IMG/VR virus record: IMGVR_UViG_3300033076_000316
Coordinates: 1-63,264 of that record
Direction: 5' to 3' (one strand)
Source: a virus
Lineage: Duplodnaviria > Caudoviricetes
Length of the DNA stretch: 63,264 nucleotides
The position numbers and the translations under genes were made by a program. The notes below the pieces were generated by a model. It was not told where the DNA came from, did no database searches, and saw only the letters and a program-made list of their open reading frames with translations. Positions 1 to 63,264 of this stretch are shown here, piece after piece; within the stretch, counting starts at the first letter, position 1; the number at the start of each line of letters is the position of its first letter.

Positions 1-1338
1 CTGGATGAACTCTTTTTGCTCATCTAGCTTCTTCATTGAGTCCAACATTTTGAAGTAACGGTCCATCTCTTGTGACACGTTTGGGTCTGCGTACCCACCA
101 TTCAATTCTTCTGAAAACCGCATAAACGCTACTCTCTGGGCCTGCATCTCTAGTAGTGCGGTGTTCATTGCTTTCAACTGCTCAGGTGTCTTTACCTCGA
201 TTGGAAGGTTAAATCCACAAGTGCTTGCTGGCTTAAATGCTGGACAATTTGCCGCTACAAAACAAGTATCACACTGTCGTAGTGACGCCGTATTTGATTG
301 TAGTATTGGCACATCTTTTAGTACATCGACACCGTTTTCATTCTCTACAACGGTCTTCATTTGGTACCCAAAAACAGGCATGGAAGTCATCTCCATAGGG
401 TCTCTCTGGGTTACTTCTGCTCGTTCGACTTTCCGCGTATCGACAGCACTGTTATTAGAACCATACCCACCCATTTCCATCAAACCTGTATACAGTGTGT
501 CGTCACTGTTATCAGCTATCTGGGGCTTCTTTTTGCTTTCCATTGTCTTCTCTAACTGTAAATACGACCAAATTGCTACTTTAGTTGCCTCTAGTGTGTC
601 GTCTTCTAGGAACTTTTTGAAATCTAATCCCGCCCGCTCCACTACCATCTTGTATCTTGGTCGTGCTTGGGCTTTCATTTTTTTTGGGTATCGTACCAAC
701 TTCATACCATCCCATACAATAGTTTCTCCTCTACGCATTGGAGATACCCAGCTTAGGGTACTCGCTGTCGCAAATGGAATCTGTCGTAGGTTGTCTGGCT
801 TGGCTACAGCGAGGCCATGGAACTGTACTGGATACTTTGCCACTAGACTACGTGTAATGACGCTCAGGCTCGTCACAGCGTCTATGGCATCCCCTGGAAT
901 GGCGATGTTCTGATACTCTGCTGCCCACTTCTGTAATACGGCTGTCGTATACGTCTCGTGCCATACGACCCACATTTTCGGGTCATTCTCAAACGCCGCC
1001 CGCTGCTGAACAATCCATGGCAATCCCATTACTTGTGAATCGAACTCTACCCAACCCTCAATACGGTCGTAGTTTAGTGCGATAAACTCTTCGTAATCGG
1101 CGGCATACTCTTCCAGCTCTCGACGACTTAGGTTGGCCTTGTCTGCTTGTGCCGCTCCACTATCTACCCATACCTTCAGGTGGGGCTCAAATTGTTCGCC
1201 AATCAAATACGCTTTAGTCTTTGGCAACCCACGCTTGCGTAATCCCCAATACGAAATCATTACGTTAGTTACGCCGTTACGTTCCAGCAGCGTTCTGTTA
1301 GAGGGAATCTCTGTTCCCATGAAAATTAACTTACTCAA
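1..1338 (-). CDS. TGT/DpdA-like (tRNA-guanine transglycosylase fold) protein with C-terminal Cys4 cluster; 3'-partial, not in the ORF track
   Basis: Hand translation from TTG 1338 (or ATG 1320) is open to the window edge. Motifs ISYWGLRK, VWVDSGAA, VEFDSQ, QFHGLA, FATASTLSW resemble TGT-fold motifs; CDTCFVAANC...STC near the C-terminus. Confidence 0.55.
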   Translation of the reverse strand, partial: MSKLIFMGTEIPSNRTLLERNGVTNVMISYWGLRKRGLPKTKAYLIGEQFEPHLKVWVDSGAAQADKANLSRRELEEYAADYEEFIALNYDRIEGWVEFDSQVMGLPWIVQQRAAFENDPKMWVVWHETYTTAVLQKWAAEYQNIAIPGDAIDAVTSLSVITRSLVAKYPVQFHGLAVAKPDNLRQIPFATASTLSWVSPMRRGETIVWDGMKLVRYPKKMKAQARPRYKMVVERAGLDFKKFLEDDTLEATKVAIWSYLQLEKTMESKKKPQIADNSDDTLYTGLMEMGGYGSNNSAVDTRKVERAEVTQRDPMEMTSMPVFGYQMKTVVENENGVDVLKDVPILQSNTASLRQCDTCFVAANCPAFKPASTCGFNLPIEVKTPEQLKAMNTALLEMQAQRVAFMRFSEELNGGYADPNVSQEMDRYFKMLDSMKKLDEQKEFIQ

Positions 1339-1816
1339 AATTAGTAACTTCTGCTCTATTTAGACGAGCATCCTGAGTACGCAATGCGTTCTGCTTGGTG
1401 ATGGCGTCTTCAATCTCTGTCCATGAACGACGGGACTTAGGTGCGTCTGGCCTAAACTCTGGCCTAGTGTATGACGGAACTCCAAACATTACTGATGGGA
1501 TGCCCTGCTCAAATGCGTATGCCCACATCTCTGGGTTGTTGGTTACGAATAAATCAATCGCACCTTTGGCCCGTACGTGATTTACCTGTCGTTCGCCTAG
1601 CTTCTCTCCAACCAATCCGATGGATGAGTTAACAATGTGGTCAAAATCCACTACTTTATTTACATCTAACCATTGCTGCGTCTCTTCTGCGGACACTGGC
1701 GACATCAGGGTAATCTGGTTCCAGGCGCTGAGTGACCCTACCATAATAATTCCAGTAGAGATTGGCTCGTCTTTTGGACCTCTGAGTACGCCGTCTAATT
1801 CAACTAATACATGCAT
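1331..1816 (-). CDS. HAD-superfamily-like protein (degenerate motif I)
   Basis: N-terminal VLVELDGVL resembles HAD DxDGT/V with the first Asp replaced by Glu. Confidence 0.5.
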   Translation of the reverse strand: MHVLVELDGVLRGPKDEPISTGIIMVGSLSAWNQITLMSPVSAEETQQWLDVNKVVDFDHIVNSSIGLVGEKLGERQVNHVRAKGAIDLFVTNNPEMWAYAFEQGIPSVMFGVPSYTRPEFRPDAPKSRRSWTEIEDAITKQNALRTQDARLNRAEVTNFE

Positions 1817-1825
1817 GTGTTAATC

Positions 1826-1924
1826 CTAGTATTTATCTGTCGGACAATCACACTTACATTGCTCGTCTGTGCATAATCCAAATTCTAATAAATGCCCACA
1901 AATTGGGCAGTAACTAATTGCCAC
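1826..1924 (-). CDS. 32-aa Cys-rich micro-protein (MAISYCPICGHLLEFGLCTDEQCKCDCPTDKY)
   Basis: GTG start overlapping the upstream stop; fills the intergenic gap; 6 Cys and 1 His. Confidence 0.55.
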   Translation of the reverse strand: MAISYCPICGHLLEFGLCTDEQCKCDCPTDKY

Positions 1925-2810
1925 GCTGTTGCCTATACAACGCTGCTCGTCTAATCAACGTGCTTGCATCAGGGAATTCAACACCGTGATTCTTTACTGA
2001 CTGCTTCATGTATTCACGGATAGTACGCAACGAATCAATTGCTCCACTACCTTTACCTGCTTGCCAACGATAATTGTTGAAATCAGCATACCCTTCGCCG
2101 CCAGGAGAGAACGCTACGGAACGGTTCATGTGAATCTCGTTATACAACGCGTTACCTTGAGCTCCCGCAATCGTCAAACGGTTTTCCGCGTTACGTCGGA
2201 GGGCGTCGTTGTGGGATGACTGAATATCCTGTAGGGCAGTGTTAAATCTAATGGAAATCTGCTCTGCCATAGACGCATCATTCTTGGCAATCTGTTCCCA
2301 CTCAGGGTTGTGCGGTGCGGTCTGGTTGCGGTCTGGGTGAACGGTCCACTCGTTGTGCTTCAAATCATACGCTGCGTAGGGCTTAATCGTGCGAATATCT
2401 GTCGCTGAAGGATTGACATAAAACGTTAGCTCGTACCCGTTCCAGTTTTCTGTCTGCAACTGTAGGTTCTCTCGGAACTCTTCGTTTAGTTGCTCTGCAA
2501 TTTCTTTGTCTGTCAGTCCTGCGAACTCTGGGTTTGCCTTACGGAACTGAATAAAATCTACACCAACCAAACAATCCAAATCGCCTGGCTGCCGTGCAGC
2601 ACTCCACTGATACGAAACTCCACTACCTGCCAGCCATGGGTGAGCCCATAAATCAGCGTGGCGGTAGTGGAGATTCAAGAAATCGTACAAAATGTGGAGA
2701 ATACCTTGGCGTACCCACGAGCGCAATTCACGACCGTCAAATAGGTTAGGGTCTAACGTATCTGCTGGCGTACTGAAATACGACGTTGGGTTATCACCAA
2801 AATTAGTCAT
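1914..2810 (-). CDS. DNA polymerase beta-superfamily nucleotidyltransferase
   Basis: hGS...DxD signature: LAGSGVSYQW...PGDLDCLV, with a third acidic residue in YELTFYV. Confidence 0.7.
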   Translation of the reverse strand: MTNFGDNPTSYFSTPADTLDPNLFDGRELRSWVRQGILHILYDFLNLHYRHADLWAHPWLAGSGVSYQWSAARQPGDLDCLVGVDFIQFRKANPEFAGLTDKEIAEQLNEEFRENLQLQTENWNGYELTFYVNPSATDIRTIKPYAAYDLKHNEWTVHPDRNQTAPHNPEWEQIAKNDASMAEQISIRFNTALQDIQSSHNDALRRNAENRLTIAGAQGNALYNEIHMNRSVAFSPGGEGYADFNNYRWQAGKGSGAIDSLRTIREYMKQSVKNHGVEFPDASTLIRRAALYRQQRGN

Positions 2811-2819
2811 GAGACTAGT

Positions 2820-3113
2820 TTATTCTGCTGGTGTAACACTTTCTGGCTTAATACCGCGCTCCTTGAGCGCATCCTTAATCTTGTCAGCAGTACTCTCTGC
2901 CTTAGGTGCTAGACCAGACAGGACTGCACGTGCAATACGGTCAGCCAACAGCTGGTTGTCGAACTCCTGGACAATCTGCTTTGCTGCCTCATACACATCA
3001 AAATTGTTTGCCTTACGTGCAGCTTCTGGAGCTTCCTTTGGCAAATCTGTGTACGAGGTCAGTGTACCGTCAGTGTTTACGGTAATTAGAAAATAGGTTT
3101 CTACATTACTCAT
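2820..3113 (-). CDS. hypothetical protein
   Basis: ORF track; TAATG coupling with the upstream small ORF. Confidence 0.75.
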   Translation of the reverse strand: MSNVETYFLITVNTDGTLTSYTDLPKEAPEAARKANNFDVYEAAKQIVQEFDNQLLADRIARAVLSGLAPKAESTADKIKDALKERGIKPESVTPAE

Positions 3114-3265
3114 TAGTATCCCTTTCGGACAATCTTCTTCAGCTTCTTTACTTCACGCTCTAGCTTTTCAAGGCGCTCCCATTGCTGAGCTTCACGCATG
3201 TTATCCATGGCCTTTAGCTTTGCTTCAAAAATCTTTTCTTCGTGCTTACGCTTATTAATCCACAT
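3113..3265 (-). CDS. 50-aa coiled-coil hypothetical protein
   Basis: Hand translation MWINKRKHEEKIFEAK...IVRKGY; stop overlaps the next ATG (TAATG). Confidence 0.65.
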   Translation of the reverse strand: MWINKRKHEEKIFEAKLKAMDNMREAQQWERLEKLEREVKKLKKIVRKGY

Positions 3266-3267
3266 AT

Positions 3268-3840
3268 TTAGTACATTCCTAGGATACGGCGCTTACGCTG
3301 GACAACTTCTCCGTGGTAAGGGCAAAAATTACAGGTATAAATCTTTGGACCATCGAGGTGCTCAGGCTTTGGCAGTCCCAGCTCTCCACGTTCCTTGGCT
3401 GTGTCTGGTAGCAGACGCTTTGATGGCTTCTGGTAATCGTCACAGTCATTCTTTGGCTGGTTGTGCTTAATCCAGCACTCCATGGCGTCCTCTGCGAACT
3501 GCATCTTGGACTCATAGAAACCCTTGTCACCATCTGCGGTTAGGACATCCAGTCCACGTGCGCCCTTAGACAACTGGTCCATAATCTCTTGGCGCTTCTC
3601 GCCATTGGCCCAGGTTTCTACTGGCAGCTTGAACAAACGGCCCTTGTGAGGCTCACCTGATGGGAACTTGTGCTTCTCTAGAGAAATCTCTAGGAGGTAA
3701 TCACGGTCCGATGGACCGTCGTAATCTGGCAACTCCTCTAGTGTAGTGCAGACTAGGCAAACCAGCAAACGAATAACTGGGCCCTCGACTGGCTTTGAAC
3801 CAATCAGCGGCTTACCGTTAGGGCTTACTAAACCACTCAC
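3268..3840 (-). CDS. hypothetical protein with CxxC/His metal-binding motifs
   Basis: CLVC, ECWIKH...C, CNFCPYH. Confidence 0.75.
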   Translation of the reverse strand: MSGLVSPNGKPLIGSKPVEGPVIRLLVCLVCTTLEELPDYDGPSDRDYLLEISLEKHKFPSGEPHKGRLFKLPVETWANGEKRQEIMDQLSKGARGLDVLTADGDKGFYESKMQFAEDAMECWIKHNQPKNDCDDYQKPSKRLLPDTAKERGELGLPKPEHLDGPKIYTCNFCPYHGEVVQRKRRILGMY

Positions 3841-3980
3841 TTGCTGTTTGCCTTACGCTCTGCTTCCATCTCAGCTTCTGCTTTTAGATGTGCAATAGAA
3901 CCAGCCATTGGTCGTGGATTAGACTCATCATTAGAACGGGTCCAAATGTAGGTTCCTAGGTGTGGTACTTCTTTTGCCAT
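3837..3980 (-). CDS. 47-aa hypothetical protein
   Basis: AAGGAG RBS, ATG 3980, GTGA overlap with the next gene. Confidence 0.6.
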   Translation of the reverse strand: MAKEVPHLGTYIWTRSNDESNPRPMAGSIAHLKAEAEMEAERKANSK

Positions 3981-4015
3981 GTTGTACTCCTTAAGTATTA
4001 ATCTCATCCTAATAC

Positions 4016-4038
4016 AAAACCCTCGCTTTCGCGAGGGC
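4016..4038 (-). terminator. intrinsic terminator
   Basis: Minus strand CCCTCGC-GAAA-GCGAGGG followed by TTTT, directly after the stop at 4056. Confidence 0.85.
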
Positions 4039-4055
4039 TATGTACTTAATACTAT

Positions 4056-4484
4056 TTAGTATCCACGGAACTGGTTCAGCATAGGGTTGTGACCACCGAT
4101 TTGACGGCCAGCCTTTTCAGCCTCATTGAATACTCCTGCTTTAGCAGCCTTATTCATTGTTCGGTTAACAATACGAGTGACCTTCTTAGGGCTGAGTCCT
4201 GCTTTTACTGCAGCGTTCTTATCTCGACGCAGCTGTTCTGATGGGTGCACATTGAACGCGTTTTCTTTTGGAGAAAAAGGATTTCCTGGGGTGGAGTAGT
4301 TCATGCTGGCACGAGATGCGCCCTGCCATCCGCCACCTGCTACTCCTGCATCGAGCCTAGTTTGAACACCGTAACTTCTAGTAGCTCGTTTCAGGTCCTG
4401 AACTGCTGCACGACGGTGACTAATGTTAGTAAGGATTCCCTTACCTGTACCTGCATTACCTGCTCGGTTGTTGAATAGTGGCAT
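4056..4484 (-). CDS. basic low-complexity hypothetical protein (starts MPLFN)
   Basis: Likely start ATG 4484; the longer ORF-track start overlaps the upstream gene. Confidence 0.7.
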   Translation of the reverse strand: MPLFNNRAGNAGTGKGILTNISHRRAAVQDLKRATRSYGVQTRLDAGVAGGGWQGASRASMNYSTPGNPFSPKENAFNVHPSEQLRRDKNAAVKAGLSPKKVTRIVNRTMNKAAKAGVFNEAEKAGRQIGGHNPMLNQFRGY

Positions 4485-4497
4485 AACTACTTCTCTC

Positions 4498-4842
4498 TTA
4501 CTTAAAACTGGCTGGTGGACGGCCAGTACGACGAGCGCCTGTCTTGTAGACAGGTGTATCCCAGCGCTTCTGTCGGTCAGCCTCTTTGGATTTTGATGCC
4601 TGGCGTTCGGCGTTCTGTTCGCCAACACGCTTAGTTTCCCTATTGGCGGCTAGTCTATTGCTGAGGTCCTTAGCAATCGCTTCTAGAGGACTCATTCGAG
4701 TAGTTTTTGGTCCTGAAGGACCTTGTGGAAGAGAACTGGCTGGTTTGTAACCGCTGCCTGGAGGTGCCGAGAGCAATGTGTGAGGGTTCGTCTCTACTAC
4801 ATTGCCCTTGGCATTGCGCTTGCGCATATTAAATAGCGGCAT
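4498..4842 (-). CDS. basic low-complexity hypothetical protein (starts MPLFN)
   Basis: ORF track; N-terminus shared with the neighbouring gene. Confidence 0.7.
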   Translation of the reverse strand: MPLFNMRKRNAKGNVVETNPHTLLSAPPGSGYKPASSLPQGPSGPKTTRMSPLEAIAKDLSNRLAANRETKRVGEQNAERQASKSKEADRQKRWDTPVYKTGARRTGRPPASFK

Positions 4843-4844
4843 GA

Positions 4845-5057
4845 CTACTTCCCTGGGTTGACCATTGCTGACTCAGGGGCTTCTGTGGTTACGAAACCAT
4901 AACCATAGAATGGGTGCAGTAGCTGACGATTCTCTAGAGTTTCCTCGTGACCCTGACCGTGGACTACCTCGGTGTCTGGGCGTACCTTGCGGTACTTGCC
5001 ATCAGTTGCGCCTGCGTTTAGGCTGTCGTTCATTGAACGAGATGAGTTAACTGCCAT
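4845..5057 (-). CDS. hypothetical protein
   Basis: Likely start ATG 5057 (MAVNSS) after an AAGGA RBS. Confidence 0.65.
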   Translation of the reverse strand: MAVNSSRSMNDSLNAGATDGKYRKVRPDTEVVHGQGHEETLENRQLLHPFYGYGFVTTEAPESAMVNPGK

Positions 5058-5073
5058 TGTGGCGTCCTTTACT

Positions 5074-5406
5074 TTAACAGTTGTTCTCAGGGAGAGAATC
5101 AACAAAATCTTTGTGATGCTGCTGTAGTGTGCCGAGTACTGCTGCGTTAGCGATTTGGAATGACGCTGTACCACCATCTGGGCTTGCACCATTCTTGTAA
5201 ACTAGTTTAGCAGCGTTCTGTGCCTCTAGTGTGGCATCCTGATGTGCTTGTGCCGCACCAGAACCGTACCCTACTTCGTATGCTGTGTTCAATGATTTGT
5301 TTGAACGGGCAACCATCTTGTGGACCGTGTCTACGATGTCTTGACCGTACACACCGCTGTTAACGTGGTCTAGTAGGTGTTCATTGAACTCTGAAATAGC
5401 GGACAT
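5074..5406 (-). CDS. hypothetical protein
   Basis: ORF track; TAATG coupling. Confidence 0.75.
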   Translation of the reverse strand: MSAISEFNEHLLDHVNSGVYGQDIVDTVHKMVARSNKSLNTAYEVGYGSGAAQAHQDATLEAQNAAKLVYKNGASPDGGTASFQIANAAVLGTLQQHHKDFVDSLPENNC

Positions 5407-7337
5407 TACTGACCTCTTGCTGCGTCGAACGCGCCCTTTGAACGGCCAGTACTCTTAGGTAGCTTCAGTCCCGCTTCCTTTAGGTATGCCTTTGGGTTCT
5501 CTGCAATCTTAGTTTCAGCATATCGACGTGATGACGTTACTGGGTTGTCTGCAGGTAGAGTATTGGCTGCTCTCCAGTGCAGGGCTGCTGCACGTCCTGC
5601 GTCACCCTGCTGTAGAGCGTCGTTGATGTACTTCATGTCCGATTCAGTAACAGCTGCCTTGCCCCTGGTTGGAGCCTTTCTCGCATTAGTCTGAGCGATT
5701 TCTAGGCTGCTGAAGTTTGGTCGCTCTGAGTTAGTGACTCCAGAACCTGGACTTACTTCTTTGTCGTCTAACATGTCTGCGGCAACAGGCTTTACTCTGA
5801 GCGCCCGCTCATTCCACGCTGCGTTGTAACGTGCGGTTCTTTCTGGGGACTGAGTTGGTGAGGCGTCCTGTGTTCCAGTAGTTGATGAAGGAGTACGAGC
5901 ATCCATAATTGCTTTTGCTGCTGCAGCTCTGGCTGCCTTTGACCTTAGCTTTGGAGGATTTGACGGCTTAGGGCTGTTAGTTCCATAAGGAACCATCGTT
6001 GTTTCCTTTGGAGCTTCTGGAACTGGGCCACGACGAGTTGCGCCTACTGGAGTAACGTCTACACCGTTTACTACACGGGCCTCTTGTCCGTCTGCCTCAC
6101 GTGAAGTAATAGCCTTTCCTTCTGAGCCTGCGAATACAGAACCCTTAGTTGCTGGCAACTGAGGACCCATAGGAGTACCTGTACGTACACGGCCTGGGCC
6201 CTTGGCTGCCCAGCCGATTGCATCTTCGTGCTTCTTGGCCTGTGCTAGAGCAAACTGCATAACAGTTTCACGTCCGCGGTTATCTGAACCTGGAAATAGT
6301 CTAGCGGTGATGCTACGGCCTGCTGGAGCTTCGTAAACCTTGGTGTGTGCGTCTTCACGTGCTACACGACCTGTGTCTAGAACAGATGCGCCACCTGTGC
6401 GGCCGTATTCCGCAGTGATGTTATTCGCTACTTCACCAACAGACTGTCCTGTGCCCTGGTAATTGTTGTCAAACGTAGGAATGTCCTTGGCACCAGGCAT
6501 ACCAGCAATGTGGTTAGTTAGGTCGTGAAGAAGTTTTCCTGTGTGCCCAAGTAGCTTAGACGCCATGTCTAGGTGGTCGTGAGCTGTCTGTGGTGTACGT
6601 CCCTCAGCTTGCTCAGGAGTCATGTGCTCCCCAGGAATCTCCTCACCCTCTGCGTAGGTTCTACGTAGAATAGTGTCATCTGGATGAGCAGACTTGTATG
6701 GGTAGTTCTCCTGATAACCTGAGCTGTTCTTGCCTACAGATACTCGGTCACCCTGATTGTGGGCTCCCTGTGCTGACATGATGTGGCTGTGTACGGCACG
6801 AATAAGAGATTCAGCGTTCTGGAAATCTCCACCAAACTGGCCACCAGCTGCTTCACGGTGAGCGTTAATCTGGCGCTGCATGTGGTTTGCTAGGTTGGTC
6901 ATTGACTGGAATGGGTCAGCCTGACCGTTTGAACCAACTTCATCGGTGTATTCGTCACCTAGAGCCTTGGCCGCCTTAGCCTTCTTAGCACCCTTAGCAG
7001 ATACCTGAGGAACCTTAATTCCTACACCCTGGTCTTTTAGAGTGCTGTTGATTCGTGCTACAGGGTTTCTACGCTCTGCGTCTGCAATTCCGTTTTCATC
7101 AAACGACAGTGTACCGTAAACAGTGCCTGGCTTTACGAGCTCCTGGTTATCGCTGACCTTCACTACTCCAGTAGATAGGCCCTTCTTGGCTTTGGCGATA
7201 GTAGACTTGCGGGCATTCTGACGACGGAAACCACGTGGGTTAGACGTTCCAGCGGCCTTAGGCTTTGCGCCCAGTCCGCTTAGAATAGCGTTAGTTTCTT
7301 CTGGTGTGTTAGGACCATCTTCTAGTGGAGCAGCCAT
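5406..7337 (-). CDS. large Ala/Gly/Lys-rich hypothetical protein (candidate internal virion protein)
   Basis: 643-aa ORF with TAATG coupling at both ends; function is inferred only. Confidence 0.75.
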   Translation of the reverse strand: MAAPLEDGPNTPEETNAILSGLGAKPKAAGTSNPRGFRRQNARKSTIAKAKKGLSTGVVKVSDNQELVKPGTVYGTLSFDENGIADAERRNPVARINSTLKDQGVGIKVPQVSAKGAKKAKAAKALGDEYTDEVGSNGQADPFQSMTNLANHMQRQINAHREAAGGQFGGDFQNAESLIRAVHSHIMSAQGAHNQGDRVSVGKNSSGYQENYPYKSAHPDDTILRRTYAEGEEIPGEHMTPEQAEGRTPQTAHDHLDMASKLLGHTGKLLHDLTNHIAGMPGAKDIPTFDNNYQGTGQSVGEVANNITAEYGRTGGASVLDTGRVAREDAHTKVYEAPAGRSITARLFPGSDNRGRETVMQFALAQAKKHEDAIGWAAKGPGRVRTGTPMGPQLPATKGSVFAGSEGKAITSREADGQEARVVNGVDVTPVGATRRGPVPEAPKETTMVPYGTNSPKPSNPPKLRSKAARAAAAKAIMDARTPSSTTGTQDASPTQSPERTARYNAAWNERALRVKPVAADMLDDKEVSPGSGVTNSERPNFSSLEIAQTNARKAPTRGKAAVTESDMKYINDALQQGDAGRAAALHWRAANTLPADNPVTSSRRYAETKIAENPKAYLKEAGLKLPKSTGRSKGAFDAARGQ

Positions 7338-7540
7338 TATGCCATCTTTCCTTTAATACGCTGTGCACGTCGTGAGTTACCGCATGGTGGGCATAGGCCC
7401 TTGATGCTGTACATGTATTCAACTGGGTTCATGATTACACCGCACTGTGGGCAGAGCTGATTAGTCTTTCCCATCGCTGCGTTCTGAGCAATCTTGAACG
7501 CCTGTAGCTCTAGTGTTTCTCCACCATCGCCATCAAACAT
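7337..7540 (-). CDS. zinc-ribbon hypothetical protein
   Basis: CPQC...CPPC. Confidence 0.7.
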   Translation of the reverse strand: MFDGDGGETLELQAFKIAQNAAMGKTNQLCPQCGVIMNPVEYMYSIKGLCPPCGNSRRAQRIKGKMA

Positions 7541-7860
7541 TACTTTGCCTTCTTTGTAGTAGCGTTGACCTTAGTTAGGTCAGCGGTTACAACTTTCTTT
7601 GCGGCTGGCTTGGCTGCTGGCTTAGCAGCTGGCTTCTTAGCGGCAGGCTTTGGAGCAGGAATAACTGTTGGGTTAGATAGAGTACGTGTCTCGGTACGTG
7701 AGACTACGCGAACCTGGTGGTCCTTTACCTTCTTCTGTAGCTTTCCAGCAGCAGCGTGTGCCGCAGCAGTTGATGAGCCCTTAAGCTGCATCATGTCGCG
7801 GAAATCGCTGTCCTTTGGACCCTTAGCCTGTACGTATAGGTACTTGTTTGCCTCTGCCAT
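7540..7860 (-). CDS. basic protein with histone H1/HupB-like PAAK(K) repeats
   Basis: KPAAKKPAAKPAAKPAAKK. Confidence 0.7.
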   Translation of the reverse strand: MAEANKYLYVQAKGPKDSDFRDMMQLKGSSTAAAHAAAGKLQKKVKDHQVRVVSRTETRTLSNPTVIPAPKPAAKKPAAKPAAKPAAKKVVTADLTKVNATTKKAK

Positions 7861-9488
7861 TACTTCTTCGCTCTCTGAGTTGCTGAGATGACGCCCTTTG
7901 CGCCAATTACTCGTCGTAGTTCAATAGGGACTCGGCGTCCAGCACCGATGTGGTCAGCTGCCTGGTCAATTAGCTTGTCCATTGCACCTGGAAGGAGTCG
8001 CTCTGCTACTGGAGTCTTTCCAGTACGTACTGGGTTCTTTGCTCGTTCCTGTGCTGCAGCTCGGTTACCTTGAATCTTTGCAGTAACCGCTTTGTTGGCA
8101 ACTGGAACTGTTACGCTCTTGTTCTTACCTCGACCCGACGCCTTGCCCTTGCCTGATGCCTCGAGAACTTCTCCTTCAGGAATAGACGGGTTTGGTCCAG
8201 CTGCGGCTGCTTTCTTTCCTTCGGCAGTCTTTTCTAGTGGAAGACCTACTTCAGAACGCTTAATAGAAACTTTCTTACCGCCACGGCTCATCTTAGAAAG
8301 CATTGAGCTCATTGCGCTGACACTCTTTGACTGCTTTCCAAACTTGGTGCGCAACATCTCCAAGTTTTCCTTGGTTGCCTTAATTGGCTTGCGCTTCCCA
8401 TCGTCGCCAACTGGGCCCCATACGTGTCCAGCAGGTGCGTAGGCTTCTTCTGGGTTTGCCACAGGAAGGTTACCCTGAGCATCACGCTCAACAGGATTGC
8501 CGTTCTTGTCCTTGTCCTGGTAGATTGCTCGCTCCTCGTCAAGGTGACGGTTAGAGTAGTCATTCATGTCAGAGGTTTTCATCGCCGTTTTAGGAGTCTG
8601 AAGCTTACCAATACGCTTACCTAGAGCAGCTACCTCTACGTCATGGACTGGGCTTCCAATGCCGTACTCCGAAAGGCCTCCGCTGTTGACCTTATTGTGT
8701 ACGTTCTTAAGGATTCCGTACACCTTCTGAAGTACTGGGTGTAGCTCTCCCATGTCGCCCTTGAATTTGTTAGAGACCACACCTGTTGCAGGGTTTGCTT
8801 CCTTCATTGTGCGAAGAAGTGACTTGGCCTCTACTAGGTTATTGTCAATGTCCCTGTGCTCACGGAGAACAGAAAGGCCTTTAGACTTTTCCAAGAAGTC
8901 TGCTCGGTCATTCAAGTTACGAACAGCAGGGTGGCTTGGGTCATGCTCTGCTACAGAATTAGCTGCTGCACGATAGGCGCCTGCACGATGGTCTAGGGTA
9001 GAGTCTAGCCCGTCAATGTGATTACGCAACGCTCCGTGTAGTGCCATTAACTGATTCCATGCTTCGTGAGCAGTAATCTTTGACTTAGAGTCAGGGGCTT
9101 CTACGTTAGTTTGTAGGCCACGACTTGCGGATGCGTTTAGCTCCGAGTCAACTCTTGAGGCTACTTTACGAGCGTCTGCCTTCTTTTGTAGAATAGCGTT
9201 TGTTTCTGGAGTTGCCTGAGCTGGCTTACGAGGTGCTTTGCCCACAGGAACTTCTCCAGGAGCAACATCTTTGTTGGCTACCTGTACTGGGTCTGGCTTA
9301 GGAGTAAAGCGTTCTTTAGCTGATGTAGCTACGTTGTCTTCATCGTAGGCAGGAAGCTCTCCACTACCAGTGATGCCTGTTAGGTCTCCACCAGTTACTT
9401 TAGGCTTATCCATGTCAGTAAGTTCAGATGACGCACCGCGGTGCTTAATCTGTTCTTCTTGGAAGATGCCAAAACGTCTGCCACTCAT
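7860..9488 (-). CDS. large Lys/Ala-rich hypothetical protein (candidate internal virion protein)
   Basis: 542-aa ORF with TAATG coupling. Confidence 0.75.
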   Translation of the reverse strand: MSGRRFGIFQEEQIKHRGASSELTDMDKPKVTGGDLTGITGSGELPAYDEDNVATSAKERFTPKPDPVQVANKDVAPGEVPVGKAPRKPAQATPETNAILQKKADARKVASRVDSELNASASRGLQTNVEAPDSKSKITAHEAWNQLMALHGALRNHIDGLDSTLDHRAGAYRAAANSVAEHDPSHPAVRNLNDRADFLEKSKGLSVLREHRDIDNNLVEAKSLLRTMKEANPATGVVSNKFKGDMGELHPVLQKVYGILKNVHNKVNSGGLSEYGIGSPVHDVEVAALGKRIGKLQTPKTAMKTSDMNDYSNRHLDEERAIYQDKDKNGNPVERDAQGNLPVANPEEAYAPAGHVWGPVGDDGKRKPIKATKENLEMLRTKFGKQSKSVSAMSSMLSKMSRGGKKVSIKRSEVGLPLEKTAEGKKAAAAGPNPSIPEGEVLEASGKGKASGRGKNKSVTVPVANKAVTAKIQGNRAAAQERAKNPVRTGKTPVAERLLPGAMDKLIDQAADHIGAGRRVPIELRRVIGAKGVISATQRAKK

Positions 9489-9853
9489 TAGTTAGCTCCT
9501 AGGTCATTTCTACTACTACCAGAATACCCTGCTGGGCTTCCTGAGTACCAGGAAACTCGAGGGTCAGTGTAGACTCGGTCTACTGATACAACGTCTTCGA
9601 TTGTTGGCTGCGTTCTATCTCCCCAGCCAAATCGTGGAGGAAGCATACGAATTTGAGGTAGTGGAGGACGTACCTGCTGTTGAATCTCTGATGCGGGCAT
9701 AGTTGCTGCCATCAGTGCCTGCTGAGTGAGGCGCTCCATGTTTGATGCCCAAGGACCGTTGTAGGTCCATTTCTGTGGACGACCTTCTTCATCGGTCTGG
9801 TTGTTACGCCATGGCTTTGTGTAATCGTAATTGCCGTCAGTAGTCTGTGACAT
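9488..9853 (-). CDS. hypothetical protein
   Basis: ORF track; tightly coupled to neighbours. Confidence 0.75.
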   Translation of the reverse strand: MSQTTDGNYDYTKPWRNNQTDEEGRPQKWTYNGPWASNMERLTQQALMAATMPASEIQQQVRPPLPQIRMLPPRFGWGDRTQPTIEDVVSVDRVYTDPRVSWYSGSPAGYSGSSRNDLGAN

Positions 9854-9854
9854 G

Positions 9855-10382
9855 TTATCTCCAGACTGGCTTTAGGTAGGCTAGTTGATTCATGCGGATT
9901 ACATTTGCTTCCGCAGGGCCATCAGCACGCGTATTGGCCTTACCGTCATTAACTAGGTGAGGTGCTGGAGTTAGTCGAATATCTGGTGCGGAGCGAGGGA
10001 TGCGGAAAACGCCAGCTTCTGGGTCGAACTTAGCCTTCATCTGACGCTGAATACCCTGCTGGTCATTGAACTCTGATGGCCAGAAGTAAGCTGATGGCTC
10101 AATGCGTTCACCCTTGTGGACACCACGCTGGTACGCTTTTTGTCCTACACGGTTCTTAATTGAGTCGAGTAGGCGGTCATCGCGTCGAGAACGAATTGTT
10201 CCTAGGTAGCCGTCAGGATATTCTGCAGATGGAACACGCCCAGTACCAATACGCAGTGAGTCTAGGTCACCACGTGCTACAGGTGTTCCCTGTCCGCCCT
10301 GGTTGTTATAACCGTAAAACCCATTACCGCCAAGTGATTGCCAGTTCTGGTTTGGAGAAAAGTTTTGTACTCCACCAGCCAT
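9855..10382 (-). CDS. hypothetical protein
   Basis: ORF track; AAGGA RBS. Confidence 0.75.
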   Translation of the reverse strand: MAGGVQNFSPNQNWQSLGGNGFYGYNNQGGQGTPVARGDLDSLRIGTGRVPSAEYPDGYLGTIRSRRDDRLLDSIKNRVGQKAYQRGVHKGERIEPSAYFWPSEFNDQQGIQRQMKAKFDPEAGVFRIPRSAPDIRLTPAPHLVNDGKANTRADGPAEANVIRMNQLAYLKPVWR

Positions 10383-10391
10383 TAGCTATCC

Positions 10392-10664
10392 TTATGCTCC
10401 CATAGTAGTTGGGGCTTGCATTCCTGAGTCTTGCTGTACGAAGGTACTCTGTCCAGCAAGAGGGTTTCTCCAGGTGAACATCTTGCCCTTGGTACTATTG
10501 TTGTCTTTAGTAAGCGGGTCTACATGCGCGTGCTCTGCTTGAGCTGCTTCTGCTCCAGAGTCTGGCTTAACAGTAGCAATCTGCGCCATGCCTGCTGAGG
10601 CTGGCTTGCTATTGAACAGCCTACTCAATGGAGCTATGGAGGCAGCAACGTTCATGTTAGACAT
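10392..10664 (-). CDS. hypothetical protein
   Basis: ORF track; AAGGGA RBS. Confidence 0.7.
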   Translation of the reverse strand: MSNMNVAASIAPLSRLFNSKPASAGMAQIATVKPDSGAEAAQAEHAHVDPLTKDNNSTKGKMFTWRNPLAGQSTFVQQDSGMQAPTTMGA

Positions 10665-10673
10665 GCTGGTCCC

Positions 10674-11096
10674 TTATAGGCTAGAAGACTGAATACCTGA
10701 TTCAAAGTTAGGGTTTACGCGTCCCTGTACAGAAGGAACTACACGAGCAGATGCCATGGTAGGACCAACTGATGGGTCAACTAGAGTTGAGCCAGTCTTA
10801 GGCTGAATGCGGTATGAAGCACCGATGTTCTCGATGTTTGCACGGTTAGCCTTACCACCTGCGGTAGGGTCACCTGCCTGTACGTTCTTCTTAGGAACTA
10901 GAGTTCCAGTAAGAGCGGTGTCAACGTGAGCGGCTCCGATAGGAATACGCACGCTTCCAGCTGCGTCAGCTGCTGCATAAGCTTCTTCGTGAGTTGCGTG
11001 GTTACGTGCCATTGATTTACCTGCCGATTCTAGGTGGTTTGATGGGTCACCGTCGCGACGACGCATTGCGTGACCTTTGCTTGCCCATGATGCCAT
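10674..11096 (-). CDS. hypothetical protein
   Basis: ORF track; AAGGAG RBS. Confidence 0.75.
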   Translation of the reverse strand: MASWASKGHAMRRRDGDPSNHLESAGKSMARNHATHEEAYAAADAAGSVRIPIGAAHVDTALTGTLVPKKNVQAGDPTAGGKANRANIENIGASYRIQPKTGSTLVDPSVGPTMASARVVPSVQGRVNPNFESGIQSSSL

Positions 11097-11133
11097 GAGA
11101 ACTCCTTTTGCTTACTACTAGAGTAAGGGATTT

Positions 11134-11430
11134 TTACTGTGCTGTAATAGCAAAAATGATTGCAGAGATTTCGCCGTCTCGGCTGTCAATAGTGGTGAAC
11201 CCTGGCTTACAAGTTAGGTCTAGTCCGCGAGGTGCTACGTATCCACGAGCAATAGCGATGGCCTTAACTGCCTGGTTGACTGCGCCTGCTCCTACGGCAC
11301 GTAGCTTTACAGCTCGGTGCTCATAGATTGCATGTGCAATTGCCGATGCTACAGACTGTGGGTTTGACCCACCAGCAATACGTAGGAACGGCTCTTCAGT
11401 TGATGGTACGGTGGTGATTTCTTCGGTCAC
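11134..11430 (-). CDS. spoVS: stage V sporulation protein S homolog (Alba-like fold)
   Basis: SNPQSVASAIA...AVGAGAVNQAVKAIAIARGYVAPRGLDLTCKPGF closely matches the SpoVS consensus. Confidence 0.92.
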   Translation of the reverse strand: MTEEITTVPSTEEPFLRIAGGSNPQSVASAIAHAIYEHRAVKLRAVGAGAVNQAVKAIAIARGYVAPRGLDLTCKPGFTTIDSRDGEISAIIFAITAQ

Positions 11431-11475
11431 GAGTGTTAGTCCTTAAGTAGTCGTGCCCTGCCTCAACTATTAAGG

Positions 11476-12060
11476 TTACAGTGAATCCCTATACTTAGGG
11501 TCTTTAACTTGTTCTACAATGGCTTTTTCTATTTCGCCTGTAATTGAGCCTGACGCTAGTCGTGCGAGAGCGTAAGAGTCTGCTGCGTTGTCGTCATTGA
11601 ACTCGATTCCCCAACGCTTGTAAATCTGCATGAGCATCTCTTGCTTCTTGGCATTACCCTTGCCTGCAGCGTACTTCTTCAGGGTCATTGGTGGAACCTG
11701 TAGTGGAGTTCTGCAGTGCTCCACTAGAGTATCCTCGAACTGGTCCCATAGGGTCAGCTTTACGGTGGCTGCGAGCTCGCCCAGCACCAAAGCTGAATGA
11801 CTGGCAAGAACTGTTCCTTCCATGGCGATGTCATGAAATGTATGGCCTTCTAGTGCCAACCATATAATTTTTTCACGCAGCCAGTAGCGGATATCCGCTA
11901 GTCTTCGCACACCCTTGTAAGGAGACTTATAGACCCAGGTCTCGTAGCACTCAGGTCTATCTACGTTTAGTGCGGTAACAGCAAACCCAGTCAACGACTG
12001 GTCAATGCCAATCGCGACTGGGCCTGGGAGGAGTCCTCCATCAAATACTTTTTCAGCCAT
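11476..12060 (-). CDS. ruvC: RuvC-like Holliday junction resolvase
   Basis: IGIDQSLT, AMEG, PPMTLKKYAAGKGNAKK, DDNAADSYAL. Confidence 0.88.
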   Translation of the reverse strand: MAEKVFDGGLLPGPVAIGIDQSLTGFAVTALNVDRPECYETWVYKSPYKGVRRLADIRYWLREKIIWLALEGHTFHDIAMEGTVLASHSALVLGELAATVKLTLWDQFEDTLVEHCRTPLQVPPMTLKKYAAGKGNAKKQEMLMQIYKRWGIEFNDDNAADSYALARLASGSITGEIEKAIVEQVKDPKYRDSL

Positions 12061-12604
12061 TCACTGATTCTAGTACTGGCAGGTCTGCCATGTCTTGCAA
12101 ACCTATGATAGGAACGTTGTAGTTTCCCTTGCCGTATGGAGCCAGGTATCGAATGTCTACGCAGTCTCGACCGTATGCCCATCCAACTGCACGGAATGCT
12201 GGTGCTTTGTAACCGTCAGCTGGTGAACGACGAGTCTTCTCTTCTGGCCCACCTACGATAAGGATGTAGATTTCATTAGGGTCGTCTACGCCTTCTTTAA
12301 ACCGTAGTGAGTACTTTGGATACCCAGGAATGTTCTTGGTAAATGAATACCGAATCTCGTAACCTGGAATGTCCAACTTGTTCTTAAAAGTGTTGACGTG
12401 TGGCTCAAAGTCCTCCATGCCCATCATGCGAGCAGCTGCCAACTCAGACGCTGCACAAATCATGTGCTGCCAGGTCTCCCAGATATCGCCTTCGCTATAG
12501 TTGCGGTTACGCTCTGGCTGTCCCATCATAGGTAGCTGTCGCTCAAATCCAACACGGGCGGCAATTGCTTCCTCCATAGGAGTAAGCTGGTATACCCATG
12601 CCAT
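12053..12604 (-). CDS. hypothetical protein (possibly degenerate PD-(D/E)xK nuclease fold)
   Basis: SELAAA...LDIPGYEIRY pattern; weak match. Confidence 0.4.
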   Translation of the reverse strand: MAWVYQLTPMEEAIAARVGFERQLPMMGQPERNRNYSEGDIWETWQHMICAASELAAARMMGMEDFEPHVNTFKNKLDIPGYEIRYSFTKNIPGYPKYSLRFKEGVDDPNEIYILIVGGPEEKTRRSPADGYKAPAFRAVGWAYGRDCVDIRYLAPYGKGNYNVPIIGLQDMADLPVLESVNG

Positions 12605-13164
12605 TAGAATGTCTCCAGCTCTTGAGCTAGGTGCATTGCAAAGTCAATAGTGCTGTGAAGGACCTCTAGTGAGGATTCATTATTGATGTGAGAAGTAAAG
12701 TGGTAGTCATCTAGGTCATGCTCTGAGATGTGGGAATTTACTGCCTCAAAACCCGTACGATTCACACGCCAAAGTGCTCCCTGTGCTTCTATAACAGCAT
12801 CTGCTTCGTTCTTAAACCGAACATCAGCAAACACTACCTTGTCGTACTTGGCAGCTTCCTTCATAGCAAGGTCAATCCAAACGTTCTCACCGAACATGTT
12901 GCGACCTACTTCTGTACCCATACGCTGTAGTAATCCACGAACATCGGGGCTATCTACCTTAAGGCTCTCCCAACCAAGACCGTCTACAGCCTGTGCGAGG
13001 GAGACTCCCTGCATATCTGCAATCTCAATTTTAGGGTCTAGGAGATATAGAGCCTTACGCATAGGGTCAGCAAAAGAAATTTTGGTAAACCCATAGTTTG
13101 AGACTAGGTAGTTTGCTACCGTATCCTTGCCGCTTCGAGCGTACCCGCTTAGTCCGATAATCAT
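12604..13164 (-). CDS. deoxynucleoside monophosphate kinase
   Basis: MIIGLSGYARSGKDT P-loop, SFADPMRK, LQRMGTE, DVRFKNE, HISE. Confidence 0.92.
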   Translation of the reverse strand: MIIGLSGYARSGKDTVANYLVSNYGFTKISFADPMRKALYLLDPKIEIADMQGVSLAQAVDGLGWESLKVDSPDVRGLLQRMGTEVGRNMFGENVWIDLAMKEAAKYDKVVFADVRFKNEADAVIEAQGALWRVNRTGFEAVNSHISEHDLDDYHFTSHINNESSLEVLHSTIDFAMHLAQELETF

Positions 13165-13184
13165 GTGTGCCCTCCTCTTATTTG

Positions 13185-13433
13185 TTATTTAACTTCAGCG
13201 TGGTACTTGTGTACGTAGTCAGTTAGGTGGTCCAAACGGAACCCTGACCATACCTGACCGTCTGATGTTACTACTACTGGTGCTGACTGAAACTTGTTTT
13301 CATCGATGATTGCTTGAACCTCTGGGCTATCTGAAATCATCTTTGCTTCAAATGGAACGTCCTTGCGAATGAGAAACTTCTTAGTCTGCTCGCACTGTAC
13401 GCAGTTTGGATTGCTGTAAATTGTAATGCTCAT
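13185..13433 (-). CDS. nrdH: NrdH-like glutaredoxin
   Basis: YSNPNCVQC, APVV, WSGFR. Confidence 0.92.
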   Translation of the reverse strand: MSITIYSNPNCVQCEQTKKFLIRKDVPFEAKMISDSPEVQAIIDENKFQSAPVVVTSDGQVWSGFRLDHLTDYVHKYHAEVK

Positions 13434-13504
13434 TTGTGATGTCCCCAGACGTCGTTTGCGAATAAAAGAACTACTACGATTAGTAGGACTACTAGTATAC
13501 CCAT
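13430..13504 (-). CDS. 24-aa single-TM micro-protein (MGILVVLLIVVVLLFANDVWGHHK)
   Basis: GGAGG RBS; ATGA overlap with nrdH. Confidence 0.55.
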   Translation of the reverse strand: MGILVVLLIVVVLLFANDVWGHHK

Positions 13505-13539
13505 GGGTGCTGCACCTCCCTATGTGCTAACAGTGATTA

Positions 13540-14232
13540 TTATGGAGCAACTCGCCCATTTTTAACAAACGCTGCGTAAGTGTGTGGCATCTTTTCTCCA
13601 AAATACTTCTCCATCTGGTCTGCAACCATGGCGATTTCTACCTGAGGGAATGATGGATAGGTGCCCTGTTCGAGTGAACGCAGGCTCAGGAAGTTCATTA
13701 GCGAACGAGCATTCATAGTTACGTACATTGAGCTATAGATGTTTAGCGGAAGCACCATACGAGCTACTTCACGAGCAATACCGTGGTCTAGCATCCACTG
13801 ATAACGCTCGTAGGCATCCTGTGCACCGCTGTTTAGGCAAGCACTAGTTGCAACGTGTTGCTCGGAAGTCCCAGGTTCAAAGGTATACGCACCAGGCTTT
13901 CCAACCTGAATCAACTTACGGTTTTCATCTGGCACATAGAAAACAGGGGCAAGTTCCTTATAGCGCCCTGACTCCTCGTTGTATGAGGCCATACGGTGGC
14001 GCTGGAACTCACGGAACACGAATAGTGGTGCCTCAATGTAGAAGGTAAAGGCATTGTGCTCGAATGGTGAGCCATGACGGTCACGCATTAGATAGTTGAT
14101 TAGGCCTTGGTCTTTGGTCAGGTCTTCTCCAGCACCAGTAGACACACGAGCGGCCATGGTCACAGCCTCGTCAGAGGCCATAGAGTTGATTAGCTCGACA
14201 CGCATGTCTGAGCGGAATGTAATATCAGGCAC
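13540..14232 (-). CDS. thyX: flavin-dependent thymidylate synthase
   Basis: HGSPFEH, RHRMASYNEESGRY, REVAR, NARSLMNFLSLR; likely GTG start at 14232. Confidence 0.97.
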   Translation of the reverse strand: MPDITFRSDMRVELINSMASDEAVTMAARVSTGAGEDLTKDQGLINYLMRDRHGSPFEHNAFTFYIEAPLFVFREFQRHRMASYNEESGRYKELAPVFYVPDENRKLIQVGKPGAYTFEPGTSEQHVATSACLNSGAQDAYERYQWMLDHGIAREVARMVLPLNIYSSMYVTMNARSLMNFLSLRSLEQGTYPSFPQVEIAMVADQMEKYFGEKMPHTYAAFVKNGRVAP

Positions 14233-14689
14233 TGAAGTACTCCTTACGCTGTGCACGAGAGTCATTAGAACGACGAGTAATCTCACGGCTAACTAGCTGT
14301 AGGTCACGCTCGTGATTGTTGAGTAGCATTTCTACCAACTTACGGTATGCGTACTTCTCTTCGTAGTCATTATCCAAATCGATGATGTCTTGATTGACAG
14401 AAATCTCTGCCTTGATGGCAGTTACACGCTCACCCTTTACCTGGGCTCCCATGCGACGGAACATCATCTTGTCTTCCAAAAGCTTCAGGCGCTTCTGAGC
14501 AGCACGCTCTTCAAGCTCTGCCATGACCTTCTGAGAGGCGATGTAGTCAGTCCAAGCGGTTAGGCGAGTAAATAGCTCACCCAGCTGCTCTGAGCTGATG
14601 TCGGTGATGTCCGCTGGAAGGACCACTTGCTCATCGCTTGGTTTAGAGAACGAGAGGCCCCATCCAGCAAATTTATCTATAGCAGTCAT
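14225..14689 (-). CDS. helical protein, possibly UvsY-like recombination mediator
   Basis: Coiled-coil character, size, and position in the recombination module. Confidence 0.4.
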   Translation of the reverse strand: MTAIDKFAGWGLSFSKPSDEQVVLPADITDISSEQLGELFTRLTAWTDYIASQKVMAELEERAAQKRLKLLEDKMMFRRMGAQVKGERVTAIKAEISVNQDIIDLDNDYEEKYAYRKLVEMLLNNHERDLQLVSREITRRSNDSRAQRKEYFSA

Positions 14690-15543
14690 TAGTCCTCCTT
14701 GTATGGGTCACACTGCTTGCAGGTTCCACCAGGATTGTTGTTACACTCTGGTGCTACGCCTGCTTCTACGGCATCTACAACAAGCTTAGCCCTATCGAAG
14801 ACGTGTCGCACAATCTCGAAGTCTCGCTTTACTGAGAACTCCTTGTAAGACTGGTCAGCCTTCAACTCGTAGATGAAAACAATCTCATTAACGTCGTTAC
14901 CCATACGCTGCATCAGCTCTAGGTACATCTGTCCCTGAAGGATGTGAGGACCGAAAGGCTTCTTTACCTTGCCCCATGCCTTCATGAAGTCTCCGTCAGC
15001 CTCCATCATCAACGATGGCGCTTCTGAGCGAATGGTTCCTGGGCCGATTGACTTAATCTCGATTAAAGTGTCGTCACCGATTCCCTTAATCCAACCGTCA
15101 GTGTGGCCCTTGATGCGAAGAGAGTCATCGACCATGGTTACTTCGTCGTAAATAAGCTTGTACCAAGGAGCCTGGCAGACTTCACACTCTTTTGGAGAGG
15201 TTCCGAAAGTGACTGAGTCACATACCTGACACTTGAACTTGCCGTGAATAACGCCCATCTCTTGGAACCAACGCTGCCACTTAGCGTGGATGTAGTGACC
15301 CTCGTCAAAGATGTTCTGTAGGCGGAGGTTAGGGTTAGTGGCAATCTTCTTGTGACCGCTTAGTAGGAAGTACGACCCACGACGACAGAAGTCATTCTTA
15401 ATAATTTCTGAAGGGTGAATTACCAGGGTGCTGCGGTCACCTGGAGCTTTCGTAAGTAGGTGGCGGTCGATGTCGCCTAGTAGACGTGTGGGCTTAGACT
15501 TTGCGTCTAGAAACTTCCACAGGTCTGTTTTCTGTGCTGCCAT
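14689..15543 (-). CDS. Cas4-like PD-(D/E)xK exonuclease
   Basis: HPSE...C, GH.IH, GHTDG...IEIKS, QGQMY, terminal C...CKQC. Confidence 0.85.
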   Translation of the reverse strand: MAAQKTDLWKFLDAKSKPTRLLGDIDRHLLTKAPGDRSTLVIHPSEIIKNDFCRRGSYFLLSGHKKIATNPNLRLQNIFDEGHYIHAKWQRWFQEMGVIHGKFKCQVCDSVTFGTSPKECEVCQAPWYKLIYDEVTMVDDSLRIKGHTDGWIKGIGDDTLIEIKSIGPGTIRSEAPSLMMEADGDFMKAWGKVKKPFGPHILQGQMYLELMQRMGNDVNEIVFIYELKADQSYKEFSVKRDFEIVRHVFDRAKLVVDAVEAGVAPECNNNPGGTCKQCDPYKED

Positions 15544-15874
15544 TGTTTTCCCTCTTCTTGTTTTCTAACTGAAAGATGTACTCTTTCAAAGTCATAGTCT
15601 TACGATACTGTCTTTGCCACTTTCTGACAAGAGCGTTTCTTTCTCGGTGACTCATTCCGCCCCAGATGCCGTGCTGCTCGTCCGTACGAACAGCTTCCCA
15701 GAGACAGTCAAGTCTAACAGGACACGGAGGAACATCGTTCACTCCAAAGCAATAAGTCTTAGCCTCATTAGCAATGACTTTGTACATTTCTTTATCCCTA
15801 GGAGGGAAGAAAAGAGTTGCGTCTGGGTCAACTCCATCGCAAACCGCTTCTTGGTACCAAGCATCAAATTTCAT
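15494..15874 (-). CDS. whiB: WhiB-family Fe-S transcription regulator
   Basis: AVC...FFP...C...CPVRLDCL...HGIWGGMSHRER. Confidence 0.93.
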   Translation of the reverse strand: MKFDAWYQEAVCDGVDPDATLFFPPRDKEMYKVIANEAKTYCFGVNDVPPCPVRLDCLWEAVRTDEQHGIWGGMSHRERNALVRKWQRQYRKTMTLKEYIFQLENKKRENNGSTENRPVEVSRRKV

Positions 15875-16181
15875 TAAGTTTGTTCCACTGTTCAAGGAAG
15901 TCGGTCTCCAAAAGAATGACGTAGTCTTCGCCATTCAGGTGGATGCCGAATACTGGCAATCGACCATCCATGATTGCTTCATTGGTAATCTTTTCCAATT
16001 CAGCAGCTGAGATAGTCTTGGTCTTTTTCCCTGTCCATTTATGTTCGATGAGTAACTGGCTGTTACGTACATCGCCTTTGCGAGACCAGAAGGCCCCAGA
16101 AGCTGCCGTGGTTTGCCCTCCAATGGCTTTTGCGAGACGTTTCTCGTGCTTCTGAGACTGCTTCTGACCTTCACTCTTCAC
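15864..16181 (-). CDS. Hjc-like PD-(D/E)xK endonuclease/resolvase
   Basis: HEKRLAK...SGA...KGDV...LIEHK. Confidence 0.7.
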   Translation of the reverse strand: MKSEGQKQSQKHEKRLAKAIGGQTTAASGAFWSRKGDVRNSQLLIEHKWTGKKTKTISAAELEKITNEAIMDGRLPVFGIHLNGEDYVILLETDFLEQWNKLNEI

Positions 16182-16390
16182 TAGATAGTGGCCTGTTCGA
16201 TTACAATCTTGGCCACGTTATAAGCAAACTTTTCTTGCTGAGTCCATGCCTTTCGAGCCTCTACGTCCAATGCTCGTAGAATCTCGACACGAAGCTCTTC
16301 CGCGCCTTCACGGCGAAGCTCCATGTTCATTGACTCTACGTAGCGCTCGTAGGCTTCGTGGTCAATTGACAGTTCATTCATCTTACTCAT
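16181..16390 (-). CDS. hypothetical protein
   Basis: ORF track; GGAGGGC RBS. Confidence 0.7.
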   Translation of the reverse strand: MSKMNELSIDHEAYERYVESMNMELRREGAEELRVEILRALDVEARKAWTQQEKFAYNVAKIVIEQATI

Positions 16391-17432
16391 CTTGCCCTCC
16401 TGTAAATGAATCTGGTGTGTTAAGAACTTTATCGCGAAGCTCTGACATTAAGTCTACCTCTTCACGGATAGAGTTTACAAGAGCCTCTTGGCCCTGCCAC
16501 TTACGCTCACCGTAATAAATCCAGCCACCCTTGCGGTCCACAATCTGTTTGACGATTGCCATAGCAGCGATTTCCTTTGAGACGTCAAAGTCGCCAGCCT
16601 CGTAGATGCTGTATGGTGCGAAGTAGAAATCGATGTAAGCAACGCGCTGTGGTGGAGCGGTCTTGTTCTTTAGAACACGAATCTTGATACGCTGACCTAC
16701 ACGAGTCTTGTTAACTCCTGTGCCACCTTCAATCCACTCGTCACGACGAACCTCTGAGCGAGTGAAGAACGCATAGTTCTTACCCTCACCACCAGGAGTG
16801 GTGCGTGGGTCTCCGTGCATCACACCAATCTTCATACGGTACTGGTTGATTACAATACCTAGGATTGGGCGTTCTTCTTCTACTAGAGAGCGCTTCATTG
16901 CTGCTCCAGCCTTACGGAAGAACTTGTTAGTAATAAGAGCGCCACGACCAACGGTCATTTCGTCCATGGCCTTCTCATCTTCAGGACCAGGTACTAGGGC
17001 AGGAAGTGAATCAATAACAATAGCGTCAACAGATTTAGACTCTGCAAAAGCCAAAACTGCATCATAAGCTTCCTCCATAATGTTGGTCTCAATAACGATG
17101 ACACGGCTGGTGTCAACTCCGCACATTGCAGCGTACTCAGGAACCCACTGCTCAGCAGCTACCCATACAGTAGTGTGCTCTGGGTCTCGCGCTTGGTTAG
17201 CGGCAATAGTCTTTAGCGCGATTGCCGTCTTGCCGTGCGAAGCCTCTCCAATAAGCTCATTCCATTGATTGCTCGGAAAGCCGCCACCAAGGACATAATC
17301 AAAAGTAGTAGAACCAGTAGTAATACGCTTAATAAGGTCAGAACGAACATCTTCTCCAATTACTACTACGTTGTCACCCAGCTTCTTGTTAATCTGGGCC
17401 ATAATCTTGCGTGCTTCAGCGTTAATTGACAT
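16383..17432 (-). CDS. recA: RecA-like recombinase
   Basis: TTGS...GGG, GEASHGKT Walker A, IVIDS, INQ.R.KIGVM.GDP.TTPGG, KNKTAPP. Confidence 0.97.
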   Translation of the reverse strand: MSINAEARKIMAQINKKLGDNVVVIGEDVRSDLIKRITTGSTTFDYVLGGGFPSNQWNELIGEASHGKTAIALKTIAANQARDPEHTTVWVAAEQWVPEYAAMCGVDTSRVIVIETNIMEEAYDAVLAFAESKSVDAIVIDSLPALVPGPEDEKAMDEMTVGRGALITNKFFRKAGAAMKRSLVEEERPILGIVINQYRMKIGVMHGDPRTTPGGEGKNYAFFTRSEVRRDEWIEGGTGVNKTRVGQRIKIRVLKNKTAPPQRVAYIDFYFAPYSIYEAGDFDVSKEIAAMAIVKQIVDRKGGWIYYGERKWQGQEALVNSIREEVDLMSELRDKVLNTPDSFTGGQDE

Positions 17433-17568
17433 TCTTTAAGTCCTGGATTCCTTCTGCGATTTCTTCTAAGTATTCGGCTTCGGCGTCATCGCCAAAGTCT
17501 CGTAGGTCGTTTGCTAGGCCGATGACAAAGTTAGTAGCGTCATTAATGCCGTCTTCGTATGCGCTCAT
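17422..17568 (-). CDS. 48-aa acidic micro-protein
   Basis: Hand translation MSAYEDGINDATNFVIGLANDLRDFGDDAEAEYLEEIAEGIQDLKNVN; coupled at both ends. Confidence 0.65.
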   Translation of the reverse strand: MSAYEDGINDATNFVIGLANDLRDFGDDAEAEYLEEIAEGIQDLKNVN

Positions 17569-17954
17569 TAGCCGTCAATCCTTCCAATGATTCCCTGTGG
17601 ATTCCAGTTGCTTGTTGGATTGTTTCCAGCAGCCGCTTTAGCGGAACCTTCGACGTGTGCGCCTGTTAGGTTTCCGTATCGTGAGCCCGATTGCGAGATA
17701 GGATACCCGCAGTCATAGCAACGCGGTGCCGCATTTTGGATGGCCATATAATTAACCGACCCGCACTCAGGACACGTAGCAGTCTGCTTAGCTGATTGCG
17801 CACGCTCCGCCTGTGGGGCTTGAAAGGAAGGCATCGGCTGCATAGGCTGCTGTGATGGTGGCATAGGAGGCATGTCCATTGGACGACCTACTGGTGCCTG
17901 TTGCTGTGCTGGGGTGCCCGCTAGGCGAGCTGCCCACCAATCTGCGTTACTCAT
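17568..17954 (-). CDS. Pro/Gln-rich zinc-ribbon protein
   Basis: CPECGS...CYDCGY. Confidence 0.75.
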   Translation of the reverse strand: MSNADWWAARLAGTPAQQQAPVGRPMDMPPMPPSQQPMQPMPSFQAPQAERAQSAKQTATCPECGSVNYMAIQNAAPRCYDCGYPISQSGSRYGNLTGAHVEGSAKAAAGNNPTSNWNPQGIIGRIDG

Positions 17955-18370
17955 TTGTGCCTCTTTGGAATGTCGAGTAGACCCATGTCTACGATTTGAG
18001 ATACTGAACCTAGGATTGCTGAGAGTGCAACCTGCTCCATCATGCGACGGCTTTCCTGCCAGATTTCGTCTGGAAGTTCCTTGAGCTCACCAGTCAGATT
18101 ACTTCGCTGGTACTCAACTGCACCTTCTGCAAGTGTATGTGCGTGTGCGTAAAGTAGTGGAATCAGGTAACCAATTCGCTCTGTGCGCTTGTCACTTTCT
18201 TGCTCTTCACGTTCAGCTACCTCGTCACTTAGAGCACTGCATCCTAGGAGCTCTGTAAGAGCATGCCCATTCTGAATTTGCGAGTCTAGAATAAACCCAC
18301 GTAGGCGACTAGTAATGTCGCCAATGCTGAGTCCATGCTTATGCTTATGCTTTTTCTTTTTAGCGAACAT
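17951..18370 (-). CDS. hypothetical protein
   Basis: ORF track; coupled to neighbours. Confidence 0.75.
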   Translation of the reverse strand: MFAKKKKHKHKHGLSIGDITSRLRGFILDSQIQNGHALTELLGCSALSDEVAEREEQESDKRTERIGYLIPLLYAHAHTLAEGAVEYQRSNLTGELKELPDEIWQESRRMMEQVALSAILGSVSQIVDMGLLDIPKRHK

Positions 18371-20373
18371 TACTTTGCCTCACCCCACTTATCAACGATA
18401 TATACCTCAGCTTTTAGTGGAACCTTGATAGAACTCAAGTTGATTCCTTCCATTGCTGACTTAATTGCTTCTGCAGTTTCTTCTGCTCGGTCTTCTGGAG
18501 TAATTGTTACCAATTCATCGTGAACCGTTAGTACTACATTAATGGATGGCTCATTGATAAAGCAAGAGTGTGCACGAACAAGTGCGAGCTTCATGATGTC
18601 AGCGGCTGAACCCTGAATCATGGTGTTGAAAGCCTGACGTTCTGCACGAGAGATTAGCCCCATCTCCTTGCTGTTGAGGTCAGGAATGTATCGACGACGA
18701 CCAAAGATAGTTTCGATAAAAGGGATTGGCCCTGACTGCTTGGCTAGGCGAACAACCTGAGACTTGTATTTAGCAATCGAAGAGAATTCCTTCTCAAAAC
18801 GAGTCAATAGGTCCTTGGCTTCCTTTACAGAACATCCGATAGACGCTGCAATCTTGTCAGGTCCTACACCGTATGAGATAGCGAGAACGAGAACCTTACC
18901 AGCCTTACGGTCTACACCCATGGTGTCACCGATGGTGGTGTAGATGTCTCCTCCAGTCAAGTAGTTGTTTACTAGAACAGGGTCCTGAGAGAACGACGCA
19001 ATGACTCGTGGCTCAATCTGAGAGTAGTCAGCTACAACAAGCTTGTACCCTGGAGGAGCAACGAACAGGTTACGAACCAACTTGCCATAATCTCCCGATG
19101 ATGGGATGTTCTGCAAGTTAGGCTCGCTAGATGAGAAACGACCAGTCTCGGCACCGTGTGCCTTGAAGTTAGTATGTACGCGACCATTGATAAGAAGCGA
19201 GTCCTTCTTAGTAATAGTCTCCTTACCATTGGTAACACGCTTGACCATACCTCCCTTGTAAGGAGTTACATAGGTGGTCATCAGCTTGTTCAAGTCCTGA
19301 TATTCCAGTAGAGCGTCTACTAGTTCGTCTTTACCTCGGTAGTACTCAAGGGCTTCGGCGGAACATGAGTAGTGTGACTCGTTGAGCTCCTCACGGTTAC
19401 GCTGAGCCTCCTGACCCTTAGTGGTCAAGGCAGCCTTGAACTTAGGATTAGGAGTGATACGTGGCTTCTTACCATCTTCTTGAGGAGTAAACAGCAATTT
19501 CTGCTTCGCAGGAACAGAATTAATTGCGAAAGCCTTGCCTGCCAACTTGTAGCATTTTGCTTCGGCTTCTTGTTTACCCTTTTCAATCTCGATAGCCAGT
19601 GTATCGAGAGCTTCCTGGTCAATGTAAGCACCAGTCAATTCCATGTCGCACAGGGCTCCTAGTACGTCCATTTCGAGACGCCAGACCTTCTGCAGGTTCC
19701 CAACAATCTTTGGCTTCAAGGCCTTGTAGAGGTCCCAGGTGAGCGCTGAGTCAATGCCTGAGTAGTTAGCGACCTCTGAGAATGCATGAAGCGCAACGTT
19801 TTCTCCGACTCCCTTTTCCATGTCAACGCCAAGTTCTCGCTTTACACAGTCTTTAAGTCCTAGGTTGAACTTATTCTGGTTGTTGATGATAAAAGAGGCC
19901 ATCAAAGTATCGAAGTATGGCTTAGCTGGTACACGGCCTTTGTAGTACTTCGCTACAGACTTGAGGTCGAACTTTGCGTTGTGAGCGACCTTGAGCGCAG
20001 GACCAAACATGATTGGTTCAATGGCGTCAAACACCTGGCGTGGAGTTAGCTGGGACGGGGCTTCCCCGAACTTGGCCGTCCACTTACGCTGGTCTTTAGA
20101 GTAGTGAGACTCAAGGATAGGCTTGCCGTTCTCAAGACGGCGAAGTCCCTCAGTCATTAGTGGCTTATCCCAGCCAGTGAACTCGCCGTTAGGGTGACCC
20201 ATAGGGATAACGTCTGTGCGACCCTCAGTCGCAAATGAAATCCAGCAAACGTCATTGATTACTGGGTATAGGCGGTTTTCGCCAATAGTCTCTACGTCCC
20301 ACGCAAAAGCATCGACGTTCTTATACGCAGCTACAAACTCGGCTAGCTGCTGTGCCGTTGTAATGATATTCAT
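18370..20373 (-). CDS. polA: family A DNA polymerase with 3'-5' exonuclease
   Basis: DVET, HNAKFD, TGRFSSSEPNLQNIP, ADYSQIE, YG, AFNTMIQGSAADI, VHDE; start at ATG 20373 after GAGGGCA. Confidence 0.97.
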   Translation of the reverse strand: MNIITTAQQLAEFVAAYKNVDAFAWDVETIGENRLYPVINDVCWISFATEGRTDVIPMGHPNGEFTGWDKPLMTEGLRRLENGKPILESHYSKDQRKWTAKFGEAPSQLTPRQVFDAIEPIMFGPALKVAHNAKFDLKSVAKYYKGRVPAKPYFDTLMASFIINNQNKFNLGLKDCVKRELGVDMEKGVGENVALHAFSEVANYSGIDSALTWDLYKALKPKIVGNLQKVWRLEMDVLGALCDMELTGAYIDQEALDTLAIEIEKGKQEAEAKCYKLAGKAFAINSVPAKQKLLFTPQEDGKKPRITPNPKFKAALTTKGQEAQRNREELNESHYSCSAEALEYYRGKDELVDALLEYQDLNKLMTTYVTPYKGGMVKRVTNGKETITKKDSLLINGRVHTNFKAHGAETGRFSSSEPNLQNIPSSGDYGKLVRNLFVAPPGYKLVVADYSQIEPRVIASFSQDPVLVNNYLTGGDIYTTIGDTMGVDRKAGKVLVLAISYGVGPDKIAASIGCSVKEAKDLLTRFEKEFSSIAKYKSQVVRLAKQSGPIPFIETIFGRRRYIPDLNSKEMGLISRAERQAFNTMIQGSAADIMKLALVRAHSCFINEPSINVVLTVHDELVTITPEDRAEETAEAIKSAMEGINLSSIKVPLKAEVYIVDKWGEAK

Positions 20374-20394
20374 GATTGCCCTCAAGAAAGTATA

Positions 20395-20448
20395 AGTGCA
20401 GGGAGCCAGAGGAAACAGAAGGGAAAAAAGACTCTGGCTCCCTGCACT
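20395..20448 (-). promoter_or_regulatory. 17-bp perfect stem-loop with 20-nt pyrimidine-rich loop between SSB and polA
   Basis: AGTGCAGGGAGCCAGAG (20395-20411) pairs with CTCTGGCTCCCTGCACT (20432-20448). Confidence 0.75.
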
Positions 20449-20459
20449 GGTGGGAGATA

Positions 20460-21116
20460 CTAGGAAACGAGCGTACGTGCTAGAGTTAGCAGCTCTTCGC
20501 GAGGGCTCACGAATACTGCAGACTCGTCGTACTTATCAGCCTTAGAGGCGATAGCGTCGATTTCATCGGCATCTAGCTCCCACTCATCAGCAAGGTCTGA
20601 GGCACGGACACGGTCCAAAACGTACTGTGTCTGTGGGCCAGAACCCTGTCGAGCGAGTGACCAGTAGTACTTAGTCAAAGGACCACGACGTGGGTCATCA
20701 TTTGCTGCACGTAGCTGGCGAGCCAGGGTAGGTGGAGCAGTCAGAATCTGTACGTTTGGCTCTTCGTCTGAGATTACTAGAACGTTAAAAGCGAACTTAG
20801 CGCGTGGCTTGTCACCAGCGATGGTGCATAGTGGGCAGTCCTCGCCAAGGCATACGAATGAACGCTTGCCTTCGGTGCGGTCAACCCAGTGCTGCTCGTA
20901 CACCATGAAAGGTGCGTCATCTAGGAACTTTACGAGCGAGGTCTGCTCAGAGAAGCGGAAGTCGGTGGCGTACTCGCCCTTTTCCTTCTTAGGCTTTAGG
21001 AAAGCATCGGCTGCTCCCCAACCTGCCTGAACAGTGGTGCCGTGCTTTGGTGATGCGTCTACAGAGTCTTCTACTAGGTAGTCATCTGCGTCTACTGCTG
21101 GGCTGTTAATAGCCAT
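20460..21116 (-). CDS. single-stranded DNA-binding protein (gp32-like)
   Basis: VKFLD, QHW...FVC...CPLC, FNV; adjacent to polA; likely start MAINSP. Confidence 0.75.
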   Translation of the reverse strand: MAINSPAVDADDYLVEDSVDASPKHGTTVQAGWGAADAFLKPKKEKGEYATDFRFSEQTSLVKFLDDAPFMVYEQHWVDRTEGKRSFVCLGEDCPLCTIAGDKPRAKFAFNVLVISDEEPNVQILTAPPTLARQLRAANDDPRRGPLTKYYWSLARQGSGPQTQYVLDRVRASDLADEWELDADEIDAIASKADKYDESAVFVSPREELLTLARTLVS

Positions 21117-21168
21117 GGTATTTCTTCTTTCGGTAATGAGGCTTTCGCTCTCGATTGGTAATGAGGTC

Positions 21169-21654
21169 TTATGACTCTCGGTTAGCTGTTGCTGCCTTCC
21201 ATCGTAGCACAAGTGCTTCTGTTAGGTCATCCAGCTGACTCCATTCTACACGAGCTGAACCCAAAAGTCCACGCCGTGCAAACTCTTCTATGGCAATTTC
21301 AATAAGACGTCGTGTATAAACACGGTTTCCGTTTACTTTAGTGCCGTTCAGAGTTTTAGAACGAAGTCGGTAGGGAGCAATTGGAATGTATCCCTTCTTC
21401 TCCCATAGACGAATGGTGACAATCTTCTTGTCCAAAGCGTGCGCTAGGGCACCAATGGTAAAGACTTCTGTCTCCACTCCCTGAAGAGTTTTAATAATTG
21501 GGTGGTTATCCCAACCGTTAGACTCTCCAAGAGCTTGCTTACGTCGCTTGTCTGCTACTGGAGTAGACTCACGACGTGGTTGCTTTGAGCCAGGTACACG
21601 GTCGAGGCCCTCAAAAGCTTTAAGGACTTCTTCTTCACTACGCATACCAGGCAT
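21169..21654 (-). CDS. MerR-like HTH DNA-binding protein
   Basis: FTIGALAHALDKKIVTIRLWEKKGYIP...RVYT. Confidence 0.8.
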   Translation of the reverse strand: MPGMRSEEEVLKAFEGLDRVPGSKQPRRESTPVADKRRKQALGESNGWDNHPIIKTLQGVETEVFTIGALAHALDKKIVTIRLWEKKGYIPIAPYRLRSKTLNGTKVNGNRVYTRRLIEIAIEEFARRGLLGSARVEWSQLDDLTEALVLRWKAATANRES

Positions 21655-21656
21655 GA

Positions 21657-22100
21657 TTACTTCTTCGGAATACGGAGAGCCCAAGTAGTGGTTACTGGGA
21701 ACATCTCATCAAGTTCTTCTTCGCTAATCTTGCCTTCGTAAAAAGCAGCCATTAGCGCGTCTTCGTTTAGCACAAGCTTAGTCTCGTATAGTTCATCCGT
21801 CAACTGGTGCTGGGCGATGATTGTCTCTGCGACTGCTTCATCAACCTTACGACTTGAACGACGCTGCTTCTCTAGACGTACGACACCTTCAATGGGCTCG
21901 TCGAAATCGATTAGTAGGTTTCCGTTGCTGTCCTCTTCGCCTTCAAGGTCAAGCTTTTCAAACAAAGCCACACGCAATTCATCTGCACGTGCTTTAAGAA
22001 TGGTTTCAGTTGACTTTAGCTTGATGTATTCGCGAAGCTTTGCCTCAAAACTATCTGGGTTAAGAATTCGTGAAGTCTCTTCTGGGATAATGTTAGCCAT
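21657..22100 (-). CDS. hypothetical protein (coiled-coil)
   Basis: ORF track. Confidence 0.7.
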   Translation of the reverse strand: MANIIPEETSRILNPDSFEAKLREYIKLKSTETILKARADELRVALFEKLDLEGEEDSNGNLLIDFDEPIEGVVRLEKQRRSSRKVDEAVAETIIAQHQLTDELYETKLVLNEDALMAAFYEGKISEEELDEMFPVTTTWALRIPKK

Positions 22101-22228
22101 TATTTCGCACTCACTAGGCGACGCTTAGTTGCGTCAAACATCTTTGGGTGCTTCTTAGCAGCCTTACCGTTTTGACGGTCAGTGCCCTTACTTGCTGGAG
22201 CTGGAGCTCCACCCTTACCTTTAGCCAT
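22100..22228 (-). CDS. 42-aa basic micro-protein
   Basis: MAKGKGGAPAPASKGTDRQNGKAAKKHPKMFDATKRRLVSAK; AAGGGCA RBS; TAATG coupling. Confidence 0.65.
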   Translation of the reverse strand: MAKGKGGAPAPASKGTDRQNGKAAKKHPKMFDATKRRLVSAK

Positions 22229-22237
22229 GATGCCCTT

Positions 22238-23806
22238 CTAAATTAGCTTGTTGTTTATAAATTGTATCAGGCTGCCAACTGTGAGGTCAACTCCGCCTTG
22301 AGAGTTAATGTTTGAGCCGTCTAGGATTGCTCCTGCGACGTTGCTCTTTTGCTTAAGCATATCGTACTGACGTTGCTCAATAGAATCCTTGACGAGGATG
22401 TCTTGGATTGTTATGGACGACCAAGTAGATGAGGTCCTGTTAATGCGACCGTTACGTTGCACTGCAAGACCTGAGCTCCATGGCTGGTCGTAATTGAGCA
22501 AGAGGTTAGCCTGAGGCAAATCCACACCATAGCCACCAGCATCACTACTGACAAGAACACGAGTGTTCGGGTTAGTTTGGAAATTAACTTTGGCTTCTTC
22601 TTTTTGTCTTGCATTCATTTCTCCTGTGTAACCAACGGCATCATAACCTTTGGCTTTAAGTCTGCTTACTATTTCTCCAACAGAGTCTAGATAGCTTGAG
22701 AATACTACAGCTTTGTATGCTCCGTCAATATCGAGGTGCTCCGATAGGTAAGAGATGGCTGCGTCTAGTTTAGGAGTTTTTGCAATATCTTCAATGAGCT
22801 CGCCTAGGCTGTGGATGTACGCACTGCCCTTTCCTGTGTGGTTGTCGAAGTTAGCGTAGCTAGTCTTTACAACATCAGGGCTGGAGCAGAGCATTCGCAT
22901 GGCAGATATTCGAGACATTACCTCACCACGCATTTGGTTAGCTGGGTCATTTGCATCGTAGGACTGGCCATAGTGAGCGGCAAGGCTAAAGTTACTTCCG
23001 AAAGATTCGCTGGCCTCCACTAAAAGTGCGTGTAGGTCCTTAGCAATATGGTTGTAAAGCTTCTGGCCTTTGCTGTCTAATGGAACAATAATCGGTTCTC
23101 TATAGATTGCGTCAGGAAGATATGGCTTAACATCCTCATCCTTCTGTGACTTGCGGACCGTGTGGTCCATAAGTATTTTGTGAAGGGTAGGAAGATTACG
23201 GTAACGCTGAACTCCACCGAAGTGATTACGAACGATAAAAGTTTTATCGAAAAGGTCGAAACGTCCTAGAACCTTTGAGTCTACGAACTGCATGATTGAG
23301 AAAATCTCTTCAGGTCTTCCGTTTTCAATTGGAGTTCCTGTGAGTGCAAATCTGATAGGAATGTTCTTAGCGAGGTCTTTGACTCGCTTAGCTCTTTTAG
23401 CTTTAAATCCTTTGATGGCTGTGGCCTCGTCACAGACGATAGCTGCGTAGGTACCATTCTTTAAAATGTCCCAGTCGTTGACTATTTGTTCGTAGTTCAT
23501 GATTACGTACTGGGCTTTGTCTGCCTCGTGGTACTGGGCAAGTCTTTGCTTTGAGGTTCCGTCAATGACTACAGCAGTTGAGTCACTGAACTTCTCTATT
23601 TCTTTTTTCCACTGGTACTTCAAGCTGGCAAGACAAAGAACTATTACTAAGTCGTTTATCTCGCCAGCTTCTCGAAGTTCTTCGACAGCAGCAATAGTCA
23701 TAGGTGTTTTGCCTAGACCCATTTCGTACGCTACAAGAATGTGCTTGGTCTCCACCATCTTTTCGACAGCTTCAACTTGGTACGGTTTTAGTGTTCCTTT
23801 AAACAT
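22238..23806 (-). CDS. SNF2-family helicase
   Basis: LKPYQ, EMGLGKT, CDEA, LTGTPIEN, GGYGVDL, QRNGRINR. Confidence 0.93.
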   Translation of the reverse strand: MFKGTLKPYQVEAVEKMVETKHILVAYEMGLGKTPMTIAAVEELREAGEINDLVIVLCLASLKYQWKKEIEKFSDSTAVVIDGTSKQRLAQYHEADKAQYVIMNYEQIVNDWDILKNGTYAAIVCDEATAIKGFKAKRAKRVKDLAKNIPIRFALTGTPIENGRPEEIFSIMQFVDSKVLGRFDLFDKTFIVRNHFGGVQRYRNLPTLHKILMDHTVRKSQKDEDVKPYLPDAIYREPIIVPLDSKGQKLYNHIAKDLHALLVEASESFGSNFSLAAHYGQSYDANDPANQMRGEVMSRISAMRMLCSSPDVVKTSYANFDNHTGKGSAYIHSLGELIEDIAKTPKLDAAISYLSEHLDIDGAYKAVVFSSYLDSVGEIVSRLKAKGYDAVGYTGEMNARQKEEAKVNFQTNPNTRVLVSSDAGGYGVDLPQANLLLNYDQPWSSGLAVQRNGRINRTSSTWSSITIQDILVKDSIEQRQYDMLKQKSNVAGAILDGSNINSQGGVDLTVGSLIQFINNKLI

Positions 23807-24776
23807 ACGCCATTTCACCGAGGATAGAAGGTTTTGCGTTTTGAATGCCCCACGCAATCTCCTCATCGGTCATATCGCCTGGGTCTTTCTTACCACTATC
23901 ACCATAGTTGAAAAAGAACAAATTTAAACCGTATTTACGTGCAGTAATACGCAGTTCATCTGAAGCCTTCTTGCCAGCAGAATCTAGCTTTGGGTTGTCG
24001 AGGGCGCTGATGACTCGCTCCGAGTAGCGGATGAGCTTGAGCTGTTCCTCACTAATAGATGAACCGCAAATAGCCACAGCCCCATGAATACCAGCGGACC
24101 TAAGCCGAACACAATCAAGAGGAGACTCAACGATGACAACTACGTCTTCTTTCTGGTTCTCGATGCCGAACAATGTCTTAGACTTCTGAAGTCCTGCAGG
24201 GCGGTTGAAGAAGGTGCGGTGAAGCGTACCCTTCTCCTGCCAGCCCATGAGACGGTTAAAGTGAGGTTCCCTTAGTGGAAGAATCCACGTAGCCTTCTTT
24301 GCGTCCCAGAGCAATCCGTACTCAGCTGCTGCTTCTGCAGTAATGTTACGGCTGGCAAGTGCGTCTGATGGTGGCTCCTCGAATAGTGCAAGACGGGCCT
24401 CAGACATCTCTAGTGGCTTAGGTGCTGGCTCTAGACGATTAGGGAGGTTCTTAATCATCTCAGCTAGCTTCTCAATTGGAATAGCCGAAACAGAAGCTAA
24501 CCAGTTCTGAGCTGCGGGATAGTCGTAGCTGTAGTCCTTGCCCCAACCCTGAACGTAGAACTCGTTGATGTCACAGACTAGCTGTGCAACATTGCCCTTG
24601 TAGTTACAGGAGAAACAAATGTGCTGGCCTGAGTCAAGGTTAATCCACCATGAAGGAGAGTTATCCCGCTTACCTGTGCGACGCTCATGCATAGGGCAAA
24701 GTGCGTTAGCTTCTGAGCCATGCTCAGTAGAGTCAATACCTAGTGCTGCAAGCACAGCAATTACGTCAAGAATCAT
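23799..24776 (-). CDS. DNA primase (CHC2 zinc finger + TOPRIM)
   Basis: CPMH...CFSC, VESPLD, LDN...D, KDPGD. Confidence 0.9.
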   Translation of the reverse strand: MILDVIAVLAALGIDSTEHGSEANALCPMHERRTGKRDNSPSWWINLDSGQHICFSCNYKGNVAQLVCDINEFYVQGWGKDYSYDYPAAQNWLASVSAIPIEKLAEMIKNLPNRLEPAPKPLEMSEARLALFEEPPSDALASRNITAEAAAEYGLLWDAKKATWILPLREPHFNRLMGWQEKGTLHRTFFNRPAGLQKSKTLFGIENQKEDVVVIVESPLDCVRLRSAGIHGAVAICGSSISEEQLKLIRYSERVISALDNPKLDSAGKKASDELRITARKYGLNLFFFNYGDSGKKDPGDMTDEEIAWGIQNAKPSILGEMAYV

Positions 24777-26029
24777 AGCTTGTTACTCGCATATGGTGTG
24801 CAGAACTTGCAGGACTTTGCCTTGGTCTCATCGTGGAAGCACCCAGTCTCCCACATCCAAGTAATCGAAGTCTCTGATGGTGGGCAGTTACGAGCCTGAA
24901 CAACACGAAGCATACGAATCTCTTCGTCTTCTTCTACGGCATCCAGACCGAGGATTACATCTGAGTCCTGGAAGAATGAGGATGAGTAACCGATTGAGTC
25001 AGCAGAAACCTTTCCACCCTTCATCTTCCAAAGAAGCGTCTGGGTCGAGATAACCACTGGCTTGTTCATACGCTGCGCCATGCGCTTCAGGGCACGAGTG
25101 ATGTTGGTCAGCGCCTGTGGAGTGTTGGCTTCGCCCGTGACTTCGTCGAGCATCAAGTACACACCGTCAACAAAGATAATGTCTGGGTTAAGCTGTTCGG
25201 CCTTTGCCATCAATGCGCTAACAGTCAATCCGTTAACAGCGTCAATCAAGTGGAAGGGCTTAGCGGTCTTGAGCGAGTCAAGCTTAGCTAGCAAGCGGTC
25301 CTCTTCAGCAGTCTGTAGCTTACCGCGTCGGAAACGAGCGTTAGAAATGTGTGCAGACATGGAGAGGAAACGCTGAGTCTGCTCGTGGTTGTTCATCTCG
25401 AAAGACTGGAACATAGGTACCAAACCAGAGTCGTGAACGTTGTTAGCCATCTTCAAGATAATCTGCGACTTACCCGTCTTAGGCGGAGCAATCACGGTAA
25501 TCAGCTGACCGCCCTGTAGGCCAGCAGTTGCTTCGTCAATCTTCTCAAATCCAGTAGGAACACCAAGCATCTTGTTGTTCTGTACGTTCTCATACTCTTC
25601 CCAGAACTTATCTGGGTCAGTAGTGAGGTCTAGGTGAGTTGTGCCAATGATGCCCTGCTCGTTGACCATTGCGACTGTCTTAGTCATCTCGGCCAGGGCG
25701 GACTCGTGGTCGTTGTGGGTTACCTTCTCGATAACCTGCTCGACACCGTTGCGGGTAATCGTGCGACGACGGAACTCGACCATCTTGTCAATTAGATACT
25801 CAATGGTGTCTTCTACACGAAGAACTTTAAAATTAGGAAAGTTATCTACGACTGCTACGGCTGACGGAGTCTCGCGGTAAGTGCTGTAGTGTTCACGAAC
25901 GAACTTCCATACACGACGTAGGTCGTCGTCTACGAACCAGTCGTCTTTAATCCCGCGTTCAATTACAGGAATGATGTTTCGGTCACCAATGACCTTGCTG
26001 ACTAAACGATACTCGTTATCGTGTGCCAT
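24773..26029 (-). CDS. dnaB: DnaB-like replicative helicase
   Basis: GVPTGF, APPKTGKS, SFEM, FVDG, DSD, QAR. Confidence 0.92.
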   Translation of the reverse strand: MAHDNEYRLVSKVIGDRNIIPVIERGIKDDWFVDDDLRRVWKFVREHYSTYRETPSAVAVVDNFPNFKVLRVEDTIEYLIDKMVEFRRRTITRNGVEQVIEKVTHNDHESALAEMTKTVAMVNEQGIIGTTHLDLTTDPDKFWEEYENVQNNKMLGVPTGFEKIDEATAGLQGGQLITVIAPPKTGKSQIILKMANNVHDSGLVPMFQSFEMNNHEQTQRFLSMSAHISNARFRRGKLQTAEEDRLLAKLDSLKTAKPFHLIDAVNGLTVSALMAKAEQLNPDIIFVDGVYLMLDEVTGEANTPQALTNITRALKRMAQRMNKPVVISTQTLLWKMKGGKVSADSIGYSSSFFQDSDVILGLDAVEEDEEIRMLRVVQARNCPPSETSITWMWETGCFHDETKAKSCKFCTPYASNKL

Positions 26030-26047
26030 GTTTGCCCTCTATCTGTT

Positions 26048-26464
26048 TTATAGGTTGTCTAGTTCAATGCCCCATGAACCGTAACGAGCAACCCGTTCTC
26101 GTAAATCTACCACACCTTTTAAGTTAGTACGGTAGGGCAGTTCTCCAATGAAGTCTTCCATGTCGTTGTACAACTCAGCGTAATTAAACGGGTTGCCTCC
26201 ACGACGGTCCAGCTTATCCATGAACTTATCTAGGTGGTCCTGCGTCCAAAGCTCTGATTGAAAGGCAGCTAGTTCTACTGAAAGGCCATACTTATCTGCG
26301 ATGTTCCATAGATGAGACAGTGCTAGATGATTAAGGCTTAGAACCTTTCGCTCGGTCACTGAACGAAGTAACTTGCGTTCCTCTTCGATTTCTGATTTGG
26401 CTACGACGTCTATTACCACGATGATGCGAGGCGAAGTCTCGTTCGAGATGTCTCCGTTAATCAT
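26048..26464 (-). CDS. hypothetical protein
   Basis: ORF track. Confidence 0.7.
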   Translation of the reverse strand: MINGDISNETSPRIIVVIDVVAKSEIEEERKLLRSVTERKVLSLNHLALSHLWNIADKYGLSVELAAFQSELWTQDHLDKFMDKLDRRGGNPFNYAELYNDMEDFIGELPYRTNLKGVVDLRERVARYGSWGIELDNL

Positions 26465-26780
26465 CTGTCAAACCGTCAATAACCTCGACCTTTCCGTGCT
26501 TCAATACAAACTCACGGAATAGCTTTGGGTCTGCCATGGCGGCAAACGCTTCCTCATCTTCGACATCTTCTGGAATGTGAATTGAGTAGTGTCCCTCATT
26601 TTCTGCCATGTACTTCTTCACATACTTAGCGTGCTGGCAACGAGCAGAGCGCTGAAAAGCAGGGCAAGTACAGCGAACCTTCTTGCTGTTCTCAGCGTCA
26701 ATCTCTACTTCAAATACTCCGTCAGGTGACAAGAACATTTGAACTGTGCGCCACTCGATATCCATCTTTAAATCCTTCAT
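26457..26780 (-). CDS. SWIM zinc-finger protein
   Basis: CTCPAF...CQH. Confidence 0.75.
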   Translation of the reverse strand: MKDLKMDIEWRTVQMFLSPDGVFEVEIDAENSKKVRCTCPAFQRSARCQHAKYVKKYMAENEGHYSIHIPEDVEDEEAFAAMADPKLFREFVLKHGKVEVIDGLTDD

Positions 26781-27499
26781 TGCTGACGTAGGTCCTCTCC
26801 AATAATACGTACTCGCTTGAATGCTTCATGTGCAAAACTACCCATTGCAGGCCCGTACTTCTTCTCCCAGTCCTCACGACGAACGTTTGTAGTGATGATT
26901 GTTGGTAGAGCCTTATCGTATCGTGCCCTCAGGATTTCGTCAAATGAGGTGTTGTCGTAGTCTGAGCCGTACTCCTTGCCTAGGTCATCTAGGACTAGTA
27001 GGCGTACGTTTAGCCAGTCGTACTTAGAGCGACCGTGGTAGCCCTCCATCTCCTGAAACATGTTCGCCTTGGACTCTGGGTCTGCATCAAACATAGCCTT
27101 CTTACGAGATAGGAACTCTGGGTAGGTCATGTAGTAAACCGCACGAGTATCCATGCCGTAGTCCTTCGATGAGATACCTAGAATGTCTCGAGCCTGTGCC
27201 TCGTCCGTAGGCAGGCGGCGAACAAACTCCATGAGAGTTGTTACAGCGTGAGTGGTCTTTCCAAGGCCTGGGCCACCATCAAATAGGAGCCCTAGTCCAG
27301 TAGTGCCGATTCCGCCAACCTGCTTGATGTTATCTCCAGCAAGTACGTTGTCCATCCAGCGTTCAATAACTGCTGGAAAACTCCCTACCTTCTTTGCGAT
27401 ATCTGAAGGTTCCATTCCCAAGAAGCGGCGAGGAATGTTTGACCCACGAAGTAGCCAATGCTTCTTCATTGGGTCTAGTTCGTTAATGTCGTAAGACAT
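26777..27499 (-). CDS. DnaC/IstB-like helicase loader ATPase
   Basis: GGPGLGKT, LLVLDDLGKE, RYD...PTIITTN. Confidence 0.9.
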   Translation of the reverse strand: MSYDINELDPMKKHWLLRGSNIPRRFLGMEPSDIAKKVGSFPAVIERWMDNVLAGDNIKQVGGIGTTGLGLLFDGGPGLGKTTHAVTTLMEFVRRLPTDEAQARDILGISSKDYGMDTRAVYYMTYPEFLSRKKAMFDADPESKANMFQEMEGYHGRSKYDWLNVRLLVLDDLGKEYGSDYDNTSFDEILRARYDKALPTIITTNVRREDWEKKYGPAMGSFAHEAFKRVRIIGEDLRQQ

Positions 27500-27517
27500 T
27501 GTGCCCTCTTTCTGTTT

Positions 27518-28468
27518 TTACTTTAGTGAAGCTTCGTACTTTGCTAACTCTAGTTTCCCTGACATTGAGTTATCAAATTCTGTGCCATCAGAAGCATAAA
27601 CGTAGTACACGGAGTCCTCGTTGTCAACTTCAGTTGTTCCATTGGCGATTTGCTGCATGTGATTGCTTAGCCAGTTCAAATAAACCTTGTGGCCATTCTC
27701 TGGCTTCTTAGCGATAGACGCAACTGCTGATGAGTCCTGGAACATGGTTCGCATAACTTCCAGTTCCACTGTCGCATTGGTCTTATAGCGATTACGGAAA
27801 GTATTCAGAATCACCTTTAGATTCACGCCGTTGATGGGACCAGTGTTGGCTTTTACGTGCTGGTACATCATCATGCCAAACTCAGTGGCAACATCCTGAG
27901 TAGTCCACTCAGCCTCTGGTCGCATAAGACGATTAACTGGCCTAGCCTTAGCAGGCTTCTTAGGCTTTGCCTTCTCAACCATCTCTGACTCAAACAAACC
28001 AACACCAGGGATGTCATCATCATCCGACCAACGATTAACCACAATCTCCTCCTTCGGGGCGTCAGCCCCTAAGTAAGACGAAGTCTTACTTACTAATGAC
28101 TTAACAATAATAGTCTTATAGCTATTACTACTACCTTGACCAGCTGTGGATGTTTCTGGCTGGAAACATAGAGAAACAGCTTCTTCTTCCTTTGTTTCTG
28201 GCTGGAAACACGGGGAAATCAACCGATAACGGTTCTTGTAAAACTTGTTAAAGTTGCGACGAGTACGCTCAGTTTCTACAAGACCAGCCTCTTCAAGGGC
28301 AGTCATGTCACGCCAAACCGTAGTACGGCTGGTATTGGTTAGCTGCTCTAGCTCTTCAGAAGTAAGGTTGACGTCACCCCAACGGTCAACATGACGGTAC
28401 ATCACCGCCAGTAAATAAAACTCCCTAGGCGTCAGACCTTTGTCCAACGCCTCTTCTGGTACTTGCAT
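27518..28468 (-). CDS. replication initiator protein (N-terminal wHTH)
   Basis: HTH TSEELEQLTNTSRTTVWRDMTALEEAGLV; upstream of the DnaC-like loader; contains internal DNA repeats. Confidence 0.75.
   Translation of the reverse strand: MQVPEEALDKGLTPREFYLLAVMYRHVDRWGDVNLTSEELEQLTNTSRTTVWRDMTALEEAGLVETERTRRNFNKFYKNRYRLISPCFQPETKEEEAVSLCFQPETSTAGQGSSNSYKTIIVKSLVSKTSSYLGADAPKEEIVVNRWSDDDDIPGVGLFESEMVEKAKPKKPAKARPVNRLMRPEAEWTTQDVATEFGMMMYQHVKANTGPINGVNLKVILNTFRNRYKTNATVELEVMRTMFQDSSAVASIAKKPENGHKVYLNWLSNHMQQIANGTTEVDNEDSVYYVYASDGTEFDNSMSGKLELAKYEASLK
28056..28210. promoter_or_regulatory. putative replication origin (iterons, AT-rich tract, hairpins)
   Basis: TGTTTCTGGCTGGAAACA at 28151-28168 and 28193-28210; AT-rich ~28086-28135; inverted repeats at 28071-28091 and 28056-28069. 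Confidence 0.65.
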
Positions 28469-28475
28469 TTGCCCT

Positions 28476-28742
28476 CTATCGTCGCGAAACTACCTGAGTA
28501 ACACTAGCAGGTCGAGTGACGATTTGTGTAGCCACAACCGAAATAAATCCCGCGGCGGGTCCAGCGATGACTAGTGTGAATCCTGTAATTCCCAGTAACC
28601 ATGCGGCGTAGAAGGTTAGAGGCAACGTTAAAATTGCTCTAAGAATTTTTGGGCTAAAGAAGCTTTCTGTAGCCATGTTGATAAATTCGATAGAAAAGCT
28701 AACGGCAATTCCAGAAATAATGATTCCAATTAAAGTGTCCAT
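28476..28742 (-). CDS. small multi-TM membrane protein (holin candidate)
   Basis: 88 aa with about 3 hydrophobic segments at the end of the tail module. Confidence 0.5.
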   Translation of the reverse strand: MDTLIGIIISGIAVSFSIEFINMATESFFSPKILRAILTLPLTFYAAWLLGITGFTLVIAGPAAGFISVVATQIVTRPASVTQVVSRR

Positions 28743-28754
28743 AAGGACATCTTA

Positions 28755-30956
28755 TTACGAAATTCCAGACGCTTCAGTACCAGAGTAAGAAGACAGAATC
28801 CACGGAGTATCATAAGGGATAAACTTAGGAATTTCTACGGACAATCTAGACACGTTGTCAATTTTGTTCGGGTACAGATATGATGGGGATTCACTCACAG
28901 CTCCATCCCAAAGAGCATCGCGTTCCGTGCCGTAGTCGCCATCGAAATAATCAGATGCCTTATATCCAAGCTCTAATTGCGCTGCATCTAATTGAACGTC
29001 GTTCAAAAAGACTCCACCAAAACTGACCGTAAAGAATGAGTTAGGTCGCACATAACCCGAAGGTAGGTACAAGCTTAGTTGCTTCCTGTTCCAAGACTCT
29101 GTTATTGAAAAAGACAAAACTTCGGTTTTTGAAACTTCTACAGACCCTGTACTAGCATCGATTGTTTCATCTGGAGCTGAGACTGAGTATCGTATCAGCG
29201 TGTCCTCCACCGAAATAACAGTGTGCTGACCATTGAATGCTGTCCCAACTCCACTGACCGTAATGGCATCACCAACAATTACTGGATGTTCGCTAGACAA
29301 GCTCAATGTAGCCACATTAGCTGAGATTGATGCTGTAGACACAGGGACTTCAGTGGTTACTGAGAGTGAGGCCTCCAAGCTTTCTGTTCCAGAGATTGTC
29401 CTTGCAAATACAGACAAAGAATAAAATCCAGAAGACTTAATGAAACTTGGCAGAGTATTTGTCGTTGCAGTAGTGCTTCCAGACGCCAGCTGCAGAGCCT
29501 TACTGCCAACCAAAACGTACGGAGATACATCAGTACTTACGTACGTCGCTGTTCCAGGAGAAACAACCCAAGATGAATTGGATACCTCAAATGAAGGATT
29601 AGACAAAAAATTTGTTTTAGTAGGATTCAAAAATACGTCTACTGAACGAGCTTCGTGAAATACGTCAACGTCAGAAAGAGACACTTGAACCATGTCTACA
29701 TAATACGTTCCAGAAGAAGCAAACTCTATATCTATTGAGGCATACACCGCTTCACTTGGCGCAGTAGCAGTGAGCGTAGCCTTATCCCAAGTAGTTGTTA
29801 CAGAATAAGCAGTACCGCTATCAGAGGATATAAATGCTCCCTCAAAGTCATACCACGTAATAGTAAGAACAGCATCTGCAGACCCTGAAGATGTTTGTAG
29901 ATAAGCAGAGTACGTATAATCAAATCCAGCGGTTACTGGCACTCCCCTGGTAACAGGCTTAGTATCGCCATTAGATATCTTAGCTCCAGCAGTGCTTACC
30001 TCTACCTTTGCAGAATAGACGCTGTCAATCGATAGCGACTCTGAAGTGACAGGGTGAACATCTTCTACCTGAATCGTGCAATCACCGATAGGTAACCAAC
30101 TACCAACTCCACCAGAAAATGTGCTGTCTTCATTAGACAGCATTAGATTAGGAGATTCAGTGACTACAGCGTCATATCCGCTGGCACTCTCCACCAAAGT
30201 TTGCAGCCCAGACAAGGTTCCTTTTCGGGAGTACATGTACAGGGCTTCACGAATCATTGCTTTTTGATGCTTTACAGACAGCGTAGGTTCACGAGTAAGG
30301 CCAAGGTCATCCGCTTGAACTCCGATAATTAGTGGGCTTGTCTTATCCCCGCTATAGTTAGGTATCAAAGAGTCCGTCATAGTCAGAAATTCATCAAATG
30401 TGAATGAGATTCCCTGAAAAAAACGGTATAGGTCAGAGTCAGGATTTACTTCATCAATTGGAGTTTGACTGGCAGAGGTGAATGTTCTTGGAATAAGATT
30501 CATCACCTTATCCTGAGTAGTCATAAGGGTTAGCTTATTAGGTCCGTAAGTAGGGTGGGCGTTTGGTAATAGAGTGTACGTGCTTCCAGCAGGGTACCAG
30601 ACGTTATCCGAAGACTTCAAAATCCAAGCGCGGTAGTAAACAAACTTTCCTGAAATCAACGCAGGGTCAGTAGGGTTGTCTACTCCATCGTTGAAAGTAC
30701 TGATAGCCACAGCTCCAGTACTGCCATCAATATTAAACTCCTCATAAATTACTGCGCCATCTTCAGCCGTCTCTGAGTAGCCTTCCTGATTTCGTAAAAT
30801 ACGGAAAGCAGTATATCCTCCAACTGGTGAGCTCCAGTCTAGAATAATCGACGAATAGCTAACCGCAGTAGCAATAAACGGCTCAATAGAGAACGCTAAA
30901 CGTGATTTTTGGCCATAGTAAGGCTGACCATAAGATACGGAACCGTATTTACTCAT
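28755..30956 (-). CDS. baseplate wedge/tail protein with carbohydrate-binding-like modules
   Basis: YSRKGTLSGL (tail-I-like); CBM-like starts NLMLSNEDSTF...W and NFLSNPSFE. Confidence 0.7.
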   Translation of the reverse strand: MSKYGSVSYGQPYYGQKSRLAFSIEPFIATAVSYSSIILDWSSPVGGYTAFRILRNQEGYSETAEDGAVIYEEFNIDGSTGAVAISTFNDGVDNPTDPALISGKFVYYRAWILKSSDNVWYPAGSTYTLLPNAHPTYGPNKLTLMTTQDKVMNLIPRTFTSASQTPIDEVNPDSDLYRFFQGISFTFDEFLTMTDSLIPNYSGDKTSPLIIGVQADDLGLTREPTLSVKHQKAMIREALYMYSRKGTLSGLQTLVESASGYDAVVTESPNLMLSNEDSTFSGGVGSWLPIGDCTIQVEDVHPVTSESLSIDSVYSAKVEVSTAGAKISNGDTKPVTRGVPVTAGFDYTYSAYLQTSSGSADAVLTITWYDFEGAFISSDSGTAYSVTTTWDKATLTATAPSEAVYASIDIEFASSGTYYVDMVQVSLSDVDVFHEARSVDVFLNPTKTNFLSNPSFEVSNSSWVVSPGTATYVSTDVSPYVLVGSKALQLASGSTTATTNTLPSFIKSSGFYSLSVFARTISGTESLEASLSVTTEVPVSTASISANVATLSLSSEHPVIVGDAITVSGVGTAFNGQHTVISVEDTLIRYSVSAPDETIDASTGSVEVSKTEVLSFSITESWNRKQLSLYLPSGYVRPNSFFTVSFGGVFLNDVQLDAAQLELGYKASDYFDGDYGTERDALWDGAVSESPSYLYPNKIDNVSRLSVEIPKFIPYDTPWILSSYSGTEASGIS

Positions 30957-30961
30957 GGTAG

Positions 30962-31399
30962 TTAGATAGTCCCGCCATCAATTACCGTAACATTGAGAGC
31001 CCCAGTGGTGCTAACAGCAGCAATCACATTGTTAGAAGAATCTTTAAATTCAAGCAAGTTAGCTGTTTGGCCAGACTTTGCCCTAATGGCTAGGCTTGTA
31101 GTAGAATTGGTCAATGACTGAATTGTAGAACCGCCATCAGTGTTTACTCGGTCTGTAAACGCCGTAAAAACGCCAGCTTCAATATTGATTAGACGGTCAT
31201 GCAGGTTATTCCACGCGGAAGTAGTACTGTTAAACGTGTTACTTCCCCAAGTAGGGCTTTCTGACACGCCTCCAGCACCAAGGTTCTGCTCAATAGCTGT
31301 TACCTCGTCATAAATGGTATTAACGTCCGCAGCTACTACGAGGTCTTGAAGGTCCCTGCGAGCTGTCCACGATTTAACTCTGGCTGGATATTCTGTCAT
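30962..31399 (-). CDS. virion/tail-associated protein
   Basis: Context; VVAADVNTIYDEVTAIE helix; IDGGT end. Confidence 0.55.
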   Translation of the reverse strand: MTEYPARVKSWTARRDLQDLVVAADVNTIYDEVTAIEQNLGAGGVSESPTWGSNTFNSTTSAWNNLHDRLINIEAGVFTAFTDRVNTDGGSTIQSLTNSTTSLAIRAKSGQTANLLEFKDSSNNVIAAVSTTGALNVTVIDGGTI

Positions 31400-31421
31400 G
31401 TCTGTCTCCTAAATCTAAGTT

Positions 31422-31432
31422 CTATTTTGACG
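31422..31432 (-). promoter_or_regulatory. conserved intergenic motif CGTCAAAATAG (candidate late promoter element)
   Basis: Identical 11-mer at 45608-45618; both lie ~23 nt upstream of an ATG. Confidence 0.45.
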
Positions 31433-31458
31433 GGTAAAAGGCCTATAAACCGCTTGAA

Positions 31459-31914
31459 CTACATTAGCCCGATGTTATCTGGCTTATTCTCTTCAGCAGT
31501 TAGCCTAGTTTCTAGATTTGTGAGTTTATTAGCCATGGCAACCAAAGAAGCTAAGATATCTACCTCTGTGCTCCCATCAGGCTTTTTGACTGTAACTAAG
31601 TACGGCGCAGCAGAGGTTAACGATACCGATGATGACAAAGGCTTTATTAGGCCGTGCTTATCTGAAGTCTGAATTTTTCCAAAGGTGCCAACCCAGATAG
31701 GAAAAGCTAGGTCCCCACCCTCAAACATAACCCAAACACCTTGACCTACTGACGGTACTTCAGTCTTAGTACTGGCATCTTCACGGGGCCACGCCCACTC
31801 AGTTACCTGGTCGCCAAGTAACTGAGGTACCTTTAGTCTAAGTCTTCTAGCATTATTAGGGTCTTTGGTATCATACACTGTGCCTCGGTAGATACCCGTA
31901 GCAGAGTGAGTCAT
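31459..31914 (-). CDS. baseplate spike (gpV/gp5 OB-fold)
   Basis: YRGTV...DP...RLRLKVPQ...WA.P...P.VGQGVWVMFEGGD..FPIW.G. Confidence 0.88.
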   Translation of the reverse strand: MTHSATGIYRGTVYDTKDPNNARRLRLKVPQLLGDQVTEWAWPREDASTKTEVPSVGQGVWVMFEGGDLAFPIWVGTFGKIQTSDKHGLIKPLSSSVSLTSAAPYLVTVKKPDGSTEVDILASLVAMANKLTNLETRLTAEENKPDNIGLM

Positions 31915-33776
31915 TACGATACTCGCGTTACAGTAACTCGATATGACTGAGATGTAATTCCATCTTCAGCAGTAACTACAATTGGGACCACGGTAGTACC
32001 AATAGCGACTCCAACGGAATGTGACGAGCCTGAGTCGGTTGGTGTTCCATACACTAATACACTTCCGACAGTTTTTGTAGGAGTAAAGCTCACCGCCGTA
32101 GTCCCATTAGGAACAGGCAAGTTGTAGTTAGGTACTGAAGGCGAGAATACTGGTGAAAGAGTTCCCAAATCAGTAGTCAAACCAGTAAGGCTAGAGTCAG
32201 TAGAGTAAGGAGTTACGAAAGAGTTGGCTTCTGTAAATAGGAAGATTTCCCCAGCTCCTCCTAGAAGAGTATTACGGCCAGTAACTCCAGTACGAGACAA
32301 TGCGGTGACCTTCAAGTTATAGACTCCATTAACCTGTCGAAGCTGATACTCAACCTCTTCTGGAGTAATAACGTCCTCAAAGTTCACATAGTTATAAGAG
32401 AACCTATTGATTAATTCAGCCATCACATTGGCAGTTACCTGAGAATCAGAGTACTGAGGCAACTTAGAGTACTTAATAGACACAGTCACTGGAACATACA
32501 CAGGAGGAGAAACTGTAACAGAAACTCCGATTTGACGCTTGTCCGATAGGAAGCTAGACGTAGCTGTCTGAAGAGCAGTCCAACTGGCAGTAAGCACGCC
32601 TCCAGCATCTGGGTCATCCGTATAGCCTGGGTACTGGTCAGTGCTAGTATCACTCTGCTGCGGAGAAATGTACACAGTCACAGAGTTCTTAGACTCGGCA
32701 ATTGCGTTTGCCTTTCCTACATCAGCAACTCCCAGCGCGAGGTTGGCGTAGTCCTCTAGAGTAACTGCTCGGTTAAGTGCACTTAGCGCTTTAGGAGCAT
32801 TACGTCTAATAGCCCCATTACTCTCTGGGTCTGCCCCGCCAGTGCCCGAAGTCGGGTTAGTAACCTGAATTGACGATAAGTCATATCCTACTGAGGTTTT
32901 ACGAATAGTCTTTATCAAACCTGCAGCTACGTTACCAATCTGACCGCCGCCTACATAATAGTTAGCTTTGATGGTAGCGCCAAAGTTAGGGATAGCTCCA
33001 GAAACACCGTCTCCAAAAGTGATGTAAACAAAATTATTCGAGTCTATATCTACGGTATAAACTGCATCAGTAGGTTTTGCATCGACAAGGTGAGTAACTC
33101 GGTCCCACTTCTCGTAAGTTGCCCCTCCGTCAATTTCTACATAGACTTCAATAGAGCTGTCTACTACCTGACTTTCAGATACGTAAAATACCTGAGTAGG
33201 AAGACCGTCAGAAACGCCAAGTATCTCTCCGTACAATGGGTCATTATCTAGACGTGAAGAAATTAGCTCTCCGTTTACCACAGAAACAGCTGATGATGCA
33301 CCTGGCACATCGTCAACTTGAGCTGGAACTACCACATCTTGCTGAGTAGTAAAGACTACCTCTGTAACAACGTCATTGTAGATAACCTCCGCACTTAGCT
33401 GAGTTCCCTTAGGGACGGTTACCTCAGACAAAGAAGAGTTGTAGAAAATAACATCAACAGAAGAGTTACGGTATCCAGATACAGTGTATCCATATGATTT
33501 GGCAATGTTGATAAGGCTTTGCCGCTGAGAAGCGGTTCCTAGGTAAGATTCGTTAGCTACACGGTCAATGTAATAGTTAATTGAGTCTCCCATGTAAGAG
33601 ATTGCCTCAACTAGAGCCACTCCAAAATCAGATGGGTCATTACCCGTCCAACTTACTCCAGTTCCTGGAATATTAACGTTACTTTTAATTCGAGTGATTA
33701 GGGCATCTCGAATTGAGTAAAAGTCTCTCGACGTGTAGTCTACTGATACTGGAAAATCATTAGCTTGGTTAATCAT
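31914..33776 (-). CDS. baseplate wedge J-like protein
   Basis: DYTSRDF, FGDG..G.IP, GGADPES...IR..AP, RAVTLEDY. Confidence 0.9.
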   Translation of the reverse strand: MINQANDFPVSVDYTSRDFYSIRDALITRIKSNVNIPGTGVSWTGNDPSDFGVALVEAISYMGDSINYYIDRVANESYLGTASQRQSLINIAKSYGYTVSGYRNSSVDVIFYNSSLSEVTVPKGTQLSAEVIYNDVVTEVVFTTQQDVVVPAQVDDVPGASSAVSVVNGELISSRLDNDPLYGEILGVSDGLPTQVFYVSESQVVDSSIEVYVEIDGGATYEKWDRVTHLVDAKPTDAVYTVDIDSNNFVYITFGDGVSGAIPNFGATIKANYYVGGGQIGNVAAGLIKTIRKTSVGYDLSSIQVTNPTSGTGGADPESNGAIRRNAPKALSALNRAVTLEDYANLALGVADVGKANAIAESKNSVTVYISPQQSDTSTDQYPGYTDDPDAGGVLTASWTALQTATSSFLSDKRQIGVSVTVSPPVYVPVTVSIKYSKLPQYSDSQVTANVMAELINRFSYNYVNFEDVITPEEVEYQLRQVNGVYNLKVTALSRTGVTGRNTLLGGAGEIFLFTEANSFVTPYSTDSSLTGLTTDLGTLSPVFSPSVPNYNLPVPNGTTAVSFTPTKTVGSVLVYGTPTDSGSSHSVGVAIGTTVVPIVVTAEDGITSQSYRVTVTRVS

Positions 33777-34186
33777 AGTGTCTCCTGACTTATAGGGTTA
33801 TTTCCCGAAATTGATGCTACGCCAACATTTGTGGCCACGATTTGGTCATTAGGTAATGCGTACACAATGTCAGCAGAAATCAAGTTTTGATTCTCATCAA
33901 ATGAAACGTCTACAGAGGTCAACGTGAGCAAAGGAAGTTCCCTGAAGAAGATATCAGTGACCTCATCAGTAATTCGAGAAACTGTTTCAGACTCATTGTC
34001 AAACATGTTATGAGGAATGTTCGACCCATAGTTTGGGCGCATTACTCGTTCTCCAAGCATGGTTCCAATAGCACTTCTAACTCTATCTGCCCAAATCTTA
34101 CTTTGTTCAGTAGTAGTAGCAACATTTCCATACGAGGAAATCGTAAACGGTAGAGCTACCGCTATCTCTGACACCTTGATAGTCAT
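33773..34186 (-). CDS. gp25/W-like baseplate protein
   Basis: T.LGERVMRPNYGS. Confidence 0.9.
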   Translation of the reverse strand: MTIKVSEIAVALPFTISSYGNVATTTEQSKIWADRVRSAIGTMLGERVMRPNYGSNIPHNMFDNESETVSRITDEVTDIFFRELPLLTLTSVDVSFDENQNLISADIVYALPNDQIVATNVGVASISGNNPISQETL

Positions 34187-35496
34187 TACTTACCCTTACG
34201 ATGAGTGGGAGGCTGAGCCTTCCATTTAGTTGGCGTTCTGTTATAGCCCTGACCAGACTCTACCAAAACATGCTTGGAACTAACTAGCGAAGTATTGTTC
34301 GTGGCCCTAATGGCTGGATTAATACCGCCATTCTGAAGTGCTGCGTTAAGGTCAACAACGCCAACAAGATTTCGTTTCGCAACTCTAGTAGATGTCGGAA
34401 CGTTAGCTCCGTTGCCATCTGCCGCGACTTCCATTTCAATTTGATACTCGCCGTTTATAGTCAGATGGTGCTTTACAAACGTAGGAATCCAATACCCATC
34501 TAGATTACCTGAAATTCCTTCAATGTACACGGGAGAGTAAGGACGAATTCTAGCATCTCCTTGACACCTAACAATAGCTGGAGTTGTAAACCTAGCTGCG
34601 TGTGCTGCTCCAGTAGCCATTGCGTCTGCTGCCGTAGCATCATGGACTACTTGAGAAGTTCTGTGCTCTTCAAAAAATACATCATTAGCTTTTGCTCGAG
34701 TGTTAGAGCCTACTTTGGCTGGGCTCTTAGATGACTTAAGAATTTTGCTAGTTACTGGGTCCACACCACTTACCGTCTTTGTGTTTCTACGTTCCGAACC
34801 CTCAATGTACTCACCATTTTTTACATGAAAGTAATCCAAAGTTCTATCCTCTAGAAGAGTGTCAGTTGGAACGTCATTTCCAAAGTACGAAAGAACAGGA
34901 GAGTCGCTGGATGCGTGGTCAATGAGCTTATCGATAGGTCTAAAGATTAGGGTAGTGCCATCCATAAGCATGGCATATCCAATTCTGTCTGCTTGCTGCT
35001 GCAGCCATTCCCAGTACGACTGACCTCCAGAAATAACCAGCTGAGGAAAAATACGAGAATTGCGTTCACCAATGAACTTAAACCCAAGTTCTTTAGCCAA
35101 AGCTTCGGCTACCTGAGGAATGGTTTTATTCTTAAATACACGCGCCTTCTTTGTCTTAAAAGGAAAGGACGCTTGAACGCAATGAATTTGCATTCGTTTC
35201 TTTGGAGACCCGTGCATTTCAGAAGAAATAAATGACACGTAGCCAATCCATGTGCTAGAGTGCCCATTTTTAGCCCATGTGAACGAGACTGGAACACCAG
35301 TTTTAAGGTTATCCATCGCTTGCGCATTCAGGACTGGGTACTCAATTATCGCAACTTCATGAGCTTTTTGCTTTTGAATAATAGTGATGCCAGTAGGAGA
35401 CGGCAGGGACTCCGACAAAGAAGGAAGCGTAGAAAATGTAACAGTGTACTTTGCGACTCGTCTTTGACTAGTAGACGTTCCGTTACTAAATGCCAT
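34186..35496 (-). CDS. baseplate hub (gpD/gp27-like)
   Basis: SYWEWLQQQADRIGY, GDARIRP, GYW...V.H; context. Confidence 0.8.
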   Translation of the reverse strand: MAFSNGTSTSQRRVAKYTVTFSTLPSLSESLPSPTGITIIQKQKAHEVAIIEYPVLNAQAMDNLKTGVPVSFTWAKNGHSSTWIGYVSFISSEMHGSPKKRMQIHCVQASFPFKTKKARVFKNKTIPQVAEALAKELGFKFIGERNSRIFPQLVISGGQSYWEWLQQQADRIGYAMLMDGTTLIFRPIDKLIDHASSDSPVLSYFGNDVPTDTLLEDRTLDYFHVKNGEYIEGSERRNTKTVSGVDPVTSKILKSSKSPAKVGSNTRAKANDVFFEEHRTSQVVHDATAADAMATGAAHAARFTTPAIVRCQGDARIRPYSPVYIEGISGNLDGYWIPTFVKHHLTINGEYQIEMEVAADGNGANVPTSTRVAKRNLVGVVDLNAALQNGGINPAIRATNNTSLVSSKHVLVESGQGYNRTPTKWKAQPPTHRKGK

Positions 35497-35764
35497 TCGG
35501 AATCCTTATCACTGTTCCAACAGGGATGTCAAAAGTGTCAATAATTTCAGGATTGTAGTCCATAATGGTCCACCACATTGCTGGGTTTCCAAAAAACTGG
35601 TTAGCGAGGATGTCCATACGGTCACCCTCTACCCAGGTGTAGTAGTAGAAAGAAGCACTTTCTTCAGGAAAGTTTCTAAATACTGTAATTTGATAATTAT
35701 TTTTACGGGAATCAAATGCTTTAAAAATAGTTCCAGTAGCATAACGGCTGTCAGAAAAAATCAT
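35486..35764 (-). CDS. LysM/gpX-like baseplate protein
   Basis: EGDRMDILANQFFGNPAMWWTIMDYNP...GTVIRIP. Confidence 0.88.
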   Translation of the reverse strand: MIFSDSRYATGTIFKAFDSRKNNYQITVFRNFPEESASFYYYTWVEGDRMDILANQFFGNPAMWWTIMDYNPEIIDTFDIPVGTVIRIPNGI

Positions 35765-35780
35765 AGTTCGTCATTCTTTC

Positions 35781-37247
35781 TCAAACGGTACCAGTCGTAG
35801 TGGAAGAAGCCTTAGAGTCTGGATAGTCTGGGTAACGGTTAAAGTCAATATGGAGTGAGCTCATGATTGGGACCATTCGTTCATTAAACATAATGTGACG
35901 AACAGAGAGCCCACTTACATAGCCGCGATAGCGTAGCTTAGGGCCCAGATGAAGCTCTACAGGACGTCTAGCAAATACACCCATGTCAGCAGTCATCTCA
36001 TGACGCATTGAGCTTTTCATGGTGTACCCAAGCAAGGTGCGAAGCAAATACTCTACGTCGTACATTGTGCCCTTGTTATAGATTGCCTGTTGTTCGTTAA
36101 ACACTTCAGCAGATTCTTTATCATTTTTTCCCCATGGAGTACGAGGAGAATACAAGTTAGCCGCGATTGCAGACTGCTTGAGACTTCCGTCAGAATTGTA
36201 GTACTTCATATCGTACATACGGTTCAAAGGAATATCAAAGCTAATTCCTCCAGAACCTCCGATAGCAGGAATGTAGTTAATCCTATCTTTTCCTGCCATT
36301 GTCAATGAGATATCTGTTTGAGCAACTCCGATGTAGCTCATGTCAATACTCGCAGGATTGTACAGGAACTGAAATCCGTATTTCTTAAGGTTAGTCACTT
36401 CAGGAAAAGCACTACTAGAGTACATGCTAGGAGACCATGCATTTGTAGGGAAATAAGTTTGAATCATTCCCTTGTTATTCTGGCCCTTGGCCCACAAATC
36501 CGCTGCTTGCTTAACCAAAGTAGGGGAATTGAGGCCAATGGTGTCATCCATCCCGCCCCAGTCAGTTCTACCTTCCACATCGTTATAGCGCTTTCGTACT
36601 CCAAAATACGCCTCAGGAACACTACCTACGTTATAGGTGACTTCCAAAGCGTTAATATTAGGAGACGTAACGTGTCTTTTATCGTCGCTGGCACCGCCGC
36701 CGCCACCGCCGCCACCGCCTCCTTGAGCATTCCAAGAACCCGTTTCCAAAGCCTTTGCTGCCTTAAGGTGGGTGTTCAAGCCCTTTAGTTCTTCACTGAC
36801 ATTTTTTCTTACAAGCTTTAGATTACTTAGATAAAGAGTCGCTAGCACGGGACCTCCATGACCAGGGGAGGTATAGCCTTGAGTGTCATACGCTACAGGG
36901 TCTAACCCATAGGCTTTTTCAACGAACACTATGCGAGACACGCTCCAGCGAGTAACTAATCCCCATATCTTTAGAGTGTTTATGTTAACTCTAACGTGCG
37001 CCTGACCAAACGCGTTACCAGGATTTGGATAAATGTTTTTACATTCTTTAATAAGCACGTCAATGTTAGTGATGAGATTTGAAAGTTTGTTAGCTCTATC
37101 CTGAAGAGCCGCAACCTCTACCTTAGTTACTTTTTTAGGATTTCTAAATCCGACACCAGCTGCTGCCTCGGCACTAATCGCCCCTTTAGACAGGCCAGCT
37201 CCTTTAGGACGACCACTAGCACCTTTTACTTTTGTTTTATCAGTCAT
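35781..37247 (-). CDS. tail tube initiator/baseplate protein with N-terminal extension and poly-Gly linker
   Basis: FQFLYNP...GYVSGLSVRHIMFNERMVP; lies between tape measure and LysM genes. Confidence 0.65.
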   Translation of the reverse strand: MTDKTKVKGASGRPKGAGLSKGAISAEAAAGVGFRNPKKVTKVEVAALQDRANKLSNLITNIDVLIKECKNIYPNPGNAFGQAHVRVNINTLKIWGLVTRWSVSRIVFVEKAYGLDPVAYDTQGYTSPGHGGPVLATLYLSNLKLVRKNVSEELKGLNTHLKAAKALETGSWNAQGGGGGGGGGGASDDKRHVTSPNINALEVTYNVGSVPEAYFGVRKRYNDVEGRTDWGGMDDTIGLNSPTLVKQAADLWAKGQNNKGMIQTYFPTNAWSPSMYSSSAFPEVTNLKKYGFQFLYNPASIDMSYIGVAQTDISLTMAGKDRINYIPAIGGSGGISFDIPLNRMYDMKYYNSDGSLKQSAIAANLYSPRTPWGKNDKESAEVFNEQQAIYNKGTMYDVEYLLRTLLGYTMKSSMRHEMTADMGVFARRPVELHLGPKLRYRGYVSGLSVRHIMFNERMVPIMSSLHIDFNRYPDYPDSKASSTTTGTV

Positions 37248-39310
37248 TAATAACTTCCCATGTTAGATGTTAGCTTTTCATCTTCTAGAATTCGTTTTAC
37301 GATAGCCGCAAATTTATAAGCCTCATTCTCAGTCGCTTGACCAATGTTAAGGTTAATCTCTACTTTATGTCCAGAGTGCCCACGGCTTCCTGAGGATGCT
37401 CCGCTAAACCCTCCCATAGAAATTTCAGACGAAGGACCACCAACAGCGCTCCCCGTAATCTCTGTGGCCGCTGAAGTTGAACTCGAACTACCTACATTGG
37501 TAGCAGACCATCCCGATACAGAAGGCGAAATGCCTACTGCAGAGGAGATAGCTCCAAATACATTTGAGAAGGCTGTTCCAGCTAGAGTGGCAATACTTGC
37601 TTCAGAGCTTGTTGTGCTCGAGGTTGTGGTAGTCGCAGTTCCCTGAGGAGGGTCAATTTGAACTCCTCCAGTGAGGAAAGCATCAGGAGTTACAGACACT
37701 CCATCCTTCAGAACCTCAAAGTGAAGGTGAGGACCTGTTACGTGACCCGAGTGACCAGACTTTCCAATTACTTGACCAGCCTTAACAACATCTCCTGGGT
37801 GCACATCAGCGCTAGATGGGTCTAGGTGAGCGTAAAGTGTCTTGTACCCATTGCCGTGGTCAATAGTAACGTAATGGCCGTACGAACGCGCTCCAGAGCC
37901 AACAGAGTCGGTAGAGACCTTGCCGTCAGCCACGGCATAGATTGGGCTTCCATCAGGAACACCGTAGTCAGTACCATTGTGTCCAGCAGCACTCCACATA
38001 GGGCCTTTCTGACCTTTGTGTGCAGTAATAGGTCCATTGGCAGGAGCGTGAGTAGCATTCATTCCAGACTTGCTACCTGGGTCAGATGTGCTACCCAATC
38101 CAATTTCATTTCTAGAACCATTAACAGGCATAAGGGCACTAATACCCGCAGTTCCTAGGTCCATAATTCCAGTAAGAATTTTTCCCGCACCAGCAAGAGC
38201 CTGTGTTCCAGCAGTTACCTGCGCTGCTCCAACTGGAGTAGATGTATACGTTTGAATTTGAGCATTCAAAACACCAAAATTAGCAATAAGGTCTTTGACG
38301 TGACCATTCATTGATTGAAATAGGCCAGCGGCATCTTTCATGCCCTTTTCATATGGCGCTGACGCAGCTTCCATCTGGTCAGTCATCGTAGTATTGATGT
38401 CTAGTGTTGACTGAATAGGGTTGGAATTTCCAAGCTTGTTATTATTTCCCATAAGCTTTTTAGTTTCGGCATTGCTGGAAAGGTCCATTCCCTTACCACC
38501 AGCCTGATTAATCATGAATTGCATGAAACGCTGCTGTTGGTCTTTGTCCAAGCCCATGTTGTTCAGAGATGCACCGAGATTTCCTCGTCGGTAACTCTCC
38601 TGTAGCTCCGCCGCACTCATCTTGCTTTGACCAGCAGTCAGTACTCCAGCAATATCCTGAAAAATAGCACTTTCGGAACGAGCGTTACCCTTAGAGTCAC
38701 CCGTATAAATACCGAGAGTGTTCATCAAATTGGCAGAAGTTTGACCAGAAGTAAGACCAGTAATCGCCTGAACCGCAGTCATGTTATCTTGACCCAAGTA
38801 CTTGGCAGAGTTCGCAACGTTACGAGTAATCTGCATGTACTGGCTATTAGGGTCCTTGCTAAATGCCACACCACTGCTAGTCAAGTAGTTAGCCACGGCA
38901 GCGTCAGAGCCAGGGCTAGAAATTCCGCCCCTCATCGCATTAAAGGTCGCCTGCGAAATTCCGCTTCGACTTGTTCCTGGGGCGGTCAAGGCTGAACGAT
39001 AAAAGGCCGCGCTTCTAGAAGTTGTTGCGGTAACGTCTGGCATCGCCATAGTTCCATAGGTAACTGCAGCAGCACCTATCTGCATAGCTCCGCCAACTAT
39101 GTTACTTATTCCTCCCTTCAGGCCTCCAGCATCAGAGCCACCACTGCTAAACGAGGCCAGCGCATTATGCATAGCGTTATTGGAGCCAGAGGTACTGGCA
39201 GTAGCTGGATTAATCAGCTGACCCATTTTAGGAAGAACGTTGCTTACCTTAGTGTCTAGATTTGCAACGGCTCTAGTTATGGCATCAATCTGCGCAATCT
39301 GGTCAGCCAT
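37247..39310 (-). CDS. tape measure protein with M23 peptidase domain
   Basis: Ala/Gly-rich helical N-terminus; HNGTD, YAHL, GPHLHFE. Confidence 0.88.
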   Translation of the reverse strand: MADQIAQIDAITRAVANLDTKVSNVLPKMGQLINPATASTSGSNNAMHNALASFSSGGSDAGGLKGGISNIVGGAMQIGAAAVTYGTMAMPDVTATTSRSAAFYRSALTAPGTSRSGISQATFNAMRGGISSPGSDAAVANYLTSSGVAFSKDPNSQYMQITRNVANSAKYLGQDNMTAVQAITGLTSGQTSANLMNTLGIYTGDSKGNARSESAIFQDIAGVLTAGQSKMSAAELQESYRRGNLGASLNNMGLDKDQQQRFMQFMINQAGGKGMDLSSNAETKKLMGNNNKLGNSNPIQSTLDINTTMTDQMEAASAPYEKGMKDAAGLFQSMNGHVKDLIANFGVLNAQIQTYTSTPVGAAQVTAGTQALAGAGKILTGIMDLGTAGISALMPVNGSRNEIGLGSTSDPGSKSGMNATHAPANGPITAHKGQKGPMWSAAGHNGTDYGVPDGSPIYAVADGKVSTDSVGSGARSYGHYVTIDHGNGYKTLYAHLDPSSADVHPGDVVKAGQVIGKSGHSGHVTGPHLHFEVLKDGVSVTPDAFLTGGVQIDPPQGTATTTTSSTTSSEASIATLAGTAFSNVFGAISSAVGISPSVSGWSATNVGSSSSTSAATEITGSAVGGPSSEISMGGFSGASSGSRGHSGHKVEINLNIGQATENEAYKFAAIVKRILEDEKLTSNMGSY

Positions 39311-39437
39311 TTCGCTTCACCTTACCTCGTTCTCTAGCTATCTCTAGCCAGTTAATTCTTTCTCTAGGAGACAACTTCTTTATCTCCTTCAGAGTCCATC
39401 CTGGATAAACCTCTACCAAGTTAGACCACTGATTCAT
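39303..39437 (-). CDS. tail assembly chaperone C-terminal ORF (possible frameshift extension)
   Basis: MNQWSNLVEVYPGWTLKEIKKLSPRERINWL...; lies between chaperone and tape measure, in the +1 frame of the upstream gene. Confidence 0.7.
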   Translation of the reverse strand: MNQWSNLVEVYPGWTLKEIKKLSPRERINWLEIARERGKVKRNG

Positions 39438-39471
39438 GAGTGCGTCGAAATTTAGTACAAGTAGGTTCCTG

Positions 39472-40284
39472 TTATAGTCGAAACAAAGCTCCGAGGCTAA
39501 TCGGAACCACTACCTCTCCCTCGCAGTCAGGGCAAGAGACGTTAATAGTCTCAAACTTTGGCCCTGGGCTACGTGAACTAATAGCTTCTACGATGCTACG
39601 TCGGTCCATAACTCCAAGGTTACGCACCTGTACTGGGCTAACGACTGGACTACCATTAATCTCCAGCACAGTATTCTCCAAAAGAATTGTTGTAAGTTCT
39701 GGAGCACTCTTATCCTCGGCAGCAACCAACTCTCGTTGAGTAATGCCTGTAGGAAGAGTTACCAAAAACTCACCTTTCTTTCCTTCAACAACAAACGTAC
39801 GGTCGTTAATAGGGTCTACCAAAACCTTTGACTTGATGTCGCCATCAACCTCAATTTCGACAGTTTTGAATTCCTTGCAAGACTGGCAAAAAGTACCAAC
39901 CTCTGCAGTAGGCCCGAAAGTTGCCTTGTAGATTCCAAGAAGCAAAGCATCTCGGTCACCAGCTAGTAGGCCATCTAGTAGTCCTTCAGTTGCTTTTTGG
40001 TCACCCACCGAAACAACTGCACGGCTAAGAATCGTTGAGAAAATGCGGCCTTGGTTGGTTACCCTTCCAAGAGCCTCTTCATCTCGACCAGTTAGTTCAC
40101 GGACCTCTGCGGTCGTGATGACCTTTCCATCGGAAATAAATCCTCCAGGAAGGGTCACCACGTTGTCCGCAGGAGCCGTTAACTTTGCTGGTTCAATTGT
40201 TTTTTCTGGCTCAGACATTGCTTGTTCAACAATAGAGTTTGCAAGCTGAGCATTTGTAGACGCACTAATAGTGTTATTTGACAT
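39472..40284 (-). CDS. tail assembly chaperone / T4 gp26-like baseplate hub assembly protein
   Basis: VRELTGRDEE, GDRDALLLGI, two CxxC; lies between tube and tape measure. Confidence 0.75.
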   Translation of the reverse strand: MSNNTISASTNAQLANSIVEQAMSEPEKTIEPAKLTAPADNVVTLPGGFISDGKVITTAEVRELTGRDEEALGRVTNQGRIFSTILSRAVVSVGDQKATEGLLDGLLAGDRDALLLGIYKATFGPTAEVGTFCQSCKEFKTVEIEVDGDIKSKVLVDPINDRTFVVEGKKGEFLVTLPTGITQRELVAAEDKSAPELTTILLENTVLEINGSPVVSPVQVRNLGVMDRRSIVEAISSRSPGPKFETINVSCPDCEGEVVVPISLGALFRL

Positions 40285-40308
40285 TTTGTATTCCTTATGT
40301 AGTAGTTA

Positions 40309-40956
40309 TTAAACGGTGAAAGCTTCAGCTGAACCAGTGCTGTTGGATTCGCCAACACCAGGCAGCTTAGTTCCCCAGCTAACGTCAAATCCTTCGTGTA
40401 CAACAGTCATCTGCTCTACGAAGATAGCGTTGTCACCAGCGTTAAGGTCTGAGTAAGCGAGTGATGTAATCCACGCGTTGTAGATGTAGAATCGCTGCGC
40501 TACGTGGTCAGTGGCGCTAGAGCTGTCTTCAACACCGCCACCTGCGATAGGGTGAGAAAGAACCTTAATCTCGATGTCACAACGGAAGTTATTAGCACCG
40601 ATGTTGGTTGCCTCTGGACCACCCTGAACGGTAGCGAATAGCTTACGCATCCAGTCCCAGTTCTGACGAGTACCAAGCACAACTCCACGCTGGAATGATA
40701 CTGGGGCAAAGGTGCTCTGCCCAGGAATCTGGTGGAAGGTAGTGTTGTATCCGCCTTCACGGTAAGGGATAGAGTCAGTGGTTACTGACAATCCCGAAAC
40801 CGAAGTGAACCCAAGTGTCTTCTGAGTTGACTTAGTAGTAGTCGAACCTGGGATGTTTGTTGCGTTAGAGTCTAGCGGAATGAAGGTAACCAGAAATCGG
40901 AAATTTCTGATTGGGTCAGTAGCTAGTGATGAGCGGTTATTTTTAATAGTCGCCAT
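40309..40956 (-). CDS. tail tube protein (T4 gp19-like)
   Basis: DPIRNFRF, GF.SVSGL, YREGG, F.RG, NAW...SDLNA...E...HEG. Confidence 0.93.
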   Translation of the reverse strand: MATIKNNRSSLATDPIRNFRFLVTFIPLDSNATNIPGSTTTKSTQKTLGFTSVSGLSVTTDSIPYREGGYNTTFHQIPGQSTFAPVSFQRGVVLGTRQNWDWMRKLFATVQGGPEATNIGANNFRCDIEIKVLSHPIAGGGVEDSSSATDHVAQRFYIYNAWITSLAYSDLNAGDNAIFVEQMTVVHEGFDVSWGTKLPGVGESNSTGSAEAFTV

Positions 40957-40970
40957 GAGTGTATTCTCCT

Positions 40971-42482
40971 TTAGTTAGCAGTCTTCTGACTGAGGTTAAT
41001 GACTACAAACTCTGCAGGGTACTGAAGAGCCACACCAATTTCGATGTTAACTTCACCATTGGCAATGCTGGTAGGTGTGTTGTTTTCGGCGTCTACCTTT
41101 ACAAAGTATGCCTGAGCAGAGGTAGTTCCACGAAGACCTCCCTGGTTACGGTACTCATTTAGGAAAGCACCAGTGGCGGTACGAATACGGGTCCATAGCT
41201 CTTCGTTGTTGTTTTCAAAAACAGCGAACTGAGTAATGTCCTTTAGACGCTTTTCGATGTACAGCAAGCTACGACGCATATTTACGTACTTGTTAGCGGT
41301 ACCGTCCTGGAAAAGAGTGCGAGCACCCATAACCACAATTCCAGCACCTGGAAGATTACGAATTGCATTGACAGGAGACTGCGCACCATTTAGCGAATCT
41401 AGCTCAGCAGACGTAAACTGCTTCTCTAGGGCAAGGGCACCACGTACAGTAGCGTGTGTTCCCGCAGGAGCCTTAAATGGTCCCGTGGTCTTGTCAGTCT
41501 GGATGTAAAGACCTGCGATAGCACCAGCTGGACCAACCTTACGAAGTGACTGTGCACTACGCCCAATCGGGTCAGTAATGTAGTAGCTCGGGAAGTACAA
41601 AGCTGCATGACTCGAAACTGGACGTGATGAGGCATAGTCAAGTGCGTCCGCCACTGCTGTTCCCTGAACAGAAATAGCTGGGGCATCGAGAACTGCAAAT
41701 CCACTTCCAGCATCCGCCCAACCGATAAGCGCATCGTGAACGTTAGCGCCGTCTACAGCTCCAAGCTGAGAGAGAATCTCTGGAGCAAAGATTACTAGAG
41801 GTCGGTCAATCGAATTAAAGTCTGACAGTACATCCGAGTAGTCGCTAAAAGTTGGAGTGGTTCCGTTAGTTCCTCCAACGAGTGGAAGTACTGCTGTAGT
41901 AGGAGTGCTAGTTAGGTCGCTTACTGAAATAGTGATGTACTGAGACTGTAGATTAACAACCGTTTCAACAAAGTCACCAGAAGTACGAACATCAGTAACG
42001 ATGTCCGCATAGCGCTCCAAAATAATGTCGTCTGAGGTAGAAGGAGATGTTCCAGCCTCCTTGTAGACAGTTAGATTAAAATATCCAGAGCGTGATGCCG
42101 CGGTGAACTGAACACGGAGCTTATTGCCCTCTTCACCACGGTCCTTAGCAACTACTGTTGCCATAGTGTCAGTTCCACCAGAAGTGTGAGGAACCACGAT
42201 AGCAGCTGCGTCTGCGTCAGAGTGAAGGACTCGACGAACGTATAGTTCCGAACCACCATTCTGGAAGAACTGTCCTACACCAAAAGTTGCAGGGAATGCG
42301 TTATTGTAACCACCAAAGCGCTTGACGAAGTCATACCATGAGGTTACTAGGGTTACTGAATCTGGTCCCTGTGCAAAGTTACCAATAACGGCACCCGCAG
42401 CATTTGCGGTTCCAGTAGAGGCAATAGGCGCAGCGAGTAGGCGCTCATTAATGTAAACGCCAGGACGACTATAATCAGTCAT
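40971..42482 (-). CDS. contractile tail sheath protein
   Basis: RPGVYINE, FFQNGG, KAPAG, GART, YVNMRR, FENN, PAEFV. Confidence 0.96.
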   Translation of the reverse strand: MTDYSRPGVYINERLLAAPIASTGTANAAGAVIGNFAQGPDSVTLVTSWYDFVKRFGGYNNAFPATFGVGQFFQNGGSELYVRRVLHSDADAAAIVVPHTSGGTDTMATVVAKDRGEEGNKLRVQFTAASRSGYFNLTVYKEAGTSPSTSDDIILERYADIVTDVRTSGDFVETVVNLQSQYITISVSDLTSTPTTAVLPLVGGTNGTTPTFSDYSDVLSDFNSIDRPLVIFAPEILSQLGAVDGANVHDALIGWADAGSGFAVLDAPAISVQGTAVADALDYASSRPVSSHAALYFPSYYITDPIGRSAQSLRKVGPAGAIAGLYIQTDKTTGPFKAPAGTHATVRGALALEKQFTSAELDSLNGAQSPVNAIRNLPGAGIVVMGARTLFQDGTANKYVNMRRSLLYIEKRLKDITQFAVFENNNEELWTRIRTATGAFLNEYRNQGGLRGTTSAQAYFVKVDAENNTPTSIANGEVNIEIGVALQYPAEFVVINLSQKTAN

Positions 42483-42526
42483 CTTGTATCTCCTTTATAT
42501 AAATTGGGTTAAGAATGGGTTCCAGA

Positions 42527-43189
42527 TTATTGCGTAATAGTGAACGGTTCCACACCAGTAAAGTGTGGCTGATGGGCAGTTCCACCAACGTACTTTGACT
42601 CTAATGTGGTCATATTTACTTCGAGTACCTTGTATAGGTTTTGTAGAGTTGACTGCGCAATTTCCGAAGAAACCTGAACAGTTATTGCATTTACGAACAA
42701 GCGCTTTGCTGATTCGGTAACATCTCGCTTGGAGGTGTTAATGACATCTAGACGGCGGATGGTTCCATCCTCCAGCACTAGGCTGCCAAATCTCATAGGT
42801 AGCTTCTCGTACAGCACTTTGGCAAGAAGCTCACGGTCATGACGAGGGTGGCGCGCATAAGTAGTTACCTGGTAGACCAGCTCTACTGGAATAGGGGTGT
42901 GGAACTCCCAACCAGTGTTCTCTCCTACGCTTTCAGGAGCTAGATAGTCTAGATTAGAATCGGTATCTCTTAGTAGTCCGCGCATCTCGCGGTCAGTTGC
43001 GCGATTGATATCAATCATGTCGATTGTGATGTATGGATAGGCCTGAGATGTAATTTCTTGGTCAGGCTGACCGAAATAAACGCGAACAGGTCGAGGTGTG
43101 CCCTCACCAGTAGCTTTTTGGTCAGTTACCGTGACGCCTTCAAGCTTCTTGCGGAGAGCAGCATCTTCAAATAGTAGGAAAGCCATCAC
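42527..43189 (-). CDS. tail completion/terminator protein
   Basis: YPYITI, P.EL.YQV; immediately upstream of the sheath gene. Confidence 0.65.
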   Translation of the reverse strand: MMAFLLFEDAALRKKLEGVTVTDQKATGEGTPRPVRVYFGQPDQEITSQAYPYITIDMIDINRATDREMRGLLRDTDSNLDYLAPESVGENTGWEFHTPIPVELVYQVTTYARHPRHDRELLAKVLYEKLPMRFGSLVLEDGTIRRLDVINTSKRDVTESAKRLFVNAITVQVSSEIAQSTLQNLYKVLEVNMTTLESKYVGGTAHQPHFTGVEPFTITQ

Positions 43190-43494
43190 TTACCTCCAGC
43201 ATTTTTATTGAGTCTGTCCATAAAAATACTCGCTGCGTTACCTGGGTTCTTCCCGTACTTTCGCATAACCGCACTAGGACGCTTGTGTTCTGTCCCAAAT
43301 TCTTGCGTAAGGGCATGCTCAGCATGGTCACCTTCTGCGTGAACACTGAACTTTCCGTCAGTGTAACGAACTCGTAGAGCTGCAGCATCCTCAGGCTTCC
43401 ATCCGTGGTCGCGAGCAGACTTGCGCACATCAAATGTCATGTACGCAGCAGTCTCATGCGCTGCCTTCTGGATGGCGTTTAGGAGGTTCTTCAC
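43186..43494 (-). CDS. neck/tail-completion-region protein
   Basis: EFGT...P motif; context. Confidence 0.55.
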   Translation of the reverse strand: MKNLLNAIQKAAHETAAYMTFDVRKSARDHGWKPEDAAALRVRYTDGKFSVHAEGDHAEHALTQEFGTEHKRPSAVMRKYGKNPGNAASIFMDRLNKNAGGK

Positions 43495-43691
43495 TTCTTC
43501 TGCTTGCCTGTGTAGGATTCTGGCTTCTCAAACTTATTGTTTACGTAACCTGCGCTAATCATATTGAATAGCATCTCTTGGCGGATGTTAGGGCGAACGC
43601 CCTGAATGCCTTGCTTAAACTCTTCGCGTGCGTCAAATCGCAAGAATTCGTTAGGCTTTTCCCACCAAGGTGTAAACTTTGGAGAAGTCAT
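43491..43691 (-). CDS. hypothetical protein
   Basis: Likely start MTSPKF after an AAGGA RBS. Confidence 0.6.
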   Translation of the reverse strand: MTSPKFTPWWEKPNEFLRFDAREEFKQGIQGVRPNIRQEMLFNMISAGYVNNKFEKPESYTGKQKK

Positions 43692-43813
43692 CGCAAAATC
43701 CTTATTACAGGCGCAGGTCTGGCGTAAGCCAGGTAGATTCCGCACGGTTTCTACACCTCTAAGGATAAAGAAAAACCCAGACGATGTCTGGGCTAATCTT
43801 TGTTTGTGTAGGA

Positions 43814-44023
43814 CTACTTCTTGCCAGCTTTAATCTTCTTGGCTAGGGCGTTGTCCTTCTTGGTGTCTTCCTTCTTAGAAGGGTTCTTGGCATCCATCTT
43901 CTTGTCTGCCTTCTCGAACTTTGCCTTCTGAGCAGGAGTCATACCCTTGGTAGTCTTCTTGTCCTGCTTCTCGTCTCCCTTAGAACCAATCCAAGGTGGA
44001 GTACTCTTCTTCTTAGTTGCCAT
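43814..44023 (-). CDS. Lys-rich small protein
   Basis: ORF track; coupled. Confidence 0.7.
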   Translation of the reverse strand: MATKKKSTPPWIGSKGDEKQDKKTTKGMTPAQKAKFEKADKKMDAKNPSKKEDTKKDNALAKKIKAGKK

Positions 44024-44079
44024 TAGTTGCTCTTCTTTCCGCAGTTACAGTTCTCGCACTTGCACTCTGGCTTAGCCAT
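44023..44079 (-). CDS. 18-aa metallothionein-like peptide MAKPECKCENCNCGKKSN
   Basis: TAATG overlaps at both start and stop; CxCxxCxC. Confidence 0.6.
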   Translation of the reverse strand: MAKPECKCENCNCGKKSN

Positions 44080-44315
44080 TAGTTAACCGTCGCTTTCTTT
44101 GATTTGTTTTCACCGAGGTGTCGCTCGGCTGTCTTAGCAATAAGAAGCTTAGCCTCAATCTCTGCCTTCTGCTTCTCTAAATTTTGGCGGCTAGCCTTTG
44201 CCGCAGCTGGACGTGCCATCTTCTTTAGTCCTTCACCTGGTTGTAGAAATTCTGGGTGATTCTCACGCTGCATGGCTTGGTCGTGCCAAGCCCATTTAGT
44301 GTTAGGTACACGCAT
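44079..44315 (-). CDS. hypothetical protein
   Basis: ORF track; TAATG coupling. Confidence 0.7.
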   Translation of the reverse strand: MRVPNTKWAWHDQAMQRENHPEFLQPGEGLKKMARPAAAKASRQNLEKQKAEIEAKLLIAKTAERHLGENKSKKATVN

Positions 44316-44620
44316 TACTTCTGGTTCTCTTTCTTACCTGCACGGCGTTTGTTCTCTTTAGCAGTATTCTTGCTACGAGAGATAACCCTAAGGTTACTCG
44401 CCTTGTCATTACTGTGGTTGTTATCCTTGTGGTCCACAGTCTTATCTTTGTCTTTAATCTTGCCGTGCTTGGCCTCATAGTCAGCACGAGCCTTATTGGT
44501 AGAGGTAGTCTTCCAAGTGCCGTCAGCCTGCTTGGTACGAGTTACCTTGATAGGGCGTCCACCATTTTGCTTGGAGCCCTTTTCGGTATAAGTGTGCTTA
44601 GTTCCAGCTTTAACTGTCAT
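44315..44620 (-). CDS. HNH endonuclease-like protein
   Basis: VDHKDNNHSNDKASNLRVISRSKN. Confidence 0.75.
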   Translation of the reverse strand: MTVKAGTKHTYTEKGSKQNGGRPIKVTRTKQADGTWKTTSTNKARADYEAKHGKIKDKDKTVDHKDNNHSNDKASNLRVISRSKNTAKENKRRAGKKENQK

Positions 44621-44931
44621 TTCTTTTTCTTCTTTGCGTCTAGTCGCTTAGAGATAGCGGCAGCCTTCTTCTTAGCGTCAGCCTTAGACGAAGCACCCCA
44701 TGCCTCTAGGGAGAGTAGTAGGCGAGTAGGCTCTCCGTTAGGCTTACGCTCAGGTCCAGGAGAACCTCCCATGCGTGCAAGGAAAGAGGCACGACGAGGG
44801 TTGTCCCCAGACTTTACTGGAGCTTTTAGGTCAGAGCCAGGGTGAGACTTTTCATAAGACTTACGGCCCTTCTCATTAAGGCCGCCCTTCTTTGCTTTAC
44901 CTTCTTTACGCTGCCACGCTTCACTTGCCAT
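44617..44931 (-). CDS. basic phage protein (DUF6321-like)
   Basis: AWQRKEGK..KGGLNEKGRKSY...RRASFLARMGG...W; family name from memory. Confidence 0.65.
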   Translation of the reverse strand: MASEAWQRKEGKAKKGGLNEKGRKSYEKSHPGSDLKAPVKSGDNPRRASFLARMGGSPGPERKPNGEPTRLLLSLEAWGASSKADAKKKAAAISKRLDAKKKKK

Positions 44932-45022
44932 TTTGCTTCTCCTCTTCTTCTGACCATCTTTTTGCGATGTCTGGGTGCTTAGCCCATAGAAATTTAAACT
45001 GAGCTACTGATTTAAACGGCAC
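44921..45022 (-). CDS. 33-aa micro-protein MPFKSVAQFKFLWAKHPDIAKRW...
   Basis: GTG start overlapping the upstream stop; end overlaps the next start. Confidence 0.6.
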   Translation of the reverse strand: MPFKSVAQFKFLWAKHPDIAKRWSEEEEKQNGK

Positions 45023-45584
45023 GAGGGTCCGCCTTTACTGGAGACGCGTACCGCTGAAACTGAGGGTCATTAACAAGTTCCTCAGGGTTAATCTGGTTGC
45101 AGTCAATAGTTACTACAGAGTAGTTATACGAGAACTGTCCTCGTGGAAGAACTCGAGTAGGAACAAATAGCTCTCCACGATAAAGGACACGGTCTTTGAT
45201 ATGTATGTTTGAGTCTGTAATAAGAGCAGGAAGTAGGCGTTCAACATCGCCTGCGTTTACTACTAGGCGCAAAGTATCGGTGGTGTAAAAACCACGTTCG
45301 TTCATGATGTTTGTACCACGAAGCTGCTGAGCCATTAGTACAGGAAGCTTGAACGGCAGCATCCAACGACGTCCCTTTCCAGAAACGCTGGAGGACACAT
45401 CGTAAATCTCATCTACGATATCCGTGTAGTTTTCGTCTAGGTAATAGTCCTGCCAGCGAAACCAGTCAACGTCAACGCCTACAGTGCCGCCAAGCTCCTC
45501 AGCCATGCCTTCGTACATTGACTTAGCTTCGTAGTCAATGCCAAACCTAGAGTTACGGTCTGTGCCTTCACGGCCTCCACGCAT
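45012..45584 (-). CDS. neck/head-closure protein
   Basis: DEIYD, ERGFYTTDTL, KDRVLYRGELF; position upstream of tail completion genes. Confidence 0.6.
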   Translation of the reverse strand: MRGGREGTDRNSRFGIDYEAKSMYEGMAEELGGTVGVDVDWFRWQDYYLDENYTDIVDEIYDVSSSVSGKGRRWMLPFKLPVLMAQQLRGTNIMNERGFYTTDTLRLVVNAGDVERLLPALITDSNIHIKDRVLYRGELFVPTRVLPRGQFSYNYSVVTIDCNQINPEELVNDPQFQRYASPVKADPRAV

Positions 45585-45607
45585 ACTACTGCCTTTCGTC
45601 TATCTAC

Positions 45608-45618
45608 CTATTTTGACG
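45608..45618 (-). promoter_or_regulatory. conserved intergenic motif CGTCAAAATAG
   Basis: Identical to 31422-31432. Confidence 0.45.
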
Positions 45619-45640
45619 CATTAGAAGAGTAAATACCTGC

Positions 45641-46597
45641 TTAGTAATGCTTAGGAATGTAGTTCTCTTTTATGACGCCGTAGCGCATGCTGGTGCCACA
45701 ATACTGCTCATAATCTTTTACTCGGTCATAGTTTTCAGGGTTTAAAACAAATCCTTTCCAGTTAGTCCAAATCTTGTGCTTTAAAAGGGTGTTCTGTAGC
45801 GGGCTTGCATACGATGATGAGCTGCGTCTAAAGCCAGGACCTATAGTTGGCACAGGTGTTGAGTACAGGTGGTAAACGATTGAGTGCTTTAGTATAGGAA
45901 ACACTAGAGCAAACCCTGCGCTTCTTAAAAGAATTGATTGCAGAGGTTCTTCTTCAAAGAAGCCTGCAGGTTCAAACACTCCAGTGTTATTCGCAAACTC
46001 TTTGTCCCCAAAAGCAAAGTTGGCATTGAACTTTGTGGCAGGAATAAACCCTTTGCCTTCTATAGGGGTGTCTTTCCAAGAAGGAATGAACTCAGAAAGC
46101 CAACGCTGACTTGTATAGAACGGGTACCTGGATGACTCATCCCCAGGTACAGGCATTCTAATCTCGCCATTAGCAAAGCCGTAGCGTCCAGCGTATGCAG
46201 TGAGAACTAGCTTATCTAACTTAAGCTGACGCTTAGCTTTCTTAAATAGCTTAATTAACTTCTCATCCCAGTCTTTATCGACGTAGGTATGGGAGTCACA
46301 CTGCAGCATGTAGTCTTCATCTCGATACATATCAGAAGCTTGTTTTCGACCATAACCTACGCCTAGCTTCTCAGGGACATTATCGTAAGTTATTTTGTCA
46401 AACTTAAAGCGTATTTGTGACGAGTACTTTTTAGTGTGCTTTTTAAAAGCTTTCAAAAGCCTTGTACTGTCATCAAGAAGCGATACGCCAACCACAATTC
46501 TTTCAGGAAATGCAGCGTTCTCGAATAGGCCTATAACTGTAGGAATAAGCTCGGTGTCGTACAAGGACGGGATAGACACATAGATACTAGGCTTCAT
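45641..46597 (-). CDS. GT60-like (Skp1-type) protein GlcNAc-transferase
   Basis: IYVSIPSLYD.EL..T...LFENA.FPERI.VG, G.GYGR, YMLQCDSH...DWD, F..EE, YHLY. Confidence 0.8.
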   Translation of the reverse strand: MKPSIYVSIPSLYDTELIPTVIGLFENAAFPERIVVGVSLLDDSTRLLKAFKKHTKKYSSQIRFKFDKITYDNVPEKLGVGYGRKQASDMYRDEDYMLQCDSHTYVDKDWDEKLIKLFKKAKRQLKLDKLVLTAYAGRYGFANGEIRMPVPGDESSRYPFYTSQRWLSEFIPSWKDTPIEGKGFIPATKFNANFAFGDKEFANNTGVFEPAGFFEEEPLQSILLRSAGFALVFPILKHSIVYHLYSTPVPTIGPGFRRSSSSYASPLQNTLLKHKIWTNWKGFVLNPENYDRVKDYEQYCGTSMRYGVIKENYIPKHY

Positions 46598-46922
46598 CTT
46601 GGAGGAACTCTCCATTGTCAAACTTCTGTCCACGAAATACTTTAGTCAACTCTGGGTGAAACTCAACCATCTGATGCTCTTGTGAAAAAAGGCGAGATAA
46701 GTGAGAGTTAACCTTGATAATGTCCTCTACCTTCCCATCAACTACGATAGCAAAAGAAAAGGTTTCTAAGTTAGCTGGAGGAATCGGAGCCATAAAGTTA
46801 GCCTCACCATACTTTGGCTCAGGTAAACGAGTCCTATCTAAGATGGCTTCTTTAATAACCTTAAACAAACTAGGAGAGTGCTCATAGTACAGCTCTCCAT
46901 ACAGCTTCTTATATTTTCCCAT
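46587..46922 (-). CDS. hypothetical protein
   Basis: ORF track; coupled. Confidence 0.7.
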   Translation of the reverse strand: MGKYKKLYGELYYEHSPSLFKVIKEAILDRTRLPEPKYGEANFMAPIPPANLETFSFAIVVDGKVEDIIKVNSHLSRLFSQEHQMVEFHPELTKVFRGQKFDNGEFLQDEA

Positions 46923-47608
46923 TAGTTAAACTTCTTCTTTTTCCAGATACGGTTTTTGTAAGAGTTATCGTCAGTCTTAACAAACTGCGACTGTAAAGCG
47001 TTCAAGTAGCGGAGCCCAACGTTATTAGGCACATGATGCCATGATGCTCGCTTAACAGGGATTAGCTGCGCAATAGGTGTGCCTGCAGGGATTACTCCCA
47101 AGAAATCTTCCTTAATGAAGAAGGGAAGGCTTCCATTTGCGTTGAAGTCATCGCTATCAATAATTCCAGACGTAATAGTAAAAGGAAGCTCGTACCTATT
47201 CAATGGTGGAACAACCAGGGTGCTCCAACCTTTGGGTGTCTTCCATCCCCATTTACCTACAAAAACTAAATGGTTAGGCAAGTGACCTGATGGTCGTGGG
47301 ATAGTGTGGCCTTGAGCCATGTCACGTTCCGCAATGAAATCTTTAAAAGACTCTGGGCCATCCCAAGTTAGGTTCAAAGTCCCATCCTCATTACGGGCAA
47401 CGTTGATATCGAATGGAGTTACAAATGCGTAACCGCTAATCATTGCGTCTAGAAATGGGGCACACTTCTTTAAGCCTGGTATTTTTCGATTGTCTTTTGT
47501 GAAGTAGCTTTCAGCCTTACGGTACCATTCAGGTAACAAAAGTTTAATCGGAACTGGTTGACCCAGGTTATGGTACTGTTTTTCAGAAAAGAAATGGATT
47601 AGCTTCAT
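46922..47608 (-). CDS. dUTPase-fold-like hypothetical protein (DUF6065-like)
   Basis: PEWY, KKC.PFLDAM..GY, W.WKTPKGWS, GIIDSD, GTPIAQLIP.KR. Confidence 0.55.
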   Translation of the reverse strand: MKLIHFFSEKQYHNLGQPVPIKLLLPEWYRKAESYFTKDNRKIPGLKKCAPFLDAMISGYAFVTPFDINVARNEDGTLNLTWDGPESFKDFIAERDMAQGHTIPRPSGHLPNHLVFVGKWGWKTPKGWSTLVVPPLNRYELPFTITSGIIDSDDFNANGSLPFFIKEDFLGVIPAGTPIAQLIPVKRASWHHVPNNVGLRYLNALQSQFVKTDDNSYKNRIWKKKKFN

Positions 47609-47629
47609 AGCTAAATCCTATAACACGTA

Positions 47630-48466
47630 TTAGTTTCTCGTAATGTTTACTGAAGTAGCTATTACGTAGCTCTGAGTTAGCGGAGAAGACTTCAAACTAA
47701 TCCCATACTTAGATGTGGTAGTCGCTCCTGTGACTGTGTAAGTTTTATCAGTACTGAGCTGGTTAGTCAATGCCGAGTCAGAATACGCCTGAACAGTGAG
47801 GTTACTGCCAGAAGTTTTTACTCTAAATGAGGCAATGGTTGAGCTGGTGCTTAAGGCCCAGTTAGTTACCTCACTAATAACTCCTGCAACTGACTTCATA
47901 AGTCGAAGGTACTGAGTATTTACATATCCAGTAATGCTCCCATAGTTAGCAGAGGTGCTTGATTGGTAGTGGTCTCGCTGGTTAGTGGTATACGTAGGAG
48001 AGGAAGCGTATGCAGTATACGTTTGATAGTTTGGCGAACCAGTAAAAACGGTATAAGAATATGTAGTATAGCCACTAACAAAAGTGACATAATCCGTATA
48101 CCAGAACGACCAACTAGTAGAGTATCCAGTGATACCAGTGTAGGTATAACTAGTTTGTACTAAGTCCTGCCCTACTAGATACCAGTCAGTGCTTGACTGT
48201 ACCCAAATTGCTGCAGAAGAACCCTGACCTGTACCAGTAAGCTCAACTGAGTTATCTATTGTAGGCATGTCAATCGTAGACATAGGGTATGCAGTGTTCG
48301 AGTTAGGAGAAGTAGCTGAGTTTCCAGAAATACTCAAAGAACTGGTTGTAGGAGTCCACAAGCTCCCATCCGTAGAAGTTCCTAAGCTAGACGAGTTTGC
48401 TCGGGTGAAGTTATCAAAAAAGCGCTCTCTTACTGCCGTAAATCTACTACCAAGAAATGTTCCCAT
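47630..48466 (-). CDS. Ser/Thr-rich virion protein, lectin-like beta-sandwich with Tyr/Thr-rich insert
   Basis: DNFTRAN..SLGT.TDG..W start; follows a collagen fibre gene. Confidence 0.55.
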   Translation of the reverse strand: MGTFLGSRFTAVRERFFDNFTRANSSSLGTSTDGSLWTPTTSSLSISGNSATSPNSNTAYPMSTIDMPTIDNSVELTGTGQGSSAAIWVQSSTDWYLVGQDLVQTSYTYTGITGYSTSWSFWYTDYVTFVSGYTTYSYTVFTGSPNYQTYTAYASSPTYTTNQRDHYQSSTSANYGSITGYVNTQYLRLMKSVAGVISEVTNWALSTSSTIASFRVKTSGSNLTVQAYSDSALTNQLSTDKTYTVTGATTTSKYGISLKSSPLTQSYVIATSVNITRN

Positions 48467-49164
48467 TAGAGAGTTGTATCTCCAGAAAGAAGCCAAGCAT
48501 CTGTTGCGACTTTAATTAACGATGCAGGAGAATACTGAGCACGAAGTTTAAATCCTGGAGTAGAGTACACCGATGTAACTATAGAGTTTACTGCAGACAC
48601 AGTTACCTGACCTACGCCAAACTGAGCAATATTAATAGTAGTTCCTACAGGAAATGCAACAGAGGCATTGGTAGGAATTAAAAGAGAGATGGCAGCAGCA
48701 TTAGACAGCGTGACTAAAGCATCCTTATCAACTAGCGCTACGGTATACGTAGTTCCAGTTTGAGTGTTTACAGTGGTTACTGTAGGTGCTGCTGCGCCTG
48801 TAGGTCCCGTAGGACCTGTAGGGCCAGTCGTGCCAGTCGGACCAGTAACAGTAGACGCTGCACCAGTAGGCCCCGTAGGACCAGTGACACCGATAAAGCC
48901 TTGAGGACCTGTTGGACCAGTAGGACCCGTTGGACCAGTAACGCTAGGACCAGTAGGACCAACGGAACCAGTAGGGCCAGTAGGTCCGATAACTCCTACC
49001 GCGTTCTGATAAGGAAGCAGGTTCCAAGCAGTTATGCCGTTGCCAACTTTAGTCTTTAGAGTGTCTAGTTCTACACCCATTTCTCCAGCATTTAGAGTAG
49101 GGTTGGCGGCAGTCCAATCAGCGGCAAGTCCGCGAAGATGTTGGATTCTAGTTTGTACGGCCAT
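48466..49164 (-). CDS. short collagen-like (GPT repeat) fibre protein
   Basis: N-terminal W.AANP.L.AGE.G.E.DT.K.KVGNG..AW..LPY fibre module, Gly-Pro-Thr repeats, C-terminal FPVGT...W...GD domain. Confidence 0.85.
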
Positions 49165-49230
49165 TAGTAACCTCCGTTAAGTCTACTTACATTATCCTTT
49201 GTAGACGTTAAGATTATTCGCTAAACGAGG

Positions 49231-49431
49231 TTACTGAACTCTAGTTCCAAGCTTCGCCCAAGCTCGCTCATGGGCGTAGAAAAGTCCAGCTTCCCAGATA
49301 ATCTCAGCAGAAGCTAGGATTGCTGAGATACGCAGGTCATGAGTAATAAGCAGGGCCACTGTCATGGCCACGGTAATGTGAGCTACGTACCAGCTGGCAG
49401 TCTTAAGCAAACTTCTTTTATTAGATTCCAT
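49231..49431 (-). CDS. DUF2061-like membrane protein
   Basis: ESNKRSLLKTASW...FYAHERAW. Confidence 0.8.
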   Translation of the reverse strand: MESNKRSLLKTASWYVAHITVAMTVALLITHDLRISAILASAEIIWEAGLFYAHERAWAKLGTRVQ

Positions 49432-49436
49432 AGTTA

Positions 49437-50477
49437 CTATCCTTCAAGTTTGTAGAATTTCAAGTTATTTATAAGTCGAGTATCAGCAGGGTTTAGCTCT
49501 GCAGCTTTTTCTCCATACTTAAGGGCTTCTTCTTTAAACCCAAGTTTGTGCGCCGAAATTGCAGCTAAATCATATGGAAGCTCATTCCAGGCAAATTCCT
49601 CACACAAGTAGTCCAACGGTTTTTCTGCGATGTTTATTGCATCAAGAGCACGCCAGTAACAATTCTGCCAATCCTCACGATTGTAAAAGTACTGAGCTAG
49701 TTCAACCAGTGCCTCACGACGACCAGGGGCCTCGGAGATAGCCTCTTCCAACCATGAGCGTGCTTGGTCAGGCAAGCACTTCGCCAAATAGCGCATAGAC
49801 GCAGCACGCTCAGGGGCCCACACAGCCTTATCCAGACTTAGGTGCCGCTGTAGTTCACGAGCAGCTTCTTCGTACTTTCCCCAGAAGAAAAGTTCACGTC
49901 CATAGTAGAAAGCATTACGGTCATCCGTAGGGTCTTCTTTAGTAGAGAGCTCTAGTAGCGGGAAGTACTGACCACGGCTCTTAGTCTCATCAGGGTGGTG
50001 ATGAATCTCTAGGCCAACAACCTCCTGAGTTTCATCCATGCGGTCAGTCACTAGGACCTCATGGACTGGGTGCTTCCAACGGTAGCCATGGCGCTTGTGA
50101 ATCTTATCGCCGTTGTACTGAAGACCTGGTTTACCGTCTACCCACGACCACGTGTACTTGTAGCGCGGCCTCGTAGTAGTAGCTTTTTCAAGTTCTTCAC
50201 GCCATCCAGGAACAAGAACTTCATCCATATCCAAAGCAATACAGTAATCAATATCGGCAGGAAGAAGAGCAAGAGAAGCATTGCGAGCGTCATCGAAACG
50301 CCAAGGGCTAATGGAAGCAACCACAACCTCAATACCAAGGGACCTCGCAATATCAACCGTGCCGTCGTTGCTGCCAGTATCGAGGATAAATCTAACATCC
50401 GCTTCTTTAGCTGATTCAGCCCATCGTTCAACAAACTGCTCTTCATTTTTTGCAATCGAATACACCGCTATTTTCAT
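49437..50477 (-). CDS. GT2 glycosyltransferase with TPR repeats
   Basis: IAKNEE, LDTGS.DGT, FDDARN, LDMDE, PVHE, then helical repeats. Confidence 0.92.
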   Translation of the reverse strand: MKIAVYSIAKNEEQFVERWAESAKEADVRFILDTGSNDGTVDIARSLGIEVVVASISPWRFDDARNASLALLPADIDYCIALDMDEVLVPGWREELEKATTTRPRYKYTWSWVDGKPGLQYNGDKIHKRHGYRWKHPVHEVLVTDRMDETQEVVGLEIHHHPDETKSRGQYFPLLELSTKEDPTDDRNAFYYGRELFFWGKYEEAARELQRHLSLDKAVWAPERAASMRYLAKCLPDQARSWLEEAISEAPGRREALVELAQYFYNREDWQNCYWRALDAINIAEKPLDYLCEEFAWNELPYDLAAISAHKLGFKEEALKYGEKAAELNPADTRLINNLKFYKLEG

Positions 50478-50482
50478 ATAAA

Positions 50483-51232
50483 CTAGCCTACTTTACTATA
50501 GGTCCAACGTTCAATGGCACAGTGAGTCTGCTCCTCAGCAATGTCATTAGTAATTCCAAATCGTCCTAATAGAGATGCCGTAACTGCCACAATTCCAGAA
50601 CCTCCGAATGGGTCTAGAACCACATCACCCTCTATGGTGAACATCTCAATAAACCTACGAGCTACTTCCGAGTTCATAGAGTCCAGCATGAAGTACGTCT
50701 CAGATAGCTTTTGGTCCACTATTGAATCAAGATTATTAAATCTAAGATTCCAGACTGGATTGCTGTACATTCCTGCAAATTTTTCATTACGAATGAATTC
50801 GACATTGTCAGTGAGTTCCTCACTTGGCTTACGAAAGTGATACCAATAAGTTAGGCAGTTTCTATCAATAGTCTTAAACTCTGGTTCTCCCGACTCCATA
50901 GCACCGTAAGAGTTCTGTACGACCGTATCCAGATAAACGAACTCTCTAGCAGAAATGACCTGACTCACATATGCCGAGTCAAATCTGTCGCTAGTCGAGT
51001 TAGCAATGACGAGATTTCCTCCAGGCTTAAGTACCCTGTACATCTCCCTAGTCGCCAGTCTGAGCTGCCTAAGCATCGTCTGCCTGTCATTAGAAGCGTT
51101 TATTTGTAGAGAGTCATCTCCACCAAATCTTCCTACCGATTCTTCAATGTACGGAGGGTGTGTAATGATTAGGTCTACGCTCTCATCCTCTAGAGATAGA
51201 GCAAGAGCGTTCTCAGTAAGGAACTGAATCAT
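50483..51232 (-). CDS. SAM-dependent methyltransferase, beta-class N6/N4 DNA MTase-like
   Basis: DLIITHPPY, RVLKPGG, VLDPFGGSG. Confidence 0.8.
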   Translation of the reverse strand: MIQFLTENALALSLEDESVDLIITHPPYIEESVGRFGGDDSLQINASNDRQTMLRQLRLATREMYRVLKPGGNLVIANSTSDRFDSAYVSQVISAREFVYLDTVVQNSYGAMESGEPEFKTIDRNCLTYWYHFRKPSEELTDNVEFIRNEKFAGMYSNPVWNLRFNNLDSIVDQKLSETYFMLDSMNSEVARRFIEMFTIEGDVVLDPFGGSGIVAVTASLLGRFGITNDIAEEQTHCAIERWTYSKVG

Positions 51233-51867
51233 AATTTAATCATTTTACTTAGGTCGTCTGTAACGCCCCAGCCATCGTCGTACCACGGAGTAGGCATCCG
51301 CTCTACTGAGTCAGCTACGCCAGGATGCAAAATAGGAGACGCCATGTCTGGCCTAGCAGTATGAAACATAGGCACAGTATATCTACGACCAGTTACAGGC
51401 TTCACTCCATGAAGGTACTCGTGACCACCGCAAGGAAACATGACAACATCTCCGCACTGAGGCTTGTAGTAATATCCCTGATTTGGAAAATAGATTTCCC
51501 CACCTTCATAGCCGTCGTTTAGGTACAGTACTGATGAGAAGATTAGGTGCTCATACCCATCGTGAGAATCTGTGTGAGCCATACTTTTTGCCCCTGGCTT
51601 ATTCCAAAGAGAAAGCCATCCCTCACGGGTGTACAGCGGGTACAGGTATCCGTGAAACGAGGCTTGCTCAGCTAGGACCAGGTCAGAATACTTCTTTACA
51701 AAGTCAGAGCACTCTGGGTCTGCTTCAGGAACCACCCAAACATCCTCATTGCCATTAAATTCCTCTAGACGGTTGTTTGCCTCATACTTATCTACTAAAG
51801 CTACCGCCCTAGCGCAGTCCTCTTTTGATACGAAATTGTGAATGATTTTTACTCGAAAGTTATCCAA
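51229..51867 (-). CDS. 2OG-Fe(II) oxygenase (prolyl hydroxylase-like)
   Basis: HTD, LYLNDGYEGGEIYF, HGVKPVTG.RY. Confidence 0.92.
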   Translation of the reverse strand: MDNFRVKIIHNFVSKEDCARAVALVDKYEANNRLEEFNGNEDVWVVPEADPECSDFVKKYSDLVLAEQASFHGYLYPLYTREGWLSLWNKPGAKSMAHTDSHDGYEHLIFSSVLYLNDGYEGGEIYFPNQGYYYKPQCGDVVMFPCGGHEYLHGVKPVTGRRYTVPMFHTARPDMASPILHPGVADSVERMPTPWYDDGWGVTDDLSKMIKL

Positions 51868-51876
51868 TTAATGCTC

Positions 51877-52050
51877 CTAGAATGAGTGAAGTGGTTTTTC
51901 CTTGCTACCGTATCCATCTCCTGGCTTGAATTCCCAGCCGTATACCTCACGGAATATCTCAGCTCGTTCTCCATGCCACAAAGGCCGTCCAAGTTCCTTT
52001 TCCTTAGCTTCAATCAGCTCATGGACTTTCATCATGTTTTCTACTGACAT
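51877..52050 (-). CDS. hypothetical protein
   Basis: Likely start MSVENM immediately after the SufT-like stop. Confidence 0.6.
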   Translation of the reverse strand: MSVENMMKVHELIEAKEKELGRPLWHGERAEIFREVYGWEFKPGDGYGSKEKPLHSF

Positions 52051-52051
52051 G

Positions 52052-52417
52052 CTAGTCTCCAAACTGTTCTTTAGTTCGTTTAACCCAAGTAGTAGGTTCA
52101 AATACTTTCATTGGGAATCCAATAGCCGCAAGCTGCTCACGGCCATCAGCGGTAATCTTAGAGATATCCCAAATAGGGTCATTTACCCAAGTAATTTTGG
52201 TTTCATATCCAGCTTTAGACATCCACTCTGAGATGTCTGTCTCAATCTCATCCTGCATTAGACAGACCACAGATGTGAGAGTCATGTCAATTTCCACAGT
52301 CCTGTCTATGATACGAATGTCATAAACCATACCCAGGTCGTACACGTTGATGTTAATTTCAGGGTCGATAACTTCGTAAAGAATATCAACGATGTTTTCT
52401 TTAGTTAGTGTGCGCAT
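52052..52417 (-). CDS. SufT/DUF59 Fe-S cluster assembly factor
   Basis: VIDPEININVYDLGMVY, MTLTS..C.M, DP.W. Confidence 0.9.
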   Translation of the reverse strand: MRTLTKENIVDILYEVIDPEININVYDLGMVYDIRIIDRTVEIDMTLTSVVCLMQDEIETDISEWMSKAGYETKITWVNDPIWDISKITADGREQLAAIGFPMKVFEPTTWVKRTKEQFGD

Positions 52418-52947
52418 CCGCCGCCACCTCCGCCACAGCCACAGGCTCCGCCTCCGCCGCATCCACAGCCACCGCCAGAAGGCGCAAGAAGATTAATCAC
52501 AGGCCCACGAGCAATAGCCTCCTTGGCCTTCTTCTCCATTAGGTAGCGCTTCTTGGCCTCTAGTGGGTCAGCTGAACTTTTACGTTTTGGTTTACCTTCG
52601 GTGTCCAGCTCATCTGCGGCCCACTCGTCATCCGATACGTCGTAGGTGATGTGCTGATTATCTGGGCTATCCGTGTACCAGTCTTCGGTAAAATTCACGC
52701 TTTCAAAAGGAACTTCAGAGTATTTAATAGCTCTGGTAGGACATAGGACTGTAGTAGGAAGAACATCTTCCCACATCTCTTCTGGAACTGGAACCGTACC
52801 AGTATTATCATCTAGTAAGTTATACGCAATGGAAAACTTATCATAGGCAAACACATCGGGAGCCCAAGCCTGGCAACTACCACAAGCCACGCATGTATTT
52901 TGGTCTACCGCTATGTATAGATTTTTAATCGTCTTGGACACTTTCAA
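52405..52947 (-). CDS. ferredoxin (single cluster) with Gly/Cys-rich tail
   Basis: VDQNTCVACGSC...AP.VF...CPTRAI; tail GGGCGCGGGGACGCGGGGGGCAH. Confidence 0.88.
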   Translation of the reverse strand: MKVSKTIKNLYIAVDQNTCVACGSCQAWAPDVFAYDKFSIAYNLLDDNTGTVPVPEEMWEDVLPTTVLCPTRAIKYSEVPFESVNFTEDWYTDSPDNQHITYDVSDDEWAADELDTEGKPKRKSSADPLEAKKRYLMEKKAKEAIARGPVINLLAPSGGGCGCGGGGACGCGGGGGGCAH

Positions 52948-53299
52948 CGCCTTTAATTGTCGGAATTCTAGTACAAACTTCTTCTTCGATTAGTAGTAGG
53001 GTGCTAGCCGATACGGCGCAAGAGCCACATTCGCCTTGCATTGACAGCCTAGCCCAACCATTAGTAATGTCGATTAGTTCAATCGTACCGCCGTCACCTT
53101 TGATGTATGGGCCTAACTCATCCAGAAGCTCGTTAATCTTGTCCACTTCGGGACCTTCAGTAACTACTGTTTTTTCCAGTGGATTTCTAAACAGAGACTT
53201 CCTAGCTCCAAGTACGGGGCTAAACAATTTCTCCGAGTCAGGGTCAGATGCGACGTCATAATCAGCCACATCCAATGGGATGTGTACAAATTCACCCAT
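52925..53299 (-). CDS. Nfu/NifU-C Fe-S carrier protein
   Basis: PYIKGDGGTIEL...L.MQG.CGSC..S..TL..IE. Confidence 0.9.
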   Translation of the reverse strand: MGEFVHIPLDVADYDVASDPDSEKLFSPVLGARKSLFRNPLEKTVVTEGPEVDKINELLDELGPYIKGDGGTIELIDITNGWARLSMQGECGSCAVSASTLLLIEEEVCTRIPTIKGVESVQDD

Positions 53300-53304
53300 T
53301 AGTA

Positions 53305-53796
53305 TCAGTGATTGTGATTGTGATTGTGATTGTGGTGGTCATGGTCGTGTCCACCGCATGCCTCAGTATGGACGTGTTCCTGTCCTGGACTGTGCAATTC
53401 GCAAACATGTAGCGGCTGATTAGAAGACTCTTCACGGCTAAGAATAATCACGCTGTTTAGCACATCAAGAACATAGCTATGCTTAGTAGCGGGTGACTGT
53501 ATGTAGCTAGCCACTTCTTCAGGAAGATGTCCGTTAAGAATTTTAGCGGTAGCGTCCTCCGTATCGATAGTCAGCTGAGCAATCTTTTCAACGAATCGAT
53601 TAAAGTTAACTTCATTGGCTAGCTCATTAGTGGCATTAATATACGATAGAACTACGTTTTCTAACGCTGATTTTTGATAGTTTAAAAAGCGCATCCTTTT
53701 GGCGTCATTGACGTCAAAGCTTACAAAAATTTTTTGGTCACCTTCTAGGCCCAACAGGGCTTCAAGGAGAGACGAGAATTCCACGTGTGTGCTCAT
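53305..53796 (-). CDS. possible CXXX-system accessory protein with His-rich tail
   Basis: Helical body; tail HVHTEACGGHDHDHHNHNHNHNH; position in the rSAM operon. Confidence 0.5.
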   Translation of the reverse strand: MSTHVEFSSLLEALLGLEGDQKIFVSFDVNDAKRMRFLNYQKSALENVVLSYINATNELANEVNFNRFVEKIAQLTIDTEDATAKILNGHLPEEVASYIQSPATKHSYVLDVLNSVIILSREESSNQPLHVCELHSPGQEHVHTEACGGHDHDHHNHNHNHNH

Positions 53797-54059
53797 GTTG
53801 TAGGTATTTCTTTTCCAGTGTATTTCGAGATGTGCGGTACATGAGGAAAGTCGTAAAAAGGACTTCCCTTAATATACTTGCGACCTTCTTCGTCTTTAAG
53901 TATGGAACGCTTACCGTTGTCATCTTCCTGATAGATGCACGCCATTCCCTTACGCTGACCCATGTATTCAGAAATAGCAATCTCTTTATCAGTAAAGGTC
54001 GATTCTTTTCGTTCTCCGTTTAGACGATAAGTCTCGTCTTGGTACAAGTGATACTTCAT
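53793..54059 (-). CDS. hypothetical protein
   Basis: ORF track; AAGGA RBS; ATGA overlap. Confidence 0.7.
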   Translation of the reverse strand: MKYHLYQDETYRLNGERKESTFTDKEIAISEYMGQRKGMACIYQEDDNGKRSILKDEEGRKYIKGSPFYDFPHVPHISKYTGKEIPTT

Positions 54060-54072
54060 GTTTATCCTTTAT

Positions 54073-54852
54073 TTATGCAACGATGTTTTGGTTCATTAGT
54101 GCCTTTAGATAGGTAATCGCATCAGTCATGTCTGCAGTCTTTACAATGCTGTACTGGGTCTGTGAGTATGACTTACCACTTCCAGGGAAGTTGTTCAAGT
54201 CAGTAAACCACTTAGACACATGCTCAAGAAGAACAGCACCAGAAGTAGTCGGGGCAACAGCGTAAGCATTGTAAGTAGGAGTGTACCCACGACGACTGAA
54301 CTCTCCCACAGTATAAGTTAGCAGGTCATTATAGTCTGAAGCAGTAATGTACCCATTAGCAAGAATATTGGCACCTACGTTAGCAATAGTTGTCGCCTGC
54401 GAAGTGGCTGTACACATATTGTTACAGGTTCCAGAACAGGTTCCAGTACAAGCAGAGCAGCCTCCCGAACAGGTTCCAGTACAGCTTGAACATCCTCCTG
54501 AACAAGTTCCAGTACATCCAGAACATCCACCAGAGCAAGTTCCCGAACAACTAGTACAGGTTCCTGAACATCCCGAGCATCCAGAACAGCTGGTACATCC
54601 TCCAGTACAGTTATTCGAGCAGGCTCCTCCACAACCTCCAGAACATCCAGTACAACCACCAGAGCAAGTTCCCTGGCAAGTTCCAAAGCAGCCACCAGTA
54701 CAGGTTGTGTTACATGAGCCAGAGCAGGTTCCAAAACAGCTGGTGCAACCTGAGCAGGTTCCAGTACAGCTAGAGCAACCCTTACAACCTCCCGCACATC
54801 CTCCAGAACAAGTTCCAGAGCAACCAGTACAGCTTCCTTTAGCACACGCCAT
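54073..54852 (-). CDS. CXX/CXXX-repeat protein (40 Cys in residues 3-147) with C-terminal non-repetitive domain; putative rSAM substrate
   Basis: Direct count from the translation; TAATG-coupled to the rSAM gene. Confidence 0.85.
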   Translation of the reverse strand: MACAKGSCTGCSGTCSGGCAGGCKGCSSCTGTCSGCTSCFGTCSGSCNTTCTGGCFGTCQGTCSGGCTGCSGGCGGACSNNCTGGCTSCSGCSGCSGTCTSCSGTCSGGCSGCTGTCSGGCSSCTGTCSGGCSACTGTCSGTCNNMCTATSQATTIANVGANILANGYITASDYNDLLTYTVGEFSRRGYTPTYNAYAVAPTTSGAVLLEHVSKWFTDLNNFPGSGKSYSQTQYSIVKTADMTDAITYLKALMNQNIVA

Positions 54853-56312
54853 TAGTTCTCACTAACTCCAGTCTTTCTAAAGTTGTAGATATCATCCATG
54901 TCGTAGTCTTCTTTTGCCATGTCATGCAGCATCCAGTACTCTTCTTCACTGATGATTTCTAGTGCCCAAGTTATAGGCATATTAAGTTTAAATCGTTTAG
55001 GGATTCCATAGGTTCTATAAATCTTGTTCCAGTAGTACGCATTCGCTAAAACACGAGAACGATGCATTTTGCAAGAAAAAGTGGCTTTAGTATTAGGGTC
55101 ACCACTGTAGTCATAGTTATATGCGGTACATCCACCACACCCAGTAGTCACTGGACAACCCTGGCACTTAGGAGGAGACTGGGATGTCATGGTGATTTCA
55201 TTTAAATCTCTAAGCCAGTCATTATCTGCAATCCAGCTATCCATACCGTTATCCACGTCACCGACAGTCATTTCTTCTTGACGGTTTAGTGTGTACTTCA
55301 AGAAGCGTAGACATGGGGTGGCCTTACCTGCGGCACTAAACGCCAGCATTCCACCATTTCCTCCACAGAAATTGTGGTTTTCGGTACGCGGTTGACCAAT
55401 CAGTTTATCCCAGTAACTTAGGTAAAACTTATCTGTTTTCTTCTCATCAATCATCCAGTCAGCAAGTTCTTTTAGCTGGTTGTAGCCCAAGTTTGCGTCA
55501 GAGACTTTCCAGCCTTTTTCAAACACATAGTTGCTGATTCCTCCGACGACTCCTAGGTCATCGAACAGGTGCTTAAATGAATCGACCATATACATGATAT
55601 TTTCAGGAGCAATCGTTGATTTAGTCTGCACCAATCCGTTATAGTCTTTAACCCACTGCTTCACAGAACGCTCTACAATGTCGTATGAGCCTCCTCCATG
55701 ACGATAAACACGGCAAGCGTCGTGTAAGTCTTTGTTGCCGTCAATAGAGATAGTCATACTAACTCTATTAGGGTTACGCTTAAGGAACTGCTGAACCTTC
55801 TTAGACAAATACAGAGTTCCATTAGAACTGATTGAAATCATGTAGTTGTATTGCCAAGGATGGTCAAGCTCAAAAGCTTTGAACTTAAAGTACTCTACGA
55901 TATAGTCCATTAGGTCAATTTCAAGTAGAGGTTCACCACCAATAAAGTCCAGAATAACTGCAGGAGTAACCGCTAGGTCCATGTAGTCCTTTAGTTTTTC
56001 TTGGTCAAACATCATGTCAACTGCTTTTTTGGCAATTTCTTTAGTCATACGCGTATTGGTTTTGTGAGTTTCGTAGCAGTACGTACACGCCAGGTTACAC
56101 TTCTCAGTCACAACAAACGTCACATTTTTACAGTAGAGGTCCAGATTCTGGGTGTTTCTTTCTGGTTCGCAATACCCATCCGTAGAAAAAGCTGTTCTTT
56201 TAAGATTCTCTAGATATTCAATCGGAACAATCTGAGCTGTGAACCAGTCACCAAATTCAGTAAAGTCCTCATTGTCAAAAAACACGCCATTAGCGGGAGT
56301 TAGTGCAGTCAT
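54852..56312 (-). CDS. radical SAM/SPASM maturase, CXXX-repeat-target type
   Basis: CNLACTYC, FIGGEP, SNG, SIDG..H, SPASM C..G...PC...KCQGC...GCGGC...C. Confidence 0.92.
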   Translation of the reverse strand: MTALTPANGVFFDNEDFTEFGDWFTAQIVPIEYLENLKRTAFSTDGYCEPERNTQNLDLYCKNVTFVVTEKCNLACTYCYETHKTNTRMTKEIAKKAVDMMFDQEKLKDYMDLAVTPAVILDFIGGEPLLEIDLMDYIVEYFKFKAFELDHPWQYNYMISISSNGTLYLSKKVQQFLKRNPNRVSMTISIDGNKDLHDACRVYRHGGGSYDIVERSVKQWVKDYNGLVQTKSTIAPENIMYMVDSFKHLFDDLGVVGGISNYVFEKGWKVSDANLGYNQLKELADWMIDEKKTDKFYLSYWDKLIGQPRTENHNFCGGNGGMLAFSAAGKATPCLRFLKYTLNRQEEMTVGDVDNGMDSWIADNDWLRDLNEITMTSQSPPKCQGCPVTTGCGGCTAYNYDYSGDPNTKATFSCKMHRSRVLANAYYWNKIYRTYGIPKRFKLNMPITWALEIISEEEYWMLHDMAKEDYDMDDIYNFRKTGVSEN

Positions 56313-56315
56313 TTG

Positions 56316-59696
<3,381 letters not shown>

Positions 59697-59715
59697 TGAA
59701 ATCCTTTAAGGAAAA

Positions 59716-60801
59716 TTAACCTACGATTACTGCACGGAAAGAGTCAGCAGATACATCTCCAGAGACCCATGAAAGAGTTACGGTGTTTAGGTCAGTTAAA
59801 ACTACGTCAACTTCTACAATCTCGTCAGTAGATAGGTTACGAACCTGAACTGAGACATCTTTGTTACCTAGGTTGTGAGAGATAGCCCAAGTGACGCCTC
59901 CTCCAACCGCAGTTAGAGAACCGTTGTTAACTGCTACCTTAGTTGTAGCACCAAGATTTGCACGAGCGTCAGTAGCGTTGTCTGCACCAGTACCACCGTT
60001 AACAACAGCAATTTGACCTGTGACCGAGATGGTGTTGTCTGCAAGTGAGATGTTGGTTCCAGCAAGATACTCACCAGCAGCTGAGAACTGAGTCCATCCA
60101 GAAAGGGTAAAAATCCAACCCTGAGCAGCCTGACTACCATTCTCAATGAAAGTGTACGAGCCTAGAGTGATACCATCTGTAGGGCTAGTAGATAGCTCCA
60201 TGGCAGTAGTACCGTTGTAGATGTAGATACCGTTCAGCTCTGGCAGGTCAGAAATATTCTTAGCAAGAACACGTACATTAGGCGGAAGAACTACCCCATC
60301 AACAGATGTCAGCATAATGAAATCGTTGTAGGTAATTGGGGCGTTAGTAGCTGCGTAAACAGAGCCGTGAACTGACAGTCCCTGAGCAGTTGAGTCTACA
60401 TAGCCCTTGTTAGCGGCATCCCCTGGATTGACAGGAGTAGCAATGTTGATAACAGTATTGCTATTTGCATCCAGGTTTGCGCTAAGAGCAGTTCCTGTGC
60501 CAAGAGTCTTGTTGGTTAGCGACTGAGAAGCGTCATCGATAACTACCTTTGAACCGAGGGTTAGGTCACCATCGGTAACTACAAGGTTGTCACCAACAGA
60601 GTGGATGAACTGACCGCTACCGTCTGAAGTAACGTAGCTGAGCCACTGAGTACCGTCCCACTGGCGTAGGTTAGCCTCATTAGTGTCATAGTAAATCTGA
60701 CCTAGTGTAGGGCTGCTAGGCGGTGTAGACAGCGCCTGAATGGCTGCGTTCTGTAGCTCATTCTTGTTTAGGTTAATGTTTGTCAAGAAACTACGTGACA
60801 T
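59716..60801 (-). CDS. virion fibre/appendage protein
   Basis: GQIYYDT, DAANKGYVD, GGTGA..A..AR.NLG, HNLG motifs. Confidence 0.7.
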   Translation of the reverse strand: MSRSFLTNINLNKNELQNAAIQALSTPPSSPTLGQIYYDTNEANLRQWDGTQWLSYVTSDGSGQFIHSVGDNLVVTDGDLTLGSKVVIDDASQSLTNKTLGTGTALSANLDANSNTVINIATPVNPGDAANKGYVDSTAQGLSVHGSVYAATNAPITYNDFIMLTSVDGVVLPPNVRVLAKNISDLPELNGIYIYNGTTAMELSTSPTDGITLGSYTFIENGSQAAQGWIFTLSGWTQFSAAGEYLAGTNISLADNTISVTGQIAVVNGGTGADNATDARANLGATTKVAVNNGSLTAVGGGVTWAISHNLGNKDVSVQVRNLSTDEIVEVDVVLTDLNTVTLSWVSGDVSADSFRAVIVG

Positions 60802-60810
60802 GGTTTTTCC

Positions 60811-61203
60811 TTAGGATAGAATCGCAGTGCCATTGACAGGTACTGAGAAGTGGATAACTAGATTATTTTTATCAATGTGCACTACATCGCCCTCTACAGT
60901 GTTTCCTTCTTGCCAAGTCGTACCACTGCTATCGAAGACAGTGACGTTTGGATAGAAGCGAAGATTATGCCTAATAGTCCATGTGATAGCATTTGCGGAC
61001 TGGACATGCTTATAACCAACAGGTGTCTGACGCTCAACACCAGGAAGAAGAGAAATGTCTACTTCTGGCTGAGCCTCAGTATTTGGAATTCCAAAGTTAG
61101 GGTCTGTGAAACTCGGACCTGTAGGGCCAACCCACGGTGTCCCACCCTGTAGTAATGCGATATCTACTTCAGGTAAAACGGGTGCTGAAGGATTGATTGC
61201 CAT
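60811..61203 (-). CDS. small virion protein (WTIxHNL domain)
   Basis: H.Q....TWTIRHNL..YP.VTV.D. Confidence 0.6.
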   Translation of the reverse strand: MAINPSAPVLPEVDIALLQGGTPWVGPTGPSFTDPNFGIPNTEAQPEVDISLLPGVERQTPVGYKHVQSANAITWTIRHNLRFYPNVTVFDSSGTTWQEGNTVEGDVVHIDKNNLVIHFSVPVNGTAILS

Positions 61204-62261
61204 TAGAGGATGACCTCACTCACACGCTGTGTGAAGAAGTTTCCTCCCTTAATCTCGGTCTGGTCAGAGGTAGCATCGTCTACAGTAGACAATGACCAGT
61301 AGGTACGACCCGCCAAACGAAGAGTTTGGTCCTTAGTAAGAGATAGCGTGGCAGTGTATGTTCCGTCACCGTTGTCATCTACGACCAGAGTAATTGCTTG
61401 GACGACCAATGCACTGCCACGCTGATTTAGGAGATTAGCAAGGAATGACTTGCCAGTGTAATCTCCTGCGAAATCGATACTGGTAGACCATGAACGACCC
61501 TGGTAAGCAGTTAGCTCACCTGCGTCTGTAGGCCATGGTGCTGGAGCATCTCCGTAAGTAGGTACAGGAATGTGAGCACGCTGCGGGTACGAGCGGTCAT
61601 CAACTTCCTGAGGCTTGTACTCTGGCACATAACGTCCAGTAGCCTTTGAGATACGACGCAATGAAACTACGTCAATTTTGTAAAGTCCAACACCTAGCTG
61701 AGCGCACAAGTCTTTATACTGCTGCTGACGGATGTTCATCATCTCAGTCAGCTGACGGTAACGCTCTGCTCGTGGGATAGAGACACCGTCAGGGGCTTGA
61801 ATGTCGATGTCAAAGGCAGCGTCATTAGCCAGTGCGTATAGCGCTAGAGTAGCGGCGTACAAGGCTACTGGGTACTCTTCTACAGGAGGCAGGGTATCAA
61901 CGGTGAGCTTGCGTCCTACGACATCTGTGTGGCCTGCTGTATGCTGTAGCAAAGCGTCGTTAACAATGCTCGTTAGCTCAGCTGCAGTGAAGTAGCGGTA
62001 GTAAGTACCGCTGACAGTAATCTCGTCACCATCTGCAGGTACCTCATTAAACACGACTAGACCAGTAGATTCTTCTACTGAAGTAACGCTAGTTTTATCT
62101 ACACCATTAATCCACGATTGAACGGTAGTTCCATCTAGCGGAGAATAGTGGATGCTAAAACGATTTGTGGTGCCGTCAGCGACAAACTTAGTAACAAAGG
62201 ATTTTCCTAAGTCGCCTAGCTCTACACGTACCCTATCAACAAGGGTGGAAATGGTTGCCAC
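61203..62261 (-). CDS. head-tail adaptor/neck protein
   Basis: RVRVELGD start, YFT..EL, position two genes after the capsid gene. Confidence 0.6.
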   Translation of the reverse strand: MATISTLVDRVRVELGDLGKSFVTKFVADGTTNRFSIHYSPLDGTTVQSWINGVDKTSVTSVEESTGLVVFNEVPADGDEITVSGTYYRYFTAAELTSIVNDALLQHTAGHTDVVGRKLTVDTLPPVEEYPVALYAATLALYALANDAAFDIDIQAPDGVSIPRAERYRQLTEMMNIRQQQYKDLCAQLGVGLYKIDVVSLRRISKATGRYVPEYKPQEVDDRSYPQRAHIPVPTYGDAPAPWPTDAGELTAYQGRSWSTSIDFAGDYTGKSFLANLLNQRGSALVVQAITLVVDDNGDGTYTATLSLTKDQTLRLAGRTYWSLSTVDDATSDQTEIKGGNFFTQRVSEVIL

Positions 62262-62318
62262 AAATCCTCCAAAAACTCTTACATTTATGTTCTCTTATAC
62301 TGCGCCTAAATACAGCAT

Positions 62319-62367
62319 AAAAAAGTCCGTCCTGCTGGTGAGGAGGGCGGGTACCAGCAGGACGGAC
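62319..62367 (-). terminator. intrinsic terminator, 15-bp stem with 13-nt C-rich loop
   Basis: Minus strand GTCCGTCCTGCTGGT-ACCCGCCCTCCTC-ACCAGCAGGACGGAC-TTTTTT. Confidence 0.85.
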
Positions 62368-62380
62368 AGCTTATAGAGGG

Positions 62381-62761
62381 TTAGGCAATCCAGAGATAGC
62401 CAAGACCCTGGAGGTACTGTGCAAGCTCACGAGGGACCTTGTACTTCTGACCTGCTTTGAAGGTGTAAGACTGCGGGGTACCGTTGATGACACCGTAAGT
62501 CATGTCGTCGATGTCTGAGATGGTACGAATAACAATGCTGTCATTGTTAACTGAAACTCCGACGGTCTCAATCTCGTCAATCAAGATTGGAGCGTCTGGC
62601 TTCTTAGGGTCAAACACGTCATTTGCTAGACTGTGCTCTTCCTGTGCGCGTGAGATAGAAATCTCTTCCTTGCGCTTTGCAAGCTCTGCTGCGTTTGCCT
62701 TTGCTGCTAGTTCGGCTGCGCGGCCTGTTGCGTCCTGAGGACTGGTTGGTTTGTTTGCCAT
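62381..62761 (-). CDS. head-associated hypothetical protein
   Basis: ORF track; directly after the capsid gene. Confidence 0.7.
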   Translation of the reverse strand: MANKPTSPQDATGRAAELAAKANAAELAKRKEEISISRAQEEHSLANDVFDPKKPDAPILIDEIETVGVSVNNDSIVIRTISDIDDMTYGVINGTPQSYTFKAGQKYKVPRELAQYLQGLGYLWIA

Positions 62762-62798
62762 GATATTTTCTTCCGTGTATTAGATTTTTGTTTGTGTT

Positions 62799-62824
62799 GG
62801 GAGGGCCCCTTGCGGGACCCTCCC
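62799..62824 (-). terminator. GNRA-tetraloop hairpin after the capsid gene (stabiliser or U-less terminator)
   Basis: GGGAGGGTCCC-GCAA-GGGGCCCTCCC; no U-tract follows. Confidence 0.65.
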
Positions 62825-62842
62825 TTCACGAGGTTTTGGCTA

Positions 62843-63262
62843 TTAGTTGGTGTAAACCTTGTTGATAGCCTGGTCGGTGATGATGCCGAGGCCCCAGATT
62901 GAGTACCATGCAAGAGCGTGCTCACGACCAAAGTCAAGAACACCACCATCGCGTAGCTCAACAGGAAGCGAGATAGCGTGACCGAATGCGTTGTCACCAA
63001 TCATGATTGACTCGTAGACGTCTGCAGTGTTGCCAGTAGCACCGTTGAAAAGACCTGAGGTCTCTCCAGTGTTCTCTGGGTTTCCACCCTGACCTGCGCC
63101 AGTGTTAGCCTTTACAGGAACACCAGTCTGGTCTGCAGGAGCGCCAACTAGACCGTTGGTTGAGTAGGTGCCGTTAGCAGCAAGCTTCTTAACCTGAGTG
63201 GTCTCGATGAATACGACGTCGTATAGACGACCAATCTCACCAAGCATGAAGTTACCTGGAGC
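62843..63262 (-). CDS. major capsid protein, N4-gp56-like (5'-partial)
   Basis: GEIGRLYDVVFIET...G.NAFG...D.GR....AWY...G; frame open to the window edge. Confidence 0.85.
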   Translation of the reverse strand, partial: APGNFMLGEIGRLYDVVFIETTQVKKLAANGTYSTNGLVGAPADQTGVPVKANTGAGQGGNPENTGETSGLFNGATGNTADVYESIMIGDNAFGHAISLPVELRDGGVLDFGREHALAWYSIWGLGIITDQAINKVYTN

Positions 63263-63264
63263 AG

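Follow-up and report, generated by a model that had tools for sequence, protein, structure and literature searches.

Start-associated sequences (SAS) of Cluster K mycobacteriophages were described by Pope et al. (2011; PMC3203893) and figure in a 2025 survey (PMC12699233). As far as the SAS description in PMC3203893 goes, these are short, asymmetric, one-way repeats a few nucleotides before start codons, mostly ATG. They combine a Shine-Dalgarno (SD) core with conserved bases unable to pair with 16S rRNA, are confined to non-structural genes, and no function is known for them; many enclose the stop codon of the gene before, and SAS persist from subgroup to subgroup, at gene families that differ. 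Phage T4 also offers cases in which early mRNAs are targeted at the initiation region. In the relevant sections of a review (PMC3014915), RegB sites are given as an SD (GGAG) with a specificity-setting 3' extension, GG*AGRAYARAA; the initiation regions of early mRNAs are cut and the message inactivated, and middle and late mRNAs escape. The same sections report that T4 RegA acts on the initiation regions of about 30 early mRNAs and represses them, that regA lies within the replication gene cluster, and that RB69 RegA protects the stretch from SD to AUG.

The DNA studied here (the window, 63,264 nt, IMG/VR record IMGVR_UViG_3300033076_000316) is a linear viral record and not a whole genome, with a CheckV completeness of 66%. 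Its source is a WhiB-encoding, contractile-tailed phage (myovirus), probably actinobacterial. The lineage is uncultured and low in GC, and the group of WhiB-encoding phages is abundant. GAGGGCA occurs 11 times in the window, every time on the minus (coding) strand; the both-strand shuffle mean is 6.83, and 12 of 100 shuffles reached 11. Five copies (16114, 26924, 42125, 43099, and 57095) are intragenic and away from starts.

The other six end 1–3 nt before an ATG, as the initial annotation had stated. In the direction of transcription, GAGGGCA at 28470..28476 ends 1 nt before ATG 28468 of an O-like replication initiator (27518-28468), and its first G is overlapped by the TAG stop of an upstream 88-aa ORF. 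The copy at 27502..27508 ends 2 nt before ATG 27499 of a DnaC-like helicase loader (26777-27499), that at 26033..26039 ends 3 nt before ATG 26029 of a DnaB-like helicase (24773-26029), and that at 20377..20383 ends 3 nt before ATG 20373 of DNA polymerase I (polA, 18370-20373). For polA, the start TTG 20385 given by the ORF tool, which sits inside or upstream of the motif, was not adopted. Within the 3' end of a UvsX/RecA-like gene (16383-17432), the copy at 16393..16399 ends 2 nt before ATG 16390 of a 69-aa ORF, and the copy at 13168..13174 (as GAGGAGGGCA) ends 3 nt before ATG 13164 of a dNMP kinase (12604-13164). Four starts carry variants on the same strand: AAGGGCA (22231..22237) 2 nt before ATG 22228 of a 42-aa ORF, the head of a translationally coupled group (22228-20460); GAGGGAA (15548..15554) 4 nt before ATG 15543 of a Cas4-like exonuclease (14689-15543); GAGGCA (17958..17963) 3 nt before ATG 17954 of a 128-aa ORF; and GAGGCA again (18376..18381) 5 nt before ATG 18370 of a 139-aa ORF overlapping the polA stop. 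Only the last of these is new relative to the initial annotation. Zinc-ribbon hints were seen in the 128-aa ORF. PHROGs families matched the names first given to five of the six GAGGGCA genes (dNMP kinase, DNA polymerase, DnaB-like helicase, DnaC-like loader, and O-like initiator), and no PHROGs family was found for ORF 16390. All ten start sites fall in one replication/early block, 11476-28742 (~11.5–28.7 kb), where the genes after each motif gene overlap the stop codon of that gene.

The 16 nt upstream of 90 heuristically called starts were scanned for 7-mers, and GAGGGCA was the top one (6 observed, 0.16 expected). When GAGG lies in the last 14 nt before a start, it runs on into GCA in 6/16 cases, compared to 5/219 for coding-strand GAGG elsewhere (Fisher p 1.4e-5). 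GAGGGCA precedes 6/27 starts within the block and 0/63 outside (p 4.8e-4). Among independently initiated starts, defined by an upstream gap of at least 5 nt, GGGCA was present at 6/8 in the block and at 0/32 outside (p 7e-6), while only 1/19 overlapping or coupled block starts had it (p 6e-4 compared to the 6/8). Sheath, tube, and baseplate genes are preceded by the ordinary AAGGAG, AAGGA, or GGAGG sites that had been ascribed to structural genes. The initial annotation had proposed a comparison of replication and structural starts, here and in related genomes; in the window, the motif was found before starts of the replication/early block only. The motif is real and specific to this block.

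Our tentative explanation is that GAGGGCA is a start-associated sequence, an SD core with a 3' extension that would be read on the mRNA by a factor whose existence and action we infer. It would serve as the ribosome-binding site of the independently initiated cistrons in the block, with GAGG as the SD core pairing with the 16S tail, and with the G-C(-A) after it under selection despite contributing no rRNA pairing. The extension may be read by a trans-acting factor encoded by phage or host, either a binding protein or an endonuclease cutting between SD and AUG, and the outcome would be common translational control (shut-off or tuning), separate from that of the late structural genes. About seven controlled sites would suffice for most of the block, because the following genes overlap the stops of the motif genes. 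Nearly as likely is an ordinary, factor-free SD dialect, itself doubtful, in which the stand-alone block cistrons share a modest 4-bp SD (GAGG). Selection for translation rate or for local RNA context would maintain its flanks, or they would be inherited with a module travelling as a unit, and the late module would have a different style.

Both readings have to account for the pairing data. The motif is placed exactly as an SD and includes GAGG, which favors the factor-free reading. The GAGG-to-ATG spacer is 4–6 nt at the six sites, within the 4–9 nt of an ordinary SD, and the core pairs with the 16S tail at −6.3 to −12.8 kcal/mol, the tail being the textbook motif, which may differ from that of the host (the 16S of the host MAG comprises the 5' part only). 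Pairing does not explain all conserved bases, however: neither the third G nor the C adds any, conserved though they are, GAGGGCA and GAGGGCU being equal at −6.3 kcal/mol over 4 bp each. An extension that brings no pairing energy argues against a factor-free origin, and so does the base that follows the core. In block families, C comes next after [AG]AGGG+ in 63% (n=136), four times more often than the 16% after GGAG and AGGAG cores (n=176 and n=239). As for the A that follows GGGC, it is the usual A-rich spacer and nothing more. The late genes have a flanking style of their own (AAGGAT, TAAGGA). Their flanks are non-random too, with AAGGAT observed 6 times against 0.31 expected and T at +2 after AAGGA in 51%, in line with a factor-free dialect.

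The comparison was extended to 160 related viral-contig loci, in which dereplicated upstream 30-mers were searched for GGGCA within 16 nt of the start. GGGCA recurred at the same replication families, namely dnaB (30/64), polA (17/33), initiator (8/25), and loader (11/56), and at the further block families primase (7/65), g22100 (6/41), and exonuclease (4/23). It was found before none of the sheath (0/45), tube (0/49), and baseplate wedge (0/49) genes. When sites were counted without gene calls, the dnaB loci (1039 kb) had 117 and the sheath loci (985 kb) had 43, not one of the latter falling at a recognised structural gene. The start codon at GGGCA starts was ATG in 81/94. Conservation before the same families in many diverged relatives has the look of a shared cis-signal at translation starts.

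In many relatives, ordinary sites, GGAGG or AAGGA, stand before these genes instead (34/64 dnaB upstreams are without GGGCA), so the motif is replaceable and not indispensable, and this free substitution again suits a factor-free SD. Against it stands the C after the G-run, which persists while the rest of the spacer, from the upstream stop to the motif, varies. In addition, the dinucleotide after the G-run is the same in different genes of one genome in 97/196 pairs versus a null of 60 (0/5000 shuffles, relatedness ignored); examples are locus L011, with GGGCT before four genes, and L067, with GGGTA before three. In a dereplicated set of 14 genomes, agreement was 34/86 pairs versus 16 (0/5000 shuffles), and for non-CA pairs 17 versus 6.6 (3/5000 shuffles), relatedness being ignored in both. 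Inheritance of single sites fails to explain such sharing above shuffle level. Phylogenetically independent contrasts, which were too few, showed non-significant co-variation of GGGC between genes, with 2.9 pairs the same way and 0.7 opposite for dnaB and polA, and 1.9 and 1.5 for dnaB and loader; this result is on the side of the factor-free reading.

GAGGGCA is perhaps analogous to the Cluster K SAS, though not a member. Where SAS lie 3–7 nt upstream of starts in one orientation, the six copies here lie 1–3 nt upstream and all 11 are on the coding strand. Non-structural genes only are used, in the window and in relatives, an SD core is joined to non-pairing positions, the upstream stop codon often reaches into the element, as at the initiator site, and in both cases actinophages retain the element at differing families. 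The consensus is another one, GAGGGCA (core RAGGGC, 5–7 nt) versus the 13-nt GGGATAGGAGCCC reported for Cluster K. A search for the latter at <=3 mismatches gave 8 hits in the window versus 11.2 expected, none at a motif start, and at <=2 mismatches one hit (2 mismatches), intragenic on the non-coding strand. In PMC3203893, imperfect inverted repeats of 17 bp (ESAS) are described alongside about half of the SAS; such repeats are not found with the motif here. The only inverted repeat adjoining any motif copy is a perfect 17-bp hairpin with a 20-nt loop (20395..20448, minus strand), 11 nt upstream of the polA motif and terminator-like or processing-like in appearance. Copies are fewer, at 6 exact and 4 variant ones in a record that is 66% complete versus 11–19 in Cluster K as given there, and the phages differ, a contractile-tailed member of an uncultured low-GC lineage versus a mycobacterial siphovirus.

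The proposed control would resemble the RegA regulon, in which one factor acts on many early/replication mRNAs at their initiation regions. RegA sites, as reviewed in PMC3014915, are A+U-rich, without clear consensus, and include the AUG, whereas the motif is sharp, contains G/C, and ends before the ATG. RegB sites in that review share with it an SD core with a 3' extension at early-gene initiation regions, but the extension is A-rich there and G-C here. In six frames of the 66%-complete record, no match was found to RegA (PF01818, E<=1), RegB (PF10715), or CsrA (PF02599), and Pfam gave no RNA-binding domain in 10 small block ORFs. Two conserved small block proteins were considered as RegA and rejected, as their predicted folds (weak HAD-like alpha/beta in one, a SWIM-like zinc finger with no structural match in the other) are unlike RegA. 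No variable small gene tracked motif use. Predicted SD accessibility was the same for motif genes as for other genes, and a common hairpin or consistent local structure was not found at the motif sites, including the GGA in hairpin loops overlapping the SD that is typical of CsrA/Rsm-type targets. That regulator, antisense RNA, and structure were all not found in this record favors a factor-free SD; the absence of a regulator is weak evidence, because the record is only 66% complete. The initial annotation had proposed a translational operator. Its class-specific, conserved signal is borne out, and neither a RegA-like protein nor a complementary RNA was found in the window. Because ordinary GGAGG/AAGGA sites can replace the motif at these genes, a regulatory 'operator' is inferred and not observed.

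A rather improbable generalization is that start-associated sequences are a common actinophage device, in which the cytidine right after the SD purine run (GAGGG|CA here, AGGAG|CCC in Cluster K SAS) marks a programmed cut between SD and AUG. Actinobacterial RNase E, with its preference for purine-purine|C, or a phage nuclease would be the candidate cutter. Early/non-structural mRNAs would be cut, and the host decay machinery would end early translation on schedule, a RegB-like logic without RegB; the dialects GGGCA, GGGCT, and GGGTA would then track the specificity of the reader. For mycobacterial RNase E, a preference for RR|CNU is stated in the part of PMC10641625 concerned with cleavage sites. 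GGG|C, a lone cytidine after a purine run in an unstructured 5' region, fits purine-purine|C, but all six sites lack the +3 U, and the host here is no mycobacterium. A looser pattern, RRC, fails to separate the gene classes (7/8 versus 21/32).

It is also unlikely that the motif is a DNA-level operator at which a phage repressor or transcription factor silences or times early lytic genes. Stoperators of Cluster A mycobacteriophages are 13-bp DNA sites of the immunity repressor; they affect transcription, and their placement is independent of the SD position. Like them, the motif is short, asymmetric, orientation-dependent, and scattered in small intergenic gaps, here of non-structural genes. 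At least one complete relative carries a tyrosine integrase gene with GAGGGCA at its own start, and some members of the group may therefore be temperate. The contrast between SAS and stoperators is discussed in PMC3203893, within its SAS description. A conserved core of just 5–7 bp argues against such an operator, as does a distance to the ATG that spans the SD range (zero to about six bases for dnaB) with the SD core always included. The substitutes in relatives are other SDs and not other operators, sigma-70-type promoter and terminator matches were not enriched, and no repressor or integrase was seen in the window, which has a weak MerR-type HTH hint only.

Very unlikely is a small antisense RNA of phage or host whose UGCCCUC seed would mask the SD of all motif mRNAs together: a single-stranded 7-nt site shared by several ribosome-binding sites resembles an sRNA regulon, but TGCCCTC, the complement of the motif, is absent from the coding strand of this 66%-complete record, Rfam and tRNA scans of the window were empty, and 7 nt is short as a seed without a chaperone, Actinobacteria not being known to have Hfq or ProQ.

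Signals at translation starts that mark one gene class are rare, and understanding of them is poor. As the only close precedent, the Cluster K SAS have, on the published description in PMC3203893, been without a mechanism since 2011. GAGGGCA follows the same logic, an SD core and conserved non-pairing bases at non-structural genes only, with a second and unrelated consensus. As it occurs in abundant uncultured WhiB-encoding phages, it suggests that such signals extend beyond a single mycobacteriophage cluster, and the natural variation (the dialects CA, CT, and TA, as well as loss) offers a handle for finding a reader. If there is no factor, the case shows how strongly SD flanks can be shaped from one module to the next. 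Should a factor exist, it would represent a new post-transcriptional switch in early versus late phage gene expression, and the motif would be a compact, portable element for translation tuning in Actinobacteria.

The motif GAGGGCA occurs 11 times in the window, in every case on the coding (minus) strand. This total is in itself unremarkable, since 12 of 100 shuffles reach 11. Six copies end 1–3 nt upstream of the ATGs at 13164 (dNMP kinase), 16390 (a 69-aa ORF), 20373 (PolA), 26029 (DnaB), 27499 (DnaC-like loader), and 28468 (O-like initiator), exactly as the initial annotation had placed them. Its variants were recovered as well (AAGGGCA at 22228, GAGGGAA at 15543, and GAGGCA at 17954), with a further GAGGCA at 18370. 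Based on a heuristic gene list (91 ORFs, longest ORFs picked greedily, ten starts changed by hand), GAGGGCA was the top 7-mer in the 16 nt upstream of the 90 starts with usable upstream sequence (6 versus 0.16 expected). GCA followed GAGG at 6 of 16 GAGG-carrying starts, compared to 5 of the 219 remaining GAGG of the coding strand (p = 1.4e-5). Within the replication block 6/27 starts carried the motif, and outside it 0/63 (p = 4.8e-4).

Block starts with an upstream gap of at least 5 nt carried GGGCA in 6 of 8 cases, while those overlapping or abutting the upstream stop did so in 1 of 19 (p = 6e-4); for independent starts outside the block the count was 0 of 32 (p = 7e-6 versus 6/8). Within the block, the motif marks cistrons that need their own ribosome recruitment. 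Regulating some seven sites would, through translational coupling, extend to most of the block. A distinct SD flavor characterizes late and other genes, with TAAGGA and AAGGAT found at 6–7 starts versus ~0.3 expected (e.g., 40284, 54059, 59696, 47608, and 10382). In relatives, a T two bases past AAGGA was seen at 51% of starts that do not belong to the replication block and at 17% of those that do.

PHROGs and Pfam annotation identified a contractile-tailed phage with sheath (40971–42482), tube (40309–40956), and baseplate genes (31914–35496), all on the minus strand, and collagen-like tail fibers. The replication and nucleotide-metabolism block runs on the same strand from 28468 down to 11476, in the order O-like initiator, DnaC-like loader, two small conserved ORFs, DnaB, primase, helicase, small ORFs, PolA, small ORFs, UvsX/RecA-like recombinase, the 69-aa ORF, Holliday-junction resolvase, WhiB, Cas4-like exonuclease, thymidylate synthase, thioredoxin, dNMP kinase, and RuvC-like resolvase. 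Short palindromes and inverted repeats cluster inside the initiator gene (28070–28380). In lambda the replication origin is embedded in the initiator gene, and the cluster is reminiscent of such an arrangement. Every credible gene is encoded on the minus strand; the sole long plus-strand ORF (161–913, 250 aa, GTG start) is located in the gene-poor stretch 1–1330. Modification-type genes (radical SAM, 2OG-Fe(II) oxygenase, DNA methyltransferase, and two glycosyltransferases) are interleaved with tail-fiber genes at 45641–56312 and may serve DNA or virion modification. A direct-repeat search returned only coding repeats, namely collagen-like ones of 9-nt period in both tail-fiber genes (48788–48998 and 57691–59072) and 33-nt proline/glutamine-rich ones in a 259-aa ORF (54422–54850).

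The window is one linear viral record with a completeness of 66% by CheckV, in which neither terminase nor portal was recognized; the head gene at 62843–63247 is truncated at the window end, and complete relatives with terminal repeats measure 91–96 kb. A DNA comparison with INPHARED gave no close phage, and the best PolA matches were Streptomyces phage proteins (~37% identical). An actinobacterial host is indicated by the WhiB gene of the block (Pfam 60.4 bits versus a cut-off of 23.6); whiB serves as an actinophage marker in freshwater metagenomes, as far as the excerpted text of PMC10914622 goes. The closest genomic WhiB relative (43% identity) is found in an Actinomycetota MAG, which is a host proxy only and lacks the 16S 3' end.

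To follow the motif in relatives, viral contigs were searched with DnaB and with the tail sheath, yielding 80 loci each; the same search with the 542-aa protein at 7860–9488 gave no match. The DnaB loci (70–82% identical to the window DnaB) fall into 63 clusters at ≥90% nucleotide identity. Upstream of dnaB the stretch from stop to motif varies freely, and GAGGGCA(A) is retained in many lineages. Dereplicated upstream 30-mers with GGGCA ≤16 nt from the start were counted, leaving out tblastn matches with a query start beyond residue 8 and families with fewer than five orthologues. Start calls for WhiB orthologues proved unreliable and were left unused. GGGCA was present for dnaB in 30/64, polA in 17/33, the initiator in 8/25, the loader in 11/56, primase in 7/65, the family of window ORF g22100 in 6/41, and the exonuclease in 4/23. 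It was absent from sheath (0/45), tube (0/49), and baseplate wedge (0/49), and at or near zero in the remaining families. The proposed enrichment by gene class thus held both in the window and among relatives. A count independent of gene calls agreed, with 117 sites in 1039 kb of dnaB loci (35 dnaB, 13 loader, 12 initiator, 10 polA) versus 43 in 985 kb of sheath loci, mostly at short or lysine-rich ORFs. The base following [AG]AGGG+ was C in 63% (n = 136), compared to 16% after GGAG/AGGAG cores. The information resides in the third G and the C; the A after GGGC is ordinary A-rich spacer.

Four complete relatives (91–96 kb) and one 42%-complete fragment (40.5 kb) contained 2–6 copies of GAGGGCA + 0–6 nt + ATG per record. 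Matches on the opposite strand of the complete relatives were mostly chance short ORFs (8–55 aa), except in one genome, G005 (95.8 kb), where GAGGGCA stands at the starts of a tyrosine integrase (L162:819-1946, Pfam 78.8 bits, strand opposite dnaB) and of a 65-aa ORF just upstream. As one copy precedes an integrase, the motif class is better named early/non-structural than strictly replication. Some members of the phage group may be temperate.

The GAGG-to-ATG spacer of 4–6 nt is SD-like, and GAGG forms a 4-bp duplex with the 16S tail, taken here as the textbook motif. Against this tail, the six real sites ranged from −6.3 to −12.8 kcal/mol, as set by the upstream bases. GAGGGCA and GAGGGCU were equal at −6.3 kcal/mol, so that G-C-A adds no pairing, which bears out the initial remark that anti-SD pairing leaves GCA unexplained. 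We tentatively favor an SD core plus an extension that is read on the mRNA by a putative trans-acting factor, hereafter the reader.

An SD dialect that works without any factor is nearly as likely. The pattern GAGGGCAN{1,3}ATG occurred 18 times versus 5 in the reversed control in the 2.1 Mb of the Actinomycetota MAG, no proof of its being the host, and 6 times versus 1 in the 63 kb of the phage. Predicted SD accessibility did not differ between motif genes and other genes (p = 0.2). Against a purely ribosomal origin stands the way in which relatives vary. GGGCT is used at several genes of some relatives (loci L011, with four genes, L065, and L062), GGGTA in others (L067, with three genes, and L032), and further ones have GGGAA or plain GGAGG throughout. 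Ignoring relatedness, genes of one genome agreed in 97 of 196 pairs versus 60 under the null in 48 representative genomes (0/5000 shuffles reached this), in 34 of 86 versus 16 after dereplication to 14 genomes (0/5000), and in 17 versus 6.6 for the non-CA pairs of these 14 (3/5000). Independent contrasts on the DnaB tree, too few for significance, ran 2.9 the same way versus 0.7 the other for polA, and 1.9 versus 1.5 for the loader. The dialects are suggestive of a genome-wide reader, not proof of one.

A DNA operator is unlikely for a motif kept at SD spacing. Scans of 11000–30900 gave 17 sigma-70 promoter matches versus 21.6 expected and 14 terminator matches versus 16.0, neither in excess. 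An sRNA target is highly improbable, the complementary TGCCCTC being absent from the window's coding strand; scans of the window returned no tRNA and no Rfam family.

The polA start is the sole motif site with neighboring structure, a perfect 17-bp hairpin with a 20-nt loop (20395–20448) in the 86-nt gap before the gene. A C-rich arm is retained at its place in relatives. A polA-specific SD-sequestering stem was rejected, as this C-rich tract is the 3' arm of the separate hairpin, which may divide two transcription units of the block as a terminator, attenuator, or processing site. The larger intergenic gaps at 62262–62380, 62762–62842, 43746–43813, and 3981–4055 contain strong hairpins, rich in GC and trailed by T runs (predicted −24 to −54 kcal/mol), likely intrinsic terminators bounding late operons.

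Candidates for the reader were sought among the phage proteins. Six frames of the 66%-complete window gave no match to RegA, RegB, or CsrA, and in ten small block ORFs Pfam recognized a SWIM zinc finger (22.1 bits) and otherwise just weak hints of a zinc ribbon and of MerR. Between loader and DnaB (26048–26780) lie two small proteins conserved in 75–78 of the covered relatives. The 138-aa protein model (pLDDT 91) is alpha/beta with weak HAD-phosphatase-like matches only (best E 2.5e-3, TM ≤0.52); the 107-aa protein has an invariant CxC...CxH (SWIM-like) motif, and its model (pLDDT 84) gave no structural match (best E 0.78). Neither model resembles RegA. Motif use showed no association with carriage of the variable small ORFs g28742, g22228, and g16390 (p = 0.36, 0.52, and 0.88, respectively). 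The reader could be encoded by the host or by the third of the genome that the window lacks. The placement claimed in the initial annotation is confirmed and strengthened; the coordinated translational control that it proposed is plausible but unproven.

Literature searches for GAGGGCA returned primer-like matches only, and those for SD/early genes with a conserved motif nothing closer than a T4 review (PMC3014915). In the portion of that review available, T4 RegB cuts early mRNAs in the SD with the 3' flank setting specificity, and RegA blocks ~30 early initiation regions; both illustrate how such a signal could work. Mycobacterial RNase E cleaves immediately before a cytidine that follows purines, according to an excerpt of PMC10641625. 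The purine-then-C half of this preference fits GGG|C of the phage motif and AGGAG|CCC of the start-associated sequence (SAS) of Cluster K mycobacteriophages, but the +3 U is missing in the phage motif, and a relaxed RRC pattern fails to distinguish the window's gene classes. The closest precedent is the SAS itself, described in the excerpted text of PMC3203893 as a 13-nt asymmetric repeat 3–7 nt upstream of non-structural gene starts, combining AGGAG with conserved bases unable to pair with rRNA and without known function, still so in 2025 in the part seen of PMC12699233. The phage motif behaves alike but falls outside the SAS family, since the SAS consensus and ESAS repeats are absent.

What the first reader, a model, noticed from the sequence alone, without database searches (positions are those of the whole stretch)
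54073..54852. Leaderless 40-Cys precursor with 3-4-4 periodicity fused to a C-terminal domain
Seen: Cys begins at residue 3, so there is no N-terminal leader. Spacing is almost exclusively CXX or CXXX with small residues (G/S/T), settling into 11-mers (CSGCTGTCSGG, CSSCTGTCSGG, CSACTGTCSGT). Ferredoxin-type CxxCxxCxxxC occurs at C23-33, C33-43 and C89-99. The 112-aa Cys-free C-terminus has repeated helices (ITASDYNDLLTY, VKTADMTDAITY). Inference: the C-domain is a follower/recognition element or a virion anchor. 11-residue periodicity would align the Cys on one helical face, giving either a poly-thioether rod or a poly-metal/Fe-S array.
Basis: partly seen in the sequence, partly recalled or inferred. 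Interest (0 to 1): 0.85.

Follow-up and report, generated by a model that had tools for sequence, protein, structure and literature searches.

The report
Phage cysteine-repeat protein, radical-SAM substrate
A phage gene next to its fibre genes encodes a protein that is one-quarter cysteine in its first half, and it is almost certainly the substrate of the neighbouring radical-SAM enzyme: a phage-specific, protein-sized version of a peptide-modification system that has been predicted from genomes but apparently never studied.

Summary
It has 40 Cys in residues 3-147, with 38 of 39 spacings CXX or CXXX, followed by a Cys-free 112-aa domain. Its ATG overlaps the stop of a radical-SAM/SPASM gene that scores above the curated cut-off of NCBIfam TIGR04115, "CXXX-repeat target family" maturase.

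The protein belongs to a rare family found almost only in phage records. It combines a Cys repeat of 12-82 Cys with a conserved ~110-aa helical domain. The same maturase is present in 30 of 32 loci, and a fibre gene with an autoproteolytic C-terminus is adjacent in 17 of 32. In some phages the helical domain lies N-terminal to the repeat, so it is a position-independent handle, not strictly a follower.

A bacterial member of the system is a classical leader-peptide and ABC-exporter cluster. The phage form has no leader, exporter or protease.

Best reading: a multiply cross-linked protein, probably through thioethers, that is used with the virion fibre apparatus. The chemistry and the virion role are inferred, not shown. 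The ferredoxin-like motifs are no more than chance, and the 11-residue period is a local 33-nt tandem duplication. This is a new variant of a known but uncharacterised kind.

The parts
54073..54852 (-). Gene of the Cys-repeat protein (259 aa + stop). The ATG shares one base with the stop codon of the rSAM gene.
   Evidence: ORF list. Composition and spacing. Family members.
54412..54846 (-). Cys-repeat region, residues 3-147: 40 Cys in CXX/CXXX units, ending in the family-conserved last unit C-N-N-M-C (family pattern C-[ND]-x-x-C).
   Evidence: Family-wide, 1190 of 1216 Cys-Cys intervals (97.9%) are 3 or 4. The last unit is C[ND]xxC in 29 of 32 members with the repeat N-terminal. AF2 pLDDT is below 50.
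54430..54570 (.). 33-nt tandem array (4.3 copies, 76% matches) that produces the 11-residue 3-4-4 repeats.
   Evidence: Tandem Repeats Finder and spacing shuffles.
54076..54411 (-). Cys-free helical domain, residues 148-259 (helices 146-166, 171-187, 209-220, 239-254).
   Evidence: AF2 pLDDT 70-87. 34 representatives at E<=1e-3 among 1.84 billion. Invariant G160, D173, E184, R187, R188 and L252 in 20 sequences. No specific fold match.
54852..56312 (-). Radical-SAM/SPASM maturase, 486 aa. CX3CX2C at C72/C76/C79, and seven further invariant Cys (C316, C334, C383, C386, C392, C395, C414).
   Evidence: TIGR04115 at 378.7 bits against a cut-off of 350. Pfam Radical_SAM. Alignment of 18 phage homologues. 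Homologue present in 30 of 32 loci.
56316..59696 (-). Collagen-like fibre protein, 1126 aa, with a C-terminal autoproteolytic (Peptidase_G2/IMC-like) region. It lies immediately upstream of the maturase.
   Evidence: Pfam Collagen at 1.6e-34. Peptidase_G2 reaches only 18.4 bits here (below the cut-off of 25) but 28.4 bits in the L002 homologue. PHROG tail-fibre families. The C-terminal 330 aa have homologues beside the module in other loci; fibre cluster in 17 of 32 loci.
53793..54059 (-). 88-aa protein of unknown function, conserved next to the module in W, L003 and L032 only.
   Evidence: No Pfam, NCBIfam or PHROG hit.
53305..53796 (-). 163-aa accessory protein with a His/Cys-rich tail, and a possible distant relative of the system's small associated protein. 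Its family is present in 9 of 32 loci.
   Evidence: Cluster 4. AF2 shows a helical hairpin plus a small sheet. hhalign to the small accessory family that includes the bacterial TIGR04116-like protein gives only 42% probability. TIGR04116 itself was not found in the window.
52925..53299 (-). NifU-like Fe-S scaffold domain protein. A supporting role for the maturase is inferred.
   Evidence: Pfam NifU at 7.3e-16. Homologues at the same place in L003 and L032.
52405..52947 (-). Single-cluster ferredoxin with a Gly/Cys tail. A role as electron donor for the maturase is inferred.
   Evidence: Pfam Fer4_13 at 1.3e-10. Homologue in L003.
52052..52462 (-). SufT/DUF59-type Fe-S assembly protein. A supporting role is inferred.
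   Evidence: Pfam FeS_assembly_P at 4.5e-13. NCBIfam SUF_assoc and SufT hits below cut-off. Seen only in the window.

Best explanation
The 259-aa ORF on the minus strand is the protein substrate of the translationally coupled radical-SAM/SPASM maturase upstream. Together they form a phage version of the NCBIfam 'CXXX-repeat' modification system.

Proposed course of events:
- Late in infection the module is expressed with the virion genes.
- The maturase, supplied with clusters and electrons by the phage's own NifU-like, SufT-like and ferredoxin genes (inferred), acts repeatedly along the CXX/CXXX repeat.
- It converts many of the 40 thiols into intramolecular cross-links. These are most likely thioethers, as made by its nearest characterised relatives (inferred).
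- Only the Cys positions and the last unit C-[ND]-x-x-C are conserved. The acceptor is therefore probably defined by position (backbone or neighbouring residue) and not by a particular side chain (inferred).
- The ~110-aa helical domain is a position-independent handle that can sit at either end of the repeat. It serves enzyme or partner docking, or assembly.
- There is no leader, protease or exporter, so the product stays a whole protein: a covalently stapled, redox- and protease-resistant Cys rod on a helical foot.
- It is most likely used together with the fibre apparatus of the virion (inferred from gene position only).
For: Shown:
- The rSAM scores 378.7 bits against TIGR04115 (cut-off 350).
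- The substrate ATG overlaps the rSAM stop.
- The same rSAM family is present in 30 of 32 loci holding a family member. The two without it, L005 and L006, are contigs of 8 and 6 kb cut nearby.
- Relatives reach the TIGR04114 target-repeat cut-off of 20 bits: L002 30.4 and L025 21.3. The window protein scores 17.0.
- Across 41 distinct family sequences, 97.9% of 1216 Cys intervals are 3 or 4, while the Cys count ranges from 12 to 82.
- L007 and L011 have three substrate paralogues for one rSAM.
- The next-best rSAM models are the thioether makers PapB (175 bits), QhpD (136 bits) and the SCIFF maturase (120 bits). Their chemistry is taken from passages of PMC8326336. QhpD cross-links a protein subunit, which is a precedent for a substrate that is not cleaved.
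- Pfam finds no protease or transporter among the 10 neighbouring window genes.
- The module lies inside the virion block, between a major-head-protein fragment (62843-63247) and the tail sheath (40971-42482), with collagen-like fibre genes on both sides.
- A fibre with the same C-terminal region is adjacent in 17 of 32 loci, in several gene orders.
- The Brevibacillus prophage L032 has baseplate, fibre, rSAM, 148-aa protein, Cys protein, p88, p163 and NifU genes in that order.
Against: - No experiment exists on any member. The cross-link type, the number of Cys modified and the acceptor are all inferred.
- The window protein is below the TIGR04114 cut-off (17 against 20), and the window lacks TIGR04116 and TIGR04119.
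- PapB-type acceptors (Asp/Glu) are absent from the window's repeat.
- The virion role rests on gene neighbourhood alone. The helical domain matches no known virion protein or fold. The best match is Z 7.0 to a designed filament, and the Foldseek searches gave no hit at E<=1e-3.
- No cultured phage in the 50,697-record collection carries the protein, so no virion proteome can be consulted.
- Many of the 32 loci are near-duplicates (L005/6/7/11; L019-21; L025-28/31; L029/30; L008/13; L004/10). My rough estimate is about a dozen independent lineages.
- Regions next to fibre genes are also common sites for accessory cargo genes.
Confidence: 0.55

Rival explanations
1. It is a RiPP-type precursor whose helical domain is a large leader or follower, comparable in size to Nif11/NHLP leaders (recalled). 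After modification the domain is cut off by a host or unrecognised protease. The free Cys-rich peptide, a bacteriocin, signal or host-manipulating factor, is released at lysis and is not part of the virion.
For: - The bacterial member of the same rSAM family (G308/L038) is a classical cluster: an rSAM fused to TIGR04119, a TIGR04116-like protein, two ~75-aa precursors with a leader and a CXXX core, and ABC transporters.
- The handle can be on either side of the repeat, as leaders and followers can.
- There are several substrate paralogues per enzyme in L007 and L011.
- Prophage cargo often sits beside tail-fibre genes (general knowledge).
Against: - No protease or exporter is among the window's 10 neighbours.
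- The cores would be 60-280 residues with up to 82 Cys, far beyond known RiPPs.
- In the window the module sits in the middle of the virion block, not at its end.
- The fibre gene is adjacent in 17 of 32 loci.
- The junction motif C-[ND]-x-x-C followed by T/S-rich residues shows no recognisable double-Gly type cleavage site (my reading).
Confidence: 0.22
2. It is a metal- or iron-sulfur-binding protein, either metallothionein-like or a cluster or sulfide store. It is linked to the neighbouring NifU-like, SufT-like and ferredoxin genes, and its thiols stay free and bind metal.
For: - 27% Cys with small spacers.
- NifU-like, ferredoxin and SufT-like genes and a His-rich tail on p163 lie directly downstream.
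- CxxCxxCxxxC occurs three times.
Against: - The constant partner across loci is the rSAM maturase (30 of 32). NifU is present in only 3 loci, ferredoxin in 2 and SufT in 1.
- The ferredoxin-like spacing is at chance level.
- There is no Pfam Fer4 or metallothionein hit at E<=0.01.
- The Fe-S genes are explained more simply as supply for an enzyme with three predicted clusters.
Confidence: 0.1
3. It is a virion or fibre protein that is stabilised by ordinary disulfides after lysis. The maturase acts only on the conserved last unit (C-[ND]-x-x-C, of the NxxC type) or on a few sites, so there is no poly-thioether.
For: - Only the junction-proximal units are conserved in sequence: C135, C139, C143 and C147 are invariant, and C[ND]xxC is the last unit in 29 of 32 members.
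- An Asn-x-x-Cys beta-thioether made by a SPASM enzyme is known (NxxcA; passages of PMC8326336).
- For SCIFF peptides only one of six Cys was found cross-linked in vitro (same passages).
Against: - The strict CXX/CXXX register is kept over up to 82 Cys in all members. This argues that the whole repeat is under constraint by the enzyme or by a defined structure.
- Members with the repeat C-terminal lack the C[ND]xxC end unit.
Confidence: 0.1

Closest known systems
NCBIfam 'CXXX repeat peptide modification system' (TIGR04114 target repeat, TIGR04115 rSAM/SPASM maturase, TIGR04116 associated protein, TIGR04119 maturase domain), defined from genomes only. No paper was found.
   Same: - The maturase is over the TIGR04115 cut-off.
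- The target is a run of Cys every third or fourth residue.
- The enzyme and target genes are adjacent.
   Different: - The phage form has no leader. It carries a conserved ~110-aa helical domain at either end of the repeat.
- Its repeats are 3 to 20 times longer, with 12-82 Cys against roughly a dozen in each of the two G308 precursors (my reading of the sequences).
- TIGR04116 and TIGR04119 are absent from the window, and there are no ABC exporters.
- It lies in virion gene blocks beside fibre genes and has its own accessory families (the p163 family and the ~147-aa family).
- The window target scores 17.0 against the cut-off of 20.
Ranthipeptide systems: PapB/freyrasin, SCIFF (CteB/CteA) and NxxcB/NxxcA.
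   Same: - SPASM radical-SAM enzymes that join Cys sulfur to a carbon of a nearby residue.
- PapB is the second-best model for the window enzyme (175 bits).
- Freyrasin has six repeated Cys-Asp links. NxxcA links Cys to the Asn three residues before it, the same spacing as the conserved last unit here (passages of PMC8326336).
   Different: - The scores are far below the family cut-offs: PapB 175 against 340, SCIFF 120 against 425.
- There are no Asp or Glu acceptors in the window repeat.
- The substrate is a 259-aa protein without a leader, not a peptide of about 45 residues.
QhpD/QhpC of quinohemoprotein amine dehydrogenase.
   Same: A SPASM radical-SAM enzyme installs several intramolecular Cys thioethers in a small Cys-containing protein subunit. 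That subunit is not cleaved and remains part of a larger assembly (passages of PMC8326336). It is the third-best model (136 bits).
   Different: - The score is below the cut-off (136 against 453).
- QhpC has a few Cys-Asp/Glu links and a quinone cofactor, not a long repeat.
- It is a bacterial periplasmic enzyme, not a phage module.
Large-leader RiPP precursors (Nif11-like and nitrile-hydratase-like leader families). Recalled, not tested here.
   Same: A folded, domain-sized non-core part is attached to a short-residue, Cys-rich core and is paired with radical-SAM or other maturases. The nif11-like peptide rSAM maturase model hits the window enzyme at 111 bits.
   Different: - Those leaders are N-terminal and are removed at a double-Gly site by a peptidase-exporter.
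- No such gene or site is seen here.
- The helical domain here showed no Pfam family at E<=0.01.

Membership tests
CXXX-repeat rSAM modification system (NCBIfam TIGR04114-04116, 04119) | Maturase over the TIGR04115 cut-off (350 bits) | tested here: met
   378.7 bits, residues 62-427 matched to model positions 2-359 of 359. 379.6 bits in the six-frame search.
CXXX-repeat rSAM modification system (NCBIfam TIGR04114-04116, 04119) | Target protein over the TIGR04114 repeat cut-off (20 bits) | tested here: not met
   The window protein scores 17.0 bits, E 0.006. Relatives pass: L002 30.4 and L025 21.3. Others (L009, L010, L018) gave no hit, and one of the two bacterial G308 precursors scored only 15.1. 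The model is therefore a weak discriminator.
CXXX-repeat rSAM modification system (NCBIfam TIGR04114-04116, 04119) | Small associated protein TIGR04116 | tested here: not met
   No match at E<=1 in a six-frame search of the window, and none for p163 or p88 at E<=0.1. The hhalign link of the p163 family to the small accessory family is weak, 42% probability. The record is about 66% complete.
CXXX-repeat rSAM modification system (NCBIfam TIGR04114-04116, 04119) | TIGR04119 maturase domain | tested here: not met
   No match at E<=1 in the window. It is present, fused to the rSAM, in the bacterial cluster G308 at 236 bits.
Classical RiPP precursor | N-terminal leader, plus a protease and/or exporter in the cluster | tested here: not met
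   Cys starts at residue 3. No protease or transporter family is among the 10 neighbouring genes. The other loci were not scanned systematically for these.
PapB-type ranthipeptide | Maturase over the PapB cut-off, and CX3[DE] acceptor motifs in the core | tested here: not met
   175.3 bits against a cut-off of 340. There are 0 Asp or Glu in residues 1-147.
SCIFF | Maturase over the TIGR03974 cut-off, and a ~45-aa precursor with six Cys | tested here: not met
   120.5 bits against a cut-off of 425. The substrate is 259 aa with 40 Cys.
Thioether cross-linked product (sactionine or ranthionine chemistry) | Covalent S-C links, about 2 Da lost per link | not testable with these tools
   Needs mass spectrometry or NMR of the co-expressed protein.
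Ferredoxin-type Fe-S protein | CxxCxxCxxxC(P) cluster motifs beyond chance, and a Fer4 family match | tested here: not met
   3 motifs against 2.64 expected from shuffled spacings, p = 0.56. No Pfam family at E<=0.01.
Virion structural protein | Homology or fold likeness to a known virion protein, or detection in particles | tested here: inconclusive
   The only PHROG hit is to an unknown-function family (phrog_6085, E 3.8e-5). Fold searches give only generic helical matches. The protein is not found in 50,697 phage records. Gene position in the virion block is the only support.

The most novel reading that the evidence does not exclude
Some tailed phages build a fibre-associated virion component from a protein whose 20-80 cysteines are turned by a phage-encoded radical-SAM enzyme into a continuous ladder of thioether macrocycles. 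This would be a ribosomal, length-tunable, covalently stapled rod. The phage brings its own Fe-S assembly and ferredoxin genes to power the reaction. It would be the first radical-SAM cross-linked structural protein of a virus, and the largest known substrate of a RiPP-type maturase.
Probability: 0.3. Interest if true: 0.9.

Novelty: new variant of a known kind. Interest (0 to 1): 0.62.

Why it matters
Radical-SAM/SPASM maturases are known to act on short leader-bearing peptides, and in one case (QhpD) on a small enzyme subunit. Here the same enzyme class is paired, in about a dozen phage lineages, with protein-sized leaderless substrates. These carry up to 82 regularly spaced cysteines and a dedicated helical domain, and they sit among fibre genes.

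If the product is cross-linked as inferred, it would:
- extend RiPP-type chemistry to virion or virion-associated proteins;
- give a natural example of a genetically length-tunable poly-macrocyclic polymer;
- explain why a phage carries NifU-like, SufT-like and ferredoxin genes.

It would also give the first experimental handle on the CXXX-repeat system, for which I found no publication.

Tried and rejected
- **Close phage DNA relatives.** None for 52000-57000 in the phage collection.
- **The protein in cultured phages.** tblastn of the protein against 50,697 phage records gave no match. The rSAM matched only two unannotated uncultured records.
- **Fused forms.** The word-based search for longer (455-2000 aa) forms of the helical domain found none (weak evidence by the tool's own note). 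The near-length search found one relative.
- **Long proteins in the representative search.** Three long proteins (P0012, P0033, P0035) are Cna_B or CHU_C repeat proteins. I set them aside as compositional matches.
- **Fold of the helical domain.** pdb_via_wide gave a best Z of 7.0, to a designed filament. BFVD had no hit at E<=1e-3. Foldseek against the PDB had none at E<=1e-3. The ESM Atlas returned only unnamed viral clusters, plus one cluster in which 19% of members carry PF27846 tSAM_targ_Cxxx_rpt.
- **Fold of p163.** The matches are generic helical hairpins. I had hoped for a PqqD-like recognition fold and none appeared.
- **Complex prediction.** The maturase with residues 120-259 of the Cys protein, with three 4Fe-4S clusters and SAM riding along, scored 0.01. 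The verdict was 'no answer', which is neither for nor against binding.
- **Internal duplication in the helical domain.** Not supported.
- **The ~147-aa partner family.** It is present in 12 loci and has no member in the window.
- **Prophage search in 185,579 species genomes.** One locus only, in Brevibacillus sp..
- **TIGR04115 in the Brevibacillus phylum.** Found in 2 of 401 sampled genomes.
- **Literature.** 'CXXX repeat' with 'radical SAM', TIGR04115 (one unrelated paper), 'CXXX-repeat', and TIGR04114/04116/04119/PF27846 gave nothing relevant. Broader searches listed no paper on a phage Cys-repeat rSAM substrate, judged from titles and abstract starts only. Supplements were not consulted.
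- **Not used.** Sequencing runs and read laying.
- **Considered and rejected.** The overlapping ORFs 54347-54865 (+) and 54375-54845 (-) are shadow frames of the repeat, because only the 259-aa frame carries the conserved domain.
Full report
**What is there**

The coordinates hold a single ORF, but it is on the minus strand (54852→54073, 259 aa). The plus-strand frame is full of stops.

- The protein has 40 Cys, all within residues 3-147. The spacings are 4 (25 times), 3 (13 times) and 5 (once).
- That region is built almost only of C, G, S and T, and has no Asp or Glu.
- The last 112 residues have no Cys.
- The ATG shares a base with the stop codon of the upstream gene, so the two are probably translationally coupled.
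- This is far from chance composition and it is a real gene. Its C-terminal part has relatives: one at 62% identity in the 5.8-billion-protein set, and 34 representatives at E<=1e-3, nine of them at E<=1e-10, in the 1.84-billion set.
- I read 20 of those 34. Seventeen show the same plan, a Cys repeat followed by the domain, and three are short fragments.
- Three long hits are Cna_B or CHU_C repeat proteins, and I set them aside as compositional.

- The ferredoxin-like CxxCxxCxxxC does occur three times. Shuffling the order of the observed spacings gives 2.64 on average (p = 0.56), so it carries no information.
- The 11-residue 3-4-4 units are real. They correspond to a 33-nt tandem array (54430-54570, 4.3 copies, 76% matches). 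The enrichment is modest (p = 0.04), and several relatives have none. This is a recent local duplication, not a structural period of the family.
- What the family does keep is the register. Of 1216 Cys-Cys intervals in 41 distinct sequences, 913 are 4 and 277 are 3, together 97.9%.
- Between the Cys, position 1 is mostly S or T, position 2 mostly G, and position 3 T, G or S. D, E, N, K and Y are common in distant members.
- AF2 with a 20-sequence alignment gives no confident structure for residues 17-149 (pLDDT below 50). It gives a four-helix unit for residues 146-254 at pLDDT 70-87.
- The two 'repeated helices' are a short motif resemblance only.

**The neighbour that explains it**

- The upstream gene (54852-56312, 486 aa) is a radical-SAM/SPASM enzyme. 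It scores 378.7 bits against NCBIfam TIGR04115, 'radical SAM peptide maturase, CXXX-repeat target family' (cut-off 350). PapB (175 bits), QhpD (136 bits) and the SCIFF maturase (120 bits) follow, all below their cut-offs.
- An alignment of 18 phage homologues keeps the CX3CX2C triad and seven more Cys, as expected for a SPASM domain with auxiliary clusters (the cluster assignment is my reading).
- The Cys protein itself touches the companion model TIGR04114 at 17.0 bits (cut-off 20). Relatives in L002 and L025 pass it.

**Family and context**

Pattern scans of IMG/VR gave 30 loci, and the species-genome collection gave one, a Brevibacillus sp. prophage. With the window that makes 32 loci. My scripts gave these counts:

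- A maturase of the same family is in 30 of 32 loci. The exceptions, L005 and L006, are short cut contigs.
- A profile of the helical domain hits an ORF in the window and in 26 of the 31 other loci.
- A fibre protein sharing the window fibre's C-terminal region is adjacent in 17 of 32 loci. That region is Peptidase_G2/IMC-like: 28.4 bits in L002, and only 18.4 in the window, below the cut-off of 25.
- Many loci are near-duplicates, so there are roughly a dozen independent lineages (my estimate).
- The gene order varies: fibre-rSAM-Cys protein, fibre-Cys protein-x-x-rSAM, or with a glycosyltransferase in between. This argues for selection on co-occurrence and not for simple inheritance of one block.

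Further family features:

- L007 and L011 carry three Cys-protein paralogues with one maturase. Each paralogue is followed by its own ~147-154-aa helical protein.
- That partner family (clusters 7 and 14, hhalign 85.7%) is in 12 loci but not in the window.
- A second accessory family, the window's 163-aa protein, is in 9 loci.
- An 88-aa protein and a NifU-like gene recur in W, L003 and L032, and a ferredoxin in W and L003.

**The domain order is not fixed**

By my reading, 10 of the 41 distinct sequences have the helical domain first and the Cys repeat at the C-terminus. They come from L014, L018, L019-21 and L023-27. In L014 a further N-terminal domain precedes both.

So 'follower' is too narrow. 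The domain is a handle that works from either end. When the repeat is N-terminal, its last unit is C-[ND]-x-x-C in 29 of 32 sequences (a 30th, L009, by eye). The four Cys nearest the junction are invariant.

**Comparison with the bacterial system**

- TIGR04115 is rare. It was found in 2 of 401 sampled genomes of the Brevibacillus phylum, one of them the prophage itself.
- The other genome (G308, locus L038) shows the classical form. It has an rSAM fused to a TIGR04119 domain (236 bits), a 101-aa TIGR04116-like protein (39.5 bits, below the cut-off of 50), two ~75-aa precursors with a leader followed by roughly a dozen CXXX units, and ABC transporter genes.
- The window has neither TIGR04116 nor TIGR04119. 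It has no leader, and Pfam finds no protease or transporter among the ten neighbouring genes.
- The p163 family may be a very distant relative of the small associated protein (hhalign 42%). I do not rely on that.

**Where the module sits in this phage**

- The record is an IMG/VR virus contig estimated to be 66% complete. It is a myovirus, with a tail sheath at 40971-42482 and a baseplate wedge at 31914-33776.
- The module lies between a major-head-protein fragment (62843-63247) and the sheath.
- Collagen-like fibre genes lie on both sides (56316-59696 and 48466-49164). A 2OG-Fe(II) oxygenase and two glycosyltransferases are nearby.
- All genes are on one strand and tightly packed, and no convincing promoter or terminator separates the maturase from its substrate.

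**Mechanism, with the status of each step**

- Shown: the gene pair, its conservation, the family assignment of the enzyme, and the absence of leader, exporter and protease in the window.
- Inferred from the nearest characterised enzymes (passages of PMC8326336): the Cys thiols are joined to carbon atoms of nearby residues as thioethers. QhpD shows that such enzymes can staple a protein that is not cleaved afterwards. NxxcB shows an Asn-x-x-Cys link with the same spacing as the conserved end unit here.
- Inferred from conservation: only the Cys register is kept, so the acceptor is set by position and not by side chain.
- Inferred from gene position only: the product works with the fibre apparatus of the virion.
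- Inferred: the NifU-like, SufT-like and ferredoxin genes feed the enzyme.

**What failed to discriminate**

- No fold match for the helical domain or for p163.
- No longer fused forms.
- No cultured phage carries the gene.
- The one complex prediction gave no verdict. It is told in Tried and rejected only.

**Novelty and verdict**

I found no paper on the CXXX-repeat system or on a phage Cys-repeat radical-SAM substrate (listings only, supplements closed).

The finding is real and more than chance. It is best filed as a new, phage-specific variant of a known but uncharacterised radical-SAM modification system. The helical-face and ferredoxin arguments do not hold.

My confidence that the protein is the maturase's substrate is high, about 0.85-0.9. 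For the full model, including thioether chemistry and a virion-associated role, it is about 0.55. Interest is 0.62.

Noticed in passing
window 52052-53299 (-): A phage-borne Fe-S supply set lies directly downstream of the module: NifU-like (52925-53299), a ferredoxin with a C-terminal tail made only of Gly, Cys and a few Ala/His (52405-52947), and a SufT/DUF59-like gene (52052-52462). NifU recurs in L003 and L032, and the ferredoxin in L003.
   Followed up: partly
window 53305-53796 (-): The 163-aa accessory protein ends in a His/Cys-rich tail, and its gene runs into the start of the NifU-like gene. Relatives in L003 and L032 also end in C/H-rich tails. AF2 shows a long helical hairpin plus a small sheet, with no specific fold match.
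   Followed up: partly
window 45641-51867 and 56316-59696 (-): Two collagen-like fibre genes (56316-59696 and 48466-49164) flank a 2OG-Fe(II) oxygenase (51229-51867), a GT2+TPR glycosyltransferase (49437-50477), a second glycosyltransferase (45641-46633) and an N6/N4 DNA methylase (50483-51232). This may be a collagen hydroxylation and glycosylation island for the fibres.
   Followed up: no
L014:2362-4737: The maturase homologue of this phage (791 aa) is interrupted right after its CxxxCxxC motif by an intein with a LAGLIDADG endonuclease (Pfam Intein_splicing and LAGLIDADG_3).
   Followed up: partly
L007:5107-10573 and L011:4383-10573: Three paralogous Cys-repeat proteins occur per phage with a single maturase. 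Each paralogue is followed by its own ~147-154-aa helical partner, an arrangement like fibre and chaperone gene pairs. The partner family is absent from the window.
   Followed up: partly
L038 (G308:C48) 8164-11411: A bacterial CXXX-repeat cluster in classical RiPP form: an rSAM fused to a TIGR04119 domain, a TIGR04116-like protein, two ~75-aa leader-bearing precursors, and ABC transporter genes downstream. It is a useful comparator for experiments.
   Followed up: partly
window 54347-54865 (+) and 54375-54845 (-): Long open shadow frames (172 and 156 aa, Pro/Glu/Gln/Val-rich or Leu/Val/Glu-rich) overlap the Cys repeat. They are by-products of the repeat's codon periodicity and could be miscalled as genes.
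   Followed up: partly

Follow-up and report, generated by a model that had tools for sequence, protein, structure and literature searches.

Comparison of a phage sequence with its relatives identifies a real, conserved and new structured RNA motif, a hairpin at the end of the capsid-proximal transcription unit that holds a nearly constant loop on a freely changing stem. The alignments establish the hairpin itself, its selection at the RNA level on the sense strand, its conserved loop and its occurrence once per genome at a constant position, together with a variant of the ribosome-binding site (RBS) that is conserved and complementary to the loop. We tentatively read the terminator loop as an anti-Shine-Dalgarno (anti-SD)-like pairing seed, akin to those of RNAIII H14, RsaE and 6C/B11, a reading that we consider quite possible. 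In the proposed mechanism, the hairpin would be both the intrinsic terminator and the 3′ end of the capsid-proximal late transcript, and its loop seed (CCUCC with a GCCC extension) would anneal to G-rich RBSs of the GAGGGC, GGAGGGC or GGGGC type, foremost those of the replisome genes encoding DnaB, PolA, the loader and an HTH protein. Through such pairing, the abundant 3′ ends of the late capsid mRNA would lower the translation of replication genes.

Late 3′-UTR RNAs occur in phage transcriptomes with no function assigned to them in the reported parts of these studies (PMC4933390, PMC10914365), and base-pairing regulators from virulent phages appear, in the portions of the literature drawn on here, to be barely known. 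What the comparison yields is a new structured RNA element for which clear targets can be proposed in a falsifiable form, namely the leaders of DnaB and PolA. If the proposal is true, the capsid message would shut off replication by RNA-based means, and the loop would be a candidate reader for RBS-associated motifs of actinobacteriophages such as the start-associated sequences (SAS) of Cluster K mycobacteriophages (PMC3203893).

The window, that is, the whole stretch of DNA analysed, is an IMG/VR virus record of 63,264 bases with an estimated completeness of 66% and a G+C content of about 47%, and its minus strand holds nearly all of its genes. The capsid gene at its right end shares 78-80% nucleotide identity with the capsid genes of the BRock group of Streptomyces phages, its DNA polymerase is 36% identical to that of the same group, and the nearest cultured relatives are phages infecting Streptomyces. 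Transcription proceeds from the capsid gene through a tetraloop hairpin, a 126-aa gene, the terminator hairpin and a 352-aa gene to further virion genes (Table 1). The product of the 126-aa gene, for which 31 related loci were found, gives a weak, sub-threshold match to the YqbF domain in Pfam. Further along the minus strand (56316-59696), an 1126-aa protein with collagen triple-helix repeats and matches to tail-fibre PHROGs resembles a collagen-like fibre. In freshwater metatranscriptome contigs, word depth over the relatives' capsid gene (62856-63264) far exceeds that over the downstream genes, a difference that neither ranks genes nor proves transcription; two metatranscriptome runs and two others provided only assembled contigs of relatives (at least 85% identity) for the region, and as contigs cannot show RNA ends or levels, no weight is placed on the gap in their cover over the hairpin.

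Table 1. Features of the window discussed in the text, in order of transcription on the minus strand
Feature	Position	Strand	Basis or remark
Major capsid protein gene, 3′ part, running off the window edge	62843..63262	-	PHROG 1357 major head protein, E = 2e-17
Capsid-proximal GC-rich hairpin, tetraloop, no U tract	62799..62824	-	Fold; internal contrast to the terminator
126-aa gene, after the capsid gene	62381..62761	-	ORF; stop 13 nt before the hairpin
Terminator hairpin, 15-bp perfect stem and 13-nt loop	62325..62367	-	Sequence, fold, covariation; covariance model 74 bits
Hairpin arms	5′ arm 62367-62353; 3′ arm 62339-62325	-	Sequence
Unpaired C-rich loop ACCCGCCCUCCUC	62340..62352	-	Sequence; fold
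Conserved loop core CCGCCCUCCU	62350-62341	-	Alignment of 36 distinct hairpins
U6 tract directly after the stem, terminator tail	62319..62324	-	Sequence
352-aa gene downstream of the hairpin	61203..62261	-	ORF; RBS with full GGAGG at 62270-62266
GAGGGC in RBS of HTH (MarR_2-like) protein (27518-28468)	28471..28476	-	Pfam
GAGGGC in RBS of IstB/DnaC-like loader (26777-27499)	27503..27508	-	Pfam IstB_IS21
GAGGGC in RBS of DnaB-like helicase (24773-26029)	26034..26039	-	Pfam DnaB_C
PolA-upstream hairpin, 17 bp, 20-nt pyrimidine loop	20395-20448	-	Fold; just before the PolA RBS
GAGGGC in RBS of DNA polymerase I (18370-20373)	20378..20383	-	Pfam DNA_pol_A
GGAGGGC in RBS of 69-aa ORF (16181-16390)	16394..16400	-	Sequence
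GAGGAGGGC, 9-nt loop complement in dNMP kinase RBS	13169..13177	-	4 nt before ATG
dNMP kinase gene	12604-13164	-	PHROG 139 and Pfam DNMK

The terminator hairpin and its conserved loop

By its sequence and fold, the hairpin is of the intrinsic terminator type and ends the capsid-proximal transcription unit. As in other intrinsic terminators, a GC-rich stem and a U tract stand at the end of the unit, here 13 nt past the end of the 126-aa gene adjacent to the capsid gene, which bears out the initial annotation in placing a terminator downstream of the capsid genes. Its loop departs from the short loops usual in this class (3-8 nt), with 13 nt in the window and 10-17 nt in the relatives, and the earlier description of it as unusually large is sound: a screen of the coding strands in nine related genomes gave 122 terminator-like hairpins, whose loops most often measure 4 nt and fall within 3-6 nt in 86 cases, and the capsid terminator contributes 8 of the 20 loops of at least 10 nt. 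The 111-nt context of the hairpin folds at -45 kcal/mol (z = -6.3), with 0 of 200 shuffles folding as well, and the loop is unpaired in the MFE fold and the centroid fold alike.

Related loci were fetched through the two flanking proteins (31 + 47 = 78 loci), and the hairpin is present at the same place in 72 of the 72 that could be assessed; in two of these the script chose another hairpin, and the terminator hairpin was identified separately. Outside the 72, three loci are cut before the spacer, one has a match starting inside the gene, and in two distant, GC-rich loci the hairpin was not found. The 72 loci collapse to 35 distinct sequences which, together with the window, provide an alignment of 36 distinct hairpins. 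Compensatory changes on both sides are seen in all 14 scored stem pairs, 99.6% of the 466 stem cells are paired (a level that 0 of 500 shuffles reach), and sliding the pairing partner by one column lowers pairing to 43-58%; in some lineages the stems are entirely different. The ten core columns of the loop have a mean identity of 0.967 and a minimum of 0.917; the mean is 0.754 in the stem columns and 0.63 in the 5′ flank. The 9-mer core is kept in 28 of the 36 hairpins and GCCCUCC in 30, and the sole G of the loop is invariant in all of them. Departures from GCCCUCC are found in six sequences and are of five kinds, with one C deleted in one lineage. Behind the stem, conservation is at least 90% in the first three T columns and falls off in those that follow, and the tract is down to 2-3 U in a few relatives. 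Stem covariation around a conserved loop in relatives, the check suggested for the original proposal, is thus clearly present.

Several properties of the alignment bear on the level at which this conservation arises. The sense strand carries 32 G-U wobble cells, which indicates that the fold has been selected as RNA, and the indels in loop and stem are not multiples of three, so that coding sequence is ruled out as the cause of conservation. A covariance model scanned against nine genomes, the window and eight relatives of which six are 98-100% complete, finds exactly one copy per genome (49.9-76.8 bits), the next-best match anywhere else scoring 21.3 bits. Conservation by itself cannot tell DNA from RNA, and the conserved 10-mer could act as DNA, be it as a protein site or as a recombination or packaging signal located inside the terminator. 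Its exact placement in the loop in 36 of 36 distinct hairpins, the selection for a sense-strand RNA fold evident from the wobble cells, and its presence in a single copy per genome, with no second copy of the motif in a comparable context, all count against such a role, to which we give hardly any credence.

Two further hairpins of the clade offer a standard against which the constancy of the loop can be judged. The capsid-proximal hairpin, which is probably an mRNA stabiliser or processing site, has differing stems and an unconserved loop sequence in the relatives, with 4-nt loops in five of the seven that have that spacer. Upstream of PolA, a strong hairpin is found in 69 of 69 distinct regions from relatives (L232-L311), its end lying 18-23 nt upstream of the start codon in 61 cases; 51 of the 69 loops have at least 10 nt, 35 of those being at least 80% pyrimidine, 31 hold CUCC, CCUC or UCCC, and the loop sequences drift between relatives. 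Large pyrimidine loops therefore recur in the clade, and the capsid hairpin, with its GC-rich stem and U tract at a gene end, might be an ordinary terminator whose loop has no sequence-specific role or is merely a large unstructured pyrimidine loop tuning read-through. A loop identity of 0.967 maintained across fully replaced stems, when set against the drifting PolA-upstream loops and the capsid-proximal tetraloops, renders this account very improbable in our view, and the plain-terminator and DNA-site readings both fit the data poorly. As a separate observation made by eye, several genomes show partial complementarity between the terminator loop and the G-rich 5′ arm of the capsid-proximal hairpin.

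A loop that stays near-constant while its stem mutates freely probably recognises something specific. The partner may be a protein, of phage or host origin, acting in termination or antitermination, as a stability factor or as a translational regulator, to which the stem presents the loop in the manner of boxB/N or the MS2 operator. Hairpins bound by proteins classically combine a conserved loop with a stem that covaries freely, a pattern that fits this reading at least as well as it fits pairing, and the loop is retained even where the U tract is weak. We nonetheless judge a protein site unlikely, while giving it appreciable weight: no candidate protein was identified, the 126-aa neighbour offering only its sub-threshold YqbF match, and the complementarity described below would be left unexplained. 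Under the pairing proposal, the 10-nt single-stranded core CCGCCCUCCU would be near-constant because it is itself the recognition sequence, and the stem would need only to pair. The C-rich loop is accessible and conserved, as it is in anti-SD riboregulators with C-rich loops, and, as in small RNAs derived from 3′-UTRs, the terminator is shared with the mRNA and the loop holds a conserved seed.

Loop complements and ribosome-binding sites

The initial annotation had drawn its headline target from a perfect 9-nt complement of the loop before the dNMP kinase gene. The match is exact, GAGGAGGGC occurring exactly twice in the window, on the plus strand within the loop and on the minus strand in the RBS of that gene, but it lies at chance level (9 sites with at most one mismatch in the window against 11.55 expected) and is absent from the RBSs of 34 of 34 distinct relatives, among which GGAGGGC is found in 0 and GAGGGC in 1; the dNMP kinase orthologue of the nearest complete genome has a different RBS. 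This target is wrong. Over the whole window, GAGGGC occurs at 23 sites against 24.9 expected, and raw loop-complement matches were rejected as a significant signal, being at or below shuffle expectation for both the 9-mer and window-wide GAGGGC. Nor was a conserved partner seen for the core at its full length: outside the loop itself, GGAGGGCGG with at most one mismatch has no shared sense-strand site in five complete relatives. The evidence beyond chance is the conservation of loop and stem and the concentration of GAGGGC in RBS windows, not the raw matches.

Six GAGGGC sites had been listed, and all six are RBS sites, before the starts of dNMP kinase, the 69-aa ORF, PolA, DnaB, the DnaC/IstB-like loader and the HTH protein; they lie within the replication module, and none is found at coding-strand structural genes of the window. 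The site near 16390 that was said to match GCCCUCC is the GGAGGGC before the 69-aa ORF, the orthologues of which lack it in three other genomes. Its assignment as the RBS of RecA was rejected, since it is the 69-aa ORF that the site precedes.

The dominant SD sequence in these phages is AAGGAG/AGGAG. Based on gene starts from a simple custom ORF caller, whose crudeness is a caveat on all RBS counts given here, GAGGGC is found in 33 of 1194 RBS windows against 3.2 expected, and is the commonest of the 30 hexamers that share its composition (33 against 18 and 17), though without GGAGG. Over nine genomes, the GGGC-type motif ([AG]GGGC) is present in 73 of 1318 RBSs overall. In a survey of up to 80 relatives per gene, counting distinct RBSs, GAGGGC was found in 30 and [AG]GGGC in 32 of 63 DnaB RBSs, and [AG]GGGC, mostly as GGGGC, in 39 of 66 PolA RBSs. 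Judged by these counts, an RBS variant complementary to the loop does exist and is conserved at both DnaB and PolA, and the notion of an RBS motif of replication genes holds in the form of a GAGGGC/GGGGC variant concentrated in the replication module. At the loader, GGAGGGC is present in 5 of 5 close relatives, and among eight other genomes it is kept in one, merely as AGGGC; at the HTH protein, GAGGGC is kept in 3 of 7 orthologues. As a share of the GAGGNN hexamers in RBSs, GAGGGC accounts for 0/25, 2/39 and 2/42 in three hairpin-bearing genomes. In BRock, the PolA RBS is canonical and GAGGGC is found in 1 of 37 annotated RBSs.

Behind their G run, the GGGC-type RBSs carry a GC that has no complement in the usual 16S 3′ tail and that is the complement of the loop's invariant G and the C adjoining it. 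It is this complementarity to the DnaB and PolA variant for which a protein site would provide no explanation. Conversely, complementarity between loop and RBS typically spans 5-7 nt, fewer than the ten near-invariant positions, and no counterpart in the RBSs exists for the two C's at the 5′ end of the core (GGGCGG in 2 RBS windows against 2.5 expected), both of which speak for the protein. The expectation that the loop would covary with the RBS motif in relatives was not borne out, as loop variants and RBSs give a contradictory pattern: a genome with U before GCCC has GGGCA RBSs and one with C has GGGCG, yet GGGCA also goes with C in the window and in the relative nearest to it. The lineage with the C-deleted loop has no GAGGGC RBS, but its G+C content is low (42%), as is the background (8/380), and the absence is not taken as significant. 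In a duplex-energy scan, the loop formed more strong duplexes than did its composition-shuffled versions (-12 kcal/mol or lower in 0-7% of shuffles). Such an excess is to be expected of a loop containing CCUCC, which can anneal to every strong SD, and spurious ORFs were among the sequences scanned, so the excess was rejected as evidence of specificity.

Pairing between the conserved loop and the conserved RBS variant, repression through that pairing and accumulation of the 3′ end are inferences. The mechanism first suggested for this locus, in which late 3′ ends would shut down replication genes, is a plausible hypothesis that the comparison of sequences partly supports.

The downstream gene and other hairpins

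The RBS of the 352-aa gene holds a full GGAGG, which makes this gene a candidate cis target of the loop. On read-through transcripts, CCUCC in the loop could pair with the GGAGG some 60 nt downstream, in a pseudoknot limiting translation. The full GGAGG is kept at this gene in 9 of 9 genomes compared, as well as in the upstream sequences inspected from related loci, while elsewhere it is found at 9-18 of 65-144 SD-bearing starts per genome (about 10-14%); BRock, which is without the hairpin, has AAGGAG at the corresponding gene; and the pyrimidine, anti-SD-like loops that lie 18-23 nt upstream of the PolA start codon in 61 of 69 regions seem to represent a cis arrangement. By inspection, however, complementarity never exceeds 5-6 nt and does not extend past GGAGG, which leaves the conserved CCGC unexplained. 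The downstream RBS is unchanged in relatives with a diverged loop, the PolA-upstream loops drift in sequence, and the promoter-like conserved blocks between the hairpin and the RBS imply that many downstream transcripts may lack the hairpin. On balance we regard pairing in cis as improbable. These blocks, two in number with a variable small hairpin between them, occupy the minus strand from the terminator to the 352-aa gene (62262-62318). They were considered as a repeated phage promoter, a possibility that was rejected, their composite motif occurring once per genome in three of the four genomes scanned and being absent from the fourth.

The hairpin before PolA could, from its position and loop composition, be a cis translational operator or a weak terminator; many of its loops end in a run that we take to resemble the 16S 3′ tail. 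In an intergenic region of one relative (L112, about 17072-17211; G001, 57072-57211, plus strand), a promoter-like TTGACA-N17-TAACAT is followed by a 12-bp hairpin with a 16-nt loop, which holds CCUCC in a U-rich context and has a U tract after it. We regard it as a candidate for an independent small RNA whose loop is anti-SD-like. In another relative (L127, about 9650-11650; G004, 49.6-51.6 kb), a cluster of small genes, oriented against the majority, has three RBSs with an 8-9-nt complement of that genome's own terminator loop.

Phage T4 has two proteins, RegA and RegB, that act at the RBSs of early mRNAs to shut them off. A bolder version of the pairing proposal, which we think rather unlikely, would make the capsid-mRNA 3′ hairpin of a large clade of uncultured freshwater phages, kin to Streptomyces phages, an RNA counterpart of T4 RegA, a late and abundant anti-SD seed acting on a dedicated RBS variant to silence the genes of DnaB, PolA, the loader and the initiator, RegA and RegB being proteins and the capsid terminator an RNA element. 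The hairpin would then be part of a wider system of hairpins with anti-SD loops, whose members might include the operator-like hairpin before PolA and the promoter-plus-hairpin small-RNA candidate of the single relative.

Known RNA systems and phage parallels

The SAS motif of Cluster K mycobacteriophages is present in 11-19 near-exact copies per genome. It occupies the RBS position of non-structural genes only, and the portion of the work cited here does not decide between an RNA and a protein as its binding partner (PMC3203893). It resembles the RBS variant of the present phages in being a conserved motif at the RBS position, at non-structural genes, with positions that 16S pairing does not explain (PMC3203893). 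It differs in sequence and in its 13-bp length, the variant described here being of 5-7 nt and degenerate, and that portion of the work proposes no partner RNA for it.

The closest functional analogues of the proposed loop are bacterial RNAs. In S. aureus, RNAIII (hairpins H13/H14) and RsaE block initiation by pairing their C-rich loops with SD regions, according to the account used here (PMC3053349). The terminator hairpin shares with H14 an unpaired C-rich loop motif, and the H14 hairpin is itself the terminator, as that account describes (PMC3053349). RNAIII and RsaE, however, are experimentally proven chromosomal small RNAs of a Firmicute, whereas the phage hairpin is the 3′ end of a structural mRNA, has no sequence homology to them and would pair by inference from its complementarity. 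In Actinobacteria, B11/6C represses through C-rich loops acting on G-rich RBSs, and complementarity of at least 6 nt is predictive in the portion of the study cited (PMC10470900). A C-rich loop, G-rich RBSs and an actinobacterial setting, given the Streptomyces-phage relatives, are common to both, while the phage element consists of one hairpin instead of two and has the loop CCGCCCUCCU instead of a plain C run, as far as the cited description of B11/6C extends. The 3′-UTR of icaR mRNA likewise carries a C-rich anti-SD motif that pairs with an SD (PMC3868564), and the likeness lies in a C-rich motif within an mRNA 3′-UTR and SD pairing in cis or in trans (PMC3868564). The icaR motif, as presented in that study, targets the SD of its own mRNA, lies 260 nt past the stop codon and outside the terminator loop, and is bacterial, not phage.

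Searches for known families and for earlier descriptions gave no counterpart within their scope. The Rfam scan of 61800-63264 yielded no family at its gathering score; ctRNA_pGA1 (RF00236) reached 23.9 bits (E = 0.045), below its gathering threshold of 45 bits, and was discarded, the resemblance consisting of a hairpin and a U tract alone. The 6C RNA (Rfam RF01066) gave no match in the window at E up to 10. No description of a phage terminator with a conserved anti-SD loop was found in the literature searched, and the parts of a review of phage small RNAs drawn on here (PMC12197685) contain nothing of this kind. The virulent phage PAK_P3 makes abundant late small RNAs processed from 3′-UTRs, which have no assigned function in the sections cited (PMC10914365, PMC4933390); it differs from the present case in that those sections report no anti-SD loop for its RNAs.

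In BRock, the one cultured outgroup examined, the element itself is lacking. A C-rich loop is seen in the terminator directly after the capsid gene in BRock, GiJojo, Alone3 and pSt2308 (L130, 3375-3470; L312-L314). Three loop variants on the same stem occur among these capsid-gene terminators of Streptomyces phages, which may offer a tractable parallel.
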